Source: Patescibacteria group bacterium (GTDB taxonomy: Bacteria > Patescibacteriota > Minisyncoccia > Phycocordibacterales > Phycocordibacteraceae). Taken from it: a stretch of DNA of 64,000 bases. The notes under the pieces were generated by a model, which was not told where the DNA came from, did not search any database, and worked only from the letters and a program-made list of their open reading frames with translations. Both the position numbers and the translations under genes were made by a program. Where the stretch lies: positions 16,717 to 80,716 of the forward strand of contig JBBTSZ010000002.1 of NCBI GenBank assembly GCA_038064495.1, given 5' to 3'. Shown here in pieces: positions 1-64,000 of the stretch; within the stretch, counting starts at the first letter, position 1, and each line of letters opens with the position of its first letter.

Positions 1-534
1 AGTTGACTCGGTACAGGTGCTTGCACCAGGAACATTCTGGGCAGAAGTCCCTGAACTAGAAGCCCCGTTCTGAATATTTAACTGATTAAGATTACCAATC
101 TGCAAGCTCAAAATCTTCGGATTTATAAGTCCGAATACAATTGCAGGCGAGAGTACAAGCAGCAGGCCATAGAGTGTCTGCACAATAAGATGCCGAGCAT
201 CTTTCTTTTCTGTGATGCTGTCACCGCCCATGTACATAAGCCCTGCACGCATAAGTTGGAGCACTGCAATCACGGCCGCAAGACCAATACAAATTTTATA
301 AATATTATTAAGTACATTCGGAAGACTCTGTGAGTTACCAAACTGCTCAAAAATAGCTAAGTCAGTAAGGGGCTTAAACCCAGTTGAAGTGTCGGTGGGT
401 GCTGCCACGGGAGTAGGAGCTGCCGTGGCTGCATACACGAGGAGACTAAATGAACAGACTAGTATTCCTACAAAAAAAGGAACGACAAAAAGGGTCTTAA
501 CTATGGAAAGGTGTTTTTTAGACATAATGTTCAT
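1..534 (-). CDS. partial (3' end off-window) membrane protein: N-terminal signal/TM plus two further hydrophobic helices; last visible gene of the T4SS-like cluster
   Basis: Open frame on minus strand from ATG at 532-534 (second in-frame ATG at 523-525) to window edge; translation MNIMSKKHLSIVKTLFVVPFFVGILVCSFSLLVYAA... with hydrophobic segments; start is 1 nt after stop of upstream gene (536). Confidence 0.4.
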   Translation of the reverse strand, partial: MNIMSKKHLSIVKTLFVVPFFVGILVCSFSLLVYAATAAPTPVAAPTDTSTGFKPLTDLAIFEQFGNSQSLPNVLNNIYKICIGLAAVIAVLQLMRAGLMYMGGDSITEKKDARHLIVQTLYGLLLVLSPAIVFGLINPKILSLQIGNLNQLNIQNGASSSGTSAQNVPGASTCTEST

Positions 535-535
535 A

Positions 536-1513
536 TCAGAATCCGAATATACCTGAGCGAGGAGCTCCAAAAAGCACTGACAATAACGCAGAAGCACTTT
601 GATGAGTATCGCTGGTTTTTGCCCCGACGCCAACCGTAGCTGAACCAGCACCGCTACCCGTGCTTCTAATCGTAATACTCCTCGTTCCCCCACTACTCTG
701 ACCGTTCACGGTCCAGGTAATGGTTGGGTCTGCGCCAAAGAAGTACGGAACCACCGTCAGACTTTCTTCTGAATCAGTAAGGGTGTACGGACTCTTTAAT
801 GCATGACTAAAAAGTGTTCCAAGAAGCGCATCGGTTTTATAGATCCGAACAATAGGATCTACGGGAGCCACAAGCGTGCTTGCTTGCGCGACGATGGAGC
901 TGTCCAAATTTGTAACCGTGACTGTTATTTTGGCATCTCGATAGCGAACGGGAGCGGTGACTGAAAGCACCGAGCGACCAATACCTGATTGTTCCTGCAG
1001 TATCTGATCACCTGCTTTCCAGCTATAGACCAGGCTTGATTCCGGGATGCGAGTCCCAGCAGCGGTGCGCATATCTGCGATGGCTACAATATGTACCCTT
1101 CCTTCAGGTGCGATAAGGCCACCGCCTTCATAAAAGTAATGTGTGGTAGAAAGAGGTTCTTTCACGAGCGCAACATCTGCCGGACGCACACTAAGCGATT
1201 TGGTATATGTCTTCCCGCCGGTTGTTGCAGTCACCGTTATGGTCGTCGTTTGTCCCGGACCCCCAATGCCAATAGGCACACGCTCCACTCCACTCCCTTT
1301 TTGAACCACCTTCCCATTTACAGAAACAGTGACAACGCTTGCAGACAGGTCAATAACTGTGCTGTCGGCCGTTACAGTTACGGTTTCGTACGGACGAGGA
1401 TAGCCCGGGTTAATAGTGACGTTGAGGGGAGTGACGCCAGTAAATTGCGCGTGAGCTGGAAGCGCGCTGCATAAAAACACCAAGACGATAAGAGGACGAA
1501 AATGCCTCAGCAT
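536..1513 (-). CDS. secreted hypothetical protein (cleavable signal peptide, Thr/Val-rich beta-type)
   Basis: ORF 325 aa; N-terminus MLRHFRPLIVLVFLCSALPAHA^Q fits a Sec signal peptide; tightly packed in operon. Confidence 0.55.
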   Translation of the reverse strand: MLRHFRPLIVLVFLCSALPAHAQFTGVTPLNVTINPGYPRPYETVTVTADSTVIDLSASVVTVSVNGKVVQKGSGVERVPIGIGGPGQTTTITVTATTGGKTYTKSLSVRPADVALVKEPLSTTHYFYEGGGLIAPEGRVHIVAIADMRTAAGTRIPESSLVYSWKAGDQILQEQSGIGRSVLSVTAPVRYRDAKITVTVTNLDSSIVAQASTLVAPVDPIVRIYKTDALLGTLFSHALKSPYTLTDSEESLTVVPYFFGADPTITWTVNGQSSGGTRSITIRSTGSGAGSATVGVGAKTSDTHQSASALLSVLFGAPRSGIFGF

Positions 1514-1550
1514 GGCTACAGTATACCGTGAGAGACCCCTCGGGGTTTAG

Positions 1551-2096
1551 TTAACTGGGTATTGGTTGTTGCTCACTACGAGCACGTCGTGCTTGTCGCG
1601 CCTCAAGGTCCTTTTGTTGTTTCTCAACTCGGGCCTGTCGTATTTGATCTCGAGCACCTGCCCCAGCAGCACGAAGATTTGCAGCACGTAGTGCAATTTT
1701 TGCTTCAGGAGCCATTGCCCCGAGTGTTTTTCCGGCAAGGTGAGAGCCCGTACCTTTTGCGTTTTTCGCTGAATCTTCGTAACGAGTAATCATAATGAGT
1801 ACAATAGTTCCAAGTGTCAGCTCGGGGAGCATATCAAGGAACGGAATGAAGGTAATAACCGAAGTCGCCAGAATGGTTCCAAATTTAAGGAGTACATTTT
1901 TATTGAAATACTGAATACCCAGGAGCCGAAACCAAACCAAAAGACCAATCTCAACGGTTGCTCCGAGCATCATTGCGACAATGGCCCCGAAACCAGTTAA
2001 GTCAGCGAAGAACTGAATGATATCGGTAATACCAGCAAGGCTGACGAGAAGGATTGCACTGAGGCCCGATATTCGTTGCCTCGTTTGCTCACTCAT
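1551..2096 (-). CDS. small polytopic membrane protein with charged Ala/Arg-rich C-terminal tail
   Basis: ORF 181 aa, 3-4 hydrophobic helices; starts 4 nt after VirB4 stop (coupled). Confidence 0.5.
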   Translation of the reverse strand: MSEQTRQRISGLSAILLVSLAGITDIIQFFADLTGFGAIVAMMLGATVEIGLLVWFRLLGIQYFNKNVLLKFGTILATSVITFIPFLDMLPELTLGTIVLIMITRYEDSAKNAKGTGSHLAGKTLGAMAPEAKIALRAANLRAAGAGARDQIRQARVEKQQKDLEARQARRARSEQQPIPS

Positions 2097-2099
2097 AGG

Positions 2100-3929
2100 C
2101 TACGTGCCAGCGGGAGCACTCTCGGCACCCAATCGGTCCTTTTCTCGCTTAATGGCAAGGAGTTGCGATGGGTCTGAGGTGATGATCTGGTCCTCGGTGT
2201 AGGACGCCACTACCTTTATGGCGACATGCTTGAGACCAGCAAAGAACAATCCCTCTCCCACCCCACTTTCAAGAAGTAAGAACTTCTCTTGGTCAGTCAG
2301 GTTAAATGTATCTTTGAGCACATCAATCGTTGTTGGAGATTGCTTTAGGAGAAGTTGGATACTGGAGTTGGTGAGAATCGGCCTACCGTAGGGGCTCTTT
2401 AAGAAGTCTTCGACATCTTGGGTGATGGTTGCGAGCCCGAGGAAATACTTACGACCACGCTTCGCCATACTGAAAAGGAAGGATGCTGTGTCCTCAGACT
2501 TCATCATCCACCAGGCCTCATCAATAACGAGCAAACGTTTCTTAAGCTCATGGCGAACTGCGTTCCATATATAGTGCGTGATGATATACATCGCGATAGG
2601 TTTCAATTCATCCTCCATGTCACGGACCGAGAACACGACAAACTGTTTTTTTATATCTATATTTGACGGACGATTAATAAATCCAGCCCAGGTTCCCTTC
2701 GTGTATTTAGAAAGTCGCTGTACCAAGGACTCGCTCCCTGACATACCTGACAACACAGTCTCAAAATCTGAAAGGAGCGGCGGTTCAACACCGGTAAAGT
2801 CCACATCTCCCGTAATATCCTTCAGGGCATAGGTTTCCGTGATGGCACGGTCCACAATCGCATCCTCTTCAGGCGTAAGTCCCCCAAGCATAAGTCGGAA
2901 GAGCCCGACGAGATTAATGATGTTTGAGCGAAGAATATCTCCCGGTTCCTCATCTTCTTTTACGGGTGGGAGGTCAAACGGATTAATATGATGCTCTGAC
3001 GAGAGAGAAATGTTGAAGGTACGACCGCCGGTAGCTTCTGCAAGGTATTCGTATTCTTGCTCGGGGTCTATCACGATGACATCCGTATCAAACATGAGGG
3101 AGCGAAGAATTTCCAACTTAACTGCGTAGGACTTTCCAGAACCGGATTTTGCAAATACGACTGAGTTGTAGTTCTCAAGTGAGAAACGGTCAAAGAGTAT
3201 GAGGGACGCATTGTGGCGGTTAATACCGTAGAGAATGCCGCGGTCACTTGTGAGGTCAAACGAGACAAACGGAAAAATAGACGAAAGGGGAGACGAATTC
3301 AACTTGCTGTTGACGGCTAGCTCATCAAGAGCAAGGGGAAGTGTGGAGCGGAAGCCCTGCTCTTGTTGGAAGAGTGCAGGCTTGGTGTACACAAGCTTCG
3401 CATCAAGAATGCCTCTGACTTCCCCTTCCACCGTATCAAGTTCTTCTTTGGTGTTTCCATAGAGTGTAAGATACAGCCCCACATCAAAAAGTTTTTCCTC
3501 TGCTTGCTGGAGACGGTCACGAAGACTTTCAAGGTCCTGATAGGCCGTATCAAGAAGCGGGTCACGAACAAGCCCTTTCTCCTCTCGCTCTGAAATCTGG
3601 CTTTGTACTTCAGCCACCTTCTTTTGGAAGTTACGAAGAGCTGCTGCAGTCTCTACGGGATGCACAAAAAGCCCGATATCAAGCTCACGTGCAAGGTTAA
3701 TGATTTGCACGAACCACTCGTCCGTAAGGAAGCGCGGATAGGAGATGGTGTAAAAGGAACGAGAAAACTTTTCACCGAGCTCTATCTCCTTGGCCCCTAC
3801 CTTGAGCGCTGCTGGCGCAATAGCATCAGCCAAATCAAGTGCACCTTGCGCATAGATATCTTTCGGTAAGACCGGCGTGACGCTCGGAGCTTCTTTTTTA
3901 TTACGGTTGATGAAATCAAGAAGTGCCAT
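2100..3929 (-). CDS. virB4: VirB4/TrbE/CagE-family conjugal-transfer ATPase, C-terminal 609-aa portion (Walker A GSGKS, Walker B LLVIDEAWW)
   Basis: Motifs FAKSGSGKSYAVK and RLLVIDEAWWMM in translation; family assignment from established VirB4 signatures. Confidence 0.8.
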   Translation of the reverse strand: MALLDFINRNKKEAPSVTPVLPKDIYAQGALDLADAIAPAALKVGAKEIELGEKFSRSFYTISYPRFLTDEWFVQIINLARELDIGLFVHPVETAAALRNFQKKVAEVQSQISEREEKGLVRDPLLDTAYQDLESLRDRLQQAEEKLFDVGLYLTLYGNTKEELDTVEGEVRGILDAKLVYTKPALFQQEQGFRSTLPLALDELAVNSKLNSSPLSSIFPFVSFDLTSDRGILYGINRHNASLILFDRFSLENYNSVVFAKSGSGKSYAVKLEILRSLMFDTDVIVIDPEQEYEYLAEATGGRTFNISLSSEHHINPFDLPPVKEDEEPGDILRSNIINLVGLFRLMLGGLTPEEDAIVDRAITETYALKDITGDVDFTGVEPPLLSDFETVLSGMSGSESLVQRLSKYTKGTWAGFINRPSNIDIKKQFVVFSVRDMEDELKPIAMYIITHYIWNAVRHELKKRLLVIDEAWWMMKSEDTASFLFSMAKRGRKYFLGLATITQDVEDFLKSPYGRPILTNSSIQLLLKQSPTTIDVLKDTFNLTDQEKFLLLESGVGEGLFFAGLKHVAIKVVASYTEDQIITSDPSQLLAIKREKDRLGAESAPAGT

Positions 3930-3937
3930 ATAAAGAA

Positions 3938-4585
3938 TTAACGACTCGGGGCACCCCCCTCTCCAAAACGGATAGGACTTTCCATTTGGCCAATATTAAA
4001 CGAGCGATACATAAGTTCAATGGTCTCTTCCGTGTTGAGTGGCACGGCACGTATGCCCGCAGACGCGAGTCCTGCGGCAACAAGGGACATGCGCTGCTCT
4101 AACTGCACGCGATCTTCTTGGAACGAGTCACGCTCCCCTCCCCCGGTCCCTTTTTTCATACCCGGAAGAGAGAATGACTGAACCACCTTTGAGGTTCCTG
4201 ACGGGGTGTACGGAACAACGATATAAAACATCTTTGACATAATATCGGTTGAGTCGGTGAAGCCTCGCACAAACTGCATATATTCGCGCACCTGAATACG
4301 CATCAACTCACTCTGTTGTTTCTCCAAGCGCTCACTAAGGAGTGCGAGGTAGGGACGAATATCCATTTTCCGTGAGTGCACCACAATTTCAACGGTAAAA
4401 TCAAGTGTATTCAAAAACGATTGGAATCCACCAATGATTGCTTGCTGCTCGTCTTGAGATTTGAGCGAAAAGTTCAAGGATGAGCACATCATAATGCTCC
4501 GGTACCCATCATCTTTTAAAATAACGATACCGTTACGTACTTCCTTAACGGGTACAAAATCTTGAGTTGCTTGAGGTACAGCCAT
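3938..4585 (-). CDS. VirB4 N-terminal domain-like protein (215 aa); probably the N-terminal part of the same VirB4, separated by a frameshift in a G6 run
   Basis: N-terminus VPVKEVRNGIVILKDDGYRSIMM resembles VirB4/TrbE N-terminal domain; only 8 nt to next start with no RBS; adding one G to the GGGGGG run (minus strand, ~3954-3959) fuses frames to ~830 aa. Confidence 0.5.
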   Translation of the reverse strand: MAVPQATQDFVPVKEVRNGIVILKDDGYRSIMMCSSLNFSLKSQDEQQAIIGGFQSFLNTLDFTVEIVVHSRKMDIRPYLALLSERLEKQQSELMRIQVREYMQFVRGFTDSTDIMSKMFYIVVPYTPSGTSKVVQSFSLPGMKKGTGGGERDSFQEDRVQLEQRMSLVAAGLASAGIRAVPLNTEETIELMYRSFNIGQMESPIRFGEGGAPSR

Positions 4586-4588
4586 ACG

Positions 4589-5002
4589 TTATTTGGGAGC
4601 ATCCTGCTGATCTTTAATATCCAGTGACCAGGCCAATTCACGAAGCTTGTTCTGTGAAAGGCCGAGCTTCTGTCTTGTTTCAACAGGTGGAGCAACAGGA
4701 GCAACCTCCTCTACCTTCGGACTCGCGTCCTTCTTCCAAAGATAGAGCTTTCCCTTTGAATAGTAGGCAACGCCTGCCTCAATGATTTCTATAAAGCTTT
4801 TATTATTTATCTTATAGAACGCGAGTGCGGCAGAAAGAGCCGCAACGGGGATTGAAAGCGCTATACCAAGAAAGAGCGGTAGGTATAGAACGAAAATGGT
4901 GCACAAACCAGCACCCCCAGCGAGGTAGATGAATTGTTTGAGGGTAAACGGACCAAAAATCTTGTCCTCGACTTCAATAAATTGAGGTACCTGATACTCC
5001 AT
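4589..5002 (-). CDS. PrgI/VirB3-like small membrane protein
   Basis: 137 aa, N-terminus MEYQVPQFIEVEDKIFGPFT followed by two hydrophobic helices, positioned immediately upstream of VirB4 as in Gram-positive-type T4SS. Confidence 0.5.
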   Translation of the reverse strand: MEYQVPQFIEVEDKIFGPFTLKQFIYLAGGAGLCTIFVLYLPLFLGIALSIPVAALSAALAFYKINNKSFIEIIEAGVAYYSKGKLYLWKKDASPKVEEVAPVAPPVETRQKLGLSQNKLRELAWSLDIKDQQDAPK

Positions 5003-5050
5003 TACTCCCTAGTATATCAGGAGTTATAAGGTGCTTTGTATAAAACTACT

Positions 5051-5557
5051 CTAGTGATGGCCTCCTCCGTGCGACTTATCTTCTTTTTGACCCCCATGAC
5101 TACTACCTCCACCACCCATTTCCTTTGCTCTACCCCATGCTTGCCAAAAAAAGTGCCATAAAACACCAAAGACTCCACGACCAACACCAATCATTCGACT
5201 AAAAATACCACTATGCTCTCCGTGACTTTCATGAGATGAATGATTACTGACTTCCTCCCCACCTCTCTTACTTGTACTGCTTTCAACTACGTGATTTGGT
5301 TGTTCAGCTGATTCTGGAGTATCTGAGTCAGTAGCTTCTTCACCTCCAGCCGGACCCTCCTCTACTACTGTATATTCCCCATCGACTATTTGGTCACGAG
5401 CATCGAGGTTTCCTCGAATTTCATCGAGCCGCTCCTTTGGAGCCTCAGTATTTGCAGGTACGGGCGGCTGATACGGCACTACATCACGAGACTCACCTTC
5501 CTCAGGGTTCTGTGGTGGCTCCTCGTGGCTACCATTTCCTGGTGGGTTTTCAGACAT
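5051..5557 (-). CDS. acidic Gly/His/Glu-rich low-complexity protein with hydrophobic C-terminal segment
   Basis: ORF 168 aa, compositionally biased; within operon. Confidence 0.35.
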   Translation of the reverse strand: MSENPPGNGSHEEPPQNPEEGESRDVVPYQPPVPANTEAPKERLDEIRGNLDARDQIVDGEYTVVEEGPAGGEEATDSDTPESAEQPNHVVESSTSKRGGEEVSNHSSHESHGEHSGIFSRMIGVGRGVFGVLWHFFWQAWGRAKEMGGGGSSHGGQKEDKSHGGGHH

Positions 5558-5594
5558 GGTTCTAGCCTAGCAAGTAGTCTGCCTGATTGCACAC

Positions 5595-6686
5595 CTAGTG
5601 GAGGGGCTCACGGTACGGGTCTGCACCATAGCTTTCCACAGGATTACTAGGAGAAGCTGCTGAAACTTGCTGCGCAGGAAGAGGTGGAGCGGTAACCGCT
5701 GAGTGTGCAGCAGGTGCTTGAGGACCACCAAACCACGAAGAAGTGCTTTGTTCATGTGGATGAAGCTTTTCTTCCTCCATATCATGAGCCATCGTCCGCA
5801 TTCTTGGCTGTGAAGATTGTGGATTTGGAACGTAGGTATCCGCAGGTGGATTCGGCCTTAGGACAGCTACTTCAGGAGGGACGGGTGCTTGTAGCGGAGG
5901 GGTGACGACCGGCGGTGGTACTGACTGAGCTTGTACCGAAGGCCGAGCAGGAGGTGCCGGAACTACAGGAGGGATAGGTGCTGGAGTCACGGCCGGGGAG
6001 GAGTTCTTCAACATGGAAGGTATTTCAAGGTCATGCATTGGGACGCTAAATCTCTCCGCAAGTGACTTTGCGGAAGAAGCCGTTCCAGTAGGGGTCGAGT
6101 TAGGTGTAATTAAATTAATAGAACGTGGAGGAGTTGTCTCAGCGGGAGCTGAAGGAGCGACAGGAGCAGGGCTCGGTGGAACTATTGCCGGCGCGGGAGG
6201 AGGCGCTGCTGAAATGGCTGGAGGATATGGTGGAGTGCCGGTCGGTAAATTTTGCGGAACTTGCGGCCTCAGTGGAGGCGGAGTAACAGCTATAGGAGTA
6301 ACTACAGGCATTTTCTGAGTAATAGTTACAGGAGGTATCTCAACTGCAGGTGCCCCACTCACTGCTCCAGCCTCTTTCACTTTCTTATTAAGTGGCACGA
6401 ACACCTTCTCATTCAAATCCTTTACGAGATGTTCTGCTACGTCAGCGGGAAGTCCAAGTTCAAGTAGCCCACCATAAAACTCTGTAGGACTTACTAAACC
6501 AAGTAAAGTATTTCGAATTAGTCCCGTTACATTACCAACTATATCTACATGTAGTTGGTAGTTCTTCTGAAGATTAATAACAAAATCAAGCACAGTTTCA
6601 CCACTTAATTCTCCTTGCACAGCCAGCGGAGCCTTGCTGTAGGCTTCTAAAACTTCTTGCTCAGTGAATTGTTTCATATCAAACAC
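5595..6686 (-). CDS. proline-rich protein (N-terminal globular domain + ~250 aa P/A/V-rich region)
   Basis: ORF 363 aa; stop/start abutting neighbours. Confidence 0.5.
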   Translation of the reverse strand: MFDMKQFTEQEVLEAYSKAPLAVQGELSGETVLDFVINLQKNYQLHVDIVGNVTGLIRNTLLGLVSPTEFYGGLLELGLPADVAEHLVKDLNEKVFVPLNKKVKEAGAVSGAPAVEIPPVTITQKMPVVTPIAVTPPPLRPQVPQNLPTGTPPYPPAISAAPPPAPAIVPPSPAPVAPSAPAETTPPRSINLITPNSTPTGTASSAKSLAERFSVPMHDLEIPSMLKNSSPAVTPAPIPPVVPAPPARPSVQAQSVPPPVVTPPLQAPVPPEVAVLRPNPPADTYVPNPQSSQPRMRTMAHDMEEEKLHPHEQSTSSWFGGPQAPAAHSAVTAPPLPAQQVSAASPSNPVESYGADPYREPLH

Positions 6687-9374
6687 CTAAATAATTCCAC
6701 CCCAGCGCCTCCCTGCATCTGGATTCAAAGCTACCCCGCTGGTCATTCCAGTAAGAGCATCAAACCTAACAACTTCAGGTGAAGGTGCACCCGGTGCGGT
6801 GATGAGATTACGTATGTTGGTGATCGCAGTTCCGCTTAATTTATTTGGATCAAGAGCTGCAAGCTGTTCGCCTCGCATAGACCGAATAACATGATTCTGC
6901 TCAATAACAGAAGTAGGAAGCTTACTCACGCTCTCGTTTGTCAAAATGTTCAGTGTGTTCGGTGCATTCGCAACCGAGAAAAGATGGTTCCGGACATCGT
7001 TCATCGTGTTTGCACTCAATTTTCCAAAATCAATATTGTTAATTCGACCCGATGCAGTTAGAGCGTTCAGAGTATCTGTCTTCTTTAAGTTGTATTCAGG
7101 TATTTTCTTGAGAGCATCATCCGACATCGCATCAATGGTTACCCGAGCTCGTACCGGGTCATTGAAACGGTCATCACGAGCCTGTTGGAAGCCGTCTCGA
7201 ACGGACTGAGCGATATTTTTATTACTACCCACTTTATCGGCTTGGTCTTCCCGAACTACTGAGACAAAGTCGTAATCGCTTAATAACGAAGCACTTGCCT
7301 TCGATTGTGCAATTTGCTCAAAGCCTCGTTCACCCAATTTCTTAATCGCTGCATTAGCAGCATCACGAGCAGCAGTCCGTATCGGTGGAGCTTTCGTTGC
7401 ATCATTTGCTATGGCGAGACTCTCGCGAATCCCAACGTGGCGATTATCAAGCAGTCTTGCCTTCAGGTCCTCTGGCGTATCCTTGTACTTTAGAAGACTG
7501 CCAATTTTCTCATCAGAGAAAGCTTCAGCAACAGCTCTCCCTCCTTCTTGTACGGCATGTGATTTAAGTAGTTGTTCTTCTGAAAGCCCGTTAAGGAAAG
7601 TGGTTGTCTCTGCACTAAGAGCTCCTGCACGCGCTTCATCCTCAAGTTTTTGGAACGCCACTTCGTCGTCATACTTTTTCTTTAGCCCCTTGCCATACGT
7701 CCCGCTCTTAGCATCTGCAAAGACATGTCTAGTATCACTAAAGGTCGCGCCCTTGGATGGAATTGCTCCCGCCTTTATATCAGCGAGACCGAGTGCAGTC
7801 TGTGCAAGAGGGAGCCGTCGCGCATCAAGATTAGCACTTTGAAGCGGGCGCAGGATACGATTTACGGCAACTTGCCCGACCTTACCCCCGAACCCAGTTT
7901 TTTGCTGGAAACGTTGGAGTCCATACGCGTATCCTCCTACAGCCAGATTTGTTCCACGCGTCATGGTTCCAAACACAAGCGCACTCGCCGAGTTAACTGC
8001 AAAGTTTGAACCAAGCACACCCATACGACGTGAGGCGATGAGAGACATCATCATGAATCCGATAACAATGAAGAACAACACAAACGCTTGAAGATTTTGC
8101 GAAGCTCCAGCTACTGCCCCACCTGCGACAGCCTGCCCCAGATCACCCGTGGTACCAAGTCCAGAGCCAATCTTGATACTAATAAGAATGAGTAGCAGGT
8201 ATACCGGAGCAAAAAATGATTCGTTAAGAAGAAGACTCCACCAACGTTCAGCAAGTTTATGAAGTAAAGGCACTGCCATACCCGCAAAACCTATAGGAGA
8301 CGTCACAATTAAGAACACGAGAACAACCGCACGGCTGATAAGCATAATAGTCCCTGCGAGCAAGACAATCGCCACAATAGTGATGAGCAAAGAGTAAATC
8401 AACAAAAGAGTGATTTTCTCAAGAGGAGAACTACCTGTGGTAGAAGGGTCCGATCTAAAACCAAGAAACGTAGAACCACCGGTTAATTGCATAATCTGCC
8501 CCGAAATACCTTCATTAGCGCACGTCGTTGAGTCAGCACCAGTACAATTTGTACCAGCCTGTTCCGCAAGGACTGATGAGAAACCGTTAGCCACGTCAAT
8601 CACTGCTTCTGCAGCAAACAAACTAAAGTTAAGCAGTATCGCAAAGATAATAAGAGCAGGCAGCGCTCGCTTTGCCGTGAACTCCGACCGTTCAAGATTT
8701 AAAATAGTACTGACGCCCATGAAGATGAATCCGAATAAGAGAACTATATTGCCAACGTCTCGGAGTACTCCCCATGCAATCAAAAGACCTTCCGAGTTAC
8801 CAAAGTACTGAGCAAACTCAAATACCGTTTTGATAATGGTCCAGTTAAAAACGACACCGACAATCGTAAGAATCCATCCCGCAAGCGTAAACACTGCATA
8901 GCTAAGTGGGTAGAGTGTGACAGCAAGAAAACTATCTGCCAACCATCCAAACACGTCCGGGAATACTGAACTTGTTTCACTCGTACAACTTCCGTTCGCT
9001 GCACAGTTCGTGGTCGTACTCGCGAAATAGTTATTTTGAGAACCGGTTGAACCTAACAGTTTTCCAGAGGCATCTTTTGCAGTACACCCCTCATCCGAGA
9101 CGGCTGCTTCAGCACCACCACCAGCGGTACAGGTTGCGGTGCTACCAGCAGGATTTGTACAAGTATAGACCGTACTACCGAAACTGATCTCTGAAGTACA
9201 CGTCCAACCAGTACCGTACTTACCGGGGTTATTTGTGAGTGCCTCGGGCACGGTAGCTGCAAGGGTAATAGGGGCAACGCCAAATAAAACAAACAAGAAA
9301 GCAGTCCCCAGAAGAGCTCTACCCATCTTTTTTTGTATTAGGAAAGTGTTCACGGCAAGTGAAGCTATATACAA
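6687..9374 (-). CDS. VirB6/TrbL-like polytopic membrane protein with signal peptide and long soluble C-terminal extension
   Basis: 895 aa; N-terminal signal, Cys/Thr-rich ectodomain, then >=6 hydrophobic helices, then ~400 aa charged/alpha-helical tail; topology typical of VirB6-family channel proteins (inference). Confidence 0.5.
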   Translation of the reverse strand: MYIASLAVNTFLIQKKMGRALLGTAFLFVLFGVAPITLAATVPEALTNNPGKYGTGWTCTSEISFGSTVYTCTNPAGSTATCTAGGGAEAAVSDEGCTAKDASGKLLGSTGSQNNYFASTTTNCAANGSCTSETSSVFPDVFGWLADSFLAVTLYPLSYAVFTLAGWILTIVGVVFNWTIIKTVFEFAQYFGNSEGLLIAWGVLRDVGNIVLLFGFIFMGVSTILNLERSEFTAKRALPALIIFAILLNFSLFAAEAVIDVANGFSSVLAEQAGTNCTGADSTTCANEGISGQIMQLTGGSTFLGFRSDPSTTGSSPLEKITLLLIYSLLITIVAIVLLAGTIMLISRAVVLVFLIVTSPIGFAGMAVPLLHKLAERWWSLLLNESFFAPVYLLLILISIKIGSGLGTTGDLGQAVAGGAVAGASQNLQAFVLFFIVIGFMMMSLIASRRMGVLGSNFAVNSASALVFGTMTRGTNLAVGGYAYGLQRFQQKTGFGGKVGQVAVNRILRPLQSANLDARRLPLAQTALGLADIKAGAIPSKGATFSDTRHVFADAKSGTYGKGLKKKYDDEVAFQKLEDEARAGALSAETTTFLNGLSEEQLLKSHAVQEGGRAVAEAFSDEKIGSLLKYKDTPEDLKARLLDNRHVGIRESLAIANDATKAPPIRTAARDAANAAIKKLGERGFEQIAQSKASASLLSDYDFVSVVREDQADKVGSNKNIAQSVRDGFQQARDDRFNDPVRARVTIDAMSDDALKKIPEYNLKKTDTLNALTASGRINNIDFGKLSANTMNDVRNHLFSVANAPNTLNILTNESVSKLPTSVIEQNHVIRSMRGEQLAALDPNKLSGTAITNIRNLITAPGAPSPEVVRFDALTGMTSGVALNPDAGRRWGGII

Positions 9375-10891
9375 GGGCTAGCAGCAACAGTAAGCATTTT
9401 TGTGAAGAGCGATGGGGTTGTCTCAGAATCAGTAGCTACACTTTGTTCTTGGGCATACGTAATGTCGCTAATACTTGGCATAGAATTACTACCCAAAAGT
9501 GTCTGATAGGCTGCAGATGCTGTTGCAACTGCGCTTGTCTGGGTCTTTGCACTACCTCCAGACGCCCCGAGGTCAGCAATGATTTGATCAATAGTGTTAA
9601 TTGCAGCCCCAGCATTTGCGATTGCTGTTGTACCTTGCGTAATAATCGTCTGAACTTGAGACGCATTTGGACTATTCTGTGCACAGCTTGAGTTTTGGAT
9701 AGCAGTTTTTGCAGAATTTGCCGCGTCAGCTATCTTTGTCCAGTTTGTTTGGTACGCTTGCAACTGTACTTTTTGCTGCCCAAGCGTCGTAACAAAGTTG
9801 GTGCTTAAGTTCGAGTTGGCCGAGGCGTTACTATACTGAGTAGAATCAGCAGCCTGGTCTATAAAGGAACGTCCTCCTCCTGAACTTGGTTGAGAAAGGC
9901 CTCCAAGACCTGTTCCCCCAACTACGTTACTAACTAATTGTCCGATAAGCGCACCCACAATCTCGTTTAGTTCATCAGAAGAAGTAAGCTGGTCTACCGA
10001 ACTACCCAGGGTTTTGGTGAGTTGATCGTGAATGATAGCTCCTGGAGTGACAATATTTTGATGCAGACACGGAACAGTTCCTGATAGTTTTACCGACGGA
10101 GTTAATACTACTGGTGAAGTAGGTGTTGTAGGAGTGCCGTTGAAATTAAGAATTCCACCAGCCTGATTTACAGTTGTAGATGTATTTGAGGAGGCACAAT
10201 CACCCTGCCATGAGAGGAAACCATTTCCCCAACTCAGTTTTGTTTTCTCAGTATCTACCTGATTCGCTATTTGTTGTTTGAGGGCGTCGCGCTGAAGTAA
10301 ATCAGCACCAAATGGATTGTTTGCCGGGTTTGCTATTGCTGAAAAGAAAGCATCCCAACCACCCCCTTCTACAAATCGACCTTCATAGAGTGCATTCGGA
10401 TCATTGCTTACCTGATTTAGCGTATACGGATTTTGAAGGAAGAAACCATCACGTGTTGTTGAGATGAAGTAATCTCTACGGAGGGCAGCTGTTAAAACAT
10501 CTTGAAACGGTGACGTGATTGCTGTGTTTGTTTCAAGCTGATTCAAGAAATCATTAGCAACGGTGTCCCCCACCTTTAGGAGTCGCGTATCAAGATCAGT
10601 AATAAAAGCGGGAGAACCTTTAAAGCCAGAGTTAATCCAGTTAACGACACTCTTTGTTACCGACTGAAGTGCCACCTTACTTACGATGTAGGCAAGCGGA
10701 TCAAGAGCAAATTCCTTAACGTTCAAGGTAGTGTTTTGAACTGCTGAAAGTGAGTTAACAACATGGTTAGCTGGGTCGTACACAATGAACGCCCGTGTCG
10801 TACGAGGAAATGAGAGTACACCAATAAAGACAATACTGATAAGTCCTACACAAGTACGAAGCAAAAACTGATTTAAAGTAGTGGAACTCAT
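9365..10891 (-). CDS. membrane-anchored extracellular protein (N-terminal TM anchor), unknown function
   Basis: ORF 508 aa; overlaps neighbours by 10 and 4 nt. Confidence 0.5.
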   Translation of the reverse strand: MSSTTLNQFLLRTCVGLISIVFIGVLSFPRTTRAFIVYDPANHVVNSLSAVQNTTLNVKEFALDPLAYIVSKVALQSVTKSVVNWINSGFKGSPAFITDLDTRLLKVGDTVANDFLNQLETNTAITSPFQDVLTAALRRDYFISTTRDGFFLQNPYTLNQVSNDPNALYEGRFVEGGGWDAFFSAIANPANNPFGADLLQRDALKQQIANQVDTEKTKLSWGNGFLSWQGDCASSNTSTTVNQAGGILNFNGTPTTPTSPVVLTPSVKLSGTVPCLHQNIVTPGAIIHDQLTKTLGSSVDQLTSSDELNEIVGALIGQLVSNVVGGTGLGGLSQPSSGGGRSFIDQAADSTQYSNASANSNLSTNFVTTLGQQKVQLQAYQTNWTKIADAANSAKTAIQNSSCAQNSPNASQVQTIITQGTTAIANAGAAINTIDQIIADLGASGGSAKTQTSAVATASAAYQTLLGSNSMPSISDITYAQEQSVATDSETTPSLFTKMLTVAASPCI

Positions 10892-11889
10892 GGTTTCGTG
10901 TTTTGTGTTACCGCAGCAGTTTTAAAAGCGGCTCTCATAGCGGAACCAGTTGCTCCATCCGGAATCACAACTGCTTCAGAATCAAAAACGGTATTAAGTA
11001 GGCTAAGACTCCTCGCCATTTGTTGAAGCGTATTTTCATACGAACTAAGACCAATCATCGCGCGAAGCGGGTCCACTTTAATGCTCGCAAGGTCCAAAAT
11101 AACGTCGCTCATGTGCATGAGTGAGTTTGCAAGTCCAAGGTGTGCCGCCGCGGCTTCTTTCGGTACTGATATTTTCATCATCGCCTGTGCAATCTTCTGA
11201 TAATCCGTACCAATAAGAGTTACTTTTGCTAATGATGCAGCATCCCCTTTATTTACTGCGTCTGAAAAGTATTCAACTTCAGACTTCGTAGTCGGTGTGG
11301 TGTTAGCAGCAAAGGTTTTTTCTAGATCAGCCGCATAACGCGTAAGTGCTTCAGGACCCTCACCGGACACGCGTATCTGCCCCTGATTAAAGGCGTCCGG
11401 AACGACCTGGCTCGCCTTCAAATCTCCAACCCCAGCTTCCACAAACTTCACAATATCAGCCTGGGTAGGAGGAGTCGCGCCTCGCGTGCTGAGGTACTGC
11501 TCAAATAATTTGCGAGAAAACTGGTCGGTAACGGTAGTTGCTCCAGCAGTAACGCCAGGAATAGAGCTTATGTTTACCGGTGTGGTTGTTGCAGTTGCAA
11601 ACTTTGGCTTCACGAGGCCTTGGTTTACTGCTTCCCCATCGGTTACTTGTGCGTTTACGGAGTGAGCATTGTCCGGGTCGGTGCCATAGAGCGCTTCCTC
11701 CCAGTCCGGAAGGCCATCAGTGTCAGTGTCTTTTGCAGCATAGGTAACCAGGAGGTCGTGGGTTGATTCTGCGTCAACGGTTTTCGTGAAAAAAGGAACC
11801 GGACCGGAGACGACATAGGCCGAACCAATGAGCACTATGGAGATAGCTGATGCTGAAATGATGAGGGTGGTACGGGTAGAATAAGCCAC
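10888..11889 (-). CDS. membrane-anchored protein with Asp-rich (DTDxDGxPDWEE) calcium-binding-like motif; first gene of cluster
   Basis: ORF 333 aa; N-terminal hydrophobic helix; motif DTDTDGLPDWEEALYGTDPD. Confidence 0.5.
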   Translation of the reverse strand: MAYSTRTTLIISASAISIVLIGSAYVVSGPVPFFTKTVDAESTHDLLVTYAAKDTDTDGLPDWEEALYGTDPDNAHSVNAQVTDGEAVNQGLVKPKFATATTTPVNISSIPGVTAGATTVTDQFSRKLFEQYLSTRGATPPTQADIVKFVEAGVGDLKASQVVPDAFNQGQIRVSGEGPEALTRYAADLEKTFAANTTPTTKSEVEYFSDAVNKGDAASLAKVTLIGTDYQKIAQAMMKISVPKEAAAAHLGLANSLMHMSDVILDLASIKVDPLRAMIGLSSYENTLQQMARSLSLLNTVFDSEAVVIPDGATGSAMRAAFKTAAVTQNTKP

Positions 11890-11970
11890 AGTATGTACTC
11901 AAAATAGTAGCACGTAGAACACAACAAAAACGTGGACGGTTGTGTGGATGTGCACGAAAACAAAGGATTT

Positions 11971-12816
11971 TTACAAAAGTGAGGAAAGTTTTTTCCAAAC
12001 AGCGACCGGTACATCTTCTGCACGTACTTTTGGGTTAAGCCCGCACTCAGAAAAGGCCTGCGTTATCTCCCCTGCAGTCGCAATGGCCTCAAGATTCTTG
12101 ATAAGGAGCTTACGTTTGTGCGCAAAACCTGCATGGAGGACCGCGAAGAATCGCTCTTCTTCGGCGGGTGACGAAAAGGGCTGAGTAATGTTTCCGATAT
12201 ACAATACCGCTGAATCCACCTTCGGAGCGGGACGAAAGGCACCGCGTGGCACTGTAAAGCGATACTTTGGGGTACCAAATACCTTCACCGAAAGCGACAA
12301 AAGGCTCTCTTTTTTACTTCGAGTAATGCGCACCGCGACCTCTTTCTGCACGAGAAAGGTTATGTGGTTTGGTTTATAAGGTCCTGAAAGGAGGAAACGT
12401 AACAATTCTCCTGTGATGTAGTAGGGAATATTTGCGACCGCGACGTAGTCGCGAGGGAGTGTAGAGAGGTCAAACGTACGAACATCTCCCTGAACAAGGG
12501 TGAGTTTTCCGGACGCGATCTCTGTTTGGAACGTTTCCGTCAGTCTGGGAATGAGTTCTGCATCAGCCTCAACGGCAACAACATGCCCAGCCTCTGCTAG
12601 AAGTGACTTCGTGAGCATTCCCGTTCCGGGCCCGATTTCAAGCACCGTGCTGAGAGCAAAAAGATCGGCCGACTTTGCAATACGGTTTGCCGTAGCCTGG
12701 TGCATCAAAAAATTTTGTCCGAGTGATTGTTTCGCCACCACACCAATTTCTCTTGGATTATTTTTACCTCTTCCACCGGGTGTGTTTGAAGAATTGGTGT
12801 GATGGTTCGCGCGCAT
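11971..12816 (-). CDS. rsmA: 16S rRNA (adenine1518/1519-N6)-dimethyltransferase
   Basis: GQNFL motif and SAM-binding LEIGPGTGMLT in translation. Confidence 0.85.
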   Translation of the reverse strand: MRANHHTNSSNTPGGRGKNNPREIGVVAKQSLGQNFLMHQATANRIAKSADLFALSTVLEIGPGTGMLTKSLLAEAGHVVAVEADAELIPRLTETFQTEIASGKLTLVQGDVRTFDLSTLPRDYVAVANIPYYITGELLRFLLSGPYKPNHITFLVQKEVAVRITRSKKESLLSLSVKVFGTPKYRFTVPRGAFRPAPKVDSAVLYIGNITQPFSSPAEEERFFAVLHAGFAHKRKLLIKNLEAIATAGEITQAFSECGLNPKVRAEDVPVAVWKKLSSLL

Positions 12817-12820
12817 ACCT

Positions 12821-14743
12821 TTATATATGTATCACCCCCTCATCCTCCCGATCACCATACGTTACTTGCATAAGACCCGGATCAATATCATGTAAAAAAC
12901 TAGATGGTTCAGACATGTAGTCGGTGCCGTAAATACGCCTGACGCGCGCCATCGTGAGAATGAGGTGCGCTTTCGCTCGCGTCATTGCGACATAAAAGAG
13001 CCGGCGCTCTTCTTCTTCGTCTCGCTCCTCCTCTTGACCCATTCCTTCGTGCGGGAAGAGTCCCTCTTCCATACCCGAGACAAACACCACTTCAAACTCA
13101 AGACCCTTCGCAGCGTGCACCGTCATCAACGTCACACCCTTTGCATTTTTCTCATTCGTTTGCGGTCGGTCCAGTTCGTCTTGGTCACCTGCAAGCGCAG
13201 TATCGGCAAGGAAGGCATCAATACCTTCGGTGCCCGGGCGTGCGTCGTAGCGACTTGCGAGAGTCGCAAGTTCCTTTGCGTTCTCTAGTCGCTCGCGGTC
13301 CTCTTCCCCACCCTTAGCAAGCGTGTCTTCAATCCCAGAGAGCTGAATCACGCGACGCACGAACGCGGACGGCGCTGCGGCCCTACTTTCTTCATGGAGT
13401 GTTTGCACAAGTGATTCAAATGCTTCCACTTTCGCACGCACTGCAGGCGTCAAACCATCTTTCTTTCCTGCGGCAATTTTAGCGACCGTTACTTTTCCGA
13501 TGCCGCGCGGCGGAGATTGCACTGCTCGTACACGGTCGCTTTCGCGGGTAGGCTCTAGCGCAAGCCTGACCCATGCAAGTACATCCTTCACCTCTTTGCG
13601 GTCGAGAAAGCGCGTACCAAGAAGCCGGTACGGGATGCCCGCAGCGAGAAACGCTTCTTCAAGTGCACGCGACTGAAAGTTCGTACGGTACAGGACCGCA
13701 ATCTCTTCGGGAGGAATACCCTGACCCATAAACTCTCGCACGCTCATAGTGACACCTCGTGCTTCAAGTTCAGCCGAGTCCGATACATCAAGTCGAATAG
13801 GGTGTCCATCCGCATTGTCTGTGACGGAGCGCTTCTCTTTCCTATTCCTATTCTTCTCGATGATGGCATTACTCGCAGTCACAATAGTCTTCGTTGAGCG
13901 GTAATTGTGTTCAAGCACAATCGTTTTTGCTTCAGGGTAGGTTTCTTCAAATGCGAGTAAGTTTTCAATGGTTGCACCGCGCCAGGTGTAAATTGTTTGA
14001 TCTATATCTCCCACGACAAACAAATTTTTATGTGGAGCGGCAAGCAAGTTAGAAAGACGACCCTGTAGTTCGTTGGTGTCTTGGTACTCATCCACATGAA
14101 TGTAGGAGAAACGGTCCTGTGCACGTTTGCGGACTTCGGGATACTCTTCAAGCAGACGAACTGGTTTGACGATGAGGTCGTCGAAATCAAGAGCCTTCTC
14201 TTTTTTCAAAACATTTTCATAGTGACGCCACGCTTCGCTTGTGATGCGAGAACGAAAACTGTCCCGTCCAAATTTCGCTCGGTACTCTTCTTCGGTGTGC
14301 CCCTCCCCTTTTGCTTTGCTGATACGCGAGAGTATAAATCGTGGTGAGATTTCTTTCGGGTCTATTTCTAGAATCTTGAGCGCCTCTTTGATGGCGCGTT
14401 CTGAATCATCCCGGTCGTACACGCTGAAGTATCGCGGCACGCCCATCACTGAGCCGTAGTTCTGAAGCAGGTCGCGCCCGAGCCCATGGAAGGTGGCGAC
14501 GAACGGAAGCGGGCCGTCCTGAAGCAAGTTTCGAAGGCGCTCTTTCATCTCCCGGGCAGCTTTGTTTGTGAAGGTGACGGCAAGAATCCGCTCCGGAGGC
14601 GTCCCCTCCCGGATAAGGTGAAGGATGCGAGTGGTGAGGACTCGGGTTTTACCTGAGCCAGCTCCCGCCAGAATAGAAATAGGTCCCTCCGTCGTAAGGA
14701 CCGCTTCTTTTTGTCTGTCGTTGAGTCCTTGGAGGTAATTCAC
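12821..14743 (-). CDS. pcrA: UvrD/PcrA-family ATP-dependent DNA helicase
   Basis: Motifs AGAGSGKTRVLT, AVTFTNKAAREM; ORF extends to 14890 but conserved N-terminus begins near an in-frame GTG at 14743 (start uncertain). Confidence 0.8.
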   Translation of the reverse strand: MNYLQGLNDRQKEAVLTTEGPISILAGAGSGKTRVLTTRILHLIREGTPPERILAVTFTNKAAREMKERLRNLLQDGPLPFVATFHGLGRDLLQNYGSVMGVPRYFSVYDRDDSERAIKEALKILEIDPKEISPRFILSRISKAKGEGHTEEEYRAKFGRDSFRSRITSEAWRHYENVLKKEKALDFDDLIVKPVRLLEEYPEVRKRAQDRFSYIHVDEYQDTNELQGRLSNLLAAPHKNLFVVGDIDQTIYTWRGATIENLLAFEETYPEAKTIVLEHNYRSTKTIVTASNAIIEKNRNRKEKRSVTDNADGHPIRLDVSDSAELEARGVTMSVREFMGQGIPPEEIAVLYRTNFQSRALEEAFLAAGIPYRLLGTRFLDRKEVKDVLAWVRLALEPTRESDRVRAVQSPPRGIGKVTVAKIAAGKKDGLTPAVRAKVEAFESLVQTLHEESRAAAPSAFVRRVIQLSGIEDTLAKGGEEDRERLENAKELATLASRYDARPGTEGIDAFLADTALAGDQDELDRPQTNEKNAKGVTLMTVHAAKGLEFEVVFVSGMEEGLFPHEGMGQEEERDEEEERRLFYVAMTRAKAHLILTMARVRRIYGTDYMSEPSSFLHDIDPGLMQVTYGDREDEGVIHI

Positions 14744-14873
14744 TTGCCAACTATACCGTAAAATTGTTCTCAACAGGTGCTTTTTTAGGCGGTTGACCCT
14801 CCCTCCTCGGACGGTATACTGGCCAAGTTGATAGCTACGACTGAACGGTAGATACGGCTTATATAAGCCATAT

Positions 14874-16073
14874 TTGATTACAGACGACACTCCAGAGTTC
14901 CCCTTCTTCCTTATATTGTCTTTCTATAAAACTTTCGCTTCGGTGCTTTGCCGATTGAATCGAAATGCATATCTCGCAAGCACCCTTACCACCCTTGTGG
15001 GAGCTCTCTCGCTAGCCTCATCGCTAGCGTTTCCTATTACAACCAACGCCTATTGGTTGCCTTGGACTATATCCTTTGCCGGAAATCCAGGGGGTGAACC
15101 ACCTATCATTCACGATAGCAGCATTCCCCTCCTTCAGGCAGCAGTGAACTCGGACCCAAATCCAGAAAAGGGTGGGAGTGATATTCAACTCACCGAGGGC
15201 TCGGCGCTCATGGCCAACTCAGGCCCAGAAGGCACCCTTGCCGACATTGATATGACCTCATCTGCCGGACAAATTACCACCTACGTGGTACGTCCGGGCG
15301 ACACCATTTCCAACATCGCGAGGAATTTTGGTGTCTCCGCAAACACCATTTTGTGGGCTAACAACCTCACAACGAAGAGCAAGGTAACGCCAGGCACGAC
15401 TCTCGTTATTCTTCCGGTCTCCGGTCTTCAACACAAAGTAACAAAGGGCGAAACCCTTGCTGGTATTGCGAAGAAATTTAAAGCAGACGCAGGCGACGTT
15501 GCTTCCTATAACGGCCTCTCTGTCGGAGACGGCCTTACCGTTGGTGACATTCTCATAATTCCTGGAGGCGAACTCTCCGTTGCTTCAAGTAAAACGGCAA
15601 CGAGCGGTAAGACCAAAACCAACATTAAACAAGGTGGTGGGCTCGTCAGTATTTTGAAGAATCCCTACCGTGGTGGAAGTGGTGCTGAAATAGATGGTTA
15701 CTACACGAACCCCGTACCGGGCGGACTCCTCACCCAAGGCATCCATGGCTGGAACGGTGTTGATCTCGGTGCGCCTGCAGGTACACCGGTGTACGCAGCG
15801 GCAGGCGGAACGGTTATCGTCTCACGCGTCGGCGGATGGAACGGTGGTTACGGTAACTACATTGTTATCGATCATGGCAATGGAACCCAGACACTCTACT
15901 CCCATCTTTCAAGTGATAATGTTTCGGTAGGACAAACGGTTTCTCGTGCCGCAGCTATTGGTGCCGTAGGACACACCGGTGAAGCGACCGGAAACCATCT
16001 CCACTTTGAGGTTCGTGGTGCGCGGAATCCATTTGCGGGATGTACGGCCATGACCCACTGCTCTCCGAAGTAA
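14874..16073 (+). CDS. LysM-domain M23 family metallopeptidase (cell-wall endopeptidase)
   Basis: Two LysM-like repeats (YVVRPGDTISNIARNFG..., HKVTKGETLAGIAKKF...) and M23 motifs HxxxD/HLHFE; signal-like segment; start may be an in-frame TTG at 14955. Confidence 0.85.
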   Translation: MITDDTPEFPFFLILSFYKTFASVLCRLNRNAYLASTLTTLVGALSLASSLAFPITTNAYWLPWTISFAGNPGGEPPIIHDSSIPLLQAAVNSDPNPEKGGSDIQLTEGSALMANSGPEGTLADIDMTSSAGQITTYVVRPGDTISNIARNFGVSANTILWANNLTTKSKVTPGTTLVILPVSGLQHKVTKGETLAGIAKKFKADAGDVASYNGLSVGDGLTVGDILIIPGGELSVASSKTATSGKTKTNIKQGGGLVSILKNPYRGGSGAEIDGYYTNPVPGGLLTQGIHGWNGVDLGAPAGTPVYAAAGGTVIVSRVGGWNGGYGNYIVIDHGNGTQTLYSHLSSDNVSVGQTVSRAAAIGAVGHTGEATGNHLHFEVRGARNPFAGCTAMTHCSPK

Positions 16074-16101
16074 AAATCCCCTCGCATGAGGGGATTTTTA
16101 T
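16072..16101. terminator. bidirectional intrinsic terminator between convergent genes
   Basis: AAAAATCCCCTCGCATGAGGGGATTTTTA. Confidence 0.6.
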
Positions 16102-17642
16102 TCAAACCCAAACAACCCACGTGGCCGATACTGCAACGCTTCAAGAATATGAGATGGCTCAACCTTCTCGCTACCCGCGAGGTCCGCAATTGTGCGGGCG
16201 ACCCGCATCACTCGGTGATACGCACGCGGAGAAAGCTGTAATTTTGTTGCCGCAGATAGAAGCGTACTCCGGGCTCCGTCCGTAAATGCTCCAACTTTGT
16301 CTAATTCTTTTGCTGAAAGCAATGCGTTGCTCATGGAGTCACTTCCATGACGCTTTCGCGCAAGCTTTCGTGCGGAAAGCACCCGCTTACGTACGGTAAC
16401 GGAGGATTCTCCTTCAGTTAAGCTCGCCAAATCTTCATGTGCTACGTGTGGCACCTCAACCCACAAATCAAGACGGTCAGCGATAGGTCGTGAAATCTTT
16501 CGTGCTTGCTTGCGGGCAGCCCTCACCGCAACGTCACTATCAGCTGAAAGCGTGTCTGCAGGATTCATCGCCGCAACGAGCATACTGTCTGCCGGAAAGG
16601 TGATGGTTGCACGTGCGCGCGACACGGTGACCACCTTGTCTTCCAGTGGCTGACGCAGTGCCTCAAGGGTGCGCGCATCAAATTCCGGAAACTCATCGAG
16701 AAATAAAACCCCTTTGTGTGCGAGGGTTACTTCACCGGCACGTGGATACGCTCCCCCACCCACCATCGCCGTATGGGAAATCGTGTGATGCGGCGAACGA
16801 AACGGCGGATGGCGCACGGGCCCATCTGAAAGGGTGCCTGCTGTTGAATGGATAGCAGTAACCTCAAGCACCTCGTCCTCGGTTAAGGGTGGCAAGATAC
16901 CGGAAAGTGCACGCGCAAGCATCGTCTTTCCGGTTCCAGGTGGTCCATACAACACGAGGTTATGCCGTCCGGCTGCTGCTATTTCAAGCGCACGCTTCGC
17001 ACTCTCCTGCCCTTTTATCTCAGCAAGGTTCAGTACAATCGGTGCCTCTTCAGTTACCACAGTACGCTCTTTTTCTTCCAAAAGCTTATCGCCTTTCAAA
17101 TGGGCAACGAGCGCGCTAAGGGTCTCTGGCGCGTACACGCGAATGCCCTGTGCAAGAAGTGCTTCGTGTACATTTCCAGGCGGTACAAAGACACTCGTAT
17201 AACCGGCACCTTTCGCTGCAACCACTTGAGGTAATACACCGCGCACCGTGCGTAGCTTTCCATCAAGAGAGAGTTCTCCACAAAACAAAACGGGTTCTTT
17301 CGGAATAGATAGTTCCCCGGCAGCGGCAAGGTAGCAAAGCGCGAGCGCGACATCATAGTGCGAACCCTCTTTTTTCAAGTCCGCAGGAGAAAGCGAGAGT
17401 ACAATACGCCGGTTCTCTGCTTTCGGAGATTTAAATCCACTGTGACGAATCGCAGCTGCAATACGGTCCCGAGCTTCTTCAACAGCTTTATCTGCAAGAC
17501 CGACTATGGAAAAGGAGTGAAGACCCCGCGTAAGGTCAGCCTCTATCGTTACGAGCTCCGCCTTCGCGCCAACAGGCTGGGCCGCGTACAAGGAACCATA
17601 CCCATGGGTTTCAATCTTGCGAGCGGTGGGAGAAGCGGCCAC
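16098..17642 (-). CDS. comM: YifB/ComM family Mg-chelatase-like AAA+ ATPase
   Basis: Walker [11 protein letters not shown], ChlI-type motifs, N-terminal Lon-like domain. Confidence 0.85.
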
Positions 17643-17665
17643 GGCTCAATTGTACACCGGGACGG

Positions 17666-18016
17666 TTACAGGTGTGCCTTACACGTTGTGGCAGCAGGGT
17701 CTGCGTTAAGGCGCTCCCCTTCAATCTTTTCACCACAAACACTACACGTTCCGTAGGTCCCTTCTTCAATACGTACAAGCGCAGCGAGTACGTTGTTGTA
17801 GCGAATCTCCAGATCCTTCAGAATTGCGGTATTTTCTTCAAATCCTTCAATCAAGTCGGCCGCATCATTTGGGTCAGCCTCCTTCCCGGTTTCGCTTGGC
17901 ACTGCTTCCCAGTCAGTTGGGTTAGAGGGATTTCGTCTGCCAATACTCGCAAGCTCTGTTTCCAGTCTAGTCTTCTCTTCGGTCAGCACGGTTTTGAAAT
18001 GTGACGTGTCGTTCAT
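17666..18016 (-). CDS. DksA/TraR-family C4-type zinc-finger protein
   Basis: C-terminal CSVCGEKIEGERLNADPAATTCKAH. Confidence 0.65.
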   Translation of the reverse strand: MNDTSHFKTVLTEEKTRLETELASIGRRNPSNPTDWEAVPSETGKEADPNDAADLIEGFEENTAILKDLEIRYNNVLAALVRIEEGTYGTCSVCGEKIEGERLNADPAATTCKAHL

Positions 18017-18050
18017 GAGGGCTACTGTAGCATTCCTAGAAACAAAAATC

Positions 18051-19418
18051 CTACTGTTGCTTTGTGGCAGACAGGCGGTTTATGAGTTCAGCGAATGCAG
18101 ATTCGTCTCGCGCAACGATAAGGGTGGATTTATCACGATATCCGTACAAGAAAATGGTGCGTCCCTGACTATCCTTGAGTGCTCGTACATCATGGTTGCT
18201 TGCGACTTCGTCTACGAACTGTGGAGGGCGAATAATCTGCACGGGTGCGGGAATAGTTTGTACGGTCGTTACCAGTTTTCCTTTTACAAAAGTTGTTGAG
18301 GTAGCGTAGGTAGGAAGCAGAGCCGCAGGAGGGTCATACGCTGGATAGAGTTGAGCGAGTTCTGTCTCCATCAGCCCCTCCCACGTGAGCATGCCGGCAA
18401 AGGTTCGTTCATAGGAAAGCACACGAAGGATGAAGAAAGGCCTGGTCTCAGCTCCTGCATGCACAATACCGACAGTACTCTCTGGAGCGATGTTACGAAG
18501 AAGGATGTCGGGTGCCGCAAGCTGGAGCGCACCAAAGAGTCTTCCTCCAGGAAGTGCAATATCCATAACTGGGTTACCTGCGCTTGTGGATGCCTGACTC
18601 AGGTAAAGTACTCGCACTTGTCCCACGCTAAGTGGCTGGCGAGCAGATTCATTCAAGGCTGCGATAAGCGTATCCCCCTCTCCTTTCACGGGTTGGCGGT
18701 CATCAGCAAAGACAAGCGATGAGACCACCGGACCAGCAAGCGGTACGCTAGCGTGGCTACGTACATAGGTGTAGGCGGCATAGGCTCCCCCACCGGCAAG
18801 CAGAATAAGCACAAAACTAAAAGCGACAAGGAGCGCATTCTTATGCTGTTTCACCGCTTGCGCGGGTTGTGTAGCAAGTTTTCCCGCATCTCCTTCAGCA
18901 GCTAGTACAGAGAAGGTAGAAGCTTGTTTAGTATCAATACGGTCTGAGAAATCAGAACTATAGGTATGTATCGGCGAGACGTTTTCGAGTGATACCGGAG
19001 TGGGAGCTGGCGCGGGTGGGACGAACTCTTGCGGAGCAACAGGAACCGGGACCGGTGGAGGTGGTGGTAAGTTAGGAAGCGGTGCTGGAGGCGGCGCAGG
19101 CTGCGGAACAACAGGCGGAGCAGGAACTGGTTCAGGAGTCACGGGAAGTGCACTGTTCGGGATAGAAGCAGCTAGTGGCGTGGGGGTGGGCATGGTCCCT
19201 GGCAAGAAGTCACCCTCTTGTACCGGATCATACTTCGCACGCGCGCGAAGCCGCTCAAGTACCTCGTCCCGTTCCACAGGCGCCGGTCCTCCTGCAATCG
19301 GCGTGCCAGGAATTACCGGAGCTTTTCCAGAAAGCGCCGCAACGTCCTTCGCGTAGGTACGAATATATGACTGGGTCGAATCATCGGCCATAGTATTCCT
19401 TAAAGTATAACCGCTCAC
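18051..19418 (-). CDS. bitopic membrane protein with proline-rich N-terminal region
   Basis: ORF 455 aa; PxP-rich stretch then single TM (LLVAFSFVLILLAGGGAYAAYTYV) then ~240-aa domain. Confidence 0.5.
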   Translation of the reverse strand: MSGYTLRNTMADDSTQSYIRTYAKDVAALSGKAPVIPGTPIAGGPAPVERDEVLERLRARAKYDPVQEGDFLPGTMPTPTPLAASIPNSALPVTPEPVPAPPVVPQPAPPPAPLPNLPPPPPVPVPVAPQEFVPPAPAPTPVSLENVSPIHTYSSDFSDRIDTKQASTFSVLAAEGDAGKLATQPAQAVKQHKNALLVAFSFVLILLAGGGAYAAYTYVRSHASVPLAGPVVSSLVFADDRQPVKGEGDTLIAALNESARQPLSVGQVRVLYLSQASTSAGNPVMDIALPGGRLFGALQLAAPDILLRNIAPESTVGIVHAGAETRPFFILRVLSYERTFAGMLTWEGLMETELAQLYPAYDPPAALLPTYATSTTFVKGKLVTTVQTIPAPVQIIRPPQFVDEVASNHDVRALKDSQGRTIFLYGYRDKSTLIVARDESAFAELINRLSATKQQ

Positions 19419-19430
19419 TGCCGAGTAAAA

Positions 19431-19466
19431 GAAAAAACGCTACGCAAAACTGCGTAGCGTTTTTTC
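19431..19466. terminator. bidirectional intrinsic terminator
   Basis: AAAAAACGCTACGCAAAACTGCGTAGCGTTTTTT (perfect 11-bp stem, A-tract/T-tract). Confidence 0.7.
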
Positions 19467-19474
19467 AAACAGTC

Positions 19475-19990
19475 CTACCCGCGATAGCCGATAAGAAATT
19501 TCTTGGGTTCATCACACATGTCGGTGAACGCATGAGCAGCCTCCTTCAGTTTTGCTGAAGAGGACTTTCCAAACGAAATGACCTCCACCTGACACCCTTC
19601 GTTCATATCTAAGTACTCAATAAGCGGAACAAAGTCGCCGTCGCCGGTTGCAAGAATAATGGTATCGAGCTTCGGCGCGAGCTTCACTGCGTCAATCGCG
19701 AGGCCGACGTCCCAGTCGGCTTTTTTTGCACCGTCAGAAAAGACCTGGAGGCCTTTTACTTTGGTTTCGATGCCGATTTTCGTGAGCGCTTCAAAGAAGG
19801 CACTCTCTTCCCCACTGTCGGTTGAGATAACGTAGGCAATAGAACGAACGAGTACGCGGTCACCGACTGCTTCCTCGAGCACCTTCTGGAAATTAACGCG
19901 TGACTTATAGAGATGCTTTGCACTGTGATAGAGATTCTGTGTGTCTATGAAAACCCCAACGCGTTGCGCCGGATGCTTAATAACTGCCAT
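19475..19990 (-). CDS. NYN/LabA-like (PIN-fold) domain protein
   Basis: VGVFIDTQNLYHS... pattern typical of NYN domain. Confidence 0.7.
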   Translation of the reverse strand: MAVIKHPAQRVGVFIDTQNLYHSAKHLYKSRVNFQKVLEEAVGDRVLVRSIAYVISTDSGEESAFFEALTKIGIETKVKGLQVFSDGAKKADWDVGLAIDAVKLAPKLDTIILATGDGDFVPLIEYLDMNEGCQVEVISFGKSSSAKLKEAAHAFTDMCDEPKKFLIGYRG

Positions 19991-20187
19991 AAAAATAAAA
20001 AACTAATGTAATAAAATGGTAGCCCTTGCTACATGGTAGCACCTGCTTACAAAAACTTTAGAAACTAAGAGTTTTCAGAAAAGACTTAGATACAAGGCAC
20101 TGAAGAAATAAATCTAGAGGCGTACTTGAAGTACGACGGAAGATTTATTTTGAACAGCAACTAAGTAGATGAGCTTTCTTAGAAGCT

Positions 20188-20457
20188 CTACTTCTTAAGG
20201 CCGAGTTTCTTGATAAGTGCGTTATACCCGCGCTTATCATTCTTCTCCAAATAACGGAGATGAGCACGTCGGTCTGCAACCATCTGAAGAAGACCACGGC
20301 GACTATGAAAATCTTTCTGGTTTTTCTTAAGATGCTTGGCTAGTTCATCAATTTTACGTGACAAAATACCAACCTGGACCTCAGGGGATCCAGTATCTGA
20401 CTCGTGGCGCGCTGCATCCTTGATAACAGCGGTCTTTACTCGTTTTGTAAGCATTGG
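20188..20457 (-). CDS. rpsO: 30S ribosomal protein S15
   Basis: MLTKRVKTAVIKDAARHESDTGSPEVQVGILSRKIDELAKHL...; likely start at Met 12 of the ORF. Confidence 0.85.
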   Translation of the reverse strand, partial: PMLTKRVKTAVIKDAARHESDTGSPEVQVGILSRKIDELAKHLKKNQKDFHSRRGLLQMVADRRAHLRYLEKNDKRGYNALIKKLGLKK

Positions 20458-20571
20458 CAATACGTTACCACACCTTGATAAAAAGCGCAAGTGTTGCCTG
20501 GTCTACTCCCCCACCTGCCATTTACAAGTTGGTGAGCGTTTTGCGCACAATATCAGTGCTAAAATGAGACT

Positions 20572-21489
20572 ATGGATGCCGAAACGCTTAAGCGACAATT
20601 CCTTGAACACACAGAAATCGAGCGCGGACGTGCCGTAAAGACGATTCAAAACTACGACCACTACCTCACGGTGTTGTTTCGGGAAATGAAGATAGCCAGT
20701 GTTATTGATATTACTGAGGAGAAGATTCGCGAATTCCGCTTGTGGTTGAATCGACAACCCGGAACAGGGAGCGACACCATGAAGCGCCGCACGCAAAACT
20801 ACTATCTCATTGCACTACGTGCTTTTCTGAAATATCTCCGAAAACGAGGCATAGATGGCCTGAACCCTGAGCGTATTGAGCTTGCCAAAGTACCTGAACG
20901 CTCGCTTGACCTTATTACCGCGACCGAGCTTGAGCGCCTGATGGAAGCCCCAAAGAACGCTATGGAAAAGGAACAGAATCCTGAGAAGGCGCTTCGGTAT
21001 GCCCGCGATACAGCCATTTTAGAGCTCCTTTTCTCCACGGGACTTCGTGTTTCTGAGCTCTGTGCACTTAATACCGACATAGATTTATCTCGAGACGAAA
21101 TCTCGGTTCGCGGAAAAGGAGACAAAGTTCGGGTGGTATTCCTATCCCCTGCTTCAAAAGACGCAGTTCGTGCGTATCAGAAACTCCGCAAGGATATGGA
21201 GGAGGCCCTCTTTCTTGAGGGTAGACCTGATAAGCTCCATCGCATTACGCCCCGTGATATACAGCGCCACATTAAGACGTATGCGGCGCAGGCAGGCATC
21301 ACCAGCAAGGTTACGCCCCACACGCTTCGGCACGTGTTCGCCACTGACTTGCTCAGTAATGGAGCTGATATTCGCTCAGTCCAGGCACTTCTGGGCCATG
21401 CCTCCATCACGACTACCCAGATTTATACGCACGTGACCGATGTGCACCTCCGAGAGGTACACAAACGTTTCCACTCACGACAAAAATAA
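20572..21489 (+). CDS. tyrosine site-specific recombinase, XerC/XerD-like
   Basis: Catalytic motifs HTLRHVFAT and LLGHASITTTQIYTHV. Confidence 0.85.
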   Translation: MDAETLKRQFLEHTEIERGRAVKTIQNYDHYLTVLFREMKIASVIDITEEKIREFRLWLNRQPGTGSDTMKRRTQNYYLIALRAFLKYLRKRGIDGLNPERIELAKVPERSLDLITATELERLMEAPKNAMEKEQNPEKALRYARDTAILELLFSTGLRVSELCALNTDIDLSRDEISVRGKGDKVRVVFLSPASKDAVRAYQKLRKDMEEALFLEGRPDKLHRITPRDIQRHIKTYAAQAGITSKVTPHTLRHVFATDLLSNGADIRSVQALLGHASITTTQIYTHVTDVHLREVHKRFHSRQK

Positions 21490-21522
21490 CCGCCGATCCA
21501 AGGACCGGCGGTAGAGAACAAT

Positions 21523-21822
21523 CTATTTCTTTGATGATTTTGTTGCTTTCCTTCTCCATGTGGCTGAACCCGGTGCGAGTTCCTTTTGACAGTATTCAAT
21601 GACAAATTTCGGACAATCACGAACGTTCTTCAGGAATTCACCATGGAGAGCAGTCGCGGCTGCCGTAAAAACTGCAAGAGAACTCATGCCGAACTCGCTT
21701 TGAAAACTGTCAAACAGAGCGTTTATCTCAGATGCCCGCCTTTTCTGGCTCCGGACAAGTCGTTTAGGAGGTTCTATTCCGAATACCTCTCGATATTGTC
21801 GTTTCGTCATTTTTCTTGCCAT
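21523..21822 (-). CDS. small basic hypothetical protein
   Basis: ORF only; convergent with recombinase; low confidence it is expressed. Confidence 0.3.
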   Translation of the reverse strand: MARKMTKRQYREVFGIEPPKRLVRSQKRRASEINALFDSFQSEFGMSSLAVFTAAATALHGEFLKNVRDCPKFVIEYCQKELAPGSATWRRKATKSSKK

Positions 21823-21899
21823 TTTTAATCTCCCGGCAACTCGCCGCATACTACATCTTCTTATATTCGTGTCTAGGCACCGTCTGTTAGAATGCGCTC

Positions 21900-22694
21900 A
21901 TGCGTATTATGTCGTGGAATGTGAACGGTATTCGTGCCGCCCATAATAAAGGCAACTTCATGCCATTCATCAGGAAGTACAAGCCGGATATATTGTGTCT
22001 TCAAGAAACAAAAGCAGAGCAAGACCAATCCCCTCTTGACCTGCCTGACTACGAAGAATTCTGGAGTTCCTCTAAAAATAAAAAAGGCTATAGCGGAACG
22101 GCAATTTTCACAAAGATGACCCCGAACGATGTGTTCTACGGCATGCCGGAGGATCTTGCTACGAAGTTCGGACTCGCAAACGACGGCTATGGGGACCCGA
22201 ATCAAGAAGGAAGAATTGTTGCCCTCGATATGTTTGATTTCTACGTTGTCTCCGTATATACGCCAAACGCGAAGGACGATTTATCCAGACTCACGCTTCG
22301 CCATGAGCACTGGGACCCTGCATTTCTTGCGTACATGAAGCGGCTTGAAGAGGAAAAACCCGTTATTTTCTGCGGCGACTTGAATGTAGCGCATACCGAA
22401 GACGACCTCGCCCGCCCAAAAGAAAACAAAGGATTAAAGGGATTTACTGATGAAGAACGCGAAGGAATTGATAACATCACGAATGCTGGTTTTGTTGATA
22501 CTTTTCGGCTGTTTAAAAAAGGTAACGGCTTCTATACCTGGTGGAGTCATTGGGGTGGAGCACGAGAAAGAAATGTTGGCTGGCGGATTGACTATATCTT
22601 TGTATCAAAGAAATATGCAAAACATGTGAAGACCGCGGAGATATTTCCAGAAGCCCTCGGCTCTGACCACTGCCCCACCTCCATAACTCTTTAA
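21900..22694 (+). CDS. xth: exodeoxyribonuclease III (AP endonuclease)
   Basis: MRIMSWNVNGIRAA...CLQETK...SDHCP. Confidence 0.9.
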   Translation: MRIMSWNVNGIRAAHNKGNFMPFIRKYKPDILCLQETKAEQDQSPLDLPDYEEFWSSSKNKKGYSGTAIFTKMTPNDVFYGMPEDLATKFGLANDGYGDPNQEGRIVALDMFDFYVVSVYTPNAKDDLSRLTLRHEHWDPAFLAYMKRLEEEKPVIFCGDLNVAHTEDDLARPKENKGLKGFTDEEREGIDNITNAGFVDTFRLFKKGNGFYTWWSHWGGARERNVGWRIDYIFVSKKYAKHVKTAEIFPEALGSDHCPTSITL

Positions 22695-22700
22695 GGACAT

Positions 22701-22733
22701 TGTTATACACAGTATGTCCTTTACATTGTCCTA
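22701..22733 (+). terminator. putative terminator hairpin after xth
   Basis: GGACATTGTTATACACAGTATGTCC followed by TTTACATT. Confidence 0.4.
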
Positions 22734-22744
22734 TAAGATACTAT

Positions 22745-22990
22745 GCTATCTCTTAGCGGGGGACAGTGTGCATACCGAGAGGCAGTCACACCGCTCCCGG
22801 ACTTGAATGATCTTTGCGAGCTCTTTATATCAGGCGTATAGCGTGTAGGTAGGTCGTCCAACGTAATCGGGGCGTATCCCCTACTCATTCACTGGGTCCA
22901 ATCTACCGTTCCACGTGAAAGCGCAAACCCTTTGATACCGATCCGATTTCACTCCTGAGTGTCACCCAATAAGCCCCAGCTCCTTTTAGA
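22745..22990 (+). ncRNA. candidate structured ncRNA in 390-nt gap between convergent xth and cca (partial resemblance to tmRNA PK1 and 3' acceptor strand; unconfirmed)
   Basis: GTGTGCATACCGAGAGGCAG resembles tmRNA GGUGCAUGCCGAGGGGCGG (E. coli) / GCCGAGAGGCG (B. subtilis); AAGCCCCAGCTCC-TTTT near 22970-22987 resembles tmRNA 3' CCAGCUCC; but no recognisable GGGG..UUCGAC 5' tRNA-like half or GGTTCGA T-loop. Confidence 0.25.
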
Positions 22991-23085
22991 CACTCAACCT
23001 GGATCGGTAGTCAAAAAAGAGGCCAGAAATAAGGACCATCCCTTGATGATCTTTATCTCTGGCCTCTTTCTATTTCACATAAAAC

Positions 23086-24549
23086 CTAGGATACGTTGTG
23101 TTTACTGAGTATTTCCTTGATTTCTTGCTCCTCTTCTTGCTCCTTCCTCTTTTTTCCTGAATCACCAAGTTCTTTCAACTCCTCATCTCCCAGTTTTAAT
23201 AGTTCCAGAACTCGATTTCCTAAGTAATCCTTAGTGTTGCTTTTAGGATTCTCAAGTACATCCTCTAGGAGTGTATGCAGGATATAGCCTATCTTTGGAC
23301 CTGGTTCCACGTGAAAGGTCCCCATAAGGTCATTTCCGTCTAGTTTGAGCATTCCCACTGATATAGGGTCTCGTAGTGCCTGGTCTACCATTGCCTTGTA
23401 CTTTCTGAATCTGAATGGCTGCTCCTTCGGTCGACCCGTACCAATTCGGTCACAAATCCTAAGATTGAGCAAATCTTCTATATTTTCATCACCAACGTTC
23501 TGAATCATGCGGCGAACGGCCGAAAGGGTGATTTGGTCAGGATCTGAAAAAAACATGTGCCAACGGACCAATTTACTCACCTTTTCAATAGTTTCACGTG
23601 AAAATTTAAGGTCTTCTAGTGCTTTTCGGGTTACACGTGAACCCACAACCTCATGGCCGTGAAAGGTCCAATCGTTCTTTTCGTCAGACCAGCGTCTTGT
23701 TTCCGGCTTAGATACATCATGGAAGAGGGCGGCGAGACGTATATCAAAAGGCCAGTCTTTGTCCGCTGCGTGCTGAAGCGAGCGCATAAGGTGGCCAAAA
23801 ACGTCGTAACTATGGGCTTGATTTTGATCTATCCCGATACCGCGCACCAGGTCAGCAGATATATATTTCAGAATATCCAGCTGTTGTGCCAGTACGAGGG
23901 CCATCATGGGGTTCTTTGACTCCAGGATACGCACAAGCTCATCGCGAATCCTTTCACGTGAAATGTGCGAGAGATTCGGACCCTTCTCCAGAATCGCTGC
24001 TGCCGTATCCGTATCAAGCGCGAAGTTCAATTCCGCGACAAGTCGTACTGCACGCATAACGCGTAGAGCATCTTCTTCAAAACGCTCCGTAGCAATGCCC
24101 ACGGTACGCAGTACTTTGGCCGAAATGTCCTTTTGTCCTTGATACGGGTCAACAATATGTCCTTTATCTTCATCAAGGGCGATAGCGTTTATGGTGAAGT
24201 CGCGGCGTGCAAGGTCACCCTCAAGACTGGTACCAAACTCAACAGCATCCGGACGACGCTTATCTGAGTATCCCGTTTCGGTACGATACGGTGTGACCTC
24301 TATAATTGAGAGGGTAGGGTCTTCGCTCTCTGTCTTCACGCCAACCGTACCAAAATCATTTTCGTAAAAAGAATCGGGGAATATTCGTTGAATATCTTCA
24401 GGCAATGCATTTGTCGTTATATCCCAGTCTTTAGGGGCTCGTTTGAGGAGAAGATCACGAACGCAACCACCCACTAAATAGGCCTCGAACCCTTCCTTAC
24501 GGAGACCATCTGCTACAGTCTTCACTTCAACCGGAACGTCCATCTTCAT
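23086..24549 (-). CDS. cca: CCA-adding tRNA nucleotidyltransferase / poly(A) polymerase family with HD domain
   Basis: GGCVRDLLL...DxD nucleotidyltransferase head and HD motif LFHDVSK. Confidence 0.8.
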   Translation of the reverse strand: MKMDVPVEVKTVADGLRKEGFEAYLVGGCVRDLLLKRAPKDWDITTNALPEDIQRIFPDSFYENDFGTVGVKTESEDPTLSIIEVTPYRTETGYSDKRRPDAVEFGTSLEGDLARRDFTINAIALDEDKGHIVDPYQGQKDISAKVLRTVGIATERFEEDALRVMRAVRLVAELNFALDTDTAAAILEKGPNLSHISRERIRDELVRILESKNPMMALVLAQQLDILKYISADLVRGIGIDQNQAHSYDVFGHLMRSLQHAADKDWPFDIRLAALFHDVSKPETRRWSDEKNDWTFHGHEVVGSRVTRKALEDLKFSRETIEKVSKLVRWHMFFSDPDQITLSAVRRMIQNVGDENIEDLLNLRICDRIGTGRPKEQPFRFRKYKAMVDQALRDPISVGMLKLDGNDLMGTFHVEPGPKIGYILHTLLEDVLENPKSNTKDYLGNRVLELLKLGDEELKELGDSGKKRKEQEEEQEIKEILSKHNVS

Positions 24550-24608
24550 GCTGAGAATACTATCATAATAAACAAGATATATGGACGTAATGATGGTATG
24601 CTAGTAAC

Positions 24609-25292
24609 ATGAATTCTAAGGTTCGAGAAAAGGAACTCGCTATCGCCTTGAGAAGGAAAGGCCTTACGTACAGAGAAATTCTCGAGCGAGTACCTGTTGC
24701 AAAGAGCTCAATCTCGCTTTGGCTTAAAGACTTTCCATTGACAACAAAAGAGAAGGAAATACTTAAGAAACGGAAAAATACGGACATGACAAGGTGGAGA
24801 GCCATGGCGGGAGCCGCGCTTAGTCAGAGAAGAGTTGAGAGAGACAAAGCACTTTTCCTCGTTGCTCGCGAAGAGTTCCAGACGGCAATTAGAGAGCCTT
24901 TATTTCAGGTTGGTATAGCCTTGTATTGGGCGGAGGGAGCAAAGAGAGCTAGTACGTTTAGTTTCATTAATTCTGATGTAGATATGACAATTCTTATGCT
25001 TGACTGGGTAAGAAAATATCTAGTTCTCGCAGACGAAAACCAAATACGAATGAGGGTCTTCACACACAAGGCATTCGAGCATGAGCACCATGAGGTATGG
25101 TGGTCGAAGCAATGCGGTATTCCACTCGATAGGTTTGGAAAGACTATCTTTAAATCACAAAACGGACTTATAGTTAAGAAAAGACCGAATTATAAGGGCT
25201 GCGTTCGAATAGAACTTGGCAAAGTAGCTCATATACGGAAAATGGCCTACTGGCAACAGATGCTCATTGAATACTACAAGAAACAAAGGTAA
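24609..25292 (+). CDS. HTH-domain protein, possible LAGLIDADG-type homing-endonuclease-like fold
   Basis: N-terminal HTH (GLTYREILERVPVAKSSISLWLKDF); motif GIALYWAEGAK resembles LAGLIDADG block; adjacent to tRNA cluster. Confidence 0.4.
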   Translation: MNSKVREKELAIALRRKGLTYREILERVPVAKSSISLWLKDFPLTTKEKEILKKRKNTDMTRWRAMAGAALSQRRVERDKALFLVAREEFQTAIREPLFQVGIALYWAEGAKRASTFSFINSDVDMTILMLDWVRKYLVLADENQIRMRVFTHKAFEHEHHEVWWSKQCGIPLDRFGKTIFKSQNGLIVKKRPNYKGCVRIELGKVAHIRKMAYWQQMLIEYYKKQR

Positions 25293-25304
25293 TGTGTGCT
25301 AACT

Positions 25305-25378
25305 GCACCCGTAGCTCAGCGGATTAGAGCATCTCGCTTCGGACGAGAGGGTCGGGGGTTCGAGTCCCTCCGGGTGCA
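25305..25378 (+). tRNA. tRNA-Arg (anticodon UCG)
   Basis: Cloverleaf: acceptor GCACCCG/CGGGUGC, D-arm GCUC-AGCGGAUUA-GAGC, anticodon loop CUUCGGA, T-arm GGGGG-UUCGAGU-CCCUC. Confidence 0.9.
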
Positions 25379-25419
25379 CTAGAAAAAGGGCGAGTCCCTG
25401 TGATATAGTTCAGCGCGAA

Positions 25420-25490
25420 GCGGATATGGTTTAGTGGTAGAACGCGTCCTTGCCAAGGACGAGGCGGGAGTCCGATTCTCCCTATCCGCA
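25420..25490 (+). tRNA. tRNA-Gly (anticodon GCC)
   Basis: Acceptor GCGGAUA/UAUCCGC, anticodon arm CGUCC-UUGCCAA-GGACG, T-arm GGGAG-UCCGAUU-CUCCC. Confidence 0.9.
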
Positions 25491-25499
25491 CTGTCGAGC

Positions 25500-25524
25500 A
25501 AAAGCACCCATGAGGGTGCTTTTG
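25500..25524 (+). terminator. hairpin + T-tract after tRNA-Gly
   Basis: GCACCCATGAGGGTGCTTTT. Confidence 0.5.
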
Positions 25525-25526
25525 CG

Positions 25527-25700
25527 TTAAGGACAGTGCGGATAGAGTACGACGTCCAACGTCGTACGTGGAGAATCGGAAGGCGGAACGGGGTACCCAT
25601 CCAACAGGATGGGTCGCGAGCCGGGGTCGCGGAATCTGCGAGTGACGACGAGCTCGTATCTGTGGCCGATAGTGTACTCACGGTCTCCCTGACATTTCTC
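25527..25700 (+). ncRNA. candidate structured RNA (~175 nt) closed by long-range helix GUGCGG...CCGCAC with >=4 internal hairpins; identity unknown
   Basis: Hairpins GUACGACG-UCCAA-CGUCGUAC, ACCCAUCC-AACA-GGAUGGGU, CGCGA-GCCGGGG-UCGCG, palindromic ACGAGCUCGU; terminal pairing GTGCGG(25527)/CCGCAC(25691); region otherwise only covered by mutually overlapping spurious ORFs. Confidence 0.3.
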
Positions 25701-25828
25701 CCGCACACCTAAAAATCCAAAAATATAGGTTTTTCAAGCCCACAACAGACATTTTCCTTTACTAAAAACAGGGGATAAAGCTGTTAACATGTGGATAAAG
25801 GACAATGGACAAAAAGAGCGATTTTGTG

Positions 25829-25860
25829 ACCTGTTCGTAAACGAATAAGTAAATACAATG
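25829..25860 (+). promoter_or_regulatory. putative sigma70-like promoter upstream of yraN-like gene
   Basis: TTGACC ...15-16 nt... TATACT. Confidence 0.3.
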
Positions 25861-25868
25861 TATTTCTC

Positions 25869-26297
25869 TTGACCTCCACTAACGTCCTCTATACTTTAGC
25901 TATGGACATCTCTGGATTCAGTCGAAAAGAGATCGGAGCACTCGGAGAAAAGGTTGCCTGTGAGTATTTAAGGCGCAATGGTATGAAAATAGTGGCAAAA
26001 AATGTTGCTCGTAAAACGGGCGAGATTGATGTAATAGGAAAAGAGCACGACACGCTGCATTTCGTTGAAGTTAAAACAATTGTCTGTGAGGTGTTTCCGT
26101 CTGAAAGAAGTACTGACGACAGCTACGACCCATCAGCGAATTTACATGAGGCCAAAATACGGCGTGTGGCGCGCACGAGTGAATGGTACGTTGCATCTAT
26201 TGATTGGGAGGGGGAATGGCAGGTGGACGGGGTCTTGGTATGGCTCCGAAAGGCCGATGGGAGGGCGCTTGTTCGGTATCTGCCGCAAATCCTATAA
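25869..26297 (+). CDS. YraN/UPF0102 family endonuclease-like protein
   Basis: GE(K)xAxxYLxxxG...EIDVIGKE...HFVEVKT pattern; true start may be Met at 25902. Confidence 0.7.
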   Translation: MTSTNVLYTLAMDISGFSRKEIGALGEKVACEYLRRNGMKIVAKNVARKTGEIDVIGKEHDTLHFVEVKTIVCEVFPSERSTDDSYDPSANLHEAKIRRVARTSEWYVASIDWEGEWQVDGVLVWLRKADGRALVRYLPQIL

Positions 26298-26377
26298 ACC
26301 TGGTAGGATGCGTATAAGCGAGGTCGCTGTGCCCCTCGGGGCATGAGGCCTCGTTTGTTCGGTGCTTGCTGAGGGAA

Positions 26378-26528
26378 TCCGGTCATGAAGTAGCTCATTT
26401 GTTTTCGAATACTGTGTCGGGGTGTCGTATACCGGTAGTACGCTTGCTTTGGGAGCAAGATGACGGAGTTCGATTCTCCGCACCCCGACAGAGTATTTGA
26501 ATGAGTTCATGACCGGATCGACTCTTCG
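26378..26528 (+). repeat. imperfect inverted repeat (~35-40 nt arms) bracketing tRNA-Pro, plus a second 9-bp hairpin downstream
   Basis: 5' arm CCGGTCATGAAGTAGCTCATTTGTTTTCGAATACTGTG; 3' arm CAGAGTATTTGAATGAGTTCATGACCGG (reverse-complementary with indels); then CGACTCTTCGGGGAAGAGTCG. Confidence 0.55.
26418..26488 (+). tRNA. tRNA-Pro (anticodon UGG)
   Basis: Acceptor CGGGGUG/CACCCCG, anticodon arm CUUGC-UUUGGGA-GCAAG, T-arm CGGAG-UUCGAUU-CUCCG. Confidence 0.85.
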
Positions 26529-26585
26529 GGGAAGAGTCGGGTGACGAGTTCGATATTCAACCGCAAAGGCACTAATTGAAAGTAT

Positions 26586-27782
26586 CTATTTAAACCCAAT
26601 CGCCTTTGCGAGGAAGTTTCCGAGTTCTTGTATTTTCGTGCTGTACGAGTCGGTAGCATTCACCAGGCTCCCAGAGTCGTAGTACGTATCAAAGTCTCCA
26701 CCCGTGGCAGCTTTGAAGCTTCTACGCATATGCGTCGGCGTGATGACTCGTAGTTCACGCGTACTTTCGTCACCCGACAATTCGCTTGTGGTGATAAGTC
26801 CGATAAGCGCTCCTGAAGTGCTTACCGCTGCACCACCAGACGAACCTTCCTGAGCTGCCTTACCTCCATATATCGCAAGCACATCTGAACTCGTGGTAGT
26901 GAATGTGTAGACGTCTTTAATCTTTCCATACACGAGTGTTGGGGCGAGATGCGACGTTACTTCACTTGTCGTGAGGTACTGCGCACCATAGGAACCGAGT
27001 GCAACCTTTTGTCCGACGATGCCAGGCGATGTAGAAACATGAATAGCAGGATAGCTTCCTGGAAGGGGAGCACCGGTCGCACTACTTGTTATCGCAAGGA
27101 GCGCAAAATCATTTTCTCCCGTTCCGGTAGGTTGCGAACTAATGAGCGTGGTTGAGTTACTGCGCACCCAGGGTTCAGAGATATACAGCAGCTTACCTTT
27201 GTAGGCATTTTTTGCTGGGTTACCGGTACGAATAGCGCAGGAGATAACATTCTTGCCGAGAGTCTGTTCAAGCAGCACTGCCTGAGCAACGTGCGCAACA
27301 GTGAGTACGATTCCCCTGGAATCAATAATCACCCCGGTACCGGACACTCCGCGAAGTTGACTTGTGTGCGAGGTGCAAAGAATATTCACGACTGAAAGAG
27401 AAACAGTATCAAGAAGCGCGTCACCGGTTGAGCTCGCGGGGACGGGTGTTGTGGTTGCTACTGGAGCAGACCCGTTAGGAGTTGGAGGCTTTTGCAGGGG
27501 AGTCGGTTTGGTTGGTGTTGCTACCTCTGGCTTCGCTTTCGTGACTATCGCCTCAAGCCCAGGAACGAGAGACTCTACGGTTGTGGTCGGTACCGTAAAC
27601 ACAGGTGTTGTGGTCGGTACAAACGAACGGCTCACCCCTCCGACAGGGGTGAGCTTACCTTGGTTCGTGAGGGTTGAAACCGTTACTGCATTTGCTCCGG
27701 TATTGAAGTAGGAAATGAAGAGGGCAAGAGCAAGGGCTCCAAACGCAGCCAAAACATGCTCAACGTGCTGTCGCATTCCCAC
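26586..27782 (-). CDS. secreted/membrane-anchored trypsin-like (S1 family) serine protease
   Basis: His (LTVAHVA), Asp (NDFALLAI), Ser (GSSGGAAVS) catalytic-motif regions; N-terminal hydrophobic anchor. Confidence 0.75.
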   Translation of the reverse strand: MGMRQHVEHVLAAFGALALALFISYFNTGANAVTVSTLTNQGKLTPVGGVSRSFVPTTTPVFTVPTTTVESLVPGLEAIVTKAKPEVATPTKPTPLQKPPTPNGSAPVATTTPVPASSTGDALLDTVSLSVVNILCTSHTSQLRGVSGTGVIIDSRGIVLTVAHVAQAVLLEQTLGKNVISCAIRTGNPAKNAYKGKLLYISEPWVRSNSTTLISSQPTGTGENDFALLAITSSATGAPLPGSYPAIHVSTSPGIVGQKVALGSYGAQYLTTSEVTSHLAPTLVYGKIKDVYTFTTTSSDVLAIYGGKAAQEGSSGGAAVSTSGALIGLITTSELSGDESTRELRVITPTHMRRSFKAATGGDFDTYYDSGSLVNATDSYSTKIQELGNFLAKAIGFK

Positions 27783-27862
27783 ATGCTACCGCGGGCGCTC
27801 TAAAAAGCCATTGGCTCGGGACTGGGCAGTAGCTGCCCTGATATGGTATTCTCCCTCCTAAC

Positions 27863-27933
27863 GCGGGATTAGTTTAATGGTAGAACATCAGTTTTCCAAA
27901 CTGAGAGCAGGAGTTCGATTCTCCTATCCCGCA
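27863..27933 (+). tRNA. tRNA-Gly (anticodon UCC)
   Basis: Acceptor GCGGGAU/AUCCCGC, anticodon arm UCAGU-UUUCCAA-ACUGA, T-arm AGGAG-UUCGAUU-CUCCU. Confidence 0.9.
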
Positions 27934-28203
27934 CATGTCAGTCTGACGGACATTTTGCCCTCTTGCGAAAAACACCCTTTTGTTGAGCCGTCCTCTGCGA
28001 TCTCGTCCTTCAGGCCTCTCTTATTGAGACGTATGGAGAATAGGACTTTTTTTCTTGTCCAATCATCAAGAGGTTATTCGAATTTGTAGATTCTAACCCT
28101 ACCAACCCACAAATATTCACCGATGGAACTAATACCTCAGTGACAGGGCCAACACAATAAATCAAGGATTTGAAAAAAATCACTTTGTGTTGTCATTTGA
28201 GTT

Positions 28204-28797
28204 TTGGCTATGGGTTTAACTTTAGACACATTGGTGTATCATTTCCACAGGATTCATGATTTTGGGGAGGATCTTATGCAAGCACCGATTATTGCTGCCA
28301 TTGTTGGTGGATTGTTCGCCCTATTTGTAACTTTATTTGGCCATGCATATCTTACCTTTCTGCAGCTAAAGAAGGAGAAACACCTATCTTTGACGCTAGA
28401 AAGAAGACGTATATACAGTGAGCTGTGTGCAAGTCTAATGATTTCTTCATTCGACATGATTACAACTGACGAGGAGGGACCTGAGAACACAAGATTTCAG
28501 CGTCACGCGTGGGTTGCAGCAAATACAAAACAATTAAGTGATCTACAAGCAAAGATCAACGCTGCTTCGTTCTATGCAAGTGATTGTCTTAGAAAGGAGT
28601 TTGCTTTTTTGTCTGAGTTCCTGCACGTACTCATTATTGGAGGATCATATTCACGTGGCACGAAGGGAGACACAAGTGACGAGTTCCTGGAGAAACACTT
28701 GTATATTGAACATGACAAAACGATGGAGGATATATTTCAGGAGCCTTGGCAGCGTGCATTAAAATTAATGAAAAAAGAAGTTGGCCTCATTGATTGA
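28204..28797 (+). CDS. hypothetical single-pass membrane protein
   Basis: ORF 197 aa with one hydrophobic helix (IIAAIVGGLFALFVTLFGHAYL); AT-richer context. Confidence 0.4.
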   Translation: MAMGLTLDTLVYHFHRIHDFGEDLMQAPIIAAIVGGLFALFVTLFGHAYLTFLQLKKEKHLSLTLERRRIYSELCASLMISSFDMITTDEEGPENTRFQRHAWVAANTKQLSDLQAKINAASFYASDCLRKEFAFLSEFLHVLIIGGSYSRGTKGDTSDEFLEKHLYIEHDKTMEDIFQEPWQRALKLMKKEVGLID

Positions 28798-28806
28798 GTA
28801 ATATTA

Positions 28807-28831
28807 GGGGGCACCTTCGGGTGCCTCTTTC
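28807..28831 (+). terminator. intrinsic terminator
   Basis: GGGGCACCTTCGGGTGCCTCTTTCTT. Confidence 0.55.
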
Positions 28832-28840
28832 TTATGTCGA

Positions 28841-28870
28841 GGGACTTAGGGACTACAGGTACGTAATTCA
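28841..28870 (+). repeat. 30-bp direct repeat, copy 1 (GGGACTTAGGGACTACAGGTACGTAATTCA)
   Basis: 27/30 identical to copy at 30445-30474; both intergenic. Confidence 0.6.
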
Positions 28871-28972
28871 AGTTTTTTGCTTTGGTTTACGCCCTTCCTT
28901 AGCTCCATTCTTATACTTGGTCTACGCAACGCTCACGATTGCTTTTTGTTCCCACAGGAGTATCGTTAAACC

Positions 28973-29614
28973 ATGAGAGCTCGTACTTCACTCCTAGTAA
29001 TAGCCAATGTTTTCTTCCTATTTCTTGCAGTCTTCTGTGCAGTTCCAACGGACGTTCAGGCGTATGTTTCGGTTAAAGGATATTACAAAGCCAACGGCAC
29101 TTATGTAGCGCCCTATGTTCGCAGTAATCCAAATGGTCTGAAATACGATAATTACGGGTATAAACCTAGCCAAGGACTATATAATTCAACATATGGAACA
29201 AAAGGTGCAGCATGGGACACTCCGACCTACGTAACTGATCCCAACTATTACCAAGGTAAAGCTCTCTATGAACAGAGCAAAACAGTAGTAGGAAGCTCTT
29301 ACTCAACATATTCGAAGATACCTGCAATTCACCCCGCAAGAAACGTGTCGTACGTGACAAGTGCCTGGGTATCGAACAACCCAAACACACCCTGCAACCA
29401 GGCAACACTGAGAGCAGCTGAACGTGCTGAATGCATCACGTACAGGGCGCTATTTAATTCATATAAGTGGAATGTCACAACAACTGAATTTGATAACATT
29501 CATTATCGATGGGATCCGGAATTAAATATGTCGTATATGTGTTCCGATGGATATTCGTTCCGCTATGACACTGCTACTGGGAAACCAAAAGAGCTGTGTT
29601 ATCCAGATTTATAG
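28973..29614 (+). CDS. small secreted Tyr/Asn-rich protein
   Basis: Signal peptide MRARTSLLVIANVFFLFLAVFCAVPTDVQA. Confidence 0.5.
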   Translation: MRARTSLLVIANVFFLFLAVFCAVPTDVQAYVSVKGYYKANGTYVAPYVRSNPNGLKYDNYGYKPSQGLYNSTYGTKGAAWDTPTYVTDPNYYQGKALYEQSKTVVGSSYSTYSKIPAIHPARNVSYVTSAWVSNNPNTPCNQATLRAAERAECITYRALFNSYKWNVTTTEFDNIHYRWDPELNMSYMCSDGYSFRYDTATGKPKELCYPDL

Positions 29615-29699
29615 TACTGACAAGGTCCTAAGAGCTACTTAGATAGTACTGTCTTCTAGGGATCTAGATTCAATAACGCTCATAATCTTCTCTATCACC

Positions 29700-30044
29700 T
29701 TAGTAGTCGGTAGATTCTTGTTCCTCGTATGAGTCTCGTTGATCTACATACTCCTGACAACCCTCTATGAACGAATTTGAGTTACCGTCGCAATCGCTGA
29801 CGTCATTCTCTTCAGCCCATTCGTATCCAGCGGAATGTCCAGTTCCGTCGTCATATGGGTTTTCCGGCTCAGGAGCGTAATTTTCATTGACGTACGAGTC
29901 TTCGTATACGCCGTAATGATCACCAGAGACACTACCTCCTGAGGAATCGTCAGAGAATAAGGAATATGTGCCCCAGACAACTAGGCTCCAAAATGCCACC
30001 CCGACTATTATTTCCCAAGCCCCTTCTCCTCGTAGAGGTCTCAT
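29700..30044 (-). CDS. small acidic protein with N-terminal TM helix
   Basis: ORF; likely start MRPLRGEG...; coupled 3 nt downstream of preceding minus-strand gene. Confidence 0.4.
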   Translation of the reverse strand: MRPLRGEGAWEIIVGVAFWSLVVWGTYSLFSDDSSGGSVSGDHYGVYEDSYVNENYAPEPENPYDDGTGHSAGYEWAEENDVSDCDGNSNSFIEGCQEYVDQRDSYEEQESTDY

Positions 30045-30046
30045 AT

Positions 30047-30385
30047 TTATTTGAATAGCCAACTAAAGACTGACGCCCAGCGATTTTGGGATAGCCCATT
30101 TGACATGTTAGCTGGCAAGACTTTCGTCACTGCCGGAACTCTTTGTGTTTGATGATACTCAGCGCACTTCACCATAGAGGAATACCTAACGGAGCTGTTT
30201 CTCCAGCCATCATTACAGATGGCGCTCCCATCAGAGTCTGGACCAGCTGAACAGCTGACCCCACCATGACCAGAGCAAGCCCCGCTCGTGGCTAGTGCTA
30301 AAAGTGGAGAGGTAAGAAAGAGAACTGCAAGTAGACCTGCGCGGCGGACTGTGGGGTATACGCTACTTTGGAGGTTCCTGGACAT
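30047..30385 (-). CDS. small secreted Cys-containing protein
   Basis: Start chosen at Met giving signal peptide MSRNLQSSVYPTVRRAGLLAVLFLTSPLLALA; the longer ORF to 30610 would run through the direct repeat. Confidence 0.4.
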   Translation of the reverse strand: MSRNLQSSVYPTVRRAGLLAVLFLTSPLLALATSGACSGHGGVSCSAGPDSDGSAICNDGWRNSSVRYSSMVKCAEYHQTQRVPAVTKVLPANMSNGLSQNRWASVFSWLFK

Positions 30386-30444
30386 ACCAAAAGCATATAC
30401 CTCAGGAGAGATTAAACAAATGAATCCCAGATGGGCGCTGAACA

Positions 30445-30474
30445 GGGACTTAGGGACTACAGGGACGTGATCCA
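30445..30474 (+). repeat. 30-bp direct repeat, copy 2 (GGGACTTAGGGACTACAGGGACGTGATCCA)
   Basis: See copy 1. Confidence 0.6.
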
Positions 30475-30798
30475 CTGCACATACACTCACCTTAATACCC
30501 AGAGTACTTCTTCCGCTTCGGCTTCTGCACTTCCTCCACCTCAGGCTCAAACATCTTCCGTATGCTCCTGAAGTCAGCCAGAATGACAGAGTAGCCTGGA
30601 CTGAACCCAATGTCTTGAATGTCCTTTACGAGACGTTCCACCTCGGATCTGGTATCTTTATCCTCATTAGAAAAAGTTCTAACGTCCTCTACGAACCTGC
30701 ACACTCTAGTGCTAGTTCAGGTGACCGAGGTGCCTAGCCCTTAACTGCTCGCTGCAGGTGTAAACTGAAGGCAGACATTACCAATAGCGACATTCGAT

Positions 30799-31311
30799 AT
30801 GGCAACGAAAAAACAAATCGGGACAGCAAAAAAGAATGTTCGCAAAGCGCAAGCGGCATGGAAAGGTATGACTAAACGCCAGCACGCGCTCGCACAGCCT
30901 GAAGGTCGCAATCGCAAAAAGCCGGGAACGACCGGCAAAGGCAAGTTTTATCATATCGAAATTCGTCCGAAGTCGGACTTTACCTCGTTTCGCACCCAGG
31001 ATGTCGGAAAGAAAGGCGGGCTTGAGCGCATCGCGGGCCGCCGATCAAGCGGAAGCTGGGCGACCGCTACGTGGCTCATTTCGAAGGATAAGGCGCACTT
31101 AAGCGCGAAGGGAAAGCTTGTCGTTACCGACAAGAAAGATAAGGCATCGCTCGCCAAGGCAATCCGAGGAAGGGTTGTACATGTGAAGGGCGACATCTTT
31201 ACTGCGCATCCGGCGAAGAATGTGCCGGAAGCATCTAAGCCGACGTCCGCGATGAGACGGGCACAGGCGGCGAATATCAAGAAGGCGCAAGCGGCGCGTA
31301 ATAAAAAATAA
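30799..31311 (+). CDS. lysine/arginine-rich basic protein, unknown function
   Basis: ORF 170 aa, highly basic termini. Confidence 0.45.
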   Translation: MATKKQIGTAKKNVRKAQAAWKGMTKRQHALAQPEGRNRKKPGTTGKGKFYHIEIRPKSDFTSFRTQDVGKKGGLERIAGRRSSGSWATATWLISKDKAHLSAKGKLVVTDKKDKASLAKAIRGRVVHVKGDIFTAHPAKNVPEASKPTSAMRRAQAANIKKAQAARNKK

Positions 31312-31312
31312 T

Positions 31313-31723
31313 ATGAAAGGATTTGTAACCAACATCGAGCAGGTCACTCTTGAGAACGAGGACTTCCGCCGCGTCATCTATACCGCAAAGAACTGCCAAC
31401 TCGTGCTCATGTCACTTCCTGCCGGAACGGATATCGGAGAAGAGGTGCACACCGTCGATCAGTTCCTACGTATTGAAGAGGGCGAGGGCCAAAGCATTCT
31501 CGATGGTGTTGATCGTTATCTAACGGACGGGTCCGTCATTGTGGTTCCCGCGGGCGTTCGCCATAACATCATCAATACCTCCAAGAGCGAAGCGCTCAAA
31601 CTTTATTCCCTCTATGCGCCGCCGCACCACAAGGACGGCACCGTCCATGCGACGAAGGCCGACGCGGGAAAAGATAACGAGCACTTCGACGGCATCGTTA
31701 CTGACGACATTGGGCAAGCATAG
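31313..31723 (+). CDS. cupin-domain protein
   Basis: G(x)5HxH...E / PxGxxHxxxN cupin motifs (VHTVDQ..., VVPAGVRHNIIN). Confidence 0.65.
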   Translation: MKGFVTNIEQVTLENEDFRRVIYTAKNCQLVLMSLPAGTDIGEEVHTVDQFLRIEEGEGQSILDGVDRYLTDGSVIVVPAGVRHNIINTSKSEALKLYSLYAPPHHKDGTVHATKADAGKDNEHFDGIVTDDIGQA

Positions 31724-31868
31724 AACGCGGTCAAGTGTGTCGCATTTCTCGCTTTTCCGTTTTGGAGCCTAGACCGAGATGCCTCGACTTTGGTCTGGGG
31801 AATTTTCGCCAAGGAATCCTTGAAGTGCCTCACTCTACCCAGTTCGAGACTGAGGTGGGGTACAAAAA

Positions 31869-31899
31869 GAAAAGCCCCGCTCTAGAGCGGGGCTTTTCA
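31869..31899. terminator. bidirectional intrinsic terminator
   Basis: AAAAGCCCCGCTCTAGAGCGGGGCTTTT. Confidence 0.7.
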
Positions 31900-31911
31900 G
31901 AGGAGACTGAA

Positions 31912-32184
31912 TTACTTAACAGCGTCTTTAAGTGCCTTTGCAGCGCGGAACTTAGGAGTTCGGGTTGCGGCAATCTTAATGGTCTCTCCGGTGCGAGGGT
32001 TGCGTCCGGTGCGAGCTGGACGAGCCTTTGCCTGGAAAATACCAAGACCTGCGATTGATACTTCATCACCTGACTTAAGACCAGATGTGATTGATTCAAT
32101 TACCGTCTCAACTGCACGATCAGCATCTGCCTTCGTGCCGCCAAGTACTTCCTGAACCTTCATTACGATATCTGCTTTGTTCAT
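31912..32184 (-). CDS. hup: DNA-binding protein HU
   Basis: MNKADIV...GLGIFQAKARPARTGRNPRTGE... Confidence 0.9.
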   Translation of the reverse strand: MNKADIVMKVQEVLGGTKADADRAVETVIESITSGLKSGDEVSIAGLGIFQAKARPARTGRNPRTGETIKIAATRTPKFRAAKALKDAVK

Positions 32185-32354
32185 ACGAGATAATTAGGGC
32201 TAATCCCTTTCGGGGCTTATACGAGCCCCGATTGAGGGCTACGCCAAAAAGTATAGGAAATGAGCCATTTTATGCAATAGGGCCAAAAAAACCTGTGGAT
32301 AGTGGATTTTCTGAGTCCTCGCGAAAACTGATTTAACGGCCTACTTACTAGCTT

Positions 32355-33905
32355 TTAGCGAGCAAACTCAACAACGCGGTTTTCCCGAATCACATTCACT
32401 TTAATTTCTCCGGGGTATTTCAACTCCTTTTGTACGCGCTCCGCAATATCGCGCGCGAGTTTGTGCATAGCGAGGTCTGAGACCTTACCCGGGTTCACAA
32501 AGATACGAATTTCGCGCCCTGCTTGTATCGCATACGACTTTTCAACACCAGGGAAGCCAACTGCAATGCGCTCGAGATCACCGAGTCTCTCTAGATATCG
32601 CTCTACGGTGTCGCGTCTGGCACCCGGGCGGCCCGCAGAGATGGCATCTGCCACCTGCACAATGATGGACTCCGGTGTTTCGTACGGATACTCCTCATGA
32701 TGTGACTGCATTGCCTGAATCACTTCCTTGGACACAGCAAATTTCTCAAGAATACGCCGCCCGATTTCTACATGGGTACCCTGCACTTCGTGGTCAACCG
32801 CCTTGCCAATGTCATGAAGCAAAGCACCGGCGCGTGCAACGTCAGCATCAGCACCGAGCTGGTCTGCGAGCATGCCGGCGATGTGCGCCATCTCTACCGA
32901 GTGCTGAAGTACGTTTTGTCCGTAGCTCGTGCGGAAGTAGAGGCGACCAAGGAGCGTCACGAGACGCGCATCAAGACCCACCACACCTACCTCGTACGCC
33001 GCTTCCTCACCTTTTTGCTTCACTATCTCGGCTACATCCTGACGGGCCTTCTCCACAATCTCCTCAATCTTCGTCGGTTGGATGCGTCCATCAGCAATGA
33101 GTTGCTCAAGCGCGATCTTTGCAATGTGACGACGCAGTGGATCAAACGAAGAAAGCGTGATCTTGTCGGGTGCGTCATCAATGAGCACATCCACACCCGT
33201 GGCGCGCTCAAATGCCTTAATGTTTCGGCCCTCTTTTCCAATAACCTTACCTTTCACCTCTTCTGAGGGGATGGCGACTGAAAGGGTAGTAACCTCACTG
33301 TTCACATTTGTTGCCATGCGGTGGATGGTGGAGAGGAGAATGGAGCGTGCCTTCTCTTCTAGCTGTGAGCGCCCGTGTGCCTCAAGTTTCTGCAGACGTG
33401 CGAGCAAGGATTCAGACTGGCTTTCTTCCAAATCTTTCATAAGTGCTTCGCGAGCCTCTTGCTCAGAAAGACGTCCAAGACGAACGAGTTCAAGCCTCCG
33501 CTCCTCACGGAGCTTCTCTGCTTCACGCTTCACATTTGCCGCTTCGTTCTCGCGATTACGCACATCTTCCGATTCTTCTGCCAGATTTCGCTCACGTTCA
33601 TCGAGAAATTCCTCACGCTTTTCAAGACGTTCGGTAGCTTTCTTGAGGAGCTCAGCCTGTTCTTTGAGTGGCTGCTCCATTTCGTCTTCAAGACGTTCAG
33701 CACGCTCTTCGGCTTCCGCGAGAATCTTTGCAGCACGCTCTTTGGCATCAAGCATCTGCTGCTTGATTTCAAGTTCAAGTGACCCGCGTTGACCAAGTGC
33801 AATCAACAGTCGGAGCACATAGCCGACGGCAATTCCTGCGAGCCCTGAGAGGGCGAGAAGGCTTAATATTAATTTTATAGACATACGTTTTGTGCGTGAG
33901 TCCAA
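32355..33905 (-). CDS. rny: ribonuclease Y (N-terminal TM, KH and HD domains)
   Basis: KH motif GKEGRNIKAFERATGVD; HD motif HSVEMAHIAGMLA...LLHDIGK. Confidence 0.9.
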   Translation of the reverse strand: MDSRTKRMSIKLILSLLALSGLAGIAVGYVLRLLIALGQRGSLELEIKQQMLDAKERAAKILAEAEERAERLEDEMEQPLKEQAELLKKATERLEKREEFLDERERNLAEESEDVRNRENEAANVKREAEKLREERRLELVRLGRLSEQEAREALMKDLEESQSESLLARLQKLEAHGRSQLEEKARSILLSTIHRMATNVNSEVTTLSVAIPSEEVKGKVIGKEGRNIKAFERATGVDVLIDDAPDKITLSSFDPLRRHIAKIALEQLIADGRIQPTKIEEIVEKARQDVAEIVKQKGEEAAYEVGVVGLDARLVTLLGRLYFRTSYGQNVLQHSVEMAHIAGMLADQLGADADVARAGALLHDIGKAVDHEVQGTHVEIGRRILEKFAVSKEVIQAMQSHHEEYPYETPESIIVQVADAISAGRPGARRDTVERYLERLGDLERIAVGFPGVEKSYAIQAGREIRIFVNPGKVSDLAMHKLARDIAERVQKELKYPGEIKVNVIRENRVVEFAR

Positions 33906-33908
33906 AGA

Positions 33909-34023
33909 CCCCAGCTACTTTGTTGTTCGCTCCGGTACTCATTCACCGTATACGCACATACGGCTCATTTCGTTCCTCACTCACGCCTCGTATCTGAGGG
34001 CTTTTGAGCACACGCATTTAAAT
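33909..34023 (+). repeat. intergenic repeat family, copy A
   Basis: CCCCAGCTACTTTGTTGTTCGCTCCGGTACTCATTCACCGTATACGCACATACGG...TTCCTCACTCACGCCTCG...GCATTTAAA; ~85% identical to copy B over ~80 nt. Confidence 0.65.
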
Positions 34024-34102
34024 CAAATAGTGAAAAGAAGACCTGAAATCCATCGTAACTATCAGTCAGCCGTCTCGGTACGGACTCACAGTACCACAAA
34101 GG

Positions 34103-34133
34103 AAAAACGCCCGCTTGGCAGGCGTTTTTCGCT
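34103..34133. terminator. bidirectional intrinsic terminator (downstream of clpP on minus; also closes a possible short plus-strand transcript)
   Basis: AAAAACGCCCGCTTGGCAGGCGTTTTTC. Confidence 0.65.
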
Positions 34134-34144
34134 GTTTACGAGAT

Positions 34145-34753
34145 CTACTTTACTTTGTAGACGACGTCCACAATCCCATACTTCTTCGCCTCCTCAGCCG
34201 TTAGGAAGAAATCACGGTCCACATCGCGTTCAATTTTCTCAAGTGGCTGGCCGGACTGCTTTGCGAGAATTTTATTCAAGCGATCGCGTAGCGAGAGGAT
34301 GCGCTTCGCACTGATTTCAATATCAGCTGCCTGTCCTTCGGCACCACCATGTGGCTGATGAATCATGATGTCCGCGTTCGGAAGCGCAAAACGCTTTCCC
34401 TTAGCACCGGACGCAAGAATGATGGAGCCCATGGATGCCGCCATACCAACAGCAACCGTCGCGACGTCCGGCTTGATGTGATTCATGGCGTCAACAATGG
34501 CGAGCCCTGAGTGTACGTGCCCGCCGGGAGAATTCACGTAGAGGAAGATATCTTTCTTCGGGTCTTCGGCTTCAAGGAAGAGGAGTTGAGAAATGATGAG
34601 GTTGGCTACATCGTCATCAATACCACCGCCAAGAAACACAATGCGCTCACGAAGAAGGCGTGAGTAGATATCGTAGGCTCGCTCGCCGAACTGCGATTTC
34701 TCGATAACCATAGGAACAAGCATGGACGCGCTCGGAAGGGTAGTTTTTTTCAT
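34145..34753 (-). CDS. clpP: ATP-dependent Clp protease proteolytic subunit
   Basis: Catalytic Ser (GMAASMG) and His (MIHQP) motifs. Confidence 0.9.
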
Positions 34754-34825
34754 ACGTAAGCAGTTAGTGAAGGCATAGTACCAAAAAAGCTAGGTTTGTG
34801 AAAAACACGCCTTGGTCCCAGGAAT

Positions 34826-34981
34826 TTATTGCACTGCTGTCGGCACGGTGTTTCGGGCCTGTTGTTCAGCAAGGCGTTGGCCCCACACATAAAACGCACC
34901 AACGATAAGGAGAAAAACGATAAGCAGAATCGCGAGCACGCTGCCGGTAGAACTCTTTGGCGCAAAGTCTTCTTCATCCAT
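34826..34981 (-). CDS. possible 51-aa single-pass membrane peptide (MDEEDFAPKSSTGSVLAILLIVFLLIVGAFYVWGQRLAEQQARNTVPTAVQ)
   Basis: Read by eye; not in the ORF track (<60 aa); alternative to the compositionally odd 75-aa ORF 34750..34977 in another frame. Confidence 0.3.
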   Translation of the reverse strand: MDEEDFAPKSSTGSVLAILLIVFLLIVGAFYVWGQRLAEQQARNTVPTAVQ

Positions 34982-35074
34982 AGGGAAAGTATATGCCTAC
35001 CCTACGCACACGCGAAATGGTGGATATGAAAAAGCGCCAGCAAGGGTACTGTCGCTTTTTCAGAGAAGCAGGAC

Positions 35075-35593
35075 TTACTTCTTAGTGCTATAGAGCTCGC
35101 ACGCACGTGCAAAAGCCTGTTTCGCTACGTCCTTACCTTCAAATCCGTTAATCACTACTTCCTTATTTTGTAGTTGCTTGTAGGTACTGTAGAAATGTTC
35201 AACTTCTTTTAGAGTGTGCTTGTTCACATCAGCAAGGTCGTTCACTTCCTTCCAGCGTGGGTCGTCTACTGGTACCGCAATAACTTTATCGTCAGCATCT
35301 CCAGCATCAATCATGTGCATGATGGCGACCGGACGGGCACGTACCAAAATACCGGGCGCAAGCGGATAGCTGGTGAGCAAGATGACATCAAGCGCGTCCC
35401 CGTCATCCCAGAGTGTCTGAGGCACAAAGCCATAATCTACCGGGAACGCTTGAGTGGTATAGGAAACACGATCAAGCGCAATAAGACCTGTTTCCTTATC
35501 CACCTCGTACTTATTCATAGAGCCCTTGTTGATTTCAATGATGACGTTCATTTCGTCAGCGGTTCCCGGAGCAATATCGTGTAGCAAGTTCAT
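35075..35593 (-). CDS. ppa: inorganic pyrophosphatase
   Basis: Family I PPase motifs (DGDALDVILL, DxxDxK). Confidence 0.9.
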   Translation of the reverse strand: MNLLHDIAPGTADEMNVIIEINKGSMNKYEVDKETGLIALDRVSYTTQAFPVDYGFVPQTLWDDGDALDVILLTSYPLAPGILVRARPVAIMHMIDAGDADDKVIAVPVDDPRWKEVNDLADVNKHTLKEVEHFYSTYKQLQNKEVVINGFEGKDVAKQAFARACELYSTKK

Positions 35594-35616
35594 GATAGGT
35601 GTATGTAAGCGATTAG

Positions 35617-37026
35617 TTAGGCTTCGTCGCGCGCGTCGTCCGCGTCAGCAATAGAGGCGTTGTCTTCATCTGATTTAGTGGATTCTGCTTCAGCAGAAAG
35701 GGTATTGTTTTCACTATCATCCTCGGTGACGATTGAATCTGACTCACCAGTGTCCACGCCAGCTTCCTTTGCAGGATCTGATTCCTCCGCTGCTTCAGCG
35801 ATTTCAATTGCTATTTCGGCGTCCGCAATAGCCGCACCTGCAGCAGCAACGCGGGCTGATGCGGAAGACTCCTCAGGAGCAGCTTCAGCAACGTTACTTC
35901 CACCAACTGAATTAATATCAATATTCCAGCCGGTCAGTTTTGCAGAAAGGCGTACATTCTGTCCTCCACGACCAATCGCAAGAGATTGCTGGTCCTCAGA
36001 CACGGTTACCTTTGCACGGTGGTCTGCTTCATCAAGCTCAACAGAGAGCACGGACGCAGGTGAAAGCGACTCCTTAATAAAGGAGGTAGGATCCTCAGAC
36101 CATTCAATGATATCAATGCGCTCACCACCGAGCTCACTCATAACGGTAGATACACGTACACCACGCTGGCCCACAAGAGAACCAACCGGGTCCACATGTG
36201 CTTCAACGGATGCAATCGCAATTTTGGTGCGACTTCCTGGCTCACGCGCGAGACCCTTTACCTCGATTGCTCCCGAAGCAAGTTCCGGTGCCTCCATCTC
36301 AAAGAGTTTAATCACAAAGCGAGGATGACTACGAGAAAGGCGAAGATACACGCCACGGAATCCCTCATCTACGGCGTAGAGGTAGGCACGAATACGCTCA
36401 CCGGGACGGTACCGCTCACCGGGAATCTGTTCCTCGTACGGGATGATACCGGTTGCACGTCCGAGGTCGATGAAGATGGCACCACGCTCAACGCGCTGTA
36501 CGACACCGGAGACAATCTCACCCTTCTTGTGACCAAACTCATCAAGAATAGAAATCTTTTCTGCCTCGCGAATCTTTTGAATTACTACCTGCTTTGCGGT
36601 TTGGGCAGCAATGCGACCGAAGTCGTCCTGTGGTTCAAGAGGGAAGACAATCTCATCCCCAAGTGCAACATCGCGCTTAATGCGACGAGCGTCATCAATC
36701 AGCATGTGCTTCTCAGCGTCGTAGCGCGGAAGTTCACCTTCAGCTACTTCCTCTTCGCGGTCGTGGTGCGGATGAACGATTTCCTCCTCCTCACCTTCCT
36801 CCGGGAAGCGAACCATAGTGTCATCAACGACGGTCTTCACCTGCTCAAAGGTAACGGTACCGGAATTCATATCCAGTTTTCCACGAACAATTTGTCCGCG
36901 CTTTCCGTACTCCTTCTTATAGGCAGTCGCCATAGCGCTTTCAATAGCGTCTACCATGACTTCTTTTGTGATACCGCGCTCTTCAAACTCACCGAGCACT
37001 GAATTGATTGTCTTGAGGTCCAACAT
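35617..37026 (-). CDS. nusA: transcription termination/antitermination factor NusA with acidic C-terminal tail
   Basis: Conserved N-terminus MLDLKTINSVLGEFEERGITKEVMVDAIESAMATAYKK, S1 and KH regions; start taken at Met 9 of ORF. Confidence 0.9.
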   Translation of the reverse strand: MLDLKTINSVLGEFEERGITKEVMVDAIESAMATAYKKEYGKRGQIVRGKLDMNSGTVTFEQVKTVVDDTMVRFPEEGEEEEIVHPHHDREEEVAEGELPRYDAEKHMLIDDARRIKRDVALGDEIVFPLEPQDDFGRIAAQTAKQVVIQKIREAEKISILDEFGHKKGEIVSGVVQRVERGAIFIDLGRATGIIPYEEQIPGERYRPGERIRAYLYAVDEGFRGVYLRLSRSHPRFVIKLFEMEAPELASGAIEVKGLAREPGSRTKIAIASVEAHVDPVGSLVGQRGVRVSTVMSELGGERIDIIEWSEDPTSFIKESLSPASVLSVELDEADHRAKVTVSEDQQSLAIGRGGQNVRLSAKLTGWNIDINSVGGSNVAEAAPEESSASARVAAAGAAIADAEIAIEIAEAAEESDPAKEAGVDTGESDSIVTEDDSENNTLSAEAESTKSDEDNASIADADDARDEA

Positions 37027-37186
37027 ATGTCTGTATTTAATTGTTCGCACCAGGGATTGATTGCTCGCCCTTTAATAAGAAATGCCCGCTTCGCGGACAT
37101 CTCGGATACCCATAACGTACCATATATAGGAGCACTTCGTCAATAAACACCAATGTGGTAGGGTGGCTCCAGAAAGGAGAGCACTC

Positions 37187-37387
37187 ATGCCGAGGCTTTT
37201 TGTGAGCTGGGTGGACCGCTGTCCATCAAAACCTATCGAGTTTGGAAACACTACGCTCGACTATCACGATCCGAGTTCTGATAAAGATATCAAACTACTC
37301 CAGCTCACTATTGGGAATAGGCTGGAGAAGGAAGTAGGAGGGATTCATATTGTTACCATCCTGTGGTTTAAGCTATTGACTGAATAA
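37187..37387 (+). CDS. small hypothetical protein (66 aa) upstream of pilB
   Basis: Strong SD AAAGGAG 7 nt before ATG at 37187. Confidence 0.4.
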   Translation: MPRLFVSWVDRCPSKPIEFGNTTLDYHDPSSDKDIKLLQLTIGNRLEKEVGGIHIVTILWFKLLTE

Positions 37388-37460
37388 TTCTCCACGATTG
37401 CACCATATACGCGCCGCATCTTCTCGTGCGGCGCGTTATACTTTTAGCAAGCATCTTTCT

Positions 37461-39215
37461 ATGCAAGTTTCAGAGACCGAACTAAAAACTTTTATTCTCG
37501 ATTCCGGGCTTGTTCCACGCAAAGATGTGGAAGCGGCAGACGAGGAAGCCAAGAAACGAAATCAATCCATCGGTGACATTCTGGTGTCATCCGGCGCACT
37601 CACTCCAGACGCACTTCGTCGCATCAAGGCGTACGTGCTCGGTATCCCTTTCGTGAATCTAAAAGATAAGAAGATTGAGCTCGATGTGCTCTCCCTTATC
37701 CCGGAGCCAATCGCACGCACGCACAGCATTGTCGCGTTTCGTAAGGACGGCACGAACCTTGAAGTGGCGATGCTTGATACCCAGGACCTCCAAGCCATCG
37801 ATTCAGTCAGAAAGAAGACCGGACTCAAGATTTTGCCTCGTCTTACGGACGACGACTCTCTCAAACACTCACTCCTTCAGTATCAAAAATCCCTTAAAGA
37901 GGAGTTTGGTGACCTCATTGCGACCGAGGCTGGCAGGATTAACCTAATAAAGGACGCGGACGGAGATGATGTCTCCGGTGAGGACCTAAAGAAAATGGCA
38001 GAAGACCTGCCAATTGTGCGTATTGTAGACACCCTCCTTCGTCACGCCATCATCCAGGATGCTTCCGATATTCATATTGAACCTATAGAGGAGGCAACGC
38101 TCGTGCGGTACCGCATCGACGGCATTCTCCACGACGCGATGACGCTCCCGAAGAATGCAGGTCCCGGCATCACCGCTCGTATTAAGGTGCTTGCAAACTT
38201 AAAGCTCGACGAGAAGCGTCTTCCCCAGGACGGACGTTTCAAGATGGAAACCGAGACCGACAAAGTGTCCTTCCGTGTCTCACTTCTCCCAACCTACTAC
38301 GGAGAAAAAATCGTGATGCGTCTTTTGCGTGAGACCGGCGACGGGTTCTCCCTTGAAGGGCTCGGGTTCCACGGAGAAACTCTTGAGCGCATCCACTCCG
38401 CAACCAAACAAACGACGGGCATCATCCTCATCTCAGGACCAACGGGTTCCGGTAAAACCACGACCTTGTACACGGTGCTCGATATCTTGAATCGTCCGGA
38501 CGTGAACATCTCCACGATTGAAGACCCGATTGAATATCAGATGAAGCGCGTGAACCAAACGCAGGTGAACCCAGCCATCGGCTTCACGTTTGCAAACGGA
38601 CTACGCGCACTCCTTCGCCAGGACCCGAACGTCATCATGGTGGGAGAAATTCGTGATGGTGAGACTGCCTCGCTCGCGATTAATGCAGCACTCACCGGAC
38701 ATGTCGTACTTTCTACTATTCACACCAACTCCGCGAGTGGCGCCATTCCGCGTTTGATGGATATGGGCGTGGAACCCTTCCTCCTCGTGTCCACCCTGAA
38801 GCTGATTGTGGGACAGCGTCTCGTCCGTAGACTCTGTGACGACAAAGAAGCCTATACGCTTGATGATACGGAGCGTGCAAAAGTCGCAGCTGACGAGCAT
38901 TTTGAAGCGGCGTTCGGTGCACTTAAAGAAGAAAAGCTCACCAAGGACGACATGAAGCTCGGAGCACTTCCGTTCTATCATCCCAAACCGTCTGCAGAGT
39001 GTGAGGACGGGTACAAGAGCCGACTCGGTATTCATGAAATCCTTGCCGTTTCTCCAACCATCAAGGATTTAATTCTCCACGGCGCGTCTCCCGACGATAT
39101 TGAAAAGCAGGCACGCAAAGAAGGAATGCTCACGATGCTTGAAGACGGCATCTTCAAAGCCGCACGTGGCGTGACCTCACTTGAAGAAGTGCTTCGCGCC
39201 GTCAACGACGGGTAG
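37461..39215 (+). CDS. pilB: type IV pilus assembly ATPase PilB (GspE family)
   Basis: N-terminal GSPII_E_N-like region, Walker A GPTGSGKTTT, Asp box, His box; start taken at MQVSETEL. Confidence 0.85.
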   Translation: MQVSETELKTFILDSGLVPRKDVEAADEEAKKRNQSIGDILVSSGALTPDALRRIKAYVLGIPFVNLKDKKIELDVLSLIPEPIARTHSIVAFRKDGTNLEVAMLDTQDLQAIDSVRKKTGLKILPRLTDDDSLKHSLLQYQKSLKEEFGDLIATEAGRINLIKDADGDDVSGEDLKKMAEDLPIVRIVDTLLRHAIIQDASDIHIEPIEEATLVRYRIDGILHDAMTLPKNAGPGITARIKVLANLKLDEKRLPQDGRFKMETETDKVSFRVSLLPTYYGEKIVMRLLRETGDGFSLEGLGFHGETLERIHSATKQTTGIILISGPTGSGKTTTLYTVLDILNRPDVNISTIEDPIEYQMKRVNQTQVNPAIGFTFANGLRALLRQDPNVIMVGEIRDGETASLAINAALTGHVVLSTIHTNSASGAIPRLMDMGVEPFLLVSTLKLIVGQRLVRRLCDDKEAYTLDDTERAKVAADEHFEAAFGALKEEKLTKDDMKLGALPFYHPKPSAECEDGYKSRLGIHEILAVSPTIKDLILHGASPDDIEKQARKEGMLTMLEDGIFKAARGVTSLEEVLRAVNDG

Positions 39216-39232
39216 GAGGACATCCTCACATT

Positions 39233-39330
39233 CCCAACTGCTTTGTTGTTCGCTCAGGTACTCGTTCACCGTATATGAATACGACTCACTTCATTCCTCA
39301 CTCACGTCTCGCATTTAAAAACGTGAGAAC
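39233..39330 (+). repeat. intergenic repeat family, copy B (directly upstream of pilC)
   Basis: CCCAACTGCTTTGTTGTTCGCTCAGGTACTCGTTCACCGTATATGAATACGACTCACTTCATTCCTCACTCACGTCTCGCATTTAAAAA. Confidence 0.65.
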
Positions 39331-39354
39331 GTCCTCATGCTACGATATTTGTAA

Positions 39355-40572
39355 ATGAAATTCCGAGTCACGCTCAAGAGTGAGAATGGTTCTGAAGAGA
39401 AGCGGGTAATAGAGGCCGCGTCACGTTTCGCAGTATATGGAGAAGTAGAGAAAGAGGGTGCCACAGTGGTCTCTATTGAAGACGGAGAGGGGAGCACGAT
39501 TGATTTTAAGAAACTCACCACCTTTAATATCGGCACCGGAGTGAAGTTTGAAGAGCGTATTGTCTTTACGAAAAACCTTTCAGCCATGCTTTCAGCAGGG
39601 CTTTCACTTTCTCGTGCACTCTCTGTTATTGAGCGTCAAACGCGCAACAAACGCTTGAAGGAGATTGTCGTGAGTCTCTCAGAAGAGGTGAAGAAAGGCT
39701 CTGCGTTCCACGAGGCGCTTGCCATGCATCCAAAGATCTTCACCAAGCTCTTTATTGCGATGACAAAAGCAGGAGATGAGTCCGGCACCGTTGCCGATGC
39801 ACTGAAGATTGTGGCTCGACAGATGGAACGTTCCAACAACCTCAGCAAGAAGATCCGCGGCGCGATGATTTATCCGTGCATTATTCTCTCCGCCATCGTT
39901 ATTATCGGTGTGCTGATGCTTATGTACGTGGTCCCAACGCTCTCCAATACCTTTAAGGAACTCGGTGTTGCACTTCCATTTGCGACACAGGTCATTGTGA
40001 ATGCGTCCGACTTCATGGCCTCGCACGTGATTCTGGTGTTCATTATGCTCGGAGCATTCTTCGGCATCATTCTCCTCTTCACACGCTCAAAGGTTGGCTC
40101 ACGCTTGATACTTGCCGCATCGCTCCACATGCCGGTGATTGGAGACCTCGTGCGCGAAACCATGAGCGCTCGCGCCGCTCGAACCATGTCCTCACTCCTT
40201 ACGTCCGGAGTTGAAATGCTTACGGCTATTTCCATTACGGAAGAAGTGGTTGGAGACAATATCTTCGGAAAGGTAGTCGGAGAAGCTGCCGTACGTGTAA
40301 AAAAGGGTGAGGCACTTTCAGCTGCCTTCATGGCCTATCCAGATCTCTATCCCGTCTTTATCTCAGACATGATTGCCGTGGGTGAAGAAACCGGAAATGT
40401 CTCTAACATGCTTCTGCAGGTGGCTGAATACTACGAAACGGACGTGGAAGACCGCACGAAAGATTTATCCACAATCATTGAACCCATTCTCATGCTCGTC
40501 ATCGGTGTTGCGGTCGGTATTTTTGCGGTTGCGATGATTACGCCGATTTACTCCCTCTCTTCAAAGATCTAA
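39355..40572 (+). CDS. pilC: type IV pilus inner-membrane platform protein PilC (GspF family)
   Basis: Two T2SSF-type repeats with 3 TM helices. Confidence 0.85.
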   Translation: MKFRVTLKSENGSEEKRVIEAASRFAVYGEVEKEGATVVSIEDGEGSTIDFKKLTTFNIGTGVKFEERIVFTKNLSAMLSAGLSLSRALSVIERQTRNKRLKEIVVSLSEEVKKGSAFHEALAMHPKIFTKLFIAMTKAGDESGTVADALKIVARQMERSNNLSKKIRGAMIYPCIILSAIVIIGVLMLMYVVPTLSNTFKELGVALPFATQVIVNASDFMASHVILVFIMLGAFFGIILLFTRSKVGSRLILAASLHMPVIGDLVRETMSARAARTMSSLLTSGVEMLTAISITEEVVGDNIFGKVVGEAAVRVKKGEALSAAFMAYPDLYPVFISDMIAVGEETGNVSNMLLQVAEYYETDVEDRTKDLSTIIEPILMLVIGVAVGIFAVAMITPIYSLSSKI

Positions 40573-40589
40573 GGAGTGTGTTTAAAAAT

Positions 40590-40700
40590 CCCAACTCCTT
40601 CGTTATCCACTGCTCTCAAAGATTCACCGTACTAAAGAGTAGGACTCGTCTTTTCCTTTGTGGGCGTCTCGGATTTGCGAATTTTTTAGCTCACACTCCA
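40590..40700 (+). repeat. intergenic repeat family, copy D (diverged; upstream of pilin gene)
   Basis: TCCCAACTCCTTCGTTATCCACTGCTCTCAAAGATTCACCGTACTAAAGAGTAGGACTCGTCTTTTCC...GCGTCTCGGATTT; shares blocks CCCAACT, CTT.GTT, TTCACCGTA, GACTC, CGTCTCG.ATTT with A/B. Confidence 0.5.
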
Positions 40701-40725
40701 CGTTTGCGTGCGGTATCATACGTGC

Positions 40726-42450
40726 ATGGTTCCTTCTCGTTCCATTCGCGGTGTCACACTCGTAGATGCGATTGTTGGTTCTGCACTCGTTCTCGTTATT
40801 TTCCTTGCACTTGTGGGCCTCATGCGTGCCTCACTCCTCGTTGCTTCTCTCGCAAAAGTAAAAGCCGGCGCAACTGCCGTTGCAAACACGCAACTGGAGT
40901 ATATTCGCTCACTTCCGTACGACTCAGTCGGAACCGTTGGTGGTATTCCTGCCGGCGAGATTGCTCAGTATTCAACTACTACCCAAAACTCCGTCGCCTA
41001 CGGCCTAAAAACATTCATTGAGTATGTAGACGACCCTGCTGACGGAACTGATGCGGCTGACACAAACACCATCACCACGGACTACAAACAGGTAAAAGTC
41101 ACGGTGAGTTATCTGGTGAAGGGACAACTCCGACAGGTTTCAATGGTCTCAAATTATGCTCCCCCTTCTATCGAAACGGCAACGAACGGAGGAACACTCA
41201 AGGTAATTGTAGTAAACGCAACCGGAGCGCCTGTCGCAGGTGCGCAGGTGCGCGTGGTAAATGCAAGTACGTCACCCACCATTGATGTCACGACGTTCTC
41301 TGACGTGCTTGGAGAAGTCTTGCTCGGGGGTGCCGCGACGTCCACACAGTATCAAGTATATGTCTCTAAAACTGGCTACTCCAGCGCTCAAACATATGCG
41401 CGGGATGGAACGAATCAGAATCCTAACCCGGGATATCTTACGGTAGTAAAGAACGCTACGACCGCGGGAACCTTTGCCATTGACGCGCTAGCCTCCTTTA
41501 CGATGAATACTTATTTCCCAATTGCAGCAACCACCACACTTGACGCATTTAACGATACTTCACTACTCGCGAGTCAGACAAATACGCAGATAAATGCAAG
41601 TGAGCTAACCTTGTTGGATAACGGCGCAACGGGGTACTCCTTAAGTGGTTCAGCTGATTCTGTTGCTATTTCGCCTCCACTTCTTGTGTCTTGGGTCGTT
41701 GCTTCAACCACCACTTCTTCGCCATCTGGGACACAAGCTCGCGTGAGAGTCTATGACGGAAGCGGATACCTCCTCCCCGATGCAGAAGTCCCGGGGAACA
41801 GCTCCGGTTTTGACGGACCGTCTATTGACCTGACACAGGTATCAACGACCTCCTATCCAACGTTGTCACTTCACGCTGACCTTTCCACAAACGCAACAAC
41901 GACAACTCCCACAATTGCTTATTGGAGTATCACAGCTCTTGTAGGACCTACCCCTGCACCGAACGTCCCGTTCACGTTTACGGGAGCAAAAACCATTGGA
42001 ACAACTGGAGCTGGAGCAGCCATTTACAAAACCGTCATCTCATCACTCACTTCTGGTCTGGGCACAATCACACTTTCTCCGGAATGGGATTCCTATCTAC
42101 TTTCCGTTACAGGCTATGACGTAGTGGATGCCTGCTACGCGCCATCGTATGCGCTCTCGCCTGCGAGCGTGACCACAGCTTCTCTGTATATAGATACACA
42201 AACAGCTAACTCAATGCTTGTTGCGGTGCGCGACACCACGGGTGCGTATGTGAGTGGGGCATCAGTCACTCTGTCTCGCACTGGTTACTCAAGTACCGTC
42301 CAAACCTCATCCTGCGGTGCGGCGTACTTTGGAAGTATTACGGCAGATAATGCATACAGCGTACAAATTCAAAAGACAGGCTACACAACTACCACGTACA
42401 CGAACGTAACGGTTGGCGGCCAGACGTTTTATTCAGCTTCTTTCCCGTAA
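40726..42450 (+). CDS. large prepilin-type (pseudopilin) protein, Thr/Ser-rich with two carboxypeptidase-regulatory-like beta-sandwich segments
   Basis: N-terminus MVPSRSIRG^VTLVDAIVGSALVLVIFLAL (type IV pilin-like, acidic residue at +5); segments LKVIVVNATGAPVAGAQVRVV... and SVTLSRTGYSSTVQ... resemble CarbopepD_reg-like folds (inference). Confidence 0.6.
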   Translation: MVPSRSIRGVTLVDAIVGSALVLVIFLALVGLMRASLLVASLAKVKAGATAVANTQLEYIRSLPYDSVGTVGGIPAGEIAQYSTTTQNSVAYGLKTFIEYVDDPADGTDAADTNTITTDYKQVKVTVSYLVKGQLRQVSMVSNYAPPSIETATNGGTLKVIVVNATGAPVAGAQVRVVNASTSPTIDVTTFSDVLGEVLLGGAATSTQYQVYVSKTGYSSAQTYARDGTNQNPNPGYLTVVKNATTAGTFAIDALASFTMNTYFPIAATTTLDAFNDTSLLASQTNTQINASELTLLDNGATGYSLSGSADSVAISPPLLVSWVVASTTTSSPSGTQARVRVYDGSGYLLPDAEVPGNSSGFDGPSIDLTQVSTTSYPTLSLHADLSTNATTTTPTIAYWSITALVGPTPAPNVPFTFTGAKTIGTTGAGAAIYKTVISSLTSGLGTITLSPEWDSYLLSVTGYDVVDACYAPSYALSPASVTTASLYIDTQTANSMLVAVRDTTGAYVSGASVTLSRTGYSSTVQTSSCGAAYFGSITADNAYSVQIQKTGYTTTTYTNVTVGGQTFYSASFP

Positions 42451-42490
42451 TATGCGTGACTCCACTCCGTCAGAGAACAAATCGCGAGGA

Positions 42491-43099
42491 ATGCTAAAAA
42501 AACAAAAGCATTGTCTACCAGGATTCACTCTAGTTGAAATGATTGTCGTAATTTTTGTTACGGGTATTGTAGGGATTGCACTAAACTCTCTCATTGTAAA
42601 TTTTTATCGCTCAAATGCGTACTTGCTTCAGCAAACTTCAGCAATTGACAGTGCTCATCGCGGACTTGAGACTTCCTTTGTTGATTTGCGTGAGGCATCG
42701 TATGGCGACGATGGTTCGTATCCAATTCTGTCAGCAGCAACCTCCTCAGTCATCTTTTTCAGCGACATTAACGGAGATGGTTCGGTTGAGAAAGTTCGCT
42801 TGTATCTACAAAGTGGTACTTTCTATCGCGGTGTTACTAACTCCACCTCGAGCCCACCGGTCTACACTGGGCAATCTGAAGCAACAACGACCATTGCGAC
42901 GTACGTACGAAACGCCTCCAGCACACCACTCTTCAGGTATTACGGTGTAGATGGTATAGAACTCTCCGCGACAAGTACGGTAGATGTTTCAAAGATTAGT
43001 TCAGTATCAACCTCTGTCATGGTGGACCTCAATCCGCTTCGCGCACCTGATATCCTTACGCTACAAGCAACTGCCACTCTCAGAAACCTTCGACAATAA
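42491..43099 (+). CDS. prepilin-type minor pilin/pseudopilin
   Basis: Canonical class III signal MLKKQKHCLPG^FTLVEMIVVIFVTGIVGIAL. Confidence 0.7.
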   Translation: MLKKQKHCLPGFTLVEMIVVIFVTGIVGIALNSLIVNFYRSNAYLLQQTSAIDSAHRGLETSFVDLREASYGDDGSYPILSAATSSVIFFSDINGDGSVEKVRLYLQSGTFYRGVTNSTSSPPVYTGQSEATTTIATYVRNASSTPLFRYYGVDGIELSATSTVDVSKISSVSTSVMVDLNPLRAPDILTLQATATLRNLRQ

Positions 43100-43101
43100 T
43101 T

Positions 43102-44526
43102 ATGCACACCTCACCCCGCGGATACCTTATGCTTATGGCCATTGTATTCGGCTCCATTTTTCTTGGTGTTGTTGGGGCTCTCAGTAGCTTTGTACTGACG
43201 GAAAATAAACTGCAAAGCAGTAACACTGATAAAAACAAAGGATTTGCAATTGCGGAAGCTGGTATTGAATACTACAAATGGCATCTCGCACACTTTCCAG
43301 CTGACTTACAGAATGGAACAGGGGTACCGGGACCGTACACTATTCCATATTACGACCCAGAAACGGGTGCGCAGACAGGAACAGTTACTCTTACCGTCAC
43401 CGGGAACAGTTTGTGTGGGGGAGTAACTTCCATAGATCTAGAATCAAAAGGACAGTCTGTTGGGAGTACGAAAACGGCTACTATTTTTGCCCGTTATGCC
43501 AGGCCCACTGTTGCCGAATACGCATATGTCTTAAACAATACGGTCTGGGCAGGCGCAGATCGCATTATTAACGGCAAATACCACAGTAATGGAGGAATTC
43601 GCATGGACGGGACCGCAAACGCACCCGTGACCAGTTCACTTTCAAGCTGGTCGTGTACGTCGTCCTACGGTTGTAGTCCAACTGCGACAAAAGACGGTGT
43701 TTGGGGAGCGGGACCAAACCAAAATCTCTGGAGCTTTCCTGTACCACAGATAGACTTCTCAGCAATTGCAGCGAATTTTACGACACTCCAAGCAACGGCA
43801 CAGGCACAGGGTATTTATTATTCACGGTTTAGTTCTGGGAATGGGGGGGTCTCCTTCTACAAGGGCTACCACTTAGTCTTTAATAATGGTGGAACCGTAA
43901 CGGTCTATAAAGTAACAAGCCAAAATATTCTTCAGGCTTGGCCAATTAACAATCCAAGCGCCTCAAGCCAGATTTCTGACTATACGAGCATCAAGAATGA
44001 AACCCTCGTTGGTACGTACACCATCCCTGCTGCTTGCCCACTTATTTATATTGAGGACCATGTGTGGATTGAAGGAGTCGTAAGTCAAAAAGTGACCGTG
44101 GTGGCAGCTGACGCGGTGCACTCTGGTGTCGTGCCCTACGTCGTGATTAAAGGAAATATCACCTATGCAACCAATAACGGAAGCTCAGGACTTACGGTAA
44201 TTTCTCAGGGAGACGTGCTCATCAGTCCAAACTCACCGCAAAATATGAATCTGAACGGCATCTTTATTGCGCAGACCGGGGCGTTTGGTAGGAATCTGTA
44301 CGCCTGTCCAAGTAGTTACGAGCCGAGAGGAACACTCACCATTCAAGGAACAACCGTTTCGTATAAACGAACAGGTACTCGTTGGGTGAACGGCTGTGGT
44401 TCGGGTAGTGATGCAGGGTACCAAAGTCGTATTGACTCCTATGACCGAAAACTAGCGACCGACCCACCTCCGTTTACTCCGTATACCTCAACCGACTTTA
44501 AATTCGTTGACTGGCGCCAAAAGTAA
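43102..44526 (+). CDS. PilX-like minor pilin / pilus-associated protein with N-terminal hydrophobic anchor
   Basis: MLMAIVFGSIFLGVVGALSSFVLTE N-terminus; follows pilin genes with 2-nt spacing. Confidence 0.5.
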   Translation: MHTSPRGYLMLMAIVFGSIFLGVVGALSSFVLTENKLQSSNTDKNKGFAIAEAGIEYYKWHLAHFPADLQNGTGVPGPYTIPYYDPETGAQTGTVTLTVTGNSLCGGVTSIDLESKGQSVGSTKTATIFARYARPTVAEYAYVLNNTVWAGADRIINGKYHSNGGIRMDGTANAPVTSSLSSWSCTSSYGCSPTATKDGVWGAGPNQNLWSFPVPQIDFSAIAANFTTLQATAQAQGIYYSRFSSGNGGVSFYKGYHLVFNNGGTVTVYKVTSQNILQAWPINNPSASSQISDYTSIKNETLVGTYTIPAACPLIYIEDHVWIEGVVSQKVTVVAADAVHSGVVPYVVIKGNITYATNNGSSGLTVISQGDVLISPNSPQNMNLNGIFIAQTGAFGRNLYACPSSYEPRGTLTIQGTTVSYKRTGTRWVNGCGSGSDAGYQSRIDSYDRKLATDPPPFTPYTSTDFKFVDWRQK

Positions 44527-44538
44527 GAGTGGTATCAT

Positions 44539-45288
44539 GTGCGCATGCTCATCGTCGCCAACTGGAAGGCCTTTGTAGAGACTAAAGACAAGGCGGGACG
44601 CCTTCTTGTGAGTGCAAAACGCATCAGCGCACAGCACCATCATGACATTGTGCTCGCGCCACCAGCACCCTTTCTCGGTCTCCTTGCGGGCACGAATCGT
44701 TCCAAAGTTGCATTTGCTGCGCAGGATGTTTCAGCTACGCTTGGCGGAGCGGAAACGGGTGAGGTTACGGCTCCCGTTCTCGCCGGATTCAAAGTAAGTC
44801 ATGTCATTATTGGTCACTCGGAGCGTCGTGCACGTGGAGACACTGATGTAACTGTTCTTGAAAAAGTGCGACGAGCACTTGCACACGGCCTCACTCCAAT
44901 CTTGTGCATTGGTGAAAAAACACGTGACGACGACGGGGCGTATCTGCAATTCCTACGGTCACAGCTCTCCGCCATCTACGAACCGCTGACTCTGAAAGAA
45001 CGTCTCAAAATTATTGTTGCCTATGAACCTATTTGGGCTATCAATCATGATGCTGGCGAAGCCATCGGGCACGCTGACTTAACAGAAATGGTGCTCTATA
45101 TCCGAAAGCTTCTAAGCGAGTATCTTCCTGGGAAGGGCTCAACTTCGGCGAAGATTTTGTATGGTGGTTCGGTTGAGACGGGGAATGCACGAGACCTTGC
45201 GGCAAGTTCCGGCATTGATGGGTTTCTTGTCGGCCACGCAAGTACTGATACCACGACGTTCACTGCCTTGTGTAAGGCAGTGTCCTAA
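44539..45288 (+). CDS. tpiA: triosephosphate isomerase
   Basis: ANWK, IGHSERR, active-site E region. Confidence 0.9.
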   Translation: MRMLIVANWKAFVETKDKAGRLLVSAKRISAQHHHDIVLAPPAPFLGLLAGTNRSKVAFAAQDVSATLGGAETGEVTAPVLAGFKVSHVIIGHSERRARGDTDVTVLEKVRRALAHGLTPILCIGEKTRDDDGAYLQFLRSQLSAIYEPLTLKERLKIIVAYEPIWAINHDAGEAIGHADLTEMVLYIRKLLSEYLPGKGSTSAKILYGGSVETGNARDLAASSGIDGFLVGHASTDTTTFTALCKAVS

Positions 45289-45293
45289 GCGCT

Positions 45294-46430
45294 ATGCGGA
45301 GCGTCCGCGACATACCTGAATATAAAAATGTACCTATCTTGGTACGTGCAGCACTGAACGTACCGGTCGCGGATGGCGTGGTCGTTGATACGTTCAGACT
45401 TCGTCAGGCACTGCCGACCATAGCGTATTTACAAGAGCGTGGAGCCAAAGTAATTTTACTCGGTCACGTTACCGGCACAGGAGCAGAATCTCTGAAGCCT
45501 ATGTACGAAGTACTGAAGAAAATGCTTCCTGCTGTTGAGTTCTCACCAACCACTATTGGGAAAGAAGTGCGCGCGCTCGTGCGCGCCATGCGACCGGGAG
45601 ATGTCCTCATGCTTGAGAATCTCCGCCGCTTTAAAGGAGAGGAATCAAATGACCTTGATTTTACAGCGTCACTTGCGGAACTTGCTGACGTATTTGTACA
45701 GGACGCCTTTGATGTATGTCATCGAGCACACGCATCCGTGGTAGGCCTTCCGAAGTTGCTTCCGTCGTACCTCGGACTGTTGGTAGAGAAAGAAGTTGAA
45801 GAATTATCAAAAGCGCTTTCTCCTAAACATCCCGCACTCGCGATAATTGCTGGCGCAAAATTCAGTACCAAGGAGCCAGTGCTCCATACACTTCTGTCGT
45901 CCTACGACCAGGTCTTCGTTGGCGGCGCGCTTGCGAATGACTTTCTTGAGGCTAAAGGATTTTTCGTTGCAGATTCACTCGTCTCGGGAGGAAATGAAAC
46001 CGAGATGAAGAAATTGGCAGCACTACCAGAACTTCTGTTGCCAGAAGATGTCTATGTGGCAGAAAAGGAAGCTGCGCGCTCCGAGAGCAAAATTGTGAGT
46101 GTTTCTGACATCTCTGACCACACCGCGATTCTTGATGTGGGACCGAACAGTATTACATCACTCCTTCCGTATATTAAAAAAGCGAAAACCATACTATGGA
46201 ACGGAACGCTCGGGCGGTACGAACATGGCTTTACCGAAGGAACGCGCCTTCTGGCTGAAGCCATTACCGAGAGTAACGCACACAGTATTCTTGGTGGGGG
46301 AGACACGGTAGCAGCACTTGATGCACTAGGGCTCACCAAAAAGTTCTCCTTTGTTTCTACCGGAGGTGGAGCGATGCTGGACTTCCTCGCTGAAGGAACC
46401 CTCCCTGGGCTTGAGGCGCTTACAAACTAA
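45294..46430 (+). CDS. pgk: phosphoglycerate kinase
   Basis: Global PGK similarity (N-terminal R/D basic patch, ATP-binding C-domain). Confidence 0.9.
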   Translation: MRSVRDIPEYKNVPILVRAALNVPVADGVVVDTFRLRQALPTIAYLQERGAKVILLGHVTGTGAESLKPMYEVLKKMLPAVEFSPTTIGKEVRALVRAMRPGDVLMLENLRRFKGEESNDLDFTASLAELADVFVQDAFDVCHRAHASVVGLPKLLPSYLGLLVEKEVEELSKALSPKHPALAIIAGAKFSTKEPVLHTLLSSYDQVFVGGALANDFLEAKGFFVADSLVSGGNETEMKKLAALPELLLPEDVYVAEKEAARSESKIVSVSDISDHTAILDVGPNSITSLLPYIKKAKTILWNGTLGRYEHGFTEGTRLLAEAITESNAHSILGGGDTVAALDALGLTKKFSFVSTGGGAMLDFLAEGTLPGLEALTN

Positions 46431-46833
46431 GAGCTCTCTTAATCCTTTCAGCAACACGCTCACGTTCTTCAAGACTTACCTCGGACCTCGGTTCAAAGGT
46501 AACTGGATCAGCATCAAAGAAGGGAATAAGGTGCACATGCAAATGGAATACCTTCTGACCCCCGGCAGGTTCATTGTTAATGATGATACGCATGCCTTCT
46601 GCCCCAACTCCTTCTCGTATAGCCGGAGCAATGCGTCGTGACGTCTCCATAGTCGCTCGCAAAGCTTCTGGGTCCGCATCAAAAAAGTTTCGCATGTGTT
46701 TCTTCGGAATCACAAGTGCGTGACCCGTACTATCTGGTGCGTTATTCAAAAAGGCATACGTATTCACGTCTTCAAAGAGTGGAACTGAAGGCACTTCGCG
46801 ACTGATTATTTTGCAGAAGATGCAGTCATCCAT
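46420..46833 (-). CDS. HIT-family (histidine triad) hydrolase
   Basis: HVHxHxH-type motif HLHVHLIP. Confidence 0.85.
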   Translation of the reverse strand: MDDCIFCKIISREVPSVPLFEDVNTYAFLNNAPDSTGHALVIPKKHMRNFFDADPEALRATMETSRRIAPAIREGVGAEGMRIIINNEPAGGQKVFHLHVHLIPFFDADPVTFEPRSEVSLEERERVAERIKRALSL

Positions 46834-46882
46834 ATAGGCAAAGGATACTCTATTTTCTCATTCTGTTACAATTCTCTCCACC

Positions 46883-48616
46883 ATGTACCCCCTCCACGAC
46901 GCACTTACCGATGAACTTCGTCAAGAACTGAAAGCACACGACGACTTCACAGCAGGATTGCTCGCCCGTCGCGGTATACGAACAGGCGCCGAAGCGGAAA
47001 CATTCCTCTCACCTTCCTACGAGGCGCACATCCATGACCCACTGCTCATCCTCAACCTGGAGAAGGCAGCGAAGCGTGTTGCGAGCGCACTTGATACGAA
47101 CGAGAAAATTGCAGTGTGGAGTGACTACGACTGCGACGGAATACCGGGTGGCGTCATTCTGCATGATTTTCTTAAAAAGGTCGGCGCAAATTTTTGTAAC
47201 TACATTCCGCATCGCCATAACGAAGGCTATGGTGTGAACATTCCAGGAATTGAACAATTGGCACGTGACGGGGTACAGCTCGTCATCACCGTAGATTCCG
47301 GCATCACCGACCTTGAAGCAGTTGCCCGCGCGAAAGAACTCGGCATGGATGTGATTGTGACTGACCACCATCTTCCGGGAGACATCCTACCGGACGCGTT
47401 TGCGGTCATTGATCCGAAACAACATGGTGAAACTTATCCGTTTCGTGAACTCTGCGGAGCAGGACTCGCCTGGAAGCTCGTATGCGCAGTACTCACCGTT
47501 GGTTTTACTGGGAGGGAAGCGATACCCGAAGGATGGGAAAAGTGGCTCCTTGATATGGCAGGGCTCGCAACGATTGCCGACATGGTGCCTCTTACGGGAG
47601 AGAACCGTGTTATCGCAAAGTACGGACTTCTCGTCATGCGCAAGTCTCCACGACTCGGTTTGAATAGACTCTGCAAAGTTGCCCGCGTAGACCAGCGAAA
47701 GATTACCGAGGATGACGTCGCGTTCATGATTGCTCCACGCGTGAACGCGGCGTCACGCATGGGTGACCCACGTGATGCGTTCACACTCCTCACTACTACA
47801 GACGAAACCATTGCCGATACACTCGCCAAGAAACTTGAGGCGGTGAATCGAAGTCGCAGGGCGGCAAGCGGTGCTATTACGCGCGCAGTGCATGAAAAAC
47901 TCGCGCATCGAAAAGAAACAGAAGAAATACCGGAAGTCATTGTACTTGGGGATCCCGATTGGCGACCCGGTCTTCTCGGTCTGGTTGCAAGCGGTATCGC
48001 TGACGAATACGAACGGCCGGTATTCTTGTGGGGACGGGAAGGTTCACAAGTGTTGAAGGGATCGTGCCGTGGAGGCCCGGGCGGCCTACATGTGGTTGAC
48101 CTCATGACGGCAGCGGGAGATGTCCTTTCTGAGTTTGGTGGTCATGCTGCCGCAGGAGGTTTCAGTCTACTTCCCGAAAACGTGTTTCAGCTTGAAGAAA
48201 GATTTATTCAAGCGTTCCACACACTCCCACCACCCGGGGGTGATGACCGCTTCAGTCGTGCAGACGCACATATCACCCCAAGTGAAGCGACTCGCGAACT
48301 TCTTTCGCGACTGACGCGCATGGCACCCTTTGGTATGAGCAATCCAAAACCGACCTTTGTGATGCGCGGGGTGCTACTACAGAAAGTCTCGTGGTTTGGA
48401 AAGTCTGAAGAACATCTGCGCATCACCATTACAAATGCCGTGGACGACTTTGATGAACATGCCATCGAGGCAATCGCATTTTATGCGACCCGGGAACTGG
48501 GCTCATCAGTTAAGTTGCTCACGGCAGGTTCCACAGCAACTATTTTGGCAACACTGGAGCAGGATTTGTTTACGAGGGGACAGCCGGTAAGGCTTCGCCT
48601 TGTCGCGATCACGTAG
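46883..48616 (+). CDS. recJ: single-stranded-DNA-specific exonuclease RecJ
   Basis: DHH (VITDHH) and DHHA1 motifs. Confidence 0.85.
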   Translation: MYPLHDALTDELRQELKAHDDFTAGLLARRGIRTGAEAETFLSPSYEAHIHDPLLILNLEKAAKRVASALDTNEKIAVWSDYDCDGIPGGVILHDFLKKVGANFCNYIPHRHNEGYGVNIPGIEQLARDGVQLVITVDSGITDLEAVARAKELGMDVIVTDHHLPGDILPDAFAVIDPKQHGETYPFRELCGAGLAWKLVCAVLTVGFTGREAIPEGWEKWLLDMAGLATIADMVPLTGENRVIAKYGLLVMRKSPRLGLNRLCKVARVDQRKITEDDVAFMIAPRVNAASRMGDPRDAFTLLTTTDETIADTLAKKLEAVNRSRRAASGAITRAVHEKLAHRKETEEIPEVIVLGDPDWRPGLLGLVASGIADEYERPVFLWGREGSQVLKGSCRGGPGGLHVVDLMTAAGDVLSEFGGHAAAGGFSLLPENVFQLEERFIQAFHTLPPPGGDDRFSRADAHITPSEATRELLSRLTRMAPFGMSNPKPTFVMRGVLLQKVSWFGKSEEHLRITITNAVDDFDEHAIEAIAFYATRELGSSVKLLTAGSTATILATLEQDLFTRGQPVRLRLVAIT

Positions 48617-48632
48617 AGGCCCCTGAAAAGCG

Positions 48633-48750
48633 CCCATCTGGGTTGTTACTCGCTTCGCTCAAAGCTTCACTGTACCAGCGTGTACACCTCAGCTTTTCGC
48701 TCGCTCGTGTCTAGCATCTGAACACTTTTCAGCGACCTCTTACAAGCAAG
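48633..48750 (+). repeat. intergenic repeat family, copy C (diverged; directly upstream of rnhA, ends in GTTATACT 9 nt before ATG)
   Basis: CCCATCTGGGTTGTTACTCGCTTCGCTCAAAGCTTCACTGTACCAGCGTGTACACCTCAGCTTTTCGCTCGCTCGTGTCTAGCATCTGAACACTTTTCAGC. Confidence 0.4.
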
Positions 48751-48764
48751 GTTATACTGCACAC

Positions 48765-49187
48765 ATGCATTTCACACTCTACGCAGACGGAGGAGCGCGC
48801 GGTAACCCAGGGCCAGCGGGTGCAGGCGCCGTTGTGTTTGATTCCCTCGGTAAGCGCGTGGTTGAGGTAGCTGATTACCTCGGTGTTGCAACAAATAACA
48901 TCGCCGAGTACGAAGCGATTCTGCGCGGACTTACCAAGCTCCAAGCGTCGTTTTCACAAGAACACCTCACCACTATGGAACTGACGATTCGTATGGATAG
49001 CAAACTCGTGATTGAACAGTTGAAAGGTAACTACAAAGTGAAGCATCCAAACCTCGTGCCACGGTATCTTGAGGTGAAGAATCTCATTGCACGAAATTTT
49101 ACGAAGGTGCACTTTGAGCACGTTCCACGCGAAAAGAATAAGGACGCTGATGCGCTTGCCAACGAAGCGATGGACAAGGGTCGCTGA
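48765..49187 (+). CDS. rnhA: ribonuclease HI
   Basis: YADGGARGNPGPAG...E...D...H...D RNase H fold motifs. Confidence 0.85.
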   Translation: MHFTLYADGGARGNPGPAGAGAVVFDSLGKRVVEVADYLGVATNNIAEYEAILRGLTKLQASFSQEHLTTMELTIRMDSKLVIEQLKGNYKVKHPNLVPRYLEVKNLIARNFTKVHFEHVPREKNKDADALANEAMDKGR

Positions 49188-49198
49188 CCCTCCGATTC

Positions 49199-50683
49199 AT
49201 GCAGGACCTGCTCGCACTCCTTGCACTCATCAGTTTTGCACTCGGCGTTGCGTGCGCGTCAATAGTTATAGTTCCGCACGTGGGACTGTATTTTTTGCTT
49301 CTTCTTGCCCTCGTCTGCTTTGGGGCGTGGTTCTTTGCGCGAAAAGATTGGTATCTGATTCCTTCCCTCTTTCTCTTATTCCTTGCGTTTGGCATAGGGA
49401 GAGTCATGCTTACTCCACAAGAACTACCGCATACGTTTGAAGAACGAGTCGGAACAAAGGTAACGCTTGTTGGTACGATTGCGAGTGATCCTGATATTCG
49501 CGAGACGACCCAACGGATTACAGTCCGAATACAGGAGGGGAGTGAACACACCAAGGTCCTTGTCGTCACTGACCGATACACAGCGTTTTCCTATGGCGAT
49601 CAGATTTCAGTTGAAGGTATGCTGACGCGACCGAAACCCTTTGAAACTGACGGAGGTCGGGAGTTTGCGTATGACCAGTTTCTCGCAAAGGACGGAATCT
49701 TTTCCATGATTAATTTCGCACGCGTTGAAAAGACGGGCATGACAGACTCACTGCTCATGCGCGGACAGCAACTTCTCTACGAGGGTAAACATCAGTTTGC
49801 TAAAGGACTTGAAGCGAGTCTTTCAGAACCACACGCAAGCCTTGCTGAGGGACTCCTTGCAGGAGGGAAACAAGGTCTCGGCAAATCTCTCCTTGATGCG
49901 TTCACCATAACGGGATTACTTCCCATCATCGTTCTTTCTGGCTACAACGTCATGATTGTCGCCGAAGCTATACTTATCGGCTTCTCGTTTTTGAGAAAGC
50001 GCCATGCGCTCGTCCTCGCAACGCTCACCATTATTTTGTTTATTCTCGCAGCCGGTGGAGGCTCGTCTGCAGTACGGGCAGGACTCATGGCTGGACTCGC
50101 ACTCTTTGCACGCATGACCGGTCGCACCTACGACGCACTGCGAGCCCTCGCTGCCACGTTCGTCATCCTGCTTCTGTACAATCCACTTCTGCTTATCTAC
50201 GATCCTGGATTTCAATTCTCATTTGCGGCAACTCTCGGTCTCATTGTCGCGTCCCCACTGTTTGGAAAAAGACTGCTCCGCATTCGCATGAAAAGTATTC
50301 GTGAAGTGCTTTCGACCACGCTTGCCGCACAACTCTTCGTGCTTCCGCTCCTTTTGTATCAAACGGGGAATCTTTCGCTCGTCGCGATTCCTGCAAACAT
50401 ACTCGTACTTCCGGTTATTCCCTTTGCCATGGCGTTCGCTGCAATCGCCGGCGTGGTCGGAATTCTCGTTCCACTAGCAGCTCCTTTCTTTGGACTACCA
50501 GCGTACGCACTCCTTTCATATGTCATCGGTGTTGCCGAGAGCGCCTCTCATATTCCATTTGCGCACGTCATCATCCCGCTCTTTTCTGCAGTTTTCCTGC
50601 TGGTCGCCTACAGCTTGATTGCTGTGCTCGTTGTTCGGTTACAAAAAAGCGCAGCCTCTACGGCTGCGCTCCCTACACCGTAA
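49199..50683 (+). CDS. comEC: ComEC/Rec2-family competence channel protein (OB/DUF4131 + polytopic competence domain, no beta-lactamase domain)
   Basis: N-terminal TMs, OB-like VTLVGTIASDPDIRETTQRITVRI, then ~8 TM helices. Confidence 0.75.
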   Translation: MQDLLALLALISFALGVACASIVIVPHVGLYFLLLLALVCFGAWFFARKDWYLIPSLFLLFLAFGIGRVMLTPQELPHTFEERVGTKVTLVGTIASDPDIRETTQRITVRIQEGSEHTKVLVVTDRYTAFSYGDQISVEGMLTRPKPFETDGGREFAYDQFLAKDGIFSMINFARVEKTGMTDSLLMRGQQLLYEGKHQFAKGLEASLSEPHASLAEGLLAGGKQGLGKSLLDAFTITGLLPIIVLSGYNVMIVAEAILIGFSFLRKRHALVLATLTIILFILAAGGGSSAVRAGLMAGLALFARMTGRTYDALRALAATFVILLLYNPLLLIYDPGFQFSFAATLGLIVASPLFGKRLLRIRMKSIREVLSTTLAAQLFVLPLLLYQTGNLSLVAIPANILVLPVIPFAMAFAAIAGVVGILVPLAAPFFGLPAYALLSYVIGVAESASHIPFAHVIIPLFSAVFLLVAYSLIAVLVVRLQKSAASTAALPTP

Positions 50684-50691
50684 GCGCGCTC

Positions 50692-51288
50692 CTACGAGAT
50701 TGCTTTTGTGTAGCGATTTTCAACTACAGACCAGTTTACATTTGAGAGAAATGCATCAACGTAGGTCATTTTTTCTGCTGGCACATAGTCCACCATGTAG
50801 GCGTGTTCCCACAAATCAACCGCAAGCAGAATAGGAAGTCCTGATAGTTGCCCAAGCTCGTGGTCGTTCACAAAAGCAGTGTGAAGGGTGCTTGCTGAAG
50901 GGTCACTGTAGACCACTACCCAGCCGATGCCGCGAGTGCCGGCAACCTCCTTACTATGTGCGAGAAAACCATCCCAGCTTCCATACTTCTCGTTCACGGC
51001 AGTTTGGAATGCATGGGTCGCTGTCGGCGGAGTATTGCCGCCCTCAAGCTGCTCAAAGTAGTACTCATGCATGCGCATACCATCAAACTCAAAGCCCAGA
51101 CGACGTCTGAGTTCGTTAATGGCGTACGCATTTCCCTCAGCATCCATTTCTTTATACGAAGCAATTTTCTCCATAATCAGATTTACGTGCTTTACGTAGC
51201 CAGCATACAAAGCCAAATGAACTTCAATTTGCTTTGGTGAGAGTCCTTTGAGTTCAGGGAAGGTAAAGGTTCGCGTTGCGTAGATCAT
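50692..51288 (-). CDS. sodA: Fe/Mn superoxide dismutase
   Basis: DxWEHAYY-type motif DLWEHAYM, His ligands. Confidence 0.85.
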   Translation of the reverse strand: MIYATRTFTFPELKGLSPKQIEVHLALYAGYVKHVNLIMEKIASYKEMDAEGNAYAINELRRRLGFEFDGMRMHEYYFEQLEGGNTPPTATHAFQTAVNEKYGSWDGFLAHSKEVAGTRGIGWVVVYSDPSASTLHTAFVNDHELGQLSGLPILLAVDLWEHAYMVDYVPAEKMTYVDAFLSNVNWSVVENRYTKAIS

Positions 51289-51384
51289 ATAGAGATATCG
51301 TTATGTCACTACTATACTCCTTTTCGATAGAGGTTGTCGGACAAGCAAAAGAGGAGTATGAAAAGAGAGGAAAGGAGACGTGTC

Positions 51385-51861
51385 ATGAAGTTAGCCACGT
51401 TAGTTCTTATTCGAACAAACAACGCGGTCCTACTTGGTAGGAAAAAGACCGGAGAAGTAGGGCGCGGACTCTTGAATGCGCCGGGTGGAAAACAGGAACC
51501 TGGTGAAACTCTCCGGGCATGTGCCGCTCGTGAGGTGAAAGAGGAGACAGGTCTCACCATTTCTTCCGCCCTCTTGAACGAAGCAGCAATACTTACCTGC
51601 TACACGAAGGACATTCCTGATTTCAGGGTCTATGTATACATGACGTTTGCGTATCGTGGTGAGCCAATTGAGACTTCGTCCATGGAACCTGCCTGGTATT
51701 CAACCCTGGCACTTCCCGTAGACGAGATGCATGAAGCCGACCGACACTGGTTCGTTCGTGCGTTGTCCGGTAAACGCTTTAATGCTCACATCATGTACAA
51801 CGAACGAGGGAGCGGGTTCCGCAAAATCAAATTTGCTGCGTTTACTCCGTTTCCTCAATGA
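51385..51861 (+). CDS. NUDIX hydrolase
   Basis: Nudix box GGKQEPGETLRACAAREVKEETGL; SD AAAGGAG 7 nt upstream of ATG 51385. Confidence 0.8.
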   Translation: MKLATLVLIRTNNAVLLGRKKTGEVGRGLLNAPGGKQEPGETLRACAAREVKEETGLTISSALLNEAAILTCYTKDIPDFRVYVYMTFAYRGEPIETSSMEPAWYSTLALPVDEMHEADRHWFVRALSGKRFNAHIMYNERGSGFRKIKFAAFTPFPQ

Positions 51862-51900
51862 GCTTCGCTTCGGCGGAGCTCATTTGCGTATACTGAAGGC

Positions 51901-52776
51901 ATGAGCGAGAGGAACGGAAGAGAAGGATTGTACTGGCTGTTTCTTATCGTGTTAGTTGTCTGTAACGTGTACGTATTTTTGGTCCTCTACACGCCTCCTA
52001 CGCATACTCTCCGGGTTTCATTTTTGGATGTGGGCCAAGGCGACTCTATTTTGATACAGGGACCAACCGGCATACAAATGCTCGTGGATGGGGGTCCGGA
52101 CCGCTCCGTACTGCGCGAGCTTTCGCACGAACTCCCACCGTGGGATAGGACTATCGATGTACTTGTGGAAACGCATCCTGACAAAGATCATATTGCTGGG
52201 CTGGGTGATGTGCTTGAGCGTTACCGCGTGAAGTACTTTCTCGAGTCGGGGATTCCAGACCGAACCAGTGTATCGCTTCATGTGAAGGACGACGTCACAA
52301 AAGAAAAAGGAATACAGCACATAACGGTAAAGCGAGGTATGCGCCTCAACCTTGGTGGGGGAGCCTACGCATATGTGCTCTTTCCGGACCGTGATGAATC
52401 CACTCAAACAGAAACCAACGACGGCTCAATCGTACTCCACGTGGTGTATGGAGCCACTTCATTCCTACTTACTGGAGATTTACCGAGCACGTACGAGGAC
52501 TACCTGGTAGGACTCGATAGCCACGACGGGAATCTCACCAGTACGGTACTCAAGGCAGGTCATCACGGCTCAAAATATTCAACCGATAGTCTGTGGCTCG
52601 CTGCGGTCACCCCAAGCTACGTAGTCATTTCCGCAGGGAAAGATAATTCGTATGGGCATCCTGCACCGGAGACGCTCGCGCGAATTACCGATTACGGGAA
52701 AGCACAAATACTTTCAACGATTGATGTGGGCCGGATTGATTTTACGAGTAACGGCACAACGCTTATCTACAAGTAA
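51901..52776 (+). CDS. membrane-anchored metallo-beta-lactamase-fold protein, ComEC C-terminal-domain-like (stand-alone)
   Basis: N-terminal TM; LDVGQGDSILIQ...DGG...HPDKDHIAG motifs match ComEC beta-lactamase-like domain. Confidence 0.7.
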   Translation: MSERNGREGLYWLFLIVLVVCNVYVFLVLYTPPTHTLRVSFLDVGQGDSILIQGPTGIQMLVDGGPDRSVLRELSHELPPWDRTIDVLVETHPDKDHIAGLGDVLERYRVKYFLESGIPDRTSVSLHVKDDVTKEKGIQHITVKRGMRLNLGGGAYAYVLFPDRDESTQTETNDGSIVLHVVYGATSFLLTGDLPSTYEDYLVGLDSHDGNLTSTVLKAGHHGSKYSTDSLWLAAVTPSYVVISAGKDNSYGHPAPETLARITDYGKAQILSTIDVGRIDFTSNGTTLIYK

Positions 52777-52842
52777 TTGACAGAGCGAGGCTTTGTTGTG
52801 TATTATTACAGGCGATTCGGTCTTTGGATAAGAGGAAATAGC

Positions 52843-53124
52843 ATGAAGATACATGGCTTTGGACGGGTGCAGCCGGTAGCTCCGGTAGTGGCACCAGTGC
52901 GTCGGATATATGCAGGAGCTCCCGTTCGTCTGGCAAAAGAATATATTCTTGAGCGGCGGGACAGTCGGCGCGAGACGTTCCATGCACCACATGACGAGGG
53001 GGCAATAAAGACGGGGAAGCGAATTCTCGGGGTAGCCCAGAACGCCTCACCGGCAGCATTCCGTGCTGCCGGTGGAAAGTACATTCGTCTTTCCGACGAT
53101 ACGATCTTGTATCCAGCACACTAG
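52843..53124 (+). CDS. small hypothetical protein (93 aa)
   Basis: SD AAGAGGAAA before ATG; followed by terminator; competing antisense ORF rejected. Confidence 0.45.
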   Translation: MKIHGFGRVQPVAPVVAPVRRIYAGAPVRLAKEYILERRDSRRETFHAPHDEGAIKTGKRILGVAQNASPAAFRAAGGKYIRLSDDTILYPAH

Positions 53125-53127
53125 AAA

Positions 53128-53187
53128 AAGGGCCGGCGGATGCGCCGGCCCTCAAACAAAAACGGCCCCGAGGGGCCGTTTTCTTTT
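53128..53187. terminator. tandem hairpins forming bidirectional terminator
   Basis: GGGCCGGCGGATGCGCCGGCCC and AACGGCCCCGAGGGGCCGTTTTCTTTT. Confidence 0.65.
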
Positions 53188-53189
53188 CG

Positions 53190-53432
53190 CTAGATGATGC
53201 CGGCTTTCTTCAAAGTCGCGTGCGCCCCATTTTTCTTCAGGGTGCGCATACCAGCGGTGGAGACATCAATAAGGACGGTCGTACCGAGTTCAGCCACAAA
53301 AATACGCCGCTTCTGTAGATTGGCCTTCCGGCGGACTTTGCCCGTTGGGTTGAACTGCGTTGCACGGGTACGGTTAGAGTACCGCCCACCGATTTGGGTC
53401 GTCTTTCCAGTGATTGCGCATTCGCGAGCCAT
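53190..53432 (-). CDS. rpmB: 50S ribosomal protein L28
   Basis: MARECAITGKTTQIGGRYSNRTRATQ... Confidence 0.85.
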   Translation of the reverse strand: MARECAITGKTTQIGGRYSNRTRATQFNPTGKVRRKANLQKRRIFVAELGTTVLIDVSTAGMRTLKKNGAHATLKKAGII

Positions 53433-53465
53433 AGTGGGGCCATGCTAGCATGAGGCAGTCAGCTT

Positions 53466-54107
53466 ATGCAACCCGATACCGCTCTCCAGATTCTCTATTT
53501 CGTTGTGCTCATTATTTCCATCATCATTCATGAGGTGGCTCATGGATATGCCGCAAACTCGCTTGGAGACCCAACGGCCAAACTCCTTGGACGGTTAACA
53601 TTGAATCCGCTTCCGCATATTGATCCTATTGGCTCCATCATTGTGCCCTTGCTGTGTGTTATTTCTCCCGGGCACTTCTTTTTTGGCTGGGCAAAGCCGG
53701 TTCCGTACAACCCTCACAATTTACGTAATAAGCGGTGGGGTGAGGCAATTGTTGGTATTGCTGGCGTTGCCACGAACCTCATTATTGCGGTAGCGTTCGG
53801 ACTCCTTGCGCGCTATGCGTACGCTTCAGGCATGGACACCTTTGGACAGGCAGCAAGCGTGATTGCACTCGTGAATCTATTCCTCGGCATGTTTAACTTG
53901 ATTCCGATTCCACCCCTGGACGGGTTTACCGTACTGCGCGGCATATTGCCGTATCGCTATGCAATCGCCTTCCGTTCGTTTGAAGAGAAACTCCAGCAAG
54001 GAGGCCTCCTCATGCTCATTGGCTTTTTGTTCCTGTTCAGCTACGTCTTTGCCGGACCCTTCTCGCTGTTTGTTGAGTACCTCTTCCGGATTCTTATTGG
54101 TGTGTAA
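53466..54107 (+). CDS. site-2 protease (M50) family membrane metalloprotease
   Basis: HEVAHG (HExxH) within TM helix, second motif region NLFLGMFNLIPIPPLDG. Confidence 0.75.
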   Translation: MQPDTALQILYFVVLIISIIIHEVAHGYAANSLGDPTAKLLGRLTLNPLPHIDPIGSIIVPLLCVISPGHFFFGWAKPVPYNPHNLRNKRWGEAIVGIAGVATNLIIAVAFGLLARYAYASGMDTFGQAASVIALVNLFLGMFNLIPIPPLDGFTVLRGILPYRYAIAFRSFEEKLQQGGLLMLIGFLFLFSYVFAGPFSLFVEYLFRILIGV

Positions 54108-54114
54108 TGAAAAT

Positions 54115-54759
54115 ATGAAAGTAACAAAGTATGGGCACGCCTGTGTATTGATTGAGCAGGGTACTGTTCGAATACTTATTGACCCAGGAATGTGGAGCTC
54201 AGTCCCTGCCCTTACAGAACTCGACGTAGTTCTGATTACGCACGAACATTTTGATCATATTGATATCGAGACCATTGAAACTCTTGTCGAACAAAACCCA
54301 AATGTAGTCATCTTTACCAATGACCAGGTAGGGAAAATCCTGAAAGAAAAGAAGCTCTCGTATACTCGATTACAAGACGGCGACACTACTGAGGTACAAG
54401 GTATCGTAGTACAGGGCATTGGTACCAAACACGATATTGTGTATGGTCCCTCATCTCCTTGTGAAAATACTGGCTACCTCATTAACAACGAATTCTTTTT
54501 TCCAGGCGACGCACTCTCAGTTGTTCCAACCACACAAGTCCGCGTTCTAGCACTACCGACAGGGGGGCCTTGGATGAAGTTCTCTGAAGCAATCGACTAT
54601 GCGAAGAAACTCAAACCAGCCCTTGTCTTTCCCGTCCACGATGCCCTTTACACGGAAGAAGTGCGACGAGGACTCGTCCCAAGAGTTATCGGTACGCATT
54701 TGGAGTCAGCAGGGATTGTTTTCAAAGACTTGAAAGATACTGAGACAATAGAGGTATGA
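54115..54759 (+). CDS. MBL-fold metallo-hydrolase
   Basis: HxHxDH motif ITHEHFDHID; start at MKVTKYGHAC. Confidence 0.7.
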   Translation: MKVTKYGHACVLIEQGTVRILIDPGMWSSVPALTELDVVLITHEHFDHIDIETIETLVEQNPNVVIFTNDQVGKILKEKKLSYTRLQDGDTTEVQGIVVQGIGTKHDIVYGPSSPCENTGYLINNEFFFPGDALSVVPTTQVRVLALPTGGPWMKFSEAIDYAKKLKPALVFPVHDALYTEEVRRGLVPRVIGTHLESAGIVFKDLKDTETIEV

Positions 54760-55322
54760 GAGAAGTGGAAGTAAAGGCGCATCTACGAAACAAAGAAGAG
54801 CTTCTAGGAAAGCTCACGGAGTCTGGGGCTGTGTTTGCAAAGTCCGTCACCCAGAACGATACGGTCTTTGTTCGAGACGCCTCCACAATGGAGAAGTTTC
54901 TCGGTAATGATTGCTTTCTTCGTATACGAGAAACACCAGAAAGCATTATCTTCACACTGAAATACCACCCGAACCGGACAGGAAATGGCAACGCGCTTGC
55001 CATGCCGCTTGAGCATGAACTAACCGTAAGTAACAAGAAAGAACTTGAGGAAATGCTTCGTCTCATGGGCTTTGTGCCGGCACTTGTCATCAACAAGACA
55101 CGAGAGAGTTGTCACGTGGGAGATTTTGAAATCTGTGTTGATGAAGTGGAAGACCTAGGCTCATTTATTGAGGTGGAGCGACTCACTGAACATGAAGAAG
55201 AGGTTGAGCCTGTTATTAAGGACATGAAAGAATTTCTATGCTCACTCGGAGTTGCAGAAAGCGACATGGGTGTAAAACGGTACGATATTCAACTTCTTGA
55301 GAAACAATTCGGTACGAACTAA
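54756..55322 (+). CDS. CYTH-domain protein (class IV adenylyl cyclase / triphosphatase fold)
   Basis: N-terminal EVEVKAHL...EFLRIRE pattern; 4-nt overlap with upstream gene. Confidence 0.65.
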   Translation: MREVEVKAHLRNKEELLGKLTESGAVFAKSVTQNDTVFVRDASTMEKFLGNDCFLRIRETPESIIFTLKYHPNRTGNGNALAMPLEHELTVSNKKELEEMLRLMGFVPALVINKTRESCHVGDFEICVDEVEDLGSFIEVERLTEHEEEVEPVIKDMKEFLCSLGVAESDMGVKRYDIQLLEKQFGTN

Positions 55323-55390
55323 GTGCAGTTTTTAGAAAGAGGAGTACTATTGCCGACGGACCAGATTTCAAAAAAGGGGGAGAGAATAGG

Positions 55391-55738
55391 ATGCAGTACC
55401 TCAGTAAGTTGCTCGTGCTCGTTGTTGCACTTGAGCCCTATGCACTCGCTCGTGGAGAGCCGGCAATATATCCGACCATGTCTGAAACGTCTGAATTGAA
55501 GACATTCCGCTTGAAGCCACGCGCTCCTCGTTCCGAGATGCCCGATACACGCGAGGCAGACGTCTCCGTTCCAACACCACGATTGAGTCGGGACCTGAAG
55601 AGTAAGGGTACAAAAGTGGTGGTTCTCTGGTACGACGAGTCAGAATGGGCTGACCCAGAGCACCCCTCCACGCTTTCAGCTGGAAGTGGCAAAGGCGGAC
55701 TCCGCTTACGTCTCACGATTCCGCTTGAAGATAAATAG
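55391..55738 (+). CDS. small secreted hypothetical protein
   Basis: Signal peptide [20 protein letters not shown]. Confidence 0.5.
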
Positions 55739-55752
55739 GCCAAAAAGCCAAG

Positions 55753-55782
55753 AAGGCCCGGAGCATGCTCCGGGCCTTTCAT
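55753..55782 (+). terminator. intrinsic terminator
   Basis: AAGGCCCGGAGCATGCTCCGGGCCTTTCAT. Confidence 0.55.
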
Positions 55783-55856
55783 GTAGGCCCTGGTTGCTTT
55801 TCTTAAGGCATTCCTCTATAGTGAGCCAATCCCGCGGTGCGGGTTTTCATTTACGA

Positions 55857-56267
55857 ATGGCAACAATTCAACAGCTTACAAAAAAGGCACGCAGCAATAA
55901 AACTCGAAAGAGTAAGGTTGTGGCTCTTGGTCGTGGCTTCAATGCGCTTAAAAACCGTCCGGAATACTATCCGGCTCCCTTTAAGCGCGGTGTGTGTGTC
56001 AAAGTAACCACGAAAACCCCCCGCAAACCAAACTCCGCTATTCGTAAGATTGCTCGTGTACGCCTCACGAACGGTATGGAAGTAACGGCCTACATTCCCG
56101 GAGAGGGACACAACCTCCAGGAGCACTCCGTGGTTCTTCTTCGCGGTGGTCGCGTGAAGGATATTGGTGTGCAATACACCGTAGTGCGCGGAAAGCTTGA
56201 TACTGCTGGTATTGATAAGCGCCGTCGCGGTCGCTCTAAGTACGGTGCGAAAAAGCCTAAAGCGTAG
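55857..56267 (+). CDS. rpsL: 30S ribosomal protein S12
   Basis: ...[19 protein letters not shown]...GGRVKD...; start at [10 protein letters not shown]. Confidence 0.9.
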
Positions 56268-56275
56268 TTTTTGAT

Positions 56276-56746
56276 ATGCGACATCCCGTAAAAAATAAAT
56301 ATCCTCGCCGCCCTGACTCTAAATACCAGTCAGATGCTATTTCTCGTTTCATCAACACGGTTATGTGGGATGGAAAGAAAGACACGGCAACCAAGGTGGT
56401 TTACGACGCACTCGAACTTTTGAAAAAAGGTGAGACTGAGCAGGACCCAATTGAACTCTTTGAGACCGCTATTCGTAACGTATCTCCACTTATGGAAGTG
56501 CGTTCTCGTCGTGTGGGTGGAGCTAACTATCAGGTGCCTCGTGAAGTCCCACAACAGCGCCGTACCTCGCTCGCGTACCGTTGGCTCATCAACGCAGCTC
56601 GCGCAAAGAAGGGGAAGCCTATGGCTGAGAAGCTTGCTGAGGAGATTCTCCTTGCAGTAAAGAACGAAGGTTCTGCTATCAAAAAGAAGGACGACATGCA
56701 CCGCATGGCTGATGCCAATAAGGCATTTGCGCACTTCGCCTGGTAA
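56276..56746 (+). CDS. rpsG: 30S ribosomal protein S7
   Basis: Global S7 similarity. Confidence 0.9.
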   Translation: MRHPVKNKYPRRPDSKYQSDAISRFINTVMWDGKKDTATKVVYDALELLKKGETEQDPIELFETAIRNVSPLMEVRSRRVGGANYQVPREVPQQRRTSLAYRWLINAARAKKGKPMAEKLAEEILLAVKNEGSAIKKKDDMHRMADANKAFAHFAW

Positions 56747-56768
56747 TCAAAGCTCGCCCTTACAAGGT

Positions 56769-56800
56769 AAAAGGCGCCACAGGGCGCCTTTTACATTTTC
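56769..56800 (+). terminator. intrinsic terminator after rpsG
   Basis: AAAAGGCGCCACAGGGCGCCTTTTACATTTTC. Confidence 0.65.
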
Positions 56801-56868
56801 TGAATTATGTGTTAATATAATTACGGAAGAGCATCCTGCTCGAACGAATCATTGAAAGGGAGAATAGA

Positions 56869-57732
56869 ATGTTACCTAGAAATCGTCGCCTAGCACTGGC
56901 TGAACCAAAGGTTAAGCCAACCGTGCTCCATTGCGGAGTTAGTGCAACAACTCTGTACGACATGAATGATGAACCAGACTCTGAGCTCCTTCTTGGAGAG
57001 GAGTTCCATGTTGTGAGTATCGAAGGTGACAAATGTTGGGGATTTGCTCCGACAACACTCATGCCGGGATATGTGATGGTTGCATCTTTGACCGACACTC
57101 ACGTGGTGCATTCGCACCGCATCATCACGCCGTCAGCCATTGTTCGAGAACAACCACTGGCGAGAAGCAAGGAACTCGATTTGCTCGGTATGAATTCGCT
57201 CATCACGGTCATTAACCACAAGGGAGACTTCCGCCAGATGATAGGTGGCGGTTGGGTTCGGGTGGCAGATACCCGTGAAGTCATGCGTGGCAAATACGAC
57301 TGGGTTGCTCTTGCTGAGCAGCTTGTTGGGCTGGCCTATAAATGGGCCGGCCGGAATACGTCGCGCGCGAAAGAGGGTGGCATCGACTGTTCTGGACTCG
57401 TGAACATTGTTCGGCTTGCTGCGCATCGGGACCCGGTACCGCACAATGCTGGCCGTATGTTCACCGAACTCCTCGAGAAGAAACAAGCACAACTTGTTCT
57501 ACCTGAAGGAGAAGCCTACATGCCGAGCATTCATGTCATCCAACGCGGTGACTTGGTGTTCTGGAAAGGGCATGTGGGAATCATGACGTCCGAATACGAC
57601 ATGATTCATGCGACCGTTGACTTCGGCAAGGTGGTGGCTGAACCGCTCAGGGAAGTCATCGGCCGTCGTCGTGAAAAGGGCAAGGGCGATGTCACCGGCA
57701 TTCTCCGCTTCAAACGAAACAATGTTCTCTAA
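56869..57732 (+). CDS. NlpC/P60 (C40) family cysteine peptidase with N-terminal SH3-like region
   Basis: Catalytic Cys motif GIDCSGLV, downstream His (GHVGIM). Confidence 0.8.
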   Translation: MLPRNRRLALAEPKVKPTVLHCGVSATTLYDMNDEPDSELLLGEEFHVVSIEGDKCWGFAPTTLMPGYVMVASLTDTHVVHSHRIITPSAIVREQPLARSKELDLLGMNSLITVINHKGDFRQMIGGGWVRVADTREVMRGKYDWVALAEQLVGLAYKWAGRNTSRAKEGGIDCSGLVNIVRLAAHRDPVPHNAGRMFTELLEKKQAQLVLPEGEAYMPSIHVIQRGDLVFWKGHVGIMTSEYDMIHATVDFGKVVAEPLREVIGRRREKGKGDVTGILRFKRNNVL

Positions 57733-57735
57733 CCT

Positions 57736-57774
57736 CGGGGCGCAGACAGAATGTCTGCGCCCTTTGCTTTTTCC
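57736..57774 (+). terminator. intrinsic terminator
   Basis: GGGGCGCAGACAGAATGTCTGCGCCCTTTGCTTTTT. Confidence 0.7.
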
Positions 57775-57863
57775 TGACTTTTTCCGTATCTTGTACCTAA
57801 CGCCTCGGCGGGCTTTTTAATTTACCAACGCCTCAAACAAGCATTTCGCTTACCAGTATCCTT

Positions 57864-60011
<2,148 letters not shown>

Positions 60012-60035
60012 AGATCCTCTCTACTCTAGTGAACA

Positions 60036-60060
60036 AAAGCGCCTAACGGCGCTTTTGTTG
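60036..60060 (+). terminator. intrinsic terminator after fusA
   Basis: AAAAGCGCCTAACGGCGCTTTTGTTG. Confidence 0.7.
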
Positions 60061-60134
60061 TAGGTGTAGAAGTCACCTGCTTGACGATAGCGAAAGAGAC
60101 TTGATAATAAGCGCATAGCTATAAGAAATCTCGC

Positions 60135-60404
60135 ATGTTTGAAACCCCTTTTAAGAAAAGTGTCCCTACAGAAGAGGCCCCAGCACCTTGGGAACCATCG
60201 AACACGGAACTCGCGGTGATGTGCCAGCTTACTGGTACGGACGTACACGCAACTCTCCCTGAGATTCGACAGGCTCTCCGGAAGTCTATTGAAATGGACA
60301 AGCAACACTGGGAGAATGCTGAGGGTAAGAGCGCTTTCGACGGACTCGCACGTACCTTTCCAGACAATGCCACCGTAATTGAATGGGCTAGCAGGGAAGA
60401 CTAA
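60135..60404 (+). CDS. small hypothetical protein (89 aa) inserted between fusA and tuf
   Basis: ORF flanked by terminators on both sides; no obvious SD. Confidence 0.4.
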   Translation: MFETPFKKSVPTEEAPAPWEPSNTELAVMCQLTGTDVHATLPEIRQALRKSIEMDKQHWENAEGKSAFDGLARTFPDNATVIEWASRED

Positions 60405-60423
60405 GAGATTCCTGACCGACGTT

Positions 60424-60451
60424 AAAAATAGCTACCGAAGGTAGCTATTTT
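60424..60451 (+). terminator. intrinsic terminator
   Basis: AAAATAGCTACCGAAGGTAGCTATTTTGCTTG. Confidence 0.7.
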
Positions 60452-60662
60452 GCTTGACCTTTCATTCTACGCCGTGTAACTTTACTTCTAACGCGAGTAC
60501 GGCGCTCTTTTCAATGTTTTTCGGCCATAGGGACGAACAACTGCTGGAAAGGCGCTGCGCGGGGAACGCTTAGCGCCTTGGTCGTCTAGCCTCAGCTTCA
60601 CAGCTGGAGCCGGACAGGCGCGGCAAAAGTTATTACTTTTAGCTACCAGTAATTTTACGCTT

Positions 60663-61862
60663 ATGGCAGATGCATTTGATCGCAGCAAGCCGCACATGAA
60701 CGTAGGAACCATCGGTCACGTGGACCATGGTAAGACCACGCTCACGGCTTCTATCCTCAATGTGCTCAATCTTAACTCCGCAGCAGGCTACAAGGCCCGC
60801 GCTGAGAAGGTTGAGAACATCGACAACGCTCCAGAAGAGAAAGCTCGTGGAATCACGATCGCTCTTCACCACTCTGAGTACGAGACACCGAATCGTCACT
60901 ACGCTCACATTGACGCTCCGGGTCACGCTGACTACATCAAGAACATGATTACGGGTGCTGCCCAGATGGATGGTGCAGTACTTGTAGTCGCCGCGACCGA
61001 CGGCGCAATGCCCCAGACGCGCGAGCACATCCTTCTTGCAAAGCAGGTGGGTGTACCTCGTCTCATTGTTTTCCTTAACAAAGTGGACATGGTTGATGAT
61101 AAGGACATGGTGGATCTCGTTGAAGAGGAAATCCGCGACCTTCTCGCCAAGCAGGGCTTCGATAAGGACACTCCTGTCGTGAAGGGTTCTGGTCTCAAGG
61201 CGCTTGAGGCTACTGACGCTTCTGACGAATGGGCTCTTAAGGTAAAGGAACTCGTCGACACGATGGATTCTTACTTCCCAGACCCAGTTCGTGAGACGGA
61301 CAAGCCGTTCCTTATGCCAATCGAGGACATCTTCTCAATTGAAGGACGCGGAACCGTCGTTACCGGCCGTATCGAACGAGGTATGGTCAAGGTAGGTGAA
61401 GAAGTTGAAATTGTCGGCCTTCAGCCAACAACCAAGACGACCATCACCGGTATTGAAATGTTCAACAAGCAGCTTCAGGAAGGACAGGCTGGCGACAACG
61501 CAGGTATCCTTCTTCGTGGAACGAAGAAGGAGGACGTGCATCGCGGTCAGGTGCTTGCGAAGACCGGTACGGTTACTCCGCACACTGACTTTGAAGCAGA
61601 GGTCTACATCCTTTCTAAGGATGAGGGTGGTCGTCACACACCATTCTTCTCTGGCTACAAGCCACAATTCTACATCCGAACAACGGACGTTACTGGAGAG
61701 GTAACGCTCGCTGAAGGAAAGGAAATGGTTATGCCAGGAGACACGGTTACCTTCAAGGTAAAGCTCACGGCACCTATCGCACTTGAGGACAATACCCGCT
61801 TCGCTATTCGCGAAGGAGGTAAGACCGTTGGTGCTGGTGTGGTGACGAAGATCACTGCGTAA
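60663..61862 (+). CDS. tuf: elongation factor Tu
   Basis: [19 protein letters not shown] motifs. Confidence 0.95.
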
Positions 61863-61885
61863 AATAGCCTGCTACTATTACTCGT

Positions 61886-62248
61886 ATGGCTACCACCGCG
61901 AAGAAAACAACGAAGAAAGCAGCAGCCGCTGAGGCTGCGGCTGAGCCCAAGCTTCGCATCCGTGTCCGAGCCTATGAGCATAAAATCCTCGATCTTTCGG
62001 TGAAGCAGATTATGGATACTGCGAATCGCTTTGATGCGAAAATCGTAGGACCCGTACCGCTTCCAACTGAGATAAAGCGATGGACCGTGAATCGCTCAAC
62101 GTTCGTCCACAAAGACGCGCGCGAGCAGTTTGAGATGCGCATTCACAAGCGACTCATTGATATTCTTTCTCCAAACCCAAAGGTTATTGAGGCTCTTACG
62201 AATCTCAATCTACCGTCGGGCGTCACGATTGATGTGAAGATGGTGTAA
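61886..62248 (+). CDS. rpsJ: 30S ribosomal protein S10 (with Ala/Lys-rich N-terminal extension)
   Basis: LRIRVRAYEHKILD... core. Confidence 0.9.
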   Translation: MATTAKKTTKKAAAAEAAAEPKLRIRVRAYEHKILDLSVKQIMDTANRFDAKIVGPVPLPTEIKRWTVNRSTFVHKDAREQFEMRIHKRLIDILSPNPKVIEALTNLNLPSGVTIDVKMV

Positions 62249-62395
62249 GGAAGTGCTTCCAAAAGTTCTCCACTGACTTTGTTATCGTTCGGAAAATATC
62301 TTTCACCGTACCAGCACGTACGACTCAAGATATTTTCCTCCGACGCCTCGTCATTGAAGTTTTTTGAAAACACTTAGTAAAGAAGAAACAAAAGC

Positions 62396-62427
62396 AAAAC
62401 CGCCCGAAAGGGCGGTTTTGCTTTTGA
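62396..62427 (+). terminator. intrinsic terminator after rpsJ
   Basis: AAAACCGCCCGAAAGGGCGGTTTTGCTTTTG. Confidence 0.7.
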
Positions 62428-62488
62428 CTTTTGTAATACCTTGTTGTATAAAGCCGTTGTGCAGCCAGGTCTGCAGAAAGGGTTTGAG

Positions 62489-62938
62489 ATGTCTAATTTT
62501 TTGAAGTGGAGCACCAGCTTCACCATTCTGTACCTTATCGCTGTCGTGTTCGGATACCTCACCGGAGATCTCCTTCGTGGCATCGTTTTAGCTGTTCTCA
62601 CAATCATCGGGTTAGCACTCACTGGTGCACTTGCGTGGCCGGAATTACACATCGGCTTCGCAAGCTGTTGCGGGGTGCTCGTCGCCAGATCGGCAACAGC
62701 TGCATTGAATCCTGTGCTGTCGCCGACTTCTCTCGAGATCGGTATTGGGGTCGCGTGCGCAATTGTGGGAAGCGTTTGTGGTTTTGTGGCGCTCTACCTT
62801 GCCTCGTTCAATCCTGTGAAGGCTGAAGACGAGAAGGGCTGGGACTGCTTTGCCGCGTCCTTGCCGTTCGGTGTCGGCACCATCCTCGGCGGGGCAATCC
62901 TTCTCTATCGGCGCTGGTACAAGCCGGCTACGGTCTGA
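62489..62938 (+). CDS. hypothetical polytopic membrane protein (4 TM) inserted between rpsJ and rplC
   Basis: ORF (track start 62441; Met at 62489 precedes first TM). Confidence 0.5.
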   Translation: MSNFLKWSTSFTILYLIAVVFGYLTGDLLRGIVLAVLTIIGLALTGALAWPELHIGFASCCGVLVARSATAALNPVLSPTSLEIGIGVACAIVGSVCGFVALYLASFNPVKAEDEKGWDCFAASLPFGVGTILGGAILLYRRWYKPATV

Positions 62939-62955
62939 TCCAAGCAATCGAACTC

Positions 62956-62995
62956 AAACGGGCGCGGAGAAATCCGCGCCCGTTTTATTTTCCTC
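62956..62995 (+). terminator. intrinsic terminator
   Basis: AAACGGGCGCGGAGAAATCCGCGCCCGTTTTATTTT. Confidence 0.7.
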
Positions 62996-63023
62996 CGTCT
63001 AAAAGGCCGGCTTTACGTTATAT

Positions 63024-63051
63024 AAAAGGCGGGACTTGCGTCCCGCCTTCG
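63024..63051 (-). terminator. intrinsic terminator for the minus-strand small gene
   Basis: On minus strand AAGGCGGGACGCAAGTCCCGCCTTTTATAT. Confidence 0.6.
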
Positions 63052-63073
63052 TCTTTGCGACGACCGCGTGTCG

Positions 63074-63265
63074 TCAGAGTGTTTCGGTGCTGAGCCAGCA
63101 TTCGGAGCGAATGTCTGCCCAACCCTCGGATTGAATGTCACCACCCCATCCTTCGCGGATTCCGCCATGACCTTCGCTGATGCCGGCGCTTCCTCCATCT
63201 CCGATGAAAACACTACCACCGTCGGATCTTGTGGGACGCTTGGTCCCACCCCATCCTTCGCGCAT
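63074..63265 (-). CDS. Gly/Trp-rich repeat-containing small protein (63 aa; REGWGG x2, SEGHGG, SEGWAD)
   Basis: Strong SD GAAAGGAG 7 nt upstream of ATG (63263-63265, minus); own terminator; nucleotide-level repeats CCACCCCATCCTTCGCG. Confidence 0.5.
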   Translation of the reverse strand: MREGWGGTKRPTRSDGGSVFIGDGGSAGISEGHGGIREGWGGDIQSEGWADIRSECWLSTETL

Positions 63266-63416
63266 GATTTTCTCCTTTCTGACCGCACAATCGGGTCTGT
63301 TCGAAGCATAGCACCAGAATTTGCATTTGGGAGGCACCACCTGTATAGTCCCTAAGTCGCTATGTACGAGCTTTTGGCTCGGACCAATGGCCGGGAGAGC
63401 TCTCTGGAGCTCCTAA

Positions 63417-63450
63417 CCGCGCTGTTGTACAGCGCGATTTCTATTTTTAC
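63417..63450 (+). promoter_or_regulatory. hairpin + U-tract ending 3 nt before rplC start codon (attenuator/leader structure)
   Basis: CCGCGCTGTTGTACAGCGCGATTTCTATTTTTAC then TGC ATG. Confidence 0.4.
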
Positions 63451-63453
63451 TGC

Positions 63454-64000
63454 ATGAAATTTATCCTCGCCCGAAAAGGTCGCATGACTCAAGTCTTCGA
63501 AGAAGATGGTCGTGTTAATGCTGGAACCGTTCTTACGGTAGGCCAGAACATTGTCACGCAGGTGAAGAGTGCGACCACGGATGGCTACGGAGCGGTTCAG
63601 ATTGGCTACGAGGTTCAGAAACTCGCGCGCGTGAACAAGCCTCAGGCAACGAAGGCATTTAAAGTACTCAAGGAATTCCGTACGGATACCCCAGAAGCGT
63701 TTACTGTCGGCAGTGAACTCACGATTGATACCTTCGCTGAAGGCGAGACCATTCAGGTTGCCGGTACCTCAAAGGGTAAGGGCTTCCAGGGTGTCGTGAA
63801 GCGTCATGGTTTCAAGGGAGGTCGACGTTCTCACGGCCAGAAGCACTCAGAGCGTGAGGCTGGTTCTATCGGCGGTGGTCCTGGACGTGCTGGTGGTCGC
63901 GTGACCCTCGGCATGAAGATGGCTGGGCGTATGGGTGGCGACCGTGTTACGGTAACGAATCTCAGGGTGCTCCGCGTTGACCCGGCAAACAGCCAGATAA
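63454..64000 (+). CDS. rplC: 50S ribosomal protein L3 (3'-truncated by window edge)
   Basis: MKFILARKGRMTQVFEEDGRV...VAGTSKGKGFQGVVKRH... Confidence 0.9.
   Translation, partial: MKFILARKGRMTQVFEEDGRVNAGTVLTVGQNIVTQVKSATTDGYGAVQIGYEVQKLARVNKPQATKAFKVLKEFRTDTPEAFTVGSELTIDTFAEGETIQVAGTSKGKGFQGVVKRHGFKGGRRSHGQKHSEREAGSIGGGPGRAGGRVTLGMKMAGRMGGDRVTVTNLRVLRVDPANSQI

What the first reader, a model, noticed from the sequence alone, without database searches (positions are those of the whole stretch)
27934..30740. tRNA-adjacent AT-richer block with a 3-gene cassette of small secreted proteins bounded by 30-bp direct repeats
This block lies immediately downstream of tRNA-Gly(UCC) and visibly differs in composition from its surroundings. 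Two intergenic 30-mers, 28841-28870 (GGGACTTAGGGACTACAGGTACGTAATTCA) and 30445-30474 (same with 3 mismatches), flank three ORFs of no recognisable family: a 213-aa Tyr/Asn-rich secreted protein, an acidic TM protein and a Cys-containing secreted protein. The repeat contains an internal GGGACT-TA-GGGACT duplication. No integrase is inside. A XerC/D-like recombinase lies ~7 kb away. This may be an att-like or recombination-site-bounded cassette or a hypervariable effector locus.
Basis: seen in the sequence. Interest (0 to 1): 0.55.

Follow-up and report, generated by a model that had tools for sequence, protein, structure and literature searches.

The report
Integrase-less gene islet beside tRNA-Gly
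The AT-richer block is a small piece of foreign DNA inserted at the end of a glycine tRNA gene in a groundwater Patescibacteria (CPR) genome, at a site where related species carry anything from nothing to 8 kb. The 30-bp repeats are real, but they lie inside the insert and are not its borders.

Summary
tRNA-Gly(UCC) is at 27863-27934. A 31-nt direct repeat (28840-28870 / 30444-30474, 28/31 identical) occurs only twice in the window. The block has the lowest GC of any equal-sized window.

In 47 related Paceibacteria species the interval between tRNA-Gly(UCC) and the HU gene ranges from 66 bp to 8.2 kb, with unrelated contents. Here it holds two stacked insertions without an integrase.
It ends in a degenerate copy of the tRNA 3' end.
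- An "E...X" unit (30703-31863) follows it. It has a conserved 35-nt left end and a 95-nt right end. At least eight other genomes carry such units after this tRNA, with different cargo.

The 31-mers are internal to islet-1 and bracket three genes for small exported proteins. All three genes belong to large uncharacterised Patescibacteria families and never occur together elsewhere.

The repeat is absent from 1.45 Mb of related loci and from three public collections. It has no dyad symmetry, and no recombinase gene lies next to it. The Xer gene 7 kb away is a syntenic housekeeping gene.

My best reading is that the repeat marks the junction of a nested insertion, but this is unproven. A duplicated operator or a neutral duplication remain possible. 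Overall this is an ordinary tRNA-linked islet in an unusual phylum.

The parts
27863..27934 (+). tRNA-Gly(UCC). Its 3' end is the attachment point (attB/attL) of the insertions.
   Evidence: ARAGORN and Rfam. Nucleotide homology to about 60 related loci stops at 27934-27938. The tRNA 3' end is duplicated 90-990 nt downstream in 9 related species.
27935..30702 (.). Islet-1: a 2.77-kb AT-richer insertion with no integrase.
   Evidence: No nucleotide or protein homologue in the slot of 80 related loci. Lowest GC of 245 windows and tetranucleotide distance +2.7 sd. Bounded on the right by a tRNA-end-like remnant followed by element E.
28276..28797 (+). TM173: a protein with one N-terminal TM helix. 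It is close to an ORFan and lies outside the repeat pair. An alternative start is at 28210.
   Evidence: Only one distant homologue among 5.8 billion proteins. GC 0.41.
28806..28829 (+). Intrinsic-terminator-like hairpin after TM173, 11 nt before repeat 1.
28840..28870 (+). Repeat copy 1 (AGGGACTTAGGGACTACAGGTACGTAATTCA). Intergenic, 103-133 nt upstream of sec213.
28973..29614 (+). sec213: a Tyr/Asn-rich exported protein. Its N-terminal module of about 90 aa is shared by more than 200 Patescibacteria proteins with varied C-termini, and matches phrog_29674.
   Evidence: A 66% identical homologue sits at a different variable gap in L005, without the repeat.
29700..30044 (-). acid114: a small acidic protein with a single TM helix (pI 4.1).
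   Evidence: 688 cluster representatives at E<=0.001.
30047..30385 (-). cys112: a small exported Cys-containing protein with a DUF3761-like core (ACSGHGGV).
   Evidence: (faint PF12587). Homologues occur in unrelated contexts.
30444..30474 (+). Repeat copy 2 (AGGGACTTAGGGACTACAGGGACGTGATCCA). Intergenic, 59-89 nt upstream of cys112, in reverse orientation relative to that gene.
30492..30704 (-). orf70: a doubtful 70-aa ORF. None of the four assemblies annotates it as a 70-aa gene (L003 has only a longer 187-aa call that overlaps it). Its start overlaps the tRNA-end remnant.
   Evidence: No family hit.
30675..30702 (+). Degenerate mimic of the tRNA 3' end (AGTTCTAACGTCCTCTACGAACCTGCAC). This is the inferred attR of islet-1.
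   Evidence: It aligns in register with the tRNA 3' end of L032 and L020. The last 15 nt match 10/15 at a register fixed by the E alignment. A free gapped alignment is not significant on its own.
30703..30737 (+). Element E: the conserved left end of the E...X unit. In 8 other genomes it directly abuts the 3' end of tRNA-Gly(UCC).
30799..31723 (+). Cargo of the E...X unit: a Lys-rich 170-aa protein (30799-31311) and a cupin (31313-31723).
   Evidence: Absent from the 80 related loci. Cargo differs in every E...X unit.
31768..31863 (+). Element X: the conserved right end of about 95 nt. Its last 23 nt (31841-31863, AGTTCGAGACTGAGGTGGGGTAC) mimic a tRNA T-loop and acceptor 3' strand.
   Evidence: No Rfam family.
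31869..31898 (.). Perfect 15+15 palindrome: the bidirectional terminator of HU. It is the 'old flank' that directly follows the tRNA in relatives with an empty slot.
   Evidence: I5. Compare L049, L068 and L013.

Best explanation
The block is the newer of two insertions without an integrase, stacked at the 3' end of tRNA-Gly(UCC). This site is used repeatedly for insertion across this Paceibacteria lineage.

Reconstructed order: tRNA-Gly | islet-1 (27935-30702) | E-K170-cupin-X unit (30703-31863) | HU terminator. In relatives with an empty slot the tRNA and the HU terminator are only about 66 bp apart.

Each unit ends in a sequence that mimics the tRNA T-loop and acceptor 3' strand (AGTTC...GCAC or ...GTAC). 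That is what site-specific recombination between an element's attP and the tRNA attB would leave behind. The recombinase must have acted in trans or been lost (inferred).

The cargo of islet-1 is four or five small membrane or exported proteins. They probably decorate or modify the cell surface of this episymbiont-type bacterium (inferred from their sequence features only).

The 31-nt direct repeats are internal to islet-1. I read them as the duplicated junction left when the convergent three-gene module (sec213; cys112-acid114) was inserted into the spacer between TM173 and orf70. On that reading the identical 20-nt core is where the crossover occurred, and the diverged 11 nt is a hybrid arm.

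Shown: the slot's variability, the borders, the stacking, and the reality and uniqueness of the repeat. Inferred: the recombination mechanism and the nested-insertion origin of the repeat.
For: Variability of the slot:
- The backbone NusA-PPase-ClpP-RNaseY-HU ... tRNA-Gly(tcc)-trypsin-tRNA-Pro-UPF0102-tRNA-Gly(gcc)-tRNA-Arg-CCA is conserved in 80 related species.
- The HU-to-tRNA interval varies from 66 bp to 8.2 kb. rarA sits there in 32 of 47 species but not here.
- Homology to relatives stops at 27934-27938 and resumes at 31864.

Borders and stacking:
- Window 30688-30737 matches the tRNA 3' end plus the 35 nt that follow it in L032 and L020.
- E...X units with unrelated cargo of 0-5 genes follow tRNA-Gly(tcc) in L020, L032, L098, L099, L101, L106, L108 and L112. 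In each, what follows X (rarA, the mini-element, a terminator) is what follows the tRNA in relatives that lack the unit.
- 16-18-nt direct copies of the tRNA 3' end lie downstream of it in 9 relatives.
- One relative (L060) has a large serine recombinase in the slot next to the tRNA.

Foreign composition: islet-1 has the lowest GC in the window and atypical tetranucleotide use.

The repeat:
- It is significant, has exactly two copies, and both are intergenic.
- The three mismatches cluster in one arm.
- It is absent from 1.45 Mb of related loci and from the genome, metagenome and viral collections.
- L060 shows an analogous 38-nt intergenic direct repeat around a 1.2-kb module.
Against: - There is no integrase in or next to the islet.
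- The tRNA-end remnant is weak: 10/15 at a fixed register, and not significant by free alignment.
- The nearest comparison genomes are only 87-88% identical in RNase Y protein, so the timing is unknown and differential loss cannot be formally excluded.
- All contigs of this population are identical, so no excision or empty-site variant has been seen.
- For the repeat specifically: GC does not change at the repeats. The three enclosed genes never co-occur elsewhere. The repeat has no dyad symmetry or stable fold. orf70, cys112 and acid114 are co-directional and could form one operon that spans repeat 2.
Confidence: 0.7

Rival explanations
1. The 31-mer is a duplicated cis-regulatory site. A DNA-binding protein would recognise the three tandem GGGAC(T) half-sites and co-regulate the two convergent transcription units (sec213 and cys112-acid114).
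For: Both copies are intergenic and lie 59-133 nt upstream of the start codons of the first gene of each unit. The tandem GGGACT-n2-GGGACT-n3-GG(G/T)AC layout resembles a multi-half-site binding site. The 20-nt core is perfectly conserved while the flank has diverged.
Against: The two copies are in opposite orientation relative to the genes they precede. The 8-9-bp spacing does not match the helical repeat. There are only two copies in 64 kb and none upstream of homologues of sec213 or cys112 in other genomes. No regulator gene lies in the islet.
Confidence: 0.25
2. The repeat is a neutral leftover of a local duplication or illegitimate recombination during assembly of the islet in a donor genome. 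It has no present function.
For: Only two copies exist and there is no homologue anywhere. It has no structure. Short intergenic direct repeats are about three times more frequent in these slots than in the conserved backbone: 23 against 7 per roughly 150 kb.
Against: A perfect 20-nt core beside an arm with 3 mismatches in 11 nt is not what uniform decay would give (about 0.05 by chance). Both copies sit exactly in intergenic spacers that bracket whole genes.
Confidence: 0.3
3. The cassette is an IMEX-like element. It would have been inserted by the host XerC/D-type recombinase encoded 7 kb away, with the 31-mers acting as dif-like sites.
For: A Xer-type tyrosine recombinase is present at 20572-21489. 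IMEX elements lack their own integrase and are flanked by direct repeats of about 28-31 bp, one of them degenerate (my own knowledge).
Against: The Xer gene is syntenic (between an Exo_endo_phos gene and rpsO) at 57-76% identity in at least 19 relatives, including ones with an empty slot, so it is housekeeping. The 31-mer has no dyad-symmetric arms around a central spacer (sequence). The local GC skew shows no terminus here.
Confidence: 0.03
4. The block is ancestral DNA that was lost in the sampled relatives, and not an insertion.
For: The closest available genomes are fairly distant (RNase Y protein at most 88% identical). rarA, which is common in the slot, is missing here, showing that deletions do occur.
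Against: It would need loss in all 47 species compared. The block has deviant GC and tetranucleotide use. The sequence that abuts the tRNA in L032 and L020 is found 2.8 kb away from the tRNA here, preceded by a tRNA-end-like remnant.
Confidence: 0.07

Closest known systems
tRNA-linked genomic islands or islets (integrase-mediated insertion at the 3' end of a tRNA gene)
   Same: It lies directly 3' of a tRNA gene. It has atypical composition and is absent from relatives. The same tRNA end is duplicated downstream in several relatives. The cargo is accessory surface or exported proteins.
   Different: It has no integrase. The distal repeat is badly degraded. At 2.8 kb it is very small. The host is a reduced-genome Patescibacteria (CPR) bacterium.
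CIMEs: cis-mobilisable elements formed by accretion at an ICE attachment site, e.g. at the fda locus of Streptococcus thermophilus (my own knowledge)
   Same: The units are flanked by att-like sequences and lack recombination genes. They are stacked in tandem at a single attB. Mobilisation by a recombinase supplied in trans is plausible.
   Different: No cognate integrase-bearing element was identified in this genome, and mobility is not shown. The only link to a recombinase is a serine recombinase in the same slot of one relative (L060).
Replacement or additive flexible genomic islands between conserved flanks, where cargo is swapped by homologous recombination (my own knowledge)
   Same: Conserved flanks (tRNA/E on one side, X/HU on the other) surround completely different cargo in each species.
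   Different: The conserved flanks are only 35 and 95 nt and include a tRNA-end mimic, which points to site-specific rather than homologous recombination.
Integron gene cassettes
   Same: Small gene modules bracketed by short repeats sit in an array next to a fixed attachment point.
   Different: There is no IntI, and no attC-type imperfect inverted repeat. The genes are convergent and appear to have their own expression signals.

Membership tests
tRNA-linked genomic island | Inserted directly at the 3' end of a tRNA gene | tested here: met
   Homology to about 60 related loci ends at 27934-27938, the tRNA 3' end.
tRNA-linked genomic island | Variable presence or content among related genomes | tested here: met
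   The slot is 66 bp to 8.2 kb in 47 species, and none of the islet genes is present in that slot in the relatives.
tRNA-linked genomic island | Atypical base composition | tested here: met
   GC 0.443 is the lowest of 245 windows, and the tetranucleotide distance is +2.7 sd.
tRNA-linked genomic island | Direct repeat of the tRNA 3' end at the distal border | tested here: inconclusive
   30675-30702 is a degenerate mimic: 10/15 at a register fixed by the E alignment, but not significant by free alignment. Clean 16-18-nt copies exist in 9 relatives.
tRNA-linked genomic island | Integrase gene inside the island | tested here: not met
   No recombinase domain in any islet ORF.
CIME / integrase-less accreted element | Lacks recombination and transfer genes but keeps att-like ends | tested here: inconclusive
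   The genes are absent. The left end is the tRNA and the right end is only a weak mimic.
CIME / integrase-less accreted element | Stacked in tandem with another element at the same attB | tested here: met
   Islet-1 is followed directly by an E...X unit of a family found at this tRNA in at least 8 other genomes.
CIME / integrase-less accreted element | Mobilised by a cognate integrase-bearing element | not testable with these tools
   The only lead is a serine recombinase in the same slot in L060. The rest of this genome was not available.
Integron cassette | Adjacent IntI integrase and attI | tested here: not met
   No tyrosine recombinase other than the syntenic housekeeping Xer, 7 kb away.
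Integron cassette | attC: an imperfect inverted repeat that folds as a hairpin | tested here: not met
   The 31-mer has no dyad symmetry. The two copies give different, weak folds (z -1.05 and -2.23).
IMEX (Xer-exploiting element) | Flanking dif-like sites with two dyad arms around a central spacer of about 6 bp | tested here: not met
   The repeat consists of three direct GGGAC units with no inverted arms.
IS element or transposon with target-site duplication | Transposase, terminal inverted repeats and a short (2-14 bp) duplication | tested here: not met
   There is no transposase and no inverted repeats at the module ends. The repeat is 31 nt.
Transcription-factor operator | The motif recurs upstream of co-regulated or orthologous genes and a cognate regulator is nearby | tested here: not met
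   The motif is absent upstream of sec213 and cys112 homologues and from 1.45 Mb of related loci. No regulator lies in the islet. Binding itself is not testable here.

The most novel reading that the evidence does not exclude
Paceibacteria may carry a lineage-wide gene-capture platform at tRNA-Gly(UCC) that works without an integrase of its own. Its units would have a conserved 35-nt left end (E) and a 95-nt right end (X), which ends in a mimic of a tRNA acceptor/T-arm minihelix. Each unit holds interchangeable cargo of 0-5 genes and is stacked by a recombinase acting in trans. On this reading, islet-1 and its module bounded by the 31-nt repeats are further layers of the same process. That would make the locus a functional analogue of an integron in CPR bacteria.
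Probability: 0.25. Interest if true: 0.6.

Novelty: new member of a known kind. Interest (0 to 1): 0.3.

Why it matters
Patescibacteria (CPR) have tiny genomes and probably depend on host cells. How they gain and exchange surface and secreted proteins is poorly known. This locus shows a conventional route, insertion at the end of a tRNA gene, operating repeatedly in one CPR lineage. It delivers small exported proteins from families that are widespread in the phylum but have no known function. The recurring E...X units, with conserved ends and swappable cargo, offer a concrete and searchable marker for accessory-gene turnover in these organisms. The 31-nt repeat itself is a minor, local feature.

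Tried and rejected
- Exact scans for the 19-nt repeat core in genome, metagenome and viral collections gave 0 hits.
- Fuzzy searches (up to 4-8 mismatches) in 105 related loci gave 0 hits.
- Extending the repeat with gaps found nothing beyond 31 nt.
- No ungapped copy of the tRNA 3' end (up to 3-6 mismatches) exists in the window. A free gapped alignment to 30661-30704 is at chance level.
- Rfam at gathering and permissive thresholds finds only tRNAs and terminator-like noise.
- RNA folds of the repeat are inconsistent and weak.
- Strain-level presence/absence cannot be tested. Look-ups of the exact sec213, TM173 and K170 proteins found only contigs 100% identical to the window.
- Co-travel of the three genes: the contexts of sec213 homologues (L005, L086, L088, L090) and cys112 homologues (L094-L097) are all different and lack the motif.
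- Phage origin: there is no DNA or protein match in 50,697 phage records or in IMG/VR. The only link is that sec213's N-terminal module matches a PHROG of unknown function.
- Defence system: no PADLOC hit.
- An apparent tRNA-end-like string at the right edge of repeat 2 (GATCCACTGCACAT) scores at the random level and was dropped.
- Promoter scans gave no convincing sigma-70-type promoter near either repeat.
Full report
**Observation.** tRNA-Gly(UCC) is at 27863-27934. The repeat is real: 28840-28870 and 30444-30474 share 28 of 31 nt. The first 20 nt are identical and all three mismatches fall in the last 11 nt. No shuffle of the window gives a match, and there are only two copies in 64 kb. The motif consists of three direct GGGAC(T)-type units spaced 8-9 nt apart, and similarity does not extend beyond it.

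The block is compositionally odd. 27935-30702 has GC 0.443, the lowest of 245 equal-sized windows, and its tetranucleotide distance is 2.7 sd above the mean. The shift does not track the repeats, however. TM173, outside them, is the most AT-rich gene (0.41), and cys112, inside them, is 0.51.

**Source and genes.** Exact-protein look-ups place the window in a Hainich groundwater Patescibacteria MAG (GCA_964357455.1). All five retrieved contigs are 100% identical to the window, so no strain variation is available.

- sec213 has 211 homologues. A conserved N-terminal module of about 90 aa is fused to varied C-termini, and it matches phrog_29674.
- acid114 has 688 cluster representatives at E<=0.001.
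- cys112 has 31 homologues with a DUF3761-like core.
- TM173 is nearly an ORFan.

Homologues sit in unrelated contexts and never together. There are no hits to defence-system (PADLOC) models or NCBIfam models, and no match to phage or viral records.

**The slot.** Using RNase Y as an anchor I fetched 80 related species. The backbone NusA-PPase-ClpP-RNaseY-HU-[slot]-tRNA-Gly(tcc)-trypsin-tRNA-Pro-UPF0102-tRNA-Gly(gcc)-tRNA-Arg-CCA is conserved. The slot between HU and the tRNA ranges from 66 bp to 8.2 kb in 47 species. It usually holds rarA (32 of 47), which is missing here. None of the window's seven slot ORFs occurs in the slot of any of the 80 related loci; the single hit is a sec213 homologue elsewhere in L005. 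Nucleotide homology to the relatives stops at 27934-27938 and resumes at 31864.

The Xer-like gene at 20572-21489 is syntenic at 57-76% identity in at least 19 relatives, including ones with an empty slot. It is therefore housekeeping.

**Borders.** Window 30688-30737 matches the last 15 nt of the tRNA plus the 35 nt that directly follow it in L032 and L020. So a sequence that normally abuts the tRNA lies 2.8 kb from it here. It is preceded by a degenerate tRNA-end mimic, AGTTCTAACGTCCTCTACGAACCTGCAC, at 30675-30702. The last 15 nt of that mimic match the tRNA end 10/15 at the register fixed by the E alignment. A free gapped alignment is not significant on its own.

**A second unit.** The 35-nt element E (30703-30737) and a 95-nt element X (31768-31863) flank K170 and the cupin gene. 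X ends in AGTTCGAGACTGAGGTGGGGTAC, which aligns with the tRNA T-loop and acceptor 3' strand.

A metagenome scan with the X core returned 15 loci. Ten of them (nine distinct) carry the full X element, and the other five are GC-rich chance matches. Counting the window, I found nine distinct units of the form tRNA-Gly(tcc)|E|cargo|X. They are 292-4563 nt long and hold 0-5 genes, unrelated except for one shared family.

In each case the sequence after X is what follows the tRNA in relatives that lack the unit: rarA, a small tRNA-end-flanked mini-element, or a terminator. Here X is followed by the HU terminator, as in the empty-slot genomes L049, L068 and L013. E...X therefore behaves as an inserted unit at the tRNA 3' end, and the window carries two stacked insertions.

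Two further observations fit recurrent site-specific insertion at this tRNA. Clean 16-18-nt copies of the tRNA end lie downstream of it in nine relatives. A serine recombinase sits in the slot in L060.

**The 31-mers.** They lie inside islet-1. Each sits in an intergenic spacer upstream of a transcription unit, but in opposite orientation relative to those units. They have no dyad symmetry or consistent fold. They are absent from 1.45 Mb of related loci and from three collections. They are also not found upstream of homologous genes elsewhere.

Removing the enclosed module would leave TM173 and orf70 convergent around one terminator, which is a tidy ancestral arrangement. L060 shows an analogous 38-nt repeat pair around a 1.2-kb module. 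I therefore favour a nested-insertion junction, at roughly 0.4 among the readings of the repeat. A duplicated operator and a neutral duplication remain open. A Xer/IMEX origin is unlikely.

**Verdict.** This is a conventional tRNA-linked islet without an integrase, in an unconventional phylum. The '30-mers bound the island' idea is not. The E...X units are the more interesting by-product.

Noticed in passing
window 30703-30737 and 31768-31863; L020, L032, L008, L098, L099, L101, L104-L108, L112: E...X units have a conserved 35-nt left end that abuts tRNA-Gly(UCC) and a conserved 95-nt right end ending in a tRNA T-arm/acceptor mimic. They enclose 0-5 unrelated genes. X has a conserved 3' hairpin and matches no Rfam family. 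The motif GACYGAGRTGSS recurs in E, in the 5' part of X and in the 3' part of X.
   Followed up: partly
L006, L011, L014, L028, L033, L040, L057, L065, L069, L075, L085 (just 3' of tRNA-Gly(tcc)); also L032 and L112 after X: A mini-element of about 130-230 nt recurs. It has a hairpin, an inverted copy of the tRNA 3' end (GGGATAGGAGAATCGGA), a GC-rich stretch, and then a direct 16-nt copy of the tRNA 3' end. It could be a miniature insertion or a tRNA-like hairpin.
   Followed up: no
L060 5230-10827: The same slot in a related species holds a large serine recombinase next to the tRNA. It also has a perfect 38-nt intergenic direct repeat (6231-6268 / 7454-7491) around a 1.2-kb module.
   Followed up: partly
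L005 7151-11680: In a related species the sec213 homologue (66% identical) sits in a different variable gap, between ClpP and RNase Y. Its neighbours are VanY, a SET-domain gene, a RelB/DinJ-like antitoxin and an apparently broken toxin gene.
   Followed up: no
L097 1709-5495: A cys112 homologue lies directly downstream of a bAvd - reverse transcriptase - VWA gene set, i.e. a diversity-generating retroelement locus.
   Followed up: no
window 6687-11889: This is the only other compositional outlier in the window. It holds three large membrane or exported proteins (895, 508 and 333 aa) on the minus strand, with a strong AT skew.
   Followed up: no
window 24609-25292: A 227-aa protein with a weak HTH_23 match lies between the CCA-adding enzyme gene and tRNA-Arg. 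It is present in only a few relatives, which marks a second small variable spot in the tRNA cluster.
   Followed up: no
window about 50000-51000: The cumulative GC skew reaches its minimum here (-1.05) and then rises. This could be a replication origin.
   Followed up: no

Follow-up and report, generated by a model that had tools for sequence, protein, structure and literature searches.

The window analyzed here, a 64-kb stretch of DNA from a Patescibacteria group bacterium, carries pilB, pilC, a CarboxypepD_reg/pilin-like gene, recJ, rnhA, rpsJ, rpsO, clpP and rny, and next to these genes lie what appear to be six copies (A to F) of a single, apparently undescribed, hairpin-forming mobile element of ~125-130 nt (Table 1). 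A first-pass annotation had listed A to D as a family of ~90-115-nt repeats; these four exist and are related beyond chance by their nhmmer and covariance-model scores, and E and F bring the number in the window to six. The earlier limits were too short, as all six units are imperfect palindromes of 121-131 nt and each has an outer stem of ~20 bp that had been overlooked. Gene context was taken from ORF calls rather than from annotation, and Pfam was used to assign the neighbors of E (S10, rpsJ, on its 5' side), of F (S15, rpsO, and an NYN-domain protein) and of A.

Table 1. Copies of the element and associated signals in the window
Feature	Positions	Strand	Structure	Context
Copy A	33893-34016	(-), better-folding	124-nt imperfect palindrome	between clpP terminator and rny start (ATG 33884)
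Copy B	39216-39336	(-)	121-nt palindrome	between pilB stop (TAG 39213-39215) and pilC ATG 39355
Copy D	40573-40699	(-)	127-nt palindrome, GGAGTGTG...CACACTCC	directly 3' of pilC stop (TAA 40570-40572)
Copy C	48613-48743	(-)	131-nt palindrome	base overlaps recJ stop (TAG 48614-48616)
Copy E	62251-62375	(-)	125-nt palindrome	2 nt 3' of rpsJ stop (TAA 62246-62248); absent from first-pass annotation
Copy F	20068-20189	(+), opposite orientation	diverged	3' of rpsO (20188-20490, minus); absent from first-pass annotation
Intrinsic terminator	62390-62427	(+)	canonical, aaaagcaaaaccgcccgaaagggcggttttgcttttg, read from sequence	3' of copy E
Octamer GTTATACT	48751-48758	(+)	-10-like box of rnhA	6 nt before ATG, leaderless-type arrangement; outside repeat

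A and B align over 43 nt at 91% and 36 nt at 86% identity, and an nhmmer profile of the two recovers C (E=2e-5), D (E=0.017) and E (E=4.4e-7) from the window. The covariance model scores A at 94.4 bits (match 33889-34021, minus strand), E at 93.4, B at 85.7, F at 61.8 (match 20062-20194, plus strand), D at 57.2 and C at 47.3; C and D are outside the model seed and are still found by it at E~1e-12 to 1e-16. On the 3' side of D, a -10-like box, GGTATCAT (40712-40719), precedes the ATG (40726) of the pilin-like gene, and C is followed by the -10 box and then the ATG (48765) of rnhA. The stem base of F contains the rpsO TAG stop (20188-20190), and the NYN-domain gene lies downstream (19475-19990, minus strand).

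The element folds as a long hairpin. From base to tip, the variable ~20-bp outer stem leads to an internal loop that is conserved and rich in purines (on the better-folding strand, C[GAGGC]G facing C[AACRAA]G); variable inner stems follow, then the tandem G·A motif (U-A, G·A, A·G, G·U), and at the tip the conserved apical stem CCGUAY/RUACGG, whose loop varies. The first-pass annotation had correctly recognized the shared blocks and an apical hairpin whose stem is kept while its loop varies, and its proposal of selection on secondary structure is borne out by very strong covariation over 121 copies. Of the cells, 88.4% are paired, versus 59.7% after shuffling and ~40% in slid controls, and double changes occur in 31 of 35 pairs (covariation score 0.707 versus 0.19). 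Columns 58 and 84, which flank the G·A, A·G and G·U pairs, covary as well (U-A in 101 copies, C-G in 12). The diverged copies C, D and F retain long stems; selection on the hairpin in situ could account for this, and quasi-palindrome template switching is a possible alternative.

A 24-base core pattern matched 106 loci in genome collections, nearly all of them in Patescibacteria, where we estimate ~0.3 by chance, and the covariance model identified 133 copies in the 739 kb of these loci, plus the 6 in the window. Ascertainment bias explains part of the near-invariance of three core blocks, since a locus had to match them to be collected; CAACRAAG lay outside the pattern and is conserved nonetheless. 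No Rfam family matches the element, and our literature search found no paper matching it. Together, these results describe a large, widespread, multi-copy family in the tiny genomes of Patescibacteria (CPR) that is apparently undescribed.

Across the family, one end of the element lies flush against the stop codon of a co-oriented gene in 89 of 121 copies, and orientation follows the upstream gene in 86 cases versus 18. TAA and TAG dominate among the adjoining stops, TGA accounting for 2 of 73 versus a background of 16.5% (p=4e-4). Spacing from the previous stop does not vary, while that to the next start runs from 0 to >200 nt. In the window, copies likewise begin flush after the stops of pilB (TAG), pilC (TAA), recJ (TAG), rpsJ (TAA) and rpsO (TAG), so that the earlier description of copies ending immediately before start codons is misleading: the next start is 18-27 nt or more away and variable, and the constant feature is the stop upstream. 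Seventeen copies lie between convergent genes. Where genes converge, each can have a copy of its own, oriented with that gene.

This arrangement bears on the earlier proposal that the repeats carry promoters or form 5' leaders of the downstream genes, giving leaderless or short-leader mRNAs. B, D and C do stand upstream of genes, with -10-like boxes 6 nt before ATG in a leaderless-type geometry; the 3' arm of D supplies a weak -35-like hexamer (CTCACA-18-TATCAT), and a -10-like GATATT lies in the 18-nt tail after B, immediately 5' of the pilC ATG, at a junction that spans 1 nt in a relative. We nevertheless find this proposal scarcely credible. Element-free relatives keep both the GTTATACT/GGTATACT box of rnhA and the GGTATCAT box of the pilin-like gene, each 6 nt from its ATG (GGTATACT-N6-ATG for rnhA in both L176 and L178), which identifies them as the downstream genes' own -10 boxes, with the element inserted upstream of them. 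The octamer GTTATACT, earlier assigned to the repeat, is real and lies outside it, and its 3 matches in the window versus 0.92 expected are not significant. Furthermore, neither flank of the 121 copies holds a positionally conserved promoter signal (maximum 0.26 bit per position), the anchor is the upstream stop and not the downstream start, and 17 copies lie between convergent genes. Copy A points at the end of clpP, and E is followed by a terminator and not by a gene, a TTGACT-17-TATAAA promoter coming only after it; this terminator puts E inside the tuf-rpsJ 3' UTR, with no space left for a promoter reading its better-folding strand. Finally, the fold is optimized antisense to the flanking mRNA (see below), which disfavors a 5' leader, since a leader would not show such optimization.

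Close relatives lack the element at these sites. Searched with filters off, 82 kb of syntenic DNA from four relatives (RnhA 79-83% identical) gave no match to the element, which was matched in 1 of 65 pilC loci. Empty sites are seen at the pilB-pilC junction (pilB TAA-t-ATG pilC in L107), between pilC and the next gene (GGTATCAT/GCTATCAT-N6-ATG directly after the pilC stop in L107 and L119) and at the recJ-rnhA junction (recJ TAG-cccca-GGTATACT-N6-ATG in L176). The insertions are clean and occupy the small gap, a few nucleotides wide, that separates a stop codon (TAA/TAG) from the -10 box or core promoter of the next gene. Given its absence from close relatives, the element cannot serve these genes as a conserved regulator. 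No target-site duplication is present at the three window insertions examined (B, D and C); near-identical units in genome GWF2_42_12 are flanked by 4-7-bp duplications. In agreement with the MITE-like idea of the first-pass annotation, copies are absent from orthologous sites and, in one genome, near-identical and duplication-flanked; the lack of sequence conservation at the termini and of duplications at the three window sites does not fit classic DDE-type MITE transposition. In nine Saccharibacteria species, a copy from one subfamily sits in frame within ileS and is read through. The first-pass account holds in part, for the repeat family, structural selection and mobility, and fails for the promoter or leader role, the unit limits, the copy count and the placement at start codons, the octamer being real but external.

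The two strands of the element are not equivalent. In 117 of 121 copies the minimum free energy is lower on the strand complementary to the neighboring mRNA (mean -53.3 versus -40.9 kcal/mol). In the window, the minus strand folds at -44.0 versus -34.7 kcal/mol for the plus strand in A, -47.9 versus -28.1 in B, -59.7 versus -36.9 in C and -53.9 versus -34.5 in E; A is an exception in context, its better-folding strand being sense relative to its neighbors. The better-folding strand of the 121 copies holds 478 G·U versus 91 A·C oppositions, and strand-neutral scoring of the outer stem gives 174 G·T versus 70 A·C; all seven non-Watson-Crick pairs in the outer stem of B are G·U on the minus strand and A·C on the mRNA strand. 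At one apical-stem position an invariant G faces either C or U (63 versus 29), and the tandem G·A motif exists only on the better-folding strand. Copies in an mRNA-sense context keep the antisense-strand fold as well as other copies do, and the copy in the ileS coding region retains the same bias. In the nine-species ortholog set, however, substitutions that preserve pairing on the better strand have only a slim lead over those that disrupt it, 7 versus 5.

Since orientation follows the upstream gene, the mRNA bears the worse-folding strand. This weighs on a reading in which the element acts as a 3'-UTR or intercistronic mRNA hairpin in the style of REP, ERIC or Correia elements, giving protection from 3' exonucleases, a processing site for RNase III/Y, or modulation of termination or ribosome release at the abutting stop. 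Several copies are preceded by a stop codon and followed by a canonical terminator and are therefore transcribed in the sense direction, the fold of the sense strand still reaches about -41 kcal/mol, and the stop at the hairpin base, the orientation bias and the stems of the diverged copies would all be expected. However, the mismatches weaken the sense RNA, being A·C rather than G·U, the opposite of what selection for an mRNA hairpin predicts; the conserved loops, unneeded for stabilization, become pyrimidine-pyrimidine mismatches matching no known motif on the sense strand, and relatives do without the element at the same genes. We consider such a role rather improbable.

Conversely, the strand signals all favor the better-folding strand, as would be expected of a structured RNA made antisense to the upstream gene, either a protein-bound small RNA or an orientation-specific terminator or insulator that shields the gene's 3' end from antisense transcription, such as might arise on the divergent side of the next promoter. 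RNA-protein recognition typically involves features like the conserved G·U wobble, tandem G·A, purine-rich asymmetric loops and variable, covarying helices seen here; length holds constant near 133 nt, the stem bases are A-rich 5' and U-rich 3', and the better strand is certainly transcribed in ~15-20% of copies (in a 5' UTR or convergent 3' UTR), including A upstream of rny. Yet no positionally conserved promoter precedes the 5' end of this strand, operon-internal copies (pilB-B-pilC-D) leave no room for one, and E and three further copies (L081, L083, L093) are cut off from any antisense promoter by a bidirectional-looking terminator 8-20 nt away. The in-frame ileS copy, too, keeps the bias, and close relatives do without the element. 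We regard an antisense RNA as unlikely.

A third possibility is a recombination site used by a tyrosine recombinase as folded bottom-strand DNA, with the preceding genes exchangeable or once captured. Like attC sites, in which the bottom strand is the functional one, the element is an imperfect palindrome whose structure is conserved and whose sequence varies, placed directly 3' of an ORF in fixed orientation and folding better on the complementary strand; that strand also contains a conserved YAAC, and an Xer-family tyrosine recombinase gene, the sole recombinase in the window, lies 382 nt from F. Unlike attC, the hairpin carries its conserved blocks centrally and lacks complementary R''/R' boxes at the base, neither an integron integrase nor a cassette array turned up, the flanking genes (pilB, pilC, recJ, rnhA, rpsJ, rpsO) are housekeeping genes in conserved synteny rather than cassettes, and empty sites differ by the element alone and not by gene plus site. 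We judge this very improbable.

We lean modestly toward reading the repeats as a family of non-autonomous mobile palindromic elements of Patescibacteria, comparable to ERIC, Correia or RPE elements, whose conserved fold probably serves a single-stranded mobilization intermediate. The fold and loops would be features of a single-stranded form, bottom-strand DNA or RNA of that polarity, recognized by a trans-acting enzyme during mobilization, and such recognition of a folded single strand would parallel that of attC sites, REPs and IS200/IS605 ends. In situ, the element may be mostly passive cargo, a co-transcribed hairpin in 3' UTRs or between cistrons, a view favored by the intact antisense-strand fold of copies in mRNA-sense contexts and of the copy in the ileS coding region. 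Its orientation bias could reflect how insertion works (with a TA-containing target on the sense strand), selection that disfavors the stabler strand in mRNA, or both. Some observations sit awkwardly with this reading: the conserved G·U wobble, tandem G·A and purine-rich loops are more suggestive of RNA-protein recognition than of a DNA site, and no mobilizing enzyme was identified in the DNA examined, where neither RAYT nor TnpA was found and the Xer-type recombinase near F is ordinary-looking.

Several known systems share features with this element. REP/BIME sequences with their RAYTs, and IS200/IS605 ends, are extragenic palindromes that often follow stop codons, are recognized as folded single-stranded DNA by HUH enzymes and leave no target duplication. 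REPs are only 20-40 bp long, versus ~125 nt here, and have a GTAG or CGTC tag, whereas GTAG occurs in only ~1/3 of the CPR copies, inside a covarying stem; in comparison with IS200/IS605, the folded strand is opposite to expectation if the TAR stop were the target. Correia elements (NEMIS/CREE) of Neisseria are palindromic, non-autonomous units of ~100-155 bp, abundant in a small genome and co-transcribed into long RNA hairpins; they end in conserved 26-bp inverted repeats and duplicate a TA target, in contrast to the variable termini of the CPR element and the absence of duplication at B, D and C. An overview of REPs is available (PMC3733652). The Rickettsia palindromic elements (RPE) resemble the CPR family in being ~100-150-bp palindromic repeats of a reduced-genome symbiont or parasite, and they can insert in frame into coding genes and be translated, much as the ileS subfamily is read through in frame; most CPR copies, however, are extragenic and abut stops, and the sequences are unrelated. 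ERIC/IRU sequences (~127 bp) belong to another phylum, likewise without sequence relation, and differ from the CPR element with its variable ends, conserved middle, stop-flush position, antisense-strand fold bias and lack of TA duplication at the window sites. In other respects ERIC (PMC2759123) is a close counterpart: both are imperfect palindromes of ~125-130 nt, multi-copy, non-coding and conserved throughout a broad taxon, both occupy transcribed intergenic regions (between cistrons or in 3' UTRs), and both vary in presence among orthologous sites.

The repeats reported in the first-pass annotation are real: copies A and B align over 43 nt at 91% identity and over 36 nt at 86% in a repeat search, an nhmmer profile built from these two finds C (E=2e-5) and D (E=0.017) in the window, and a covariance model of the element (R1), from whose seed C and D were left out, also recovers related copies. 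That annotation counted four copies of about 90-115 nt and overlooked a fifth, E (nhmmer match 62274-62377, E=4e-7), and a search of the window with R1, filters off, yields six full-length copies, including F, with the next best match at 11 bits (E~1). The copies it described stand, their number rises to six, and the length it gave takes in just the inner portion of each palindrome. Gene orientation in the window is mostly minus over 1-20 kb and mostly plus over 37-64 kb, the change falling in a region that holds four tRNA genes (Arg-TCG, Gly-GCC, Pro-TGG and Gly-TCC), and the GC skew of the window is too weak to place an origin of replication.

Coordinates of the element copies and associated features (L-numbers are loci from genome collections; strand is that of the better-folding strand for the copies)
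Feature	Location	Strand	R1 score (bits)	Context
Copy A palindrome	window 33893-34016	minus	94	
Copy B palindrome	window 39216-39336	minus	86	follows pilB
Copy D palindrome	window 40573-40699	minus	57	follows pilC
Copy C palindrome	window 48613-48743	minus	47	follows recJ
Copy E palindrome	window 62251-62375	minus	93	follows rpsJ, then canonical terminator
Copy F palindrome	window 20068-20189 (R1 match 20062-20194)	opposite orientation	62	follows rpsO
18-nt tail	window 39337-39354			between copy B and pilC ATG
Intrinsic terminator	window 34102-34130			3' of clpP
Four tRNA genes	window 25305-27934			
Xer-family tyrosine recombinase	window 20572-21489	plus		beside rpsO
Inverted pair of copies	L013 2522-2654 and 3110-3242			
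Composite ~230-nt unit	L048, L061, L075, L079, L097, L101			MAG 'Deltaproteobacteria bacterium GWF2_42_12' and related
ileS in-frame copies	L006, L010, L016, L020, L056, L064, L073 (core match 6879-6930), L087, L088	minus (L073)		
-10-like box-N6-ATG sites	window 40712-40728, 48751-48767; L107 4240-4253; L119 4231-4247; L176 9988-10003			conserved across relatives

Relatives whose PilC is 64-75% identical carry no element beside pilC, all 65 pilC loci (334 kb) give a single match, in a distant relative, and four syntenic 20-kb loci (82 kb; RnhA 79-83% identical), searched with filters off, give none, the same stretch of the window holding three copies. The empty sites can be read directly, as pilB TAA-t-ATG pilC in L107, as 22-30 nt with GGTATCAT or GCTATCAT-N6-ATG 3' of pilC in relatives, and as recJ TAG-cccca-GGTATACT-N6-ATG rnhA in L176. 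Compared with these sites, the palindrome is the sole difference in the window, except for an added 18-nt tail at B; at B, D and C it lies between an unchanged stop codon and an unchanged -10-like box, the protein C termini are unchanged, and the comparison of filled with empty sites shows no target-site duplication. For these three copies we reject the idea that the outer stems were built out of target sequence or of an older terminator, the empty sites being without a hairpin. The tail at B (ATGCTACGATATTTGTAA) contains a -10-like GATATT and corresponds to 1 nt in L107. Insertion of copy B uncoupled the formerly adjacent pilB and pilC, which are now 139 nt apart, and may give pilC a new start signal.

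Dispersed in multiple copies and present or absent at orthologous sites, the element behaves as a mobile repeated element, and the earlier suspicion of MITE-like mobility is borne out by the empty sites in relatives and by the composite units of GWF2_42_12. There the hairpin sits within a three-hairpin unit of ~230 nt, and the near-identical copies, CCNNAAAATAG termini and 4-7-bp duplications (GCCTT, CTCTA, TCTAA, TCCGC and CAGTAAA) show that this unit transposes; its occurrence in MAGs not labelled as CPR may reflect either misbinning or real cross-phylum spread. In nine Saccharibacteria species, mostly oral, an element-like sequence of ~133 nt lies in frame inside ileS and adds ~40 residues (TFPYDTVSSDAFLVHRITDTAHSDTPESSSRTGTENSLQ), while the indels of the window copies are not multiples of three, and a coding repeat is rejected for these. 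Pfam scans of 30 ORFs of the window for a mobilising enzyme return only the Xer-type recombinase, which has Phage_integrase and N-terminal SAM-like domains, lies 382 nt from copy F and is probably the housekeeping XerC/D.

The full unit is an imperfect palindrome of 116-134 nt (median 123 nt), folding into a hairpin of ~60 bp with internal loops, in which a ~20-bp outer stem of variable sequence is followed by a conserved internal loop, variable inner stems and a conserved apical stem capped by a variable 6-8-nt loop. On the better-folding strand, which is the one complementary to the neighbouring mRNA, the main internal loop places C[GAGGC]G opposite C[AACRAA]G and is purine-rich, and the U-rich 3' base pairs with the A-rich 5' base. 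Sequence varies most in the outermost columns of the stem (pairwise identity 0.32 in the outer stem vs 0.55 in the inner part). Three core blocks were demanded by the pattern with which loci were collected, so their near-invariance partly reflects ascertainment, but the CAACRAAG block is nearly invariant though absent from that pattern.

The hairpin structure is strongly supported, and the proposal that selection acts on structure holds in an alignment of 121 copies (A4). Standard pairs occupy 88.4% of cells vs 59.7% in column shuffles (0/500 reaching the observed value), sliding the partners by 1-3 columns drops paired cells to 36-42%, changes on both sides are found in 31 of 35 pairs, and the covariation score is 0.707 vs 0.19 for the control, all of these statistics carrying the caveat that A4 was aligned to the model. 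MAFFT with RNAalifold on raw flanks recovered the apical helix only, the full structure coming from a column-pairing scan and the covariance model. One inverted pair, ~450 nt apart in L013, has inner cores that are 100% identical over 89 columns and outer stems that differ by substitutions and by a matching 3-nt indel on both arms; direct alignment rules out an invertible core between inverted arms. Identical cores with diverged outer stems suggest gene conversion of the core, quasi-palindrome (hairpin) template switching, or both, which would inflate the apparent covariation of the outer stem but would not explain the conserved asymmetric loops.

Every signal of strand preference points to the strand complementary to the orientation chosen in the first-pass annotation. 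The minimum free energy is lower on this strand in 117 of the 121 copies (means -53.3 vs -40.9 kcal/mol). Under strand-neutral scoring, its outer-stem mismatches are G·T in 174 cases and A·C in 70, and over all pairs G·U outnumbers A·C by 478 to 91, or ~262 to 90 once two conserved wobbles are removed; the seven outer-stem pairs of copy B that are not Watson-Crick are, without exception, G·U on the minus strand. At one apical-stem position, C (63) or U (29) faces an invariant G. Furthermore, columns 58 and 84 covary (U-A 101, C-G 12); the pairs they enclose, G·A, A·G and G·U, make up a tandem G·A motif, which on the opposite strand would read as pyrimidine-pyrimidine mismatches. The antisense-strand fold is kept equally well by copies in mRNA-sense and in other contexts, and even by the copy inside the ileS coding region. 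We judge mutation bias unlikely as the cause of the asymmetry: the known deamination bias of the non-template or leading strand would give the opposite sign, and the asymmetry persists, reduced, in the opposite transcriptional context (G·U 1.45 vs A·C 0.80). Better preservation of master copies in antisense-sense contexts is not seen when contexts are compared.

The element is a structured, multi-copy, lineage-restricted insertion whose best fold is antisense to the flanking mRNA. We consider it unlikely that the better-folding strand encodes an RNA gene: the conserved G·U, the tandem G·A and the purine-rich loops fit such a gene, whereas the flanks of the 121 copies hold no conserved signal for a promoter serving this strand, terminators flank several copies, many copies are operon-internal, and relatives are without the element. 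That the hairpin instead functions in the sense mRNA, in the manner of REP or ERIC, fits its placement, but looks unlikely given the strand asymmetry and the conserved loops. We favour the view that the conserved fold and loops belong to a single-stranded form recognised in mobilisation, and that in situ the element would be largely passive, its hairpin being co-transcribed with the upstream gene, because the fold is kept in mRNA-sense copies and in the coding copy, no promoter for that strand is found and terminators directly flank several copies.

The position of the element is tied to the upstream gene. The upstream gene is co-oriented with the element in 86 cases vs 18, and placements between convergent genes number 17 vs 3 between divergent ones. 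A long sense ORF stops within -15 to +12 nt of where pairing begins in 89 of the 121 copies, most often at -5 to -2, and the stop codon frequently contributes its final one to three bases to the base of the stem. Abutting stops are TAA in 40 cases, TAG in 31 and TGA in 2, against a background of 16.5% TGA (p=4e-4). In L045, convergent genes each have their own copy, and elsewhere copies of opposite orientation lie adjacent, 60-600 nt apart, each following its own gene; orientation therefore tracks the gene and is not set by the direction of replication. Among the exceptions are ~14 copies in which this end of the element is found 3-25 nt away from an opposite-strand gene's start codon, copy A before rny being one of them. 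A bidirectional-looking intrinsic terminator lies 3' of clpP, with ~80 nt of unassigned sequence before copy A and the rny start; given this placement, rny would carry copy A as its 5' UTR, in the better-folding orientation and stopping 8 nt short of the ATG (33884).

Lack of room accounts for part of the tight placement, since these genomes have only 1-10 nt free between the stop codon and the next core promoter, and the TGA depletion and the overlap of stop and stem base suggest a TA(A/G)-related target in addition. One possible explanation is a mobile hairpin that homes to stop codons, its active form being a single strand of antisense polarity (RNA or cDNA/ssDNA). A 3'-terminal YUA would anneal to the sense-strand TAA or TAG and be copied or joined there in one step primed by the target or by microhomology, which would explain the flush junctions with the stop overlapping the stem base, the TGA depletion and the lack of target duplications, as well as the gene-linked orientation and a fold selected on the strand that host mRNA never carries. 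Such homing would reconcile all observations, but it is speculative, since neither a reverse transcriptase nor a HUH enzyme turned up, and we regard it as quite unlikely; if true, it would represent an undescribed kind of bacterial mobile element, SINE-like or attC-like, genome-wide and CPR-specific. Together, the antisense-strand fold and the TAA/TAG placement fit no standard model and point to an unrecognised single-strand mobilisation or antisense RNA function.

The first-pass annotation read the element as a promoter or leader for the downstream gene, and this reading is not supported. Information in the flanks is at most 0.26 bit, the next start codon lies at a broad distance of 0 to >200 nt, and what anchors the element is the preceding stop codon, not the start codon that follows; copy E is followed by a terminator. 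Relatives that lack the element have the -10 boxes of the downstream genes all the same. One of these boxes is the GTTATACT octamer, which belongs to rnhA itself and whose count of three in the window does not reach significance. It is possible that the 3' arm or tail of the element incidentally supplies promoter parts, such as CTCACA-18-TATCAT at D and GATATT in the tail at B. In several genes a -10-like box (GGTATCAT, GGTATACT or GTTATACT) stands exactly 6 nt before the ATG with no Shine-Dalgarno sequence, an arrangement in the genomic sequence that suggests that leaderless transcription and translation may be common in this lineage.

A pattern of ~24 specified core bases, scanned on one genome per species with ~0.3 chance matches by our estimate, gives 106 loci. 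These are labelled almost wholly as Patescibacteria (Saccharibacteria, Paceibacterota/Parcubacteria, Kaiser-, Campbell-, Nomura- and Peregrinibacteria), with a few MAGs labelled otherwise. R1 finds 133 copies in 739 kb of pattern-matched loci, with at least two copies in about a third of these 8-kb stretches. The same pattern has no match in IMG/VR viral contigs, and a phage origin is not backed. The element matches no known RNA family in Rfam 15 at any threshold tried: at the gathering threshold, the window and 18 loci with canonical copies return only tRNAs and one SAM riboswitch, and E-value scans of copy A and of L001, another locus, return chance-level matches (E at least 0.05). We found no description of the family in the literature searched, and it appears to be undescribed.

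The genomes of Patescibacteria rank among the smallest and most compact in bacteria, and at the sites compared here their spacers measure 1-30 nt; yet the element is present, at a density of about one 125-nt hairpin per 10 kb in the lineage of the window. It is a case of mobile or selfish DNA persisting in a streamlined symbiont genome, and its insertions rewire operons, as at pilB/pilC, which may matter for gene expression. Spanning Saccharibacteria to Paceibacteria, the family offers a practical annotation marker for CPR genomes, and recognising it avoids false small-RNA or promoter calls there.

Classic MITEs, which depend on a DDE transposase, have sequence-conserved terminal inverted repeats and a target-site duplication at each copy; here only the GWF2_42_12 composite has either (CCNNAAAATAG termini and the 4-7-bp duplications), and TA stands at both ends in a minority of copies only. 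REP/BIME sequences are 20-40-bp palindromes that bear a conserved GTAG/CGTC tag and occur in genomes encoding a RAYT, whereas the element is 116-134 nt long and GTAG is not conserved in it (column 113 is T in 61/121 and column 115 is G in 54/121, both within a covarying stem). An intrinsic terminator closes a transcription unit with a short G+C-rich hairpin that runs directly into an unpaired U tract, unlike the element, many copies of which are operon-internal (pilB-B-pilC-D) and which is followed by separate canonical terminators at E, L081, L083 and L093. Rickettsia palindromic elements are translated in-frame insertions, matched by the ileS subfamily and not by the window copies.

With integron attC sites the element shares a bottom strand, complementary to the ORF, that folds better, and like them it lies 3' of an ORF, but the likeness is one of behaviour alone. 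In attC, complementary R'' (RYYYAAC) and R' (GTTRRRY) boxes form the hairpin base and a cassette array lies next to intI, whereas here CAACRAAG stands in an internal loop opposite CGAGGCG, to which it is not complementary, and the neighbours are syntenic housekeeping genes; being without R boxes, cassettes and integrase, the element is most improbable as an attC-like recombination site. Objects of its kind are already known: like ERIC, Correia, RPE and REP, it is a non-autonomous palindrome interspersed in the genome. From these it differs in that its middle is conserved and its ends variable, its length is constant, it abuts stop codons, its fold is optimised on the antisense strand, and the family is conserved across CPR classes.

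Follow-up and report, generated by a model that had tools for sequence, protein, structure and literature searches.

We describe a conserved block of type IV pilus genes from an ultrasmall bacterium (Patescibacteria/Parcubacteria); it quite probably encodes a PilB motor, a PilC platform and a minor-pilin complex of three subunits. The three pilin-like genes are better read jointly as an I-J-K-like tip/priming complex than as a single giant pilin decorating the filament. The evidence comes from domain content, predicted folds, class-III-type N-termini, N_methyl homology, synteny and the variation of a middle domain. The host bacterium is monoderm-like and belongs to Parcubacteria/Paceibacterota; the locus is a good fresh example of a known design, i.e. 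it is no new kind of system. Below, the window is the whole 64-kb stretch of DNA that was analysed, and all features lie on its forward strand.

Gene order and motor proteins

The pilus extension ATPase gene pilB (37461-39215, 584 aa) likely starts at the ATG at 37461, within an open reading frame that opens with a TTG at 37398 and ends at 39215. Its product matches Pfam T2SSE (407 bits, E=5e-122) and MshEN (52 bits) and has the Walker A motif GPTGSGKT, encoded at 38436. The inner-membrane platform protein PilC (39355-40572, 405 aa) matches Pfam T2SSF over two stretches (185 bits, E=6e-55). The TIGR02538 PilB model gives PilB 541 bits, below its equivalog cutoff of 676, and the matches of PilC to the GspF and PilC models of NCBIfam are likewise all below cutoff. 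Since no equivalog cutoff is reached with the PilB, GspE, GspF or PilC models, no subtype is given to the motor proteins. Three pilin-like genes follow contiguously, and the order pilB-pilC-large-middle-third is kept in all 83 related loci fetched, wherever the extent of the contig permits, with PilB identities of 73-89%. The pilin-like genes are therefore linked to an assembly ATPase and a platform gene, as annotated initially.

A GC-rich hairpin (37409-37436, from a terminator scan) is abutted by a TATACT box (37437-37442) that lies 18 nt 5' of the pilB ATG. The sequence GCG[CT]TATACT is conserved 5' of pilB in nearly all related loci, and a strong hairpin is found there in about 25 of 69 distinct loci, where the stems differ in a compensating manner. 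The box is probably the -10 element of pilB and the hairpin is probably terminator-like or regulatory. A riboswitch was also considered between nusA and pilB; no Rfam family reached its gathering threshold, and the matches that appear at E<=10 are of chance level.

The 66-aa ORF noted ahead of pilB (37187-37387) does exist and has a Shine-Dalgarno-like AAAGGAG 7 nt upstream. It was rejected as a conserved pilus component, as it has no tblastn match in the 83 related loci and forms a singleton cluster. It has no Pfam or NCBIfam match either, and it probably lies outside the pilus system. Two copies of an intergenic repeat had been reported between the pil genes. The one in the pilB-pilC spacer (39233-39314) stands: it shares 84.5% identity with 33910-33993 over 84 nt, and a fold of -50.6 kcal/mol (z=-5.35) is computed for its minus strand. 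The other, a diverged third copy in the spacer between pilC and the large pilin gene (approximately 40588-40690), was placed from colinear blocks and alignment; its colinearity is loose and blastn finds no match to the repeat at E<=1. The repeat was rejected as a widely conserved RNA, as it recurs in only 1 of the 83 loci.

By ORF reading, motif scans and Pfam searches of ten unknown proteins, the 64-kb window contains no Peptidase_A24 protein, PilM/N/O, secretin or second T2SSE ATPase, in agreement with the initial annotation as regards the peptidase, PilM/N/O and secretin. A prepilin peptidase (Pfam Peptidase_A24, G.GD.K motif) was also not found in the 83 related loci (1.5 Mb). Neither a major pilin nor PilM/N/O nor PilT is encoded in the window or, generally, within 10 kb in the relatives, and most relatives have no further pilin gene at the locus. 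PilD itself is reported to be widespread in CPR (PMC6744442).

Three pilin-like proteins

All three proteins begin with a class III type signal, i.e. a short basic leader that ends in Gly and is followed by about 20 hydrophobic residues, and this signal is conserved in each family. In the sequences below a slash marks the putative processing site. In the predicted models of the large and third proteins, a long N-terminal helix packs on an antiparallel beta-sheet, as is typical of pilins; the fold evidence throughout consists of predictions rather than solved structures.

The gene of the large protein (40726-42450) has 575 codons including the stop (574 aa), which agrees with the 575-aa first gene and the RG/VTLVD leader annotated initially. 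The protein starts with MVPSRSIRG/VTLVDAIVGSALVLVIFLALVGL, a short basic leader with its Gly before a hydrophobic stretch that is kept across the family. Its size was thought unusual; this holds in relative terms only, as a length of about 570 aa is shared by more than 800 members of the family. At source, the protein is annotated as 'carboxypeptidase-like regulatory domain protein' or 'autotransporter adhesin'.

Residues 1-150 (40726-41175) make up the pilin module, with the leader MVPSRSIRG and its cleavage-type Gly9, Asp at +5, helix alpha1 (12-62) and a four-stranded sheet. The motif [RK]G/[MVF][ST][LF][IVM]D occurs in 71 of 81 loci and is invariant in 88 aligned homologues. In other words, Gly-1 and an acidic residue at +5 are invariant in the family; the latter is Asp instead of the usual Glu in all 88 homologues, and Glu in distant ones. 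An N_methyl match, proposed as a check, was obtained for the middle protein (24 bits) and for neither the large nor the third protein; the NCBIfam pilin models do not match the large protein either. Nevertheless, three distant homologues (P0480, P0440 and P0507) pass Pfam N_methyl (PF07963) with 22.4-25.7 bits, and phmmer with the 150-aa pilin module collects 595 clusters at E<=1e-10. The homology series thus runs continuously from the large protein to N_methyl-positive proteins with Glu5. By its predicted fold the module is GspI-like. The protein is not a small pilin of about 120 aa with a T2SSI-family signature, and hhalign against E. coli K-12 GspI gives a probability of 22%, which is too weak for membership.

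The remainder of the large protein consists of four predicted domains. D1 (residues 151-265, 41176-41520), a transthyretin-like/CarboxypepD_reg beta-sandwich, is the best conserved of these. D2 (266-412, 41521-41961), a jelly-roll beta-sandwich similar to sugar-binding modules, varies more than any other domain of the protein and is a candidate ligand-binding module; relatives have lectin, beta-helix or pentaxin modules at its position. D3 (413-492) is Ig-like and D4 (493-574) is a second CarboxypepD_reg domain; the two span 41962-42450. A shorter form without D4 (about 480 aa mature) is present in 22 of 81 loci, and two Cys, C470 and C530, are invariant. The two carboxypeptidase-regulatory-like stretches seen initially are confirmed by Pfam CarboxypepD_reg (PF13620; E=4e-16, 59.5 bits against a cutoff of 32.3), the best one covering 506-571 of the 580-aa ORF. 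The Thr/Ser-rich composition is real as well (15% Thr, 11% Ser), yet these stretches are not linkers: the structure prediction that had been called for (AF2) folds them with confidence into beta-sandwich domains (pLDDT mostly >90), the D3-D4 region included. A PDB profile search with the family returned only a cohesin-type match to the last domain (E=0.03). The four domains together are similar to stalks of sortase pilins and of adhesins.

The middle protein (42491-43099, 202 aa, with an alternative ATG at 42452) is the canonical prepilin-type minor pilin that its PG/FTLVEM motif had suggested. Its N-terminus reads ...CLPG/FTLVEMIVVIFVTGIVGIAL, with Glu at +5, and its N_methyl score is 24.0 bits against a cutoff of 21.2; the model matches 40 of 43 family members. 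The motif RG/FTL[IAV]E is conserved. Searched against the PDB, the family profile matches only the N-termini of pilins (E=8e-4). Against E. coli K-12 GspJ, hhalign gives a probability of 35%, too weak for membership, and we propose the protein as the J-like subunit from gene order alone.

The third protein (43102-44526, 474 aa) starts with MHTSPRG/YLMLMAIVFGSIFLGVVGAL, and its leader (RG/YLMLM at the processing site) is conserved across the family. There is no acidic residue at +5, where Leu or Met is found; GspK/PilX-class tip subunits also have no Glu at this position. The predicted fold comprises alpha1 (7-64), a sheet (79-133) and a large beta-solenoid-type domain after it, and six Cys are invariant in the family. 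Among 72 family members there was no match to PilX_N (PF14341) or T2SSK at E<=1 and none to Pfam N_methyl. The initial label 'PilX-like' was dropped because no member has PilX_N or T2SSK. A PDB profile search with the family found nothing, and hhalign against E. coli K-12 GspK gave a probability of 0.4%, again too weak for membership. Structurally the protein is closest to ComZ, a competence tip pilin, whose combination of a GspK-like pilin domain with an ice-binding-protein-type beta-solenoid is also seen in the predicted model. The protein is thus a ComZ/GspK-type tip pilin by predicted fold only.

A proposed tip complex and its alternatives

By analogy with GspI-J-K / PilV-W-X and with PilA-B-C of Streptococcus sanguinis, the three proteins, once cleaved by PilD, would assemble on PilC via their N-terminal helices into a ternary complex. 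This complex would prime the polymerisation of a major pilin whose gene lies elsewhere and would then cap the filament at its tip. The 474-aa subunit, without an acidic +5 residue and with a ComZ-type beta-solenoid, would sit on top of the other two, the 202-aa canonical pilin and the GspI-like subunit of 574 aa. From the latter a stalk of roughly 420 residues (transthyretin-like, variable lectin/CBM-like jelly-roll, Ig-like, transthyretin-like) would project and present the ligand-binding module. We infer that this module most likely recognises a glycan on the surface of host cells. For the solenoid subunit, DNA is one possible ligand among others. An adhesin-like giant minor pilin had been suggested initially. 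An adhesin-like pilin at or near the tip is supported by the GspI-like module, the Gly-1 and acidic +5 residues, the N_methyl-positive distant homologues and the gene linkage, whereas a lone decorating pilin fits less well than three subunits acting together.

Several observations count against the tip-complex reading. The large protein fails N_methyl and has Asp at +5, and GspI, GspJ and GspK are only weakly linked to the three proteins in sequence, or not at all. Moreover, a prepilin peptidase, a major pilin, PilM/N/O and PilT are missing from the window and, in general, from the surrounding 10 kb in the relatives.

A more tentative, and rather doubtful, extension is that the GspI-like subunit carries a 'receptor-binding cassette' at the tip, in which the exchangeable middle module sets the host surface that is recognised by the episymbiont. 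The conserved pilin module and the first stalk domain would then present this module, which is a CBM-like jelly-roll here and a ConA-type lectin, a right-handed beta-helix/NosD-like domain, a pentaxin or an Ig domain at the position of D2 in relatives. The beta-helix versions might depolymerise host polysaccharide in the manner of phage tail fibres/tailspikes, and a tip with a ComZ-like cap could bind host glycans and DNA alike.

It is unlikely, in our view, that the locus encodes a short pseudopilus, i.e. a Com-like or type II secretion-like piston that mainly takes up DNA or exports proteins; the two readings overlap, and this one does not exclude the tip complex. The order ATPase, platform, pilins resembles comG operons, ComZ is the best structural match of the third protein, no major pilin or PilT is nearby, and comEC, recJ and a beta-lactamase gene of ComEC type are found 2.4-8 kb downstream; CPR genomes are reported to pair pili with DNA-uptake genes (PMC6744442). 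However, comEC is not adjacent in relatives such as L001, and the long lectin-like stalk with its variable module suits cell or glycan binding more than DNA binding. PilB scores 541 bits with the PilB/GspE models versus 258 with ComGA, and PilC 297 bits with the GspF/PilC models versus 149 with ComGB. With scores so much better for the former models, a comG-type competence operon was rejected.

That the large protein is a conventional surface adhesin, anchored by an uncleaved N-terminal helix and adjacent to the pil genes by chance, would agree with its failure to match the Pfam N_methyl and NCBIfam pilin models, with its source annotations, with the similarity of its extension to sortase pilin/adhesin stalks and with PilD not being found in the window or the 83 related loci. 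We consider it very unlikely in view of the short basic leader with invariant Gly-1 and acidic +5, the GspI-like predicted fold, the homology series reaching N_methyl-positive, Glu5 proteins and the fixed place between pilC and two further pilin-like genes in the 83 loci. Finally, it is scarcely credible that this protein is the major subunit of an unusually thick pilus, as might be thought from its high conservation, its acidic +5 residue and the lack of another pilin gene at the locus in most relatives: a rigid extension of roughly 420 residues per subunit would be hard to pack helically, the pilin module matches I-type minor pseudopilins and not major pilins, the middle module varies among relatives as in tip adhesins, and small pilins are encoded elsewhere in CPR genomes (PMC6744442, PMC11623550).

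Known systems and biological meaning

The tip-complex reading follows the GspI-GspJ-GspK / PilV-PilW-PilX complex (PDB 3CI0, 5VTM), from which the locus differs in having no H subunit. Unlike GspI, the I-like subunit has 574 aa, four extra domains and Asp at +5, and the K-like subunit carries a beta-solenoid in place of the alpha-domain of GspK. Sequence similarity to GspI-J-K is negligible, and the host is monoderm-like, with no secretin seen in the window.

ComZ binds DNA via lysines between two domains and also binds a partner pilin. No sequence alignment of the third protein with ComZ was obtained. ComZ of Thermus thermophilus, known together with PilA2 (PDB 6QVI, 6QVF), is a tip DNA receptor (PMC6561018); the third protein has no detectable sequence similarity to it and comes from an unrelated organism without an outer membrane.

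The GspIJK-like tip complex of S. sanguinis, with its modular 'open wings' (PMC9934059, PMC8179133), is similar in that it belongs to a monoderm type IV pilus and has three operon-encoded minor pilins (PilA-PilB-PilC), one without Glu5 and two with bulky grafted modules. These modules are thought to cap the pilus and to mediate adhesion, glycans included (PMC8179133, PMC9934059). They are of vWA and ConA-lectin type, whereas here we find a transthyretin-like/CBM-like stalk and a beta-solenoid; moreover, the small I-like PilA is unmodified in S. sanguinis while the I-like subunit bears the stalk here. PilX1 and PilX2 of Saccharibacteria (TM7x) are large minor pilins with C-terminal lectin-like domains and non-canonical signal peptides, proposed as tip adhesins for host binding (PMC11623550). 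By description they are alike as large minor pilins of Patescibacteria type IV pili; the lineage here is Paceibacteria-type, and the TM7x modules are a beta-jelly-roll and a beta-propeller. The combination of IPR012902 with PF13620 is among the 15 commonest modular pilin architectures, with many representatives from CPR phyla (Raynaud et al. 2021, PMC8179133), and in the large protein, too, CarboxypepD_reg domains come after a pilin module. That definition does not capture the window protein or its close relatives, because their Asp5 N-terminus misses the N_methyl signature.

Most Patescibacteria are uncultured and apparently live attached to other cells. The molecules that select and hold their hosts are known mainly from a few Saccharibacteria. 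Because of Asp in place of Glu at +5, signature-based pilin searches (N_methyl/IPR012902, PilFind-type rules) overlook a family of several hundred clusters. Its members are currently labelled in databases as carboxypeptidase-regulatory-domain, autotransporter adhesin or hypothetical proteins. The block supplies concrete candidates for host attachment in a very large, separate lineage, Parcubacteria/Paceibacterota, i.e. a putative tip complex whose I-like subunit bears a variable lectin-like module, and a K-like subunit that resembles ComZ, the only structurally characterised tip DNA receptor.

Organization and conservation of the pil block

The sequence comes from a Parcubacteria/Paceibacterota-type Patescibacteria metagenome-assembled genome, and its 574-aa pilin-like protein is identical to NCBI MEK7601919.1, encoded on a 565,823-bp contig. 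Five plus-strand genes lie between the divergently transcribed nusA (35617-37050, minus strand) and tpiA-pgk (from 44539). The initial annotation described pilB and pilC followed by three prepilin-like genes, and this layout is borne out: the genes are contiguous (37461-44526), and the motor genes are supported by Pfam, i.e. pilB (37461-39215) by T2SSE (407 bits) and an MshEN domain and pilC (39355-40572) by two T2SSF repeats. Neither product reaches the NCBIfam equivalog cutoffs, so their assignment stops at the superfamily level (PilB/GspE and PilC/GspF). The 64-kb window was found to contain no gene for a prepilin peptidase, PilM/N/O, a secretin or a further traffic ATPase; the absence of the first three had been noted before.

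The scan of GTDB species genomes yielded 145 loci, and every one of the best 80 carries a label such as Parcubacteria, Kaiserbacteria or Paceibacterota. The gene order pilB-pilC-large-mid-third holds in 83/83 related loci, as far as each contig reaches, usually with nusA upstream and tpiA downstream. Further pilin genes within 10 kb of the block are rare (3 loci), which points to a major pilin gene elsewhere. Among the candidates scored, the large, second and third proteins have 838, 589 and 2,156 relatives, respectively, at E<=0.001; the best 120 relatives of the large protein are nearly all 560-580 aa long and 55-70% identical.

The tpiA gene starts 12 nt past the last pilin-like gene and pgk 5 nt past tpiA (44526-46430), and because of these spacings the glycolytic genes apparently share a transcript with the pilus tip genes. 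The pilin-tpiA-pgk arrangement is retained in most of the 83 loci.

The three pilin-like proteins

The large protein (40726-42450, plus strand) begins with MVPSRSIRG^VTLVD, where the caret marks a cleavage-type site, and contains 15% Thr and 11% Ser, so its earlier description as a Thr-rich protein with a prepilin-like start stands. The two carboxypeptidase-regulatory-like stretches were likewise recovered as two CarboxypepD_reg matches (59.5 bits vs the Pfam cutoff of 32.3). The AlphaFold2 model, based on an 88-sequence alignment (pLDDT 87.9), shows a helix (12-62) and a four-stranded sheet (to ~145), followed by four beta-sandwich domains. D2 (266-412) is the most variable domain in the close family (entropy 1.53 vs 0.91 for D1, 151-265), and D4 (493-574) is missing from a shorter form of the protein in 22/81 loci.

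All 88 aligned homologues have Gly directly ahead of the cleavage-type site and Asp at +5, and the pattern [RK]G^x[ST]xxD is present in 71/81 loci. The check with the pilin signature N_methyl was split, since it detected the second protein and missed the large protein itself. A phmmer search with residues 1-150 against 1.84 billion representatives gave 595 clusters at E<=1e-10, the more distant of which carry Glu at +5 and score above the N_methyl cutoff. The Asp5 N-terminus is thus derived from a genuine prepilin N-terminus. These relatives range from 440 to 1,549 aa in length and retain the pilin module and the first CarboxypepD_reg domain, with Laminin_G_3, DUF2341, right-handed beta-helix/NosD, pentaxin, He_PIG or fn3 as middle modules.

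The second protein (202 aa; 42491-43099, plus strand) is a canonical prepilin, as first proposed, with PG^FTLVE and an N_methyl score of 24 bits vs the cutoff of 21.2. N_methyl matches 40/43 members of its family, and the family profile matches pilin N-termini in the PDB (E=8e-4).

The third protein (474 aa; 43102-44526, plus strand) begins with MHTSPRG^YLMLM. It had been called PilX-like, a designation that we do not retain: neither PilX_N, T2SSK nor any other Pfam model matches any member of its family. Its AlphaFold2 model (pLDDT 83, pTM 0.79) has the helix and sheet of a pilin and, after them, a large domain rich in beta structure. RG^YLML is conserved in most homologues and there is no acidic +5 residue, a combination that fits a putative capping subunit. 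The public annotation (AAB472_00315, 463 aa) begins at Met12 and loses RG^YLML (43102-43137). In view of the conservation of this motif, the NCBI start is probably 11 codons too short and the ATG at 43102, 2 nt past the preceding stop, is the better one.

Transcription signals, repeats and neighbouring genes

A GC-rich hairpin (37409-37436) abuts a TATACT box (to 37442, plus strand) ~18 nt ahead of the pilB ATG. GCG[CT]TATACT is conserved upstream of pilB in nearly all related loci, and a strong hairpin (dG <= -20 kcal/mol) occurs in ~25/69 distinct loci, where the stems differ yet still pair. Three readings are possible: a terminator joined directly to the pilB -10 box, a 5' stem-loop, or an operator. 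TATACT/TATCAT boxes also end 6-7 nt before the start codons of several first-in-operon genes, including those at 1513(-), 5002(-), 40726(+), i.e. the large pilin gene, 48765(+) and 51901(+). This spacing suggests leaderless mRNAs for these genes and an internal promoter ahead of the three pilin genes.

The small ORF with an RBS noted ahead of pilB is indeed present (66 aa; 37187-37387, AAAGGAG upstream). It lacks tblastn matches in the 83 related loci, is a singleton in a 15-billion-protein collection, and is probably an orphan irrelevant to the pilus system.

An intergenic repeat of ~85 nt with a central CCGTAT..ATACGG hairpin occurs in three copies (33910-33993, 39233-39314 and ~40588-40690), all in the same orientation though the neighbouring genes run on opposite strands. 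Two copies had been placed between the pil genes; the one between pilB and pilC is clear (84.5% identity to the copy in the rny-clpP spacer, 33910-33993), whereas the one downstream of pilC is only loosely colinear. The minus strand of the pilB-pilC copy has a very stable fold (-50.6 kcal/mol, z=-5.35). With a copy in only 1/83 related loci (L063:3032-3134), the repeat is lineage-specific; it may be a small mobile element or one of REP-like type. The pilB-pilC and pilC-large spacers of relatives hold small unrelated genes (L002:7794-8162, L002:9457-9993, L001:8312-8650; NUDIX, 2'-5' RNA ligase-like and a 112-aa unknown); in the window, the same spacers are filled by repeat copies. Both spacers look like hot spots for insertion.

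The first 12 kb of the window carry conjugation-like type IV secretion genes of Patescibacteria type (536-11889, minus strand), matching the system described in PMC12102498. They include, all on the minus strand, a VirB4/TraG-P-loop ATPase (2100-3929), a PrgI/VirB3-like protein (4589-5002) and an 895-aa TrbL/VirB6-like membrane protein (6687-9374); several large secreted or membrane proteins of this block have no Pfam match.

A candidate tip complex

We read the three pilin-like genes as encoding a priming and capping complex of a pilus, since their order (I-like, canonical pilin, K-like) parallels that of gspI-J-K and pilV-W-X, and the S. sanguinis PilA-B-C complex is the closest functional precedent. 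In that system, a monoderm pilus is capped by three minor pilins encoded in an operon; one of them lacks Glu5, and two carry grafted adhesive modules (PMC8179133, PMC9934059). By its position between the I-like and K-like genes, the second protein may be J-like. PilD, which is reported to be widespread in CPR (PMC6744442), would cleave the proteins, and the complex would form at the pilus tip, where the I-like 574-aa member would display a stalked, probably glycan-binding module and the K-like 474-aa member a ComZ-type solenoid. ComZ has been described as a GspK-like pilin domain into which a solenoid resembling ice-binding proteins is inserted. It binds DNA as well as the adjacent pilin PilA2, and the tip has been argued to be the only part of the pilus where it fits (PMC6561018).

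The likeness of the third protein to ComZ and the nearby comEC and recJ genes also speak for a competence or pseudopilus role, an alternative that partly overlaps with the tip complex. It is weakened by the PilB/PilC model scores and by the poor conservation of the comEC adjacency in relatives; the comEC membrane gene is absent from the corresponding position in the related locus L001. In the window, the DNA-uptake and processing genes near the pilus block, namely recJ (46883-48616), the comEC membrane part (49199-50683) and a ComEC-type metallo-beta-lactamase gene (51901-52776) are interspersed with sodA and a NUDIX gene (46883-52776).

Modular pilins are known to be common, and the pilin+PF13620 combination ranks among the 15 most frequent architectures, with several representatives belonging to CPR phyla (PMC8179133). 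In Saccharibacteria, earlier work has dealt with large minor pilins that bear lectin domains and have non-canonical signals (PMC11623550). New elements here are an Asp5 pilin subfamily that escapes signature-based detection, a stalk carried by a GspI-type pilin, a ComZ-like partner in a monoderm-like CPR lineage, and the strict five-gene synteny of the block.
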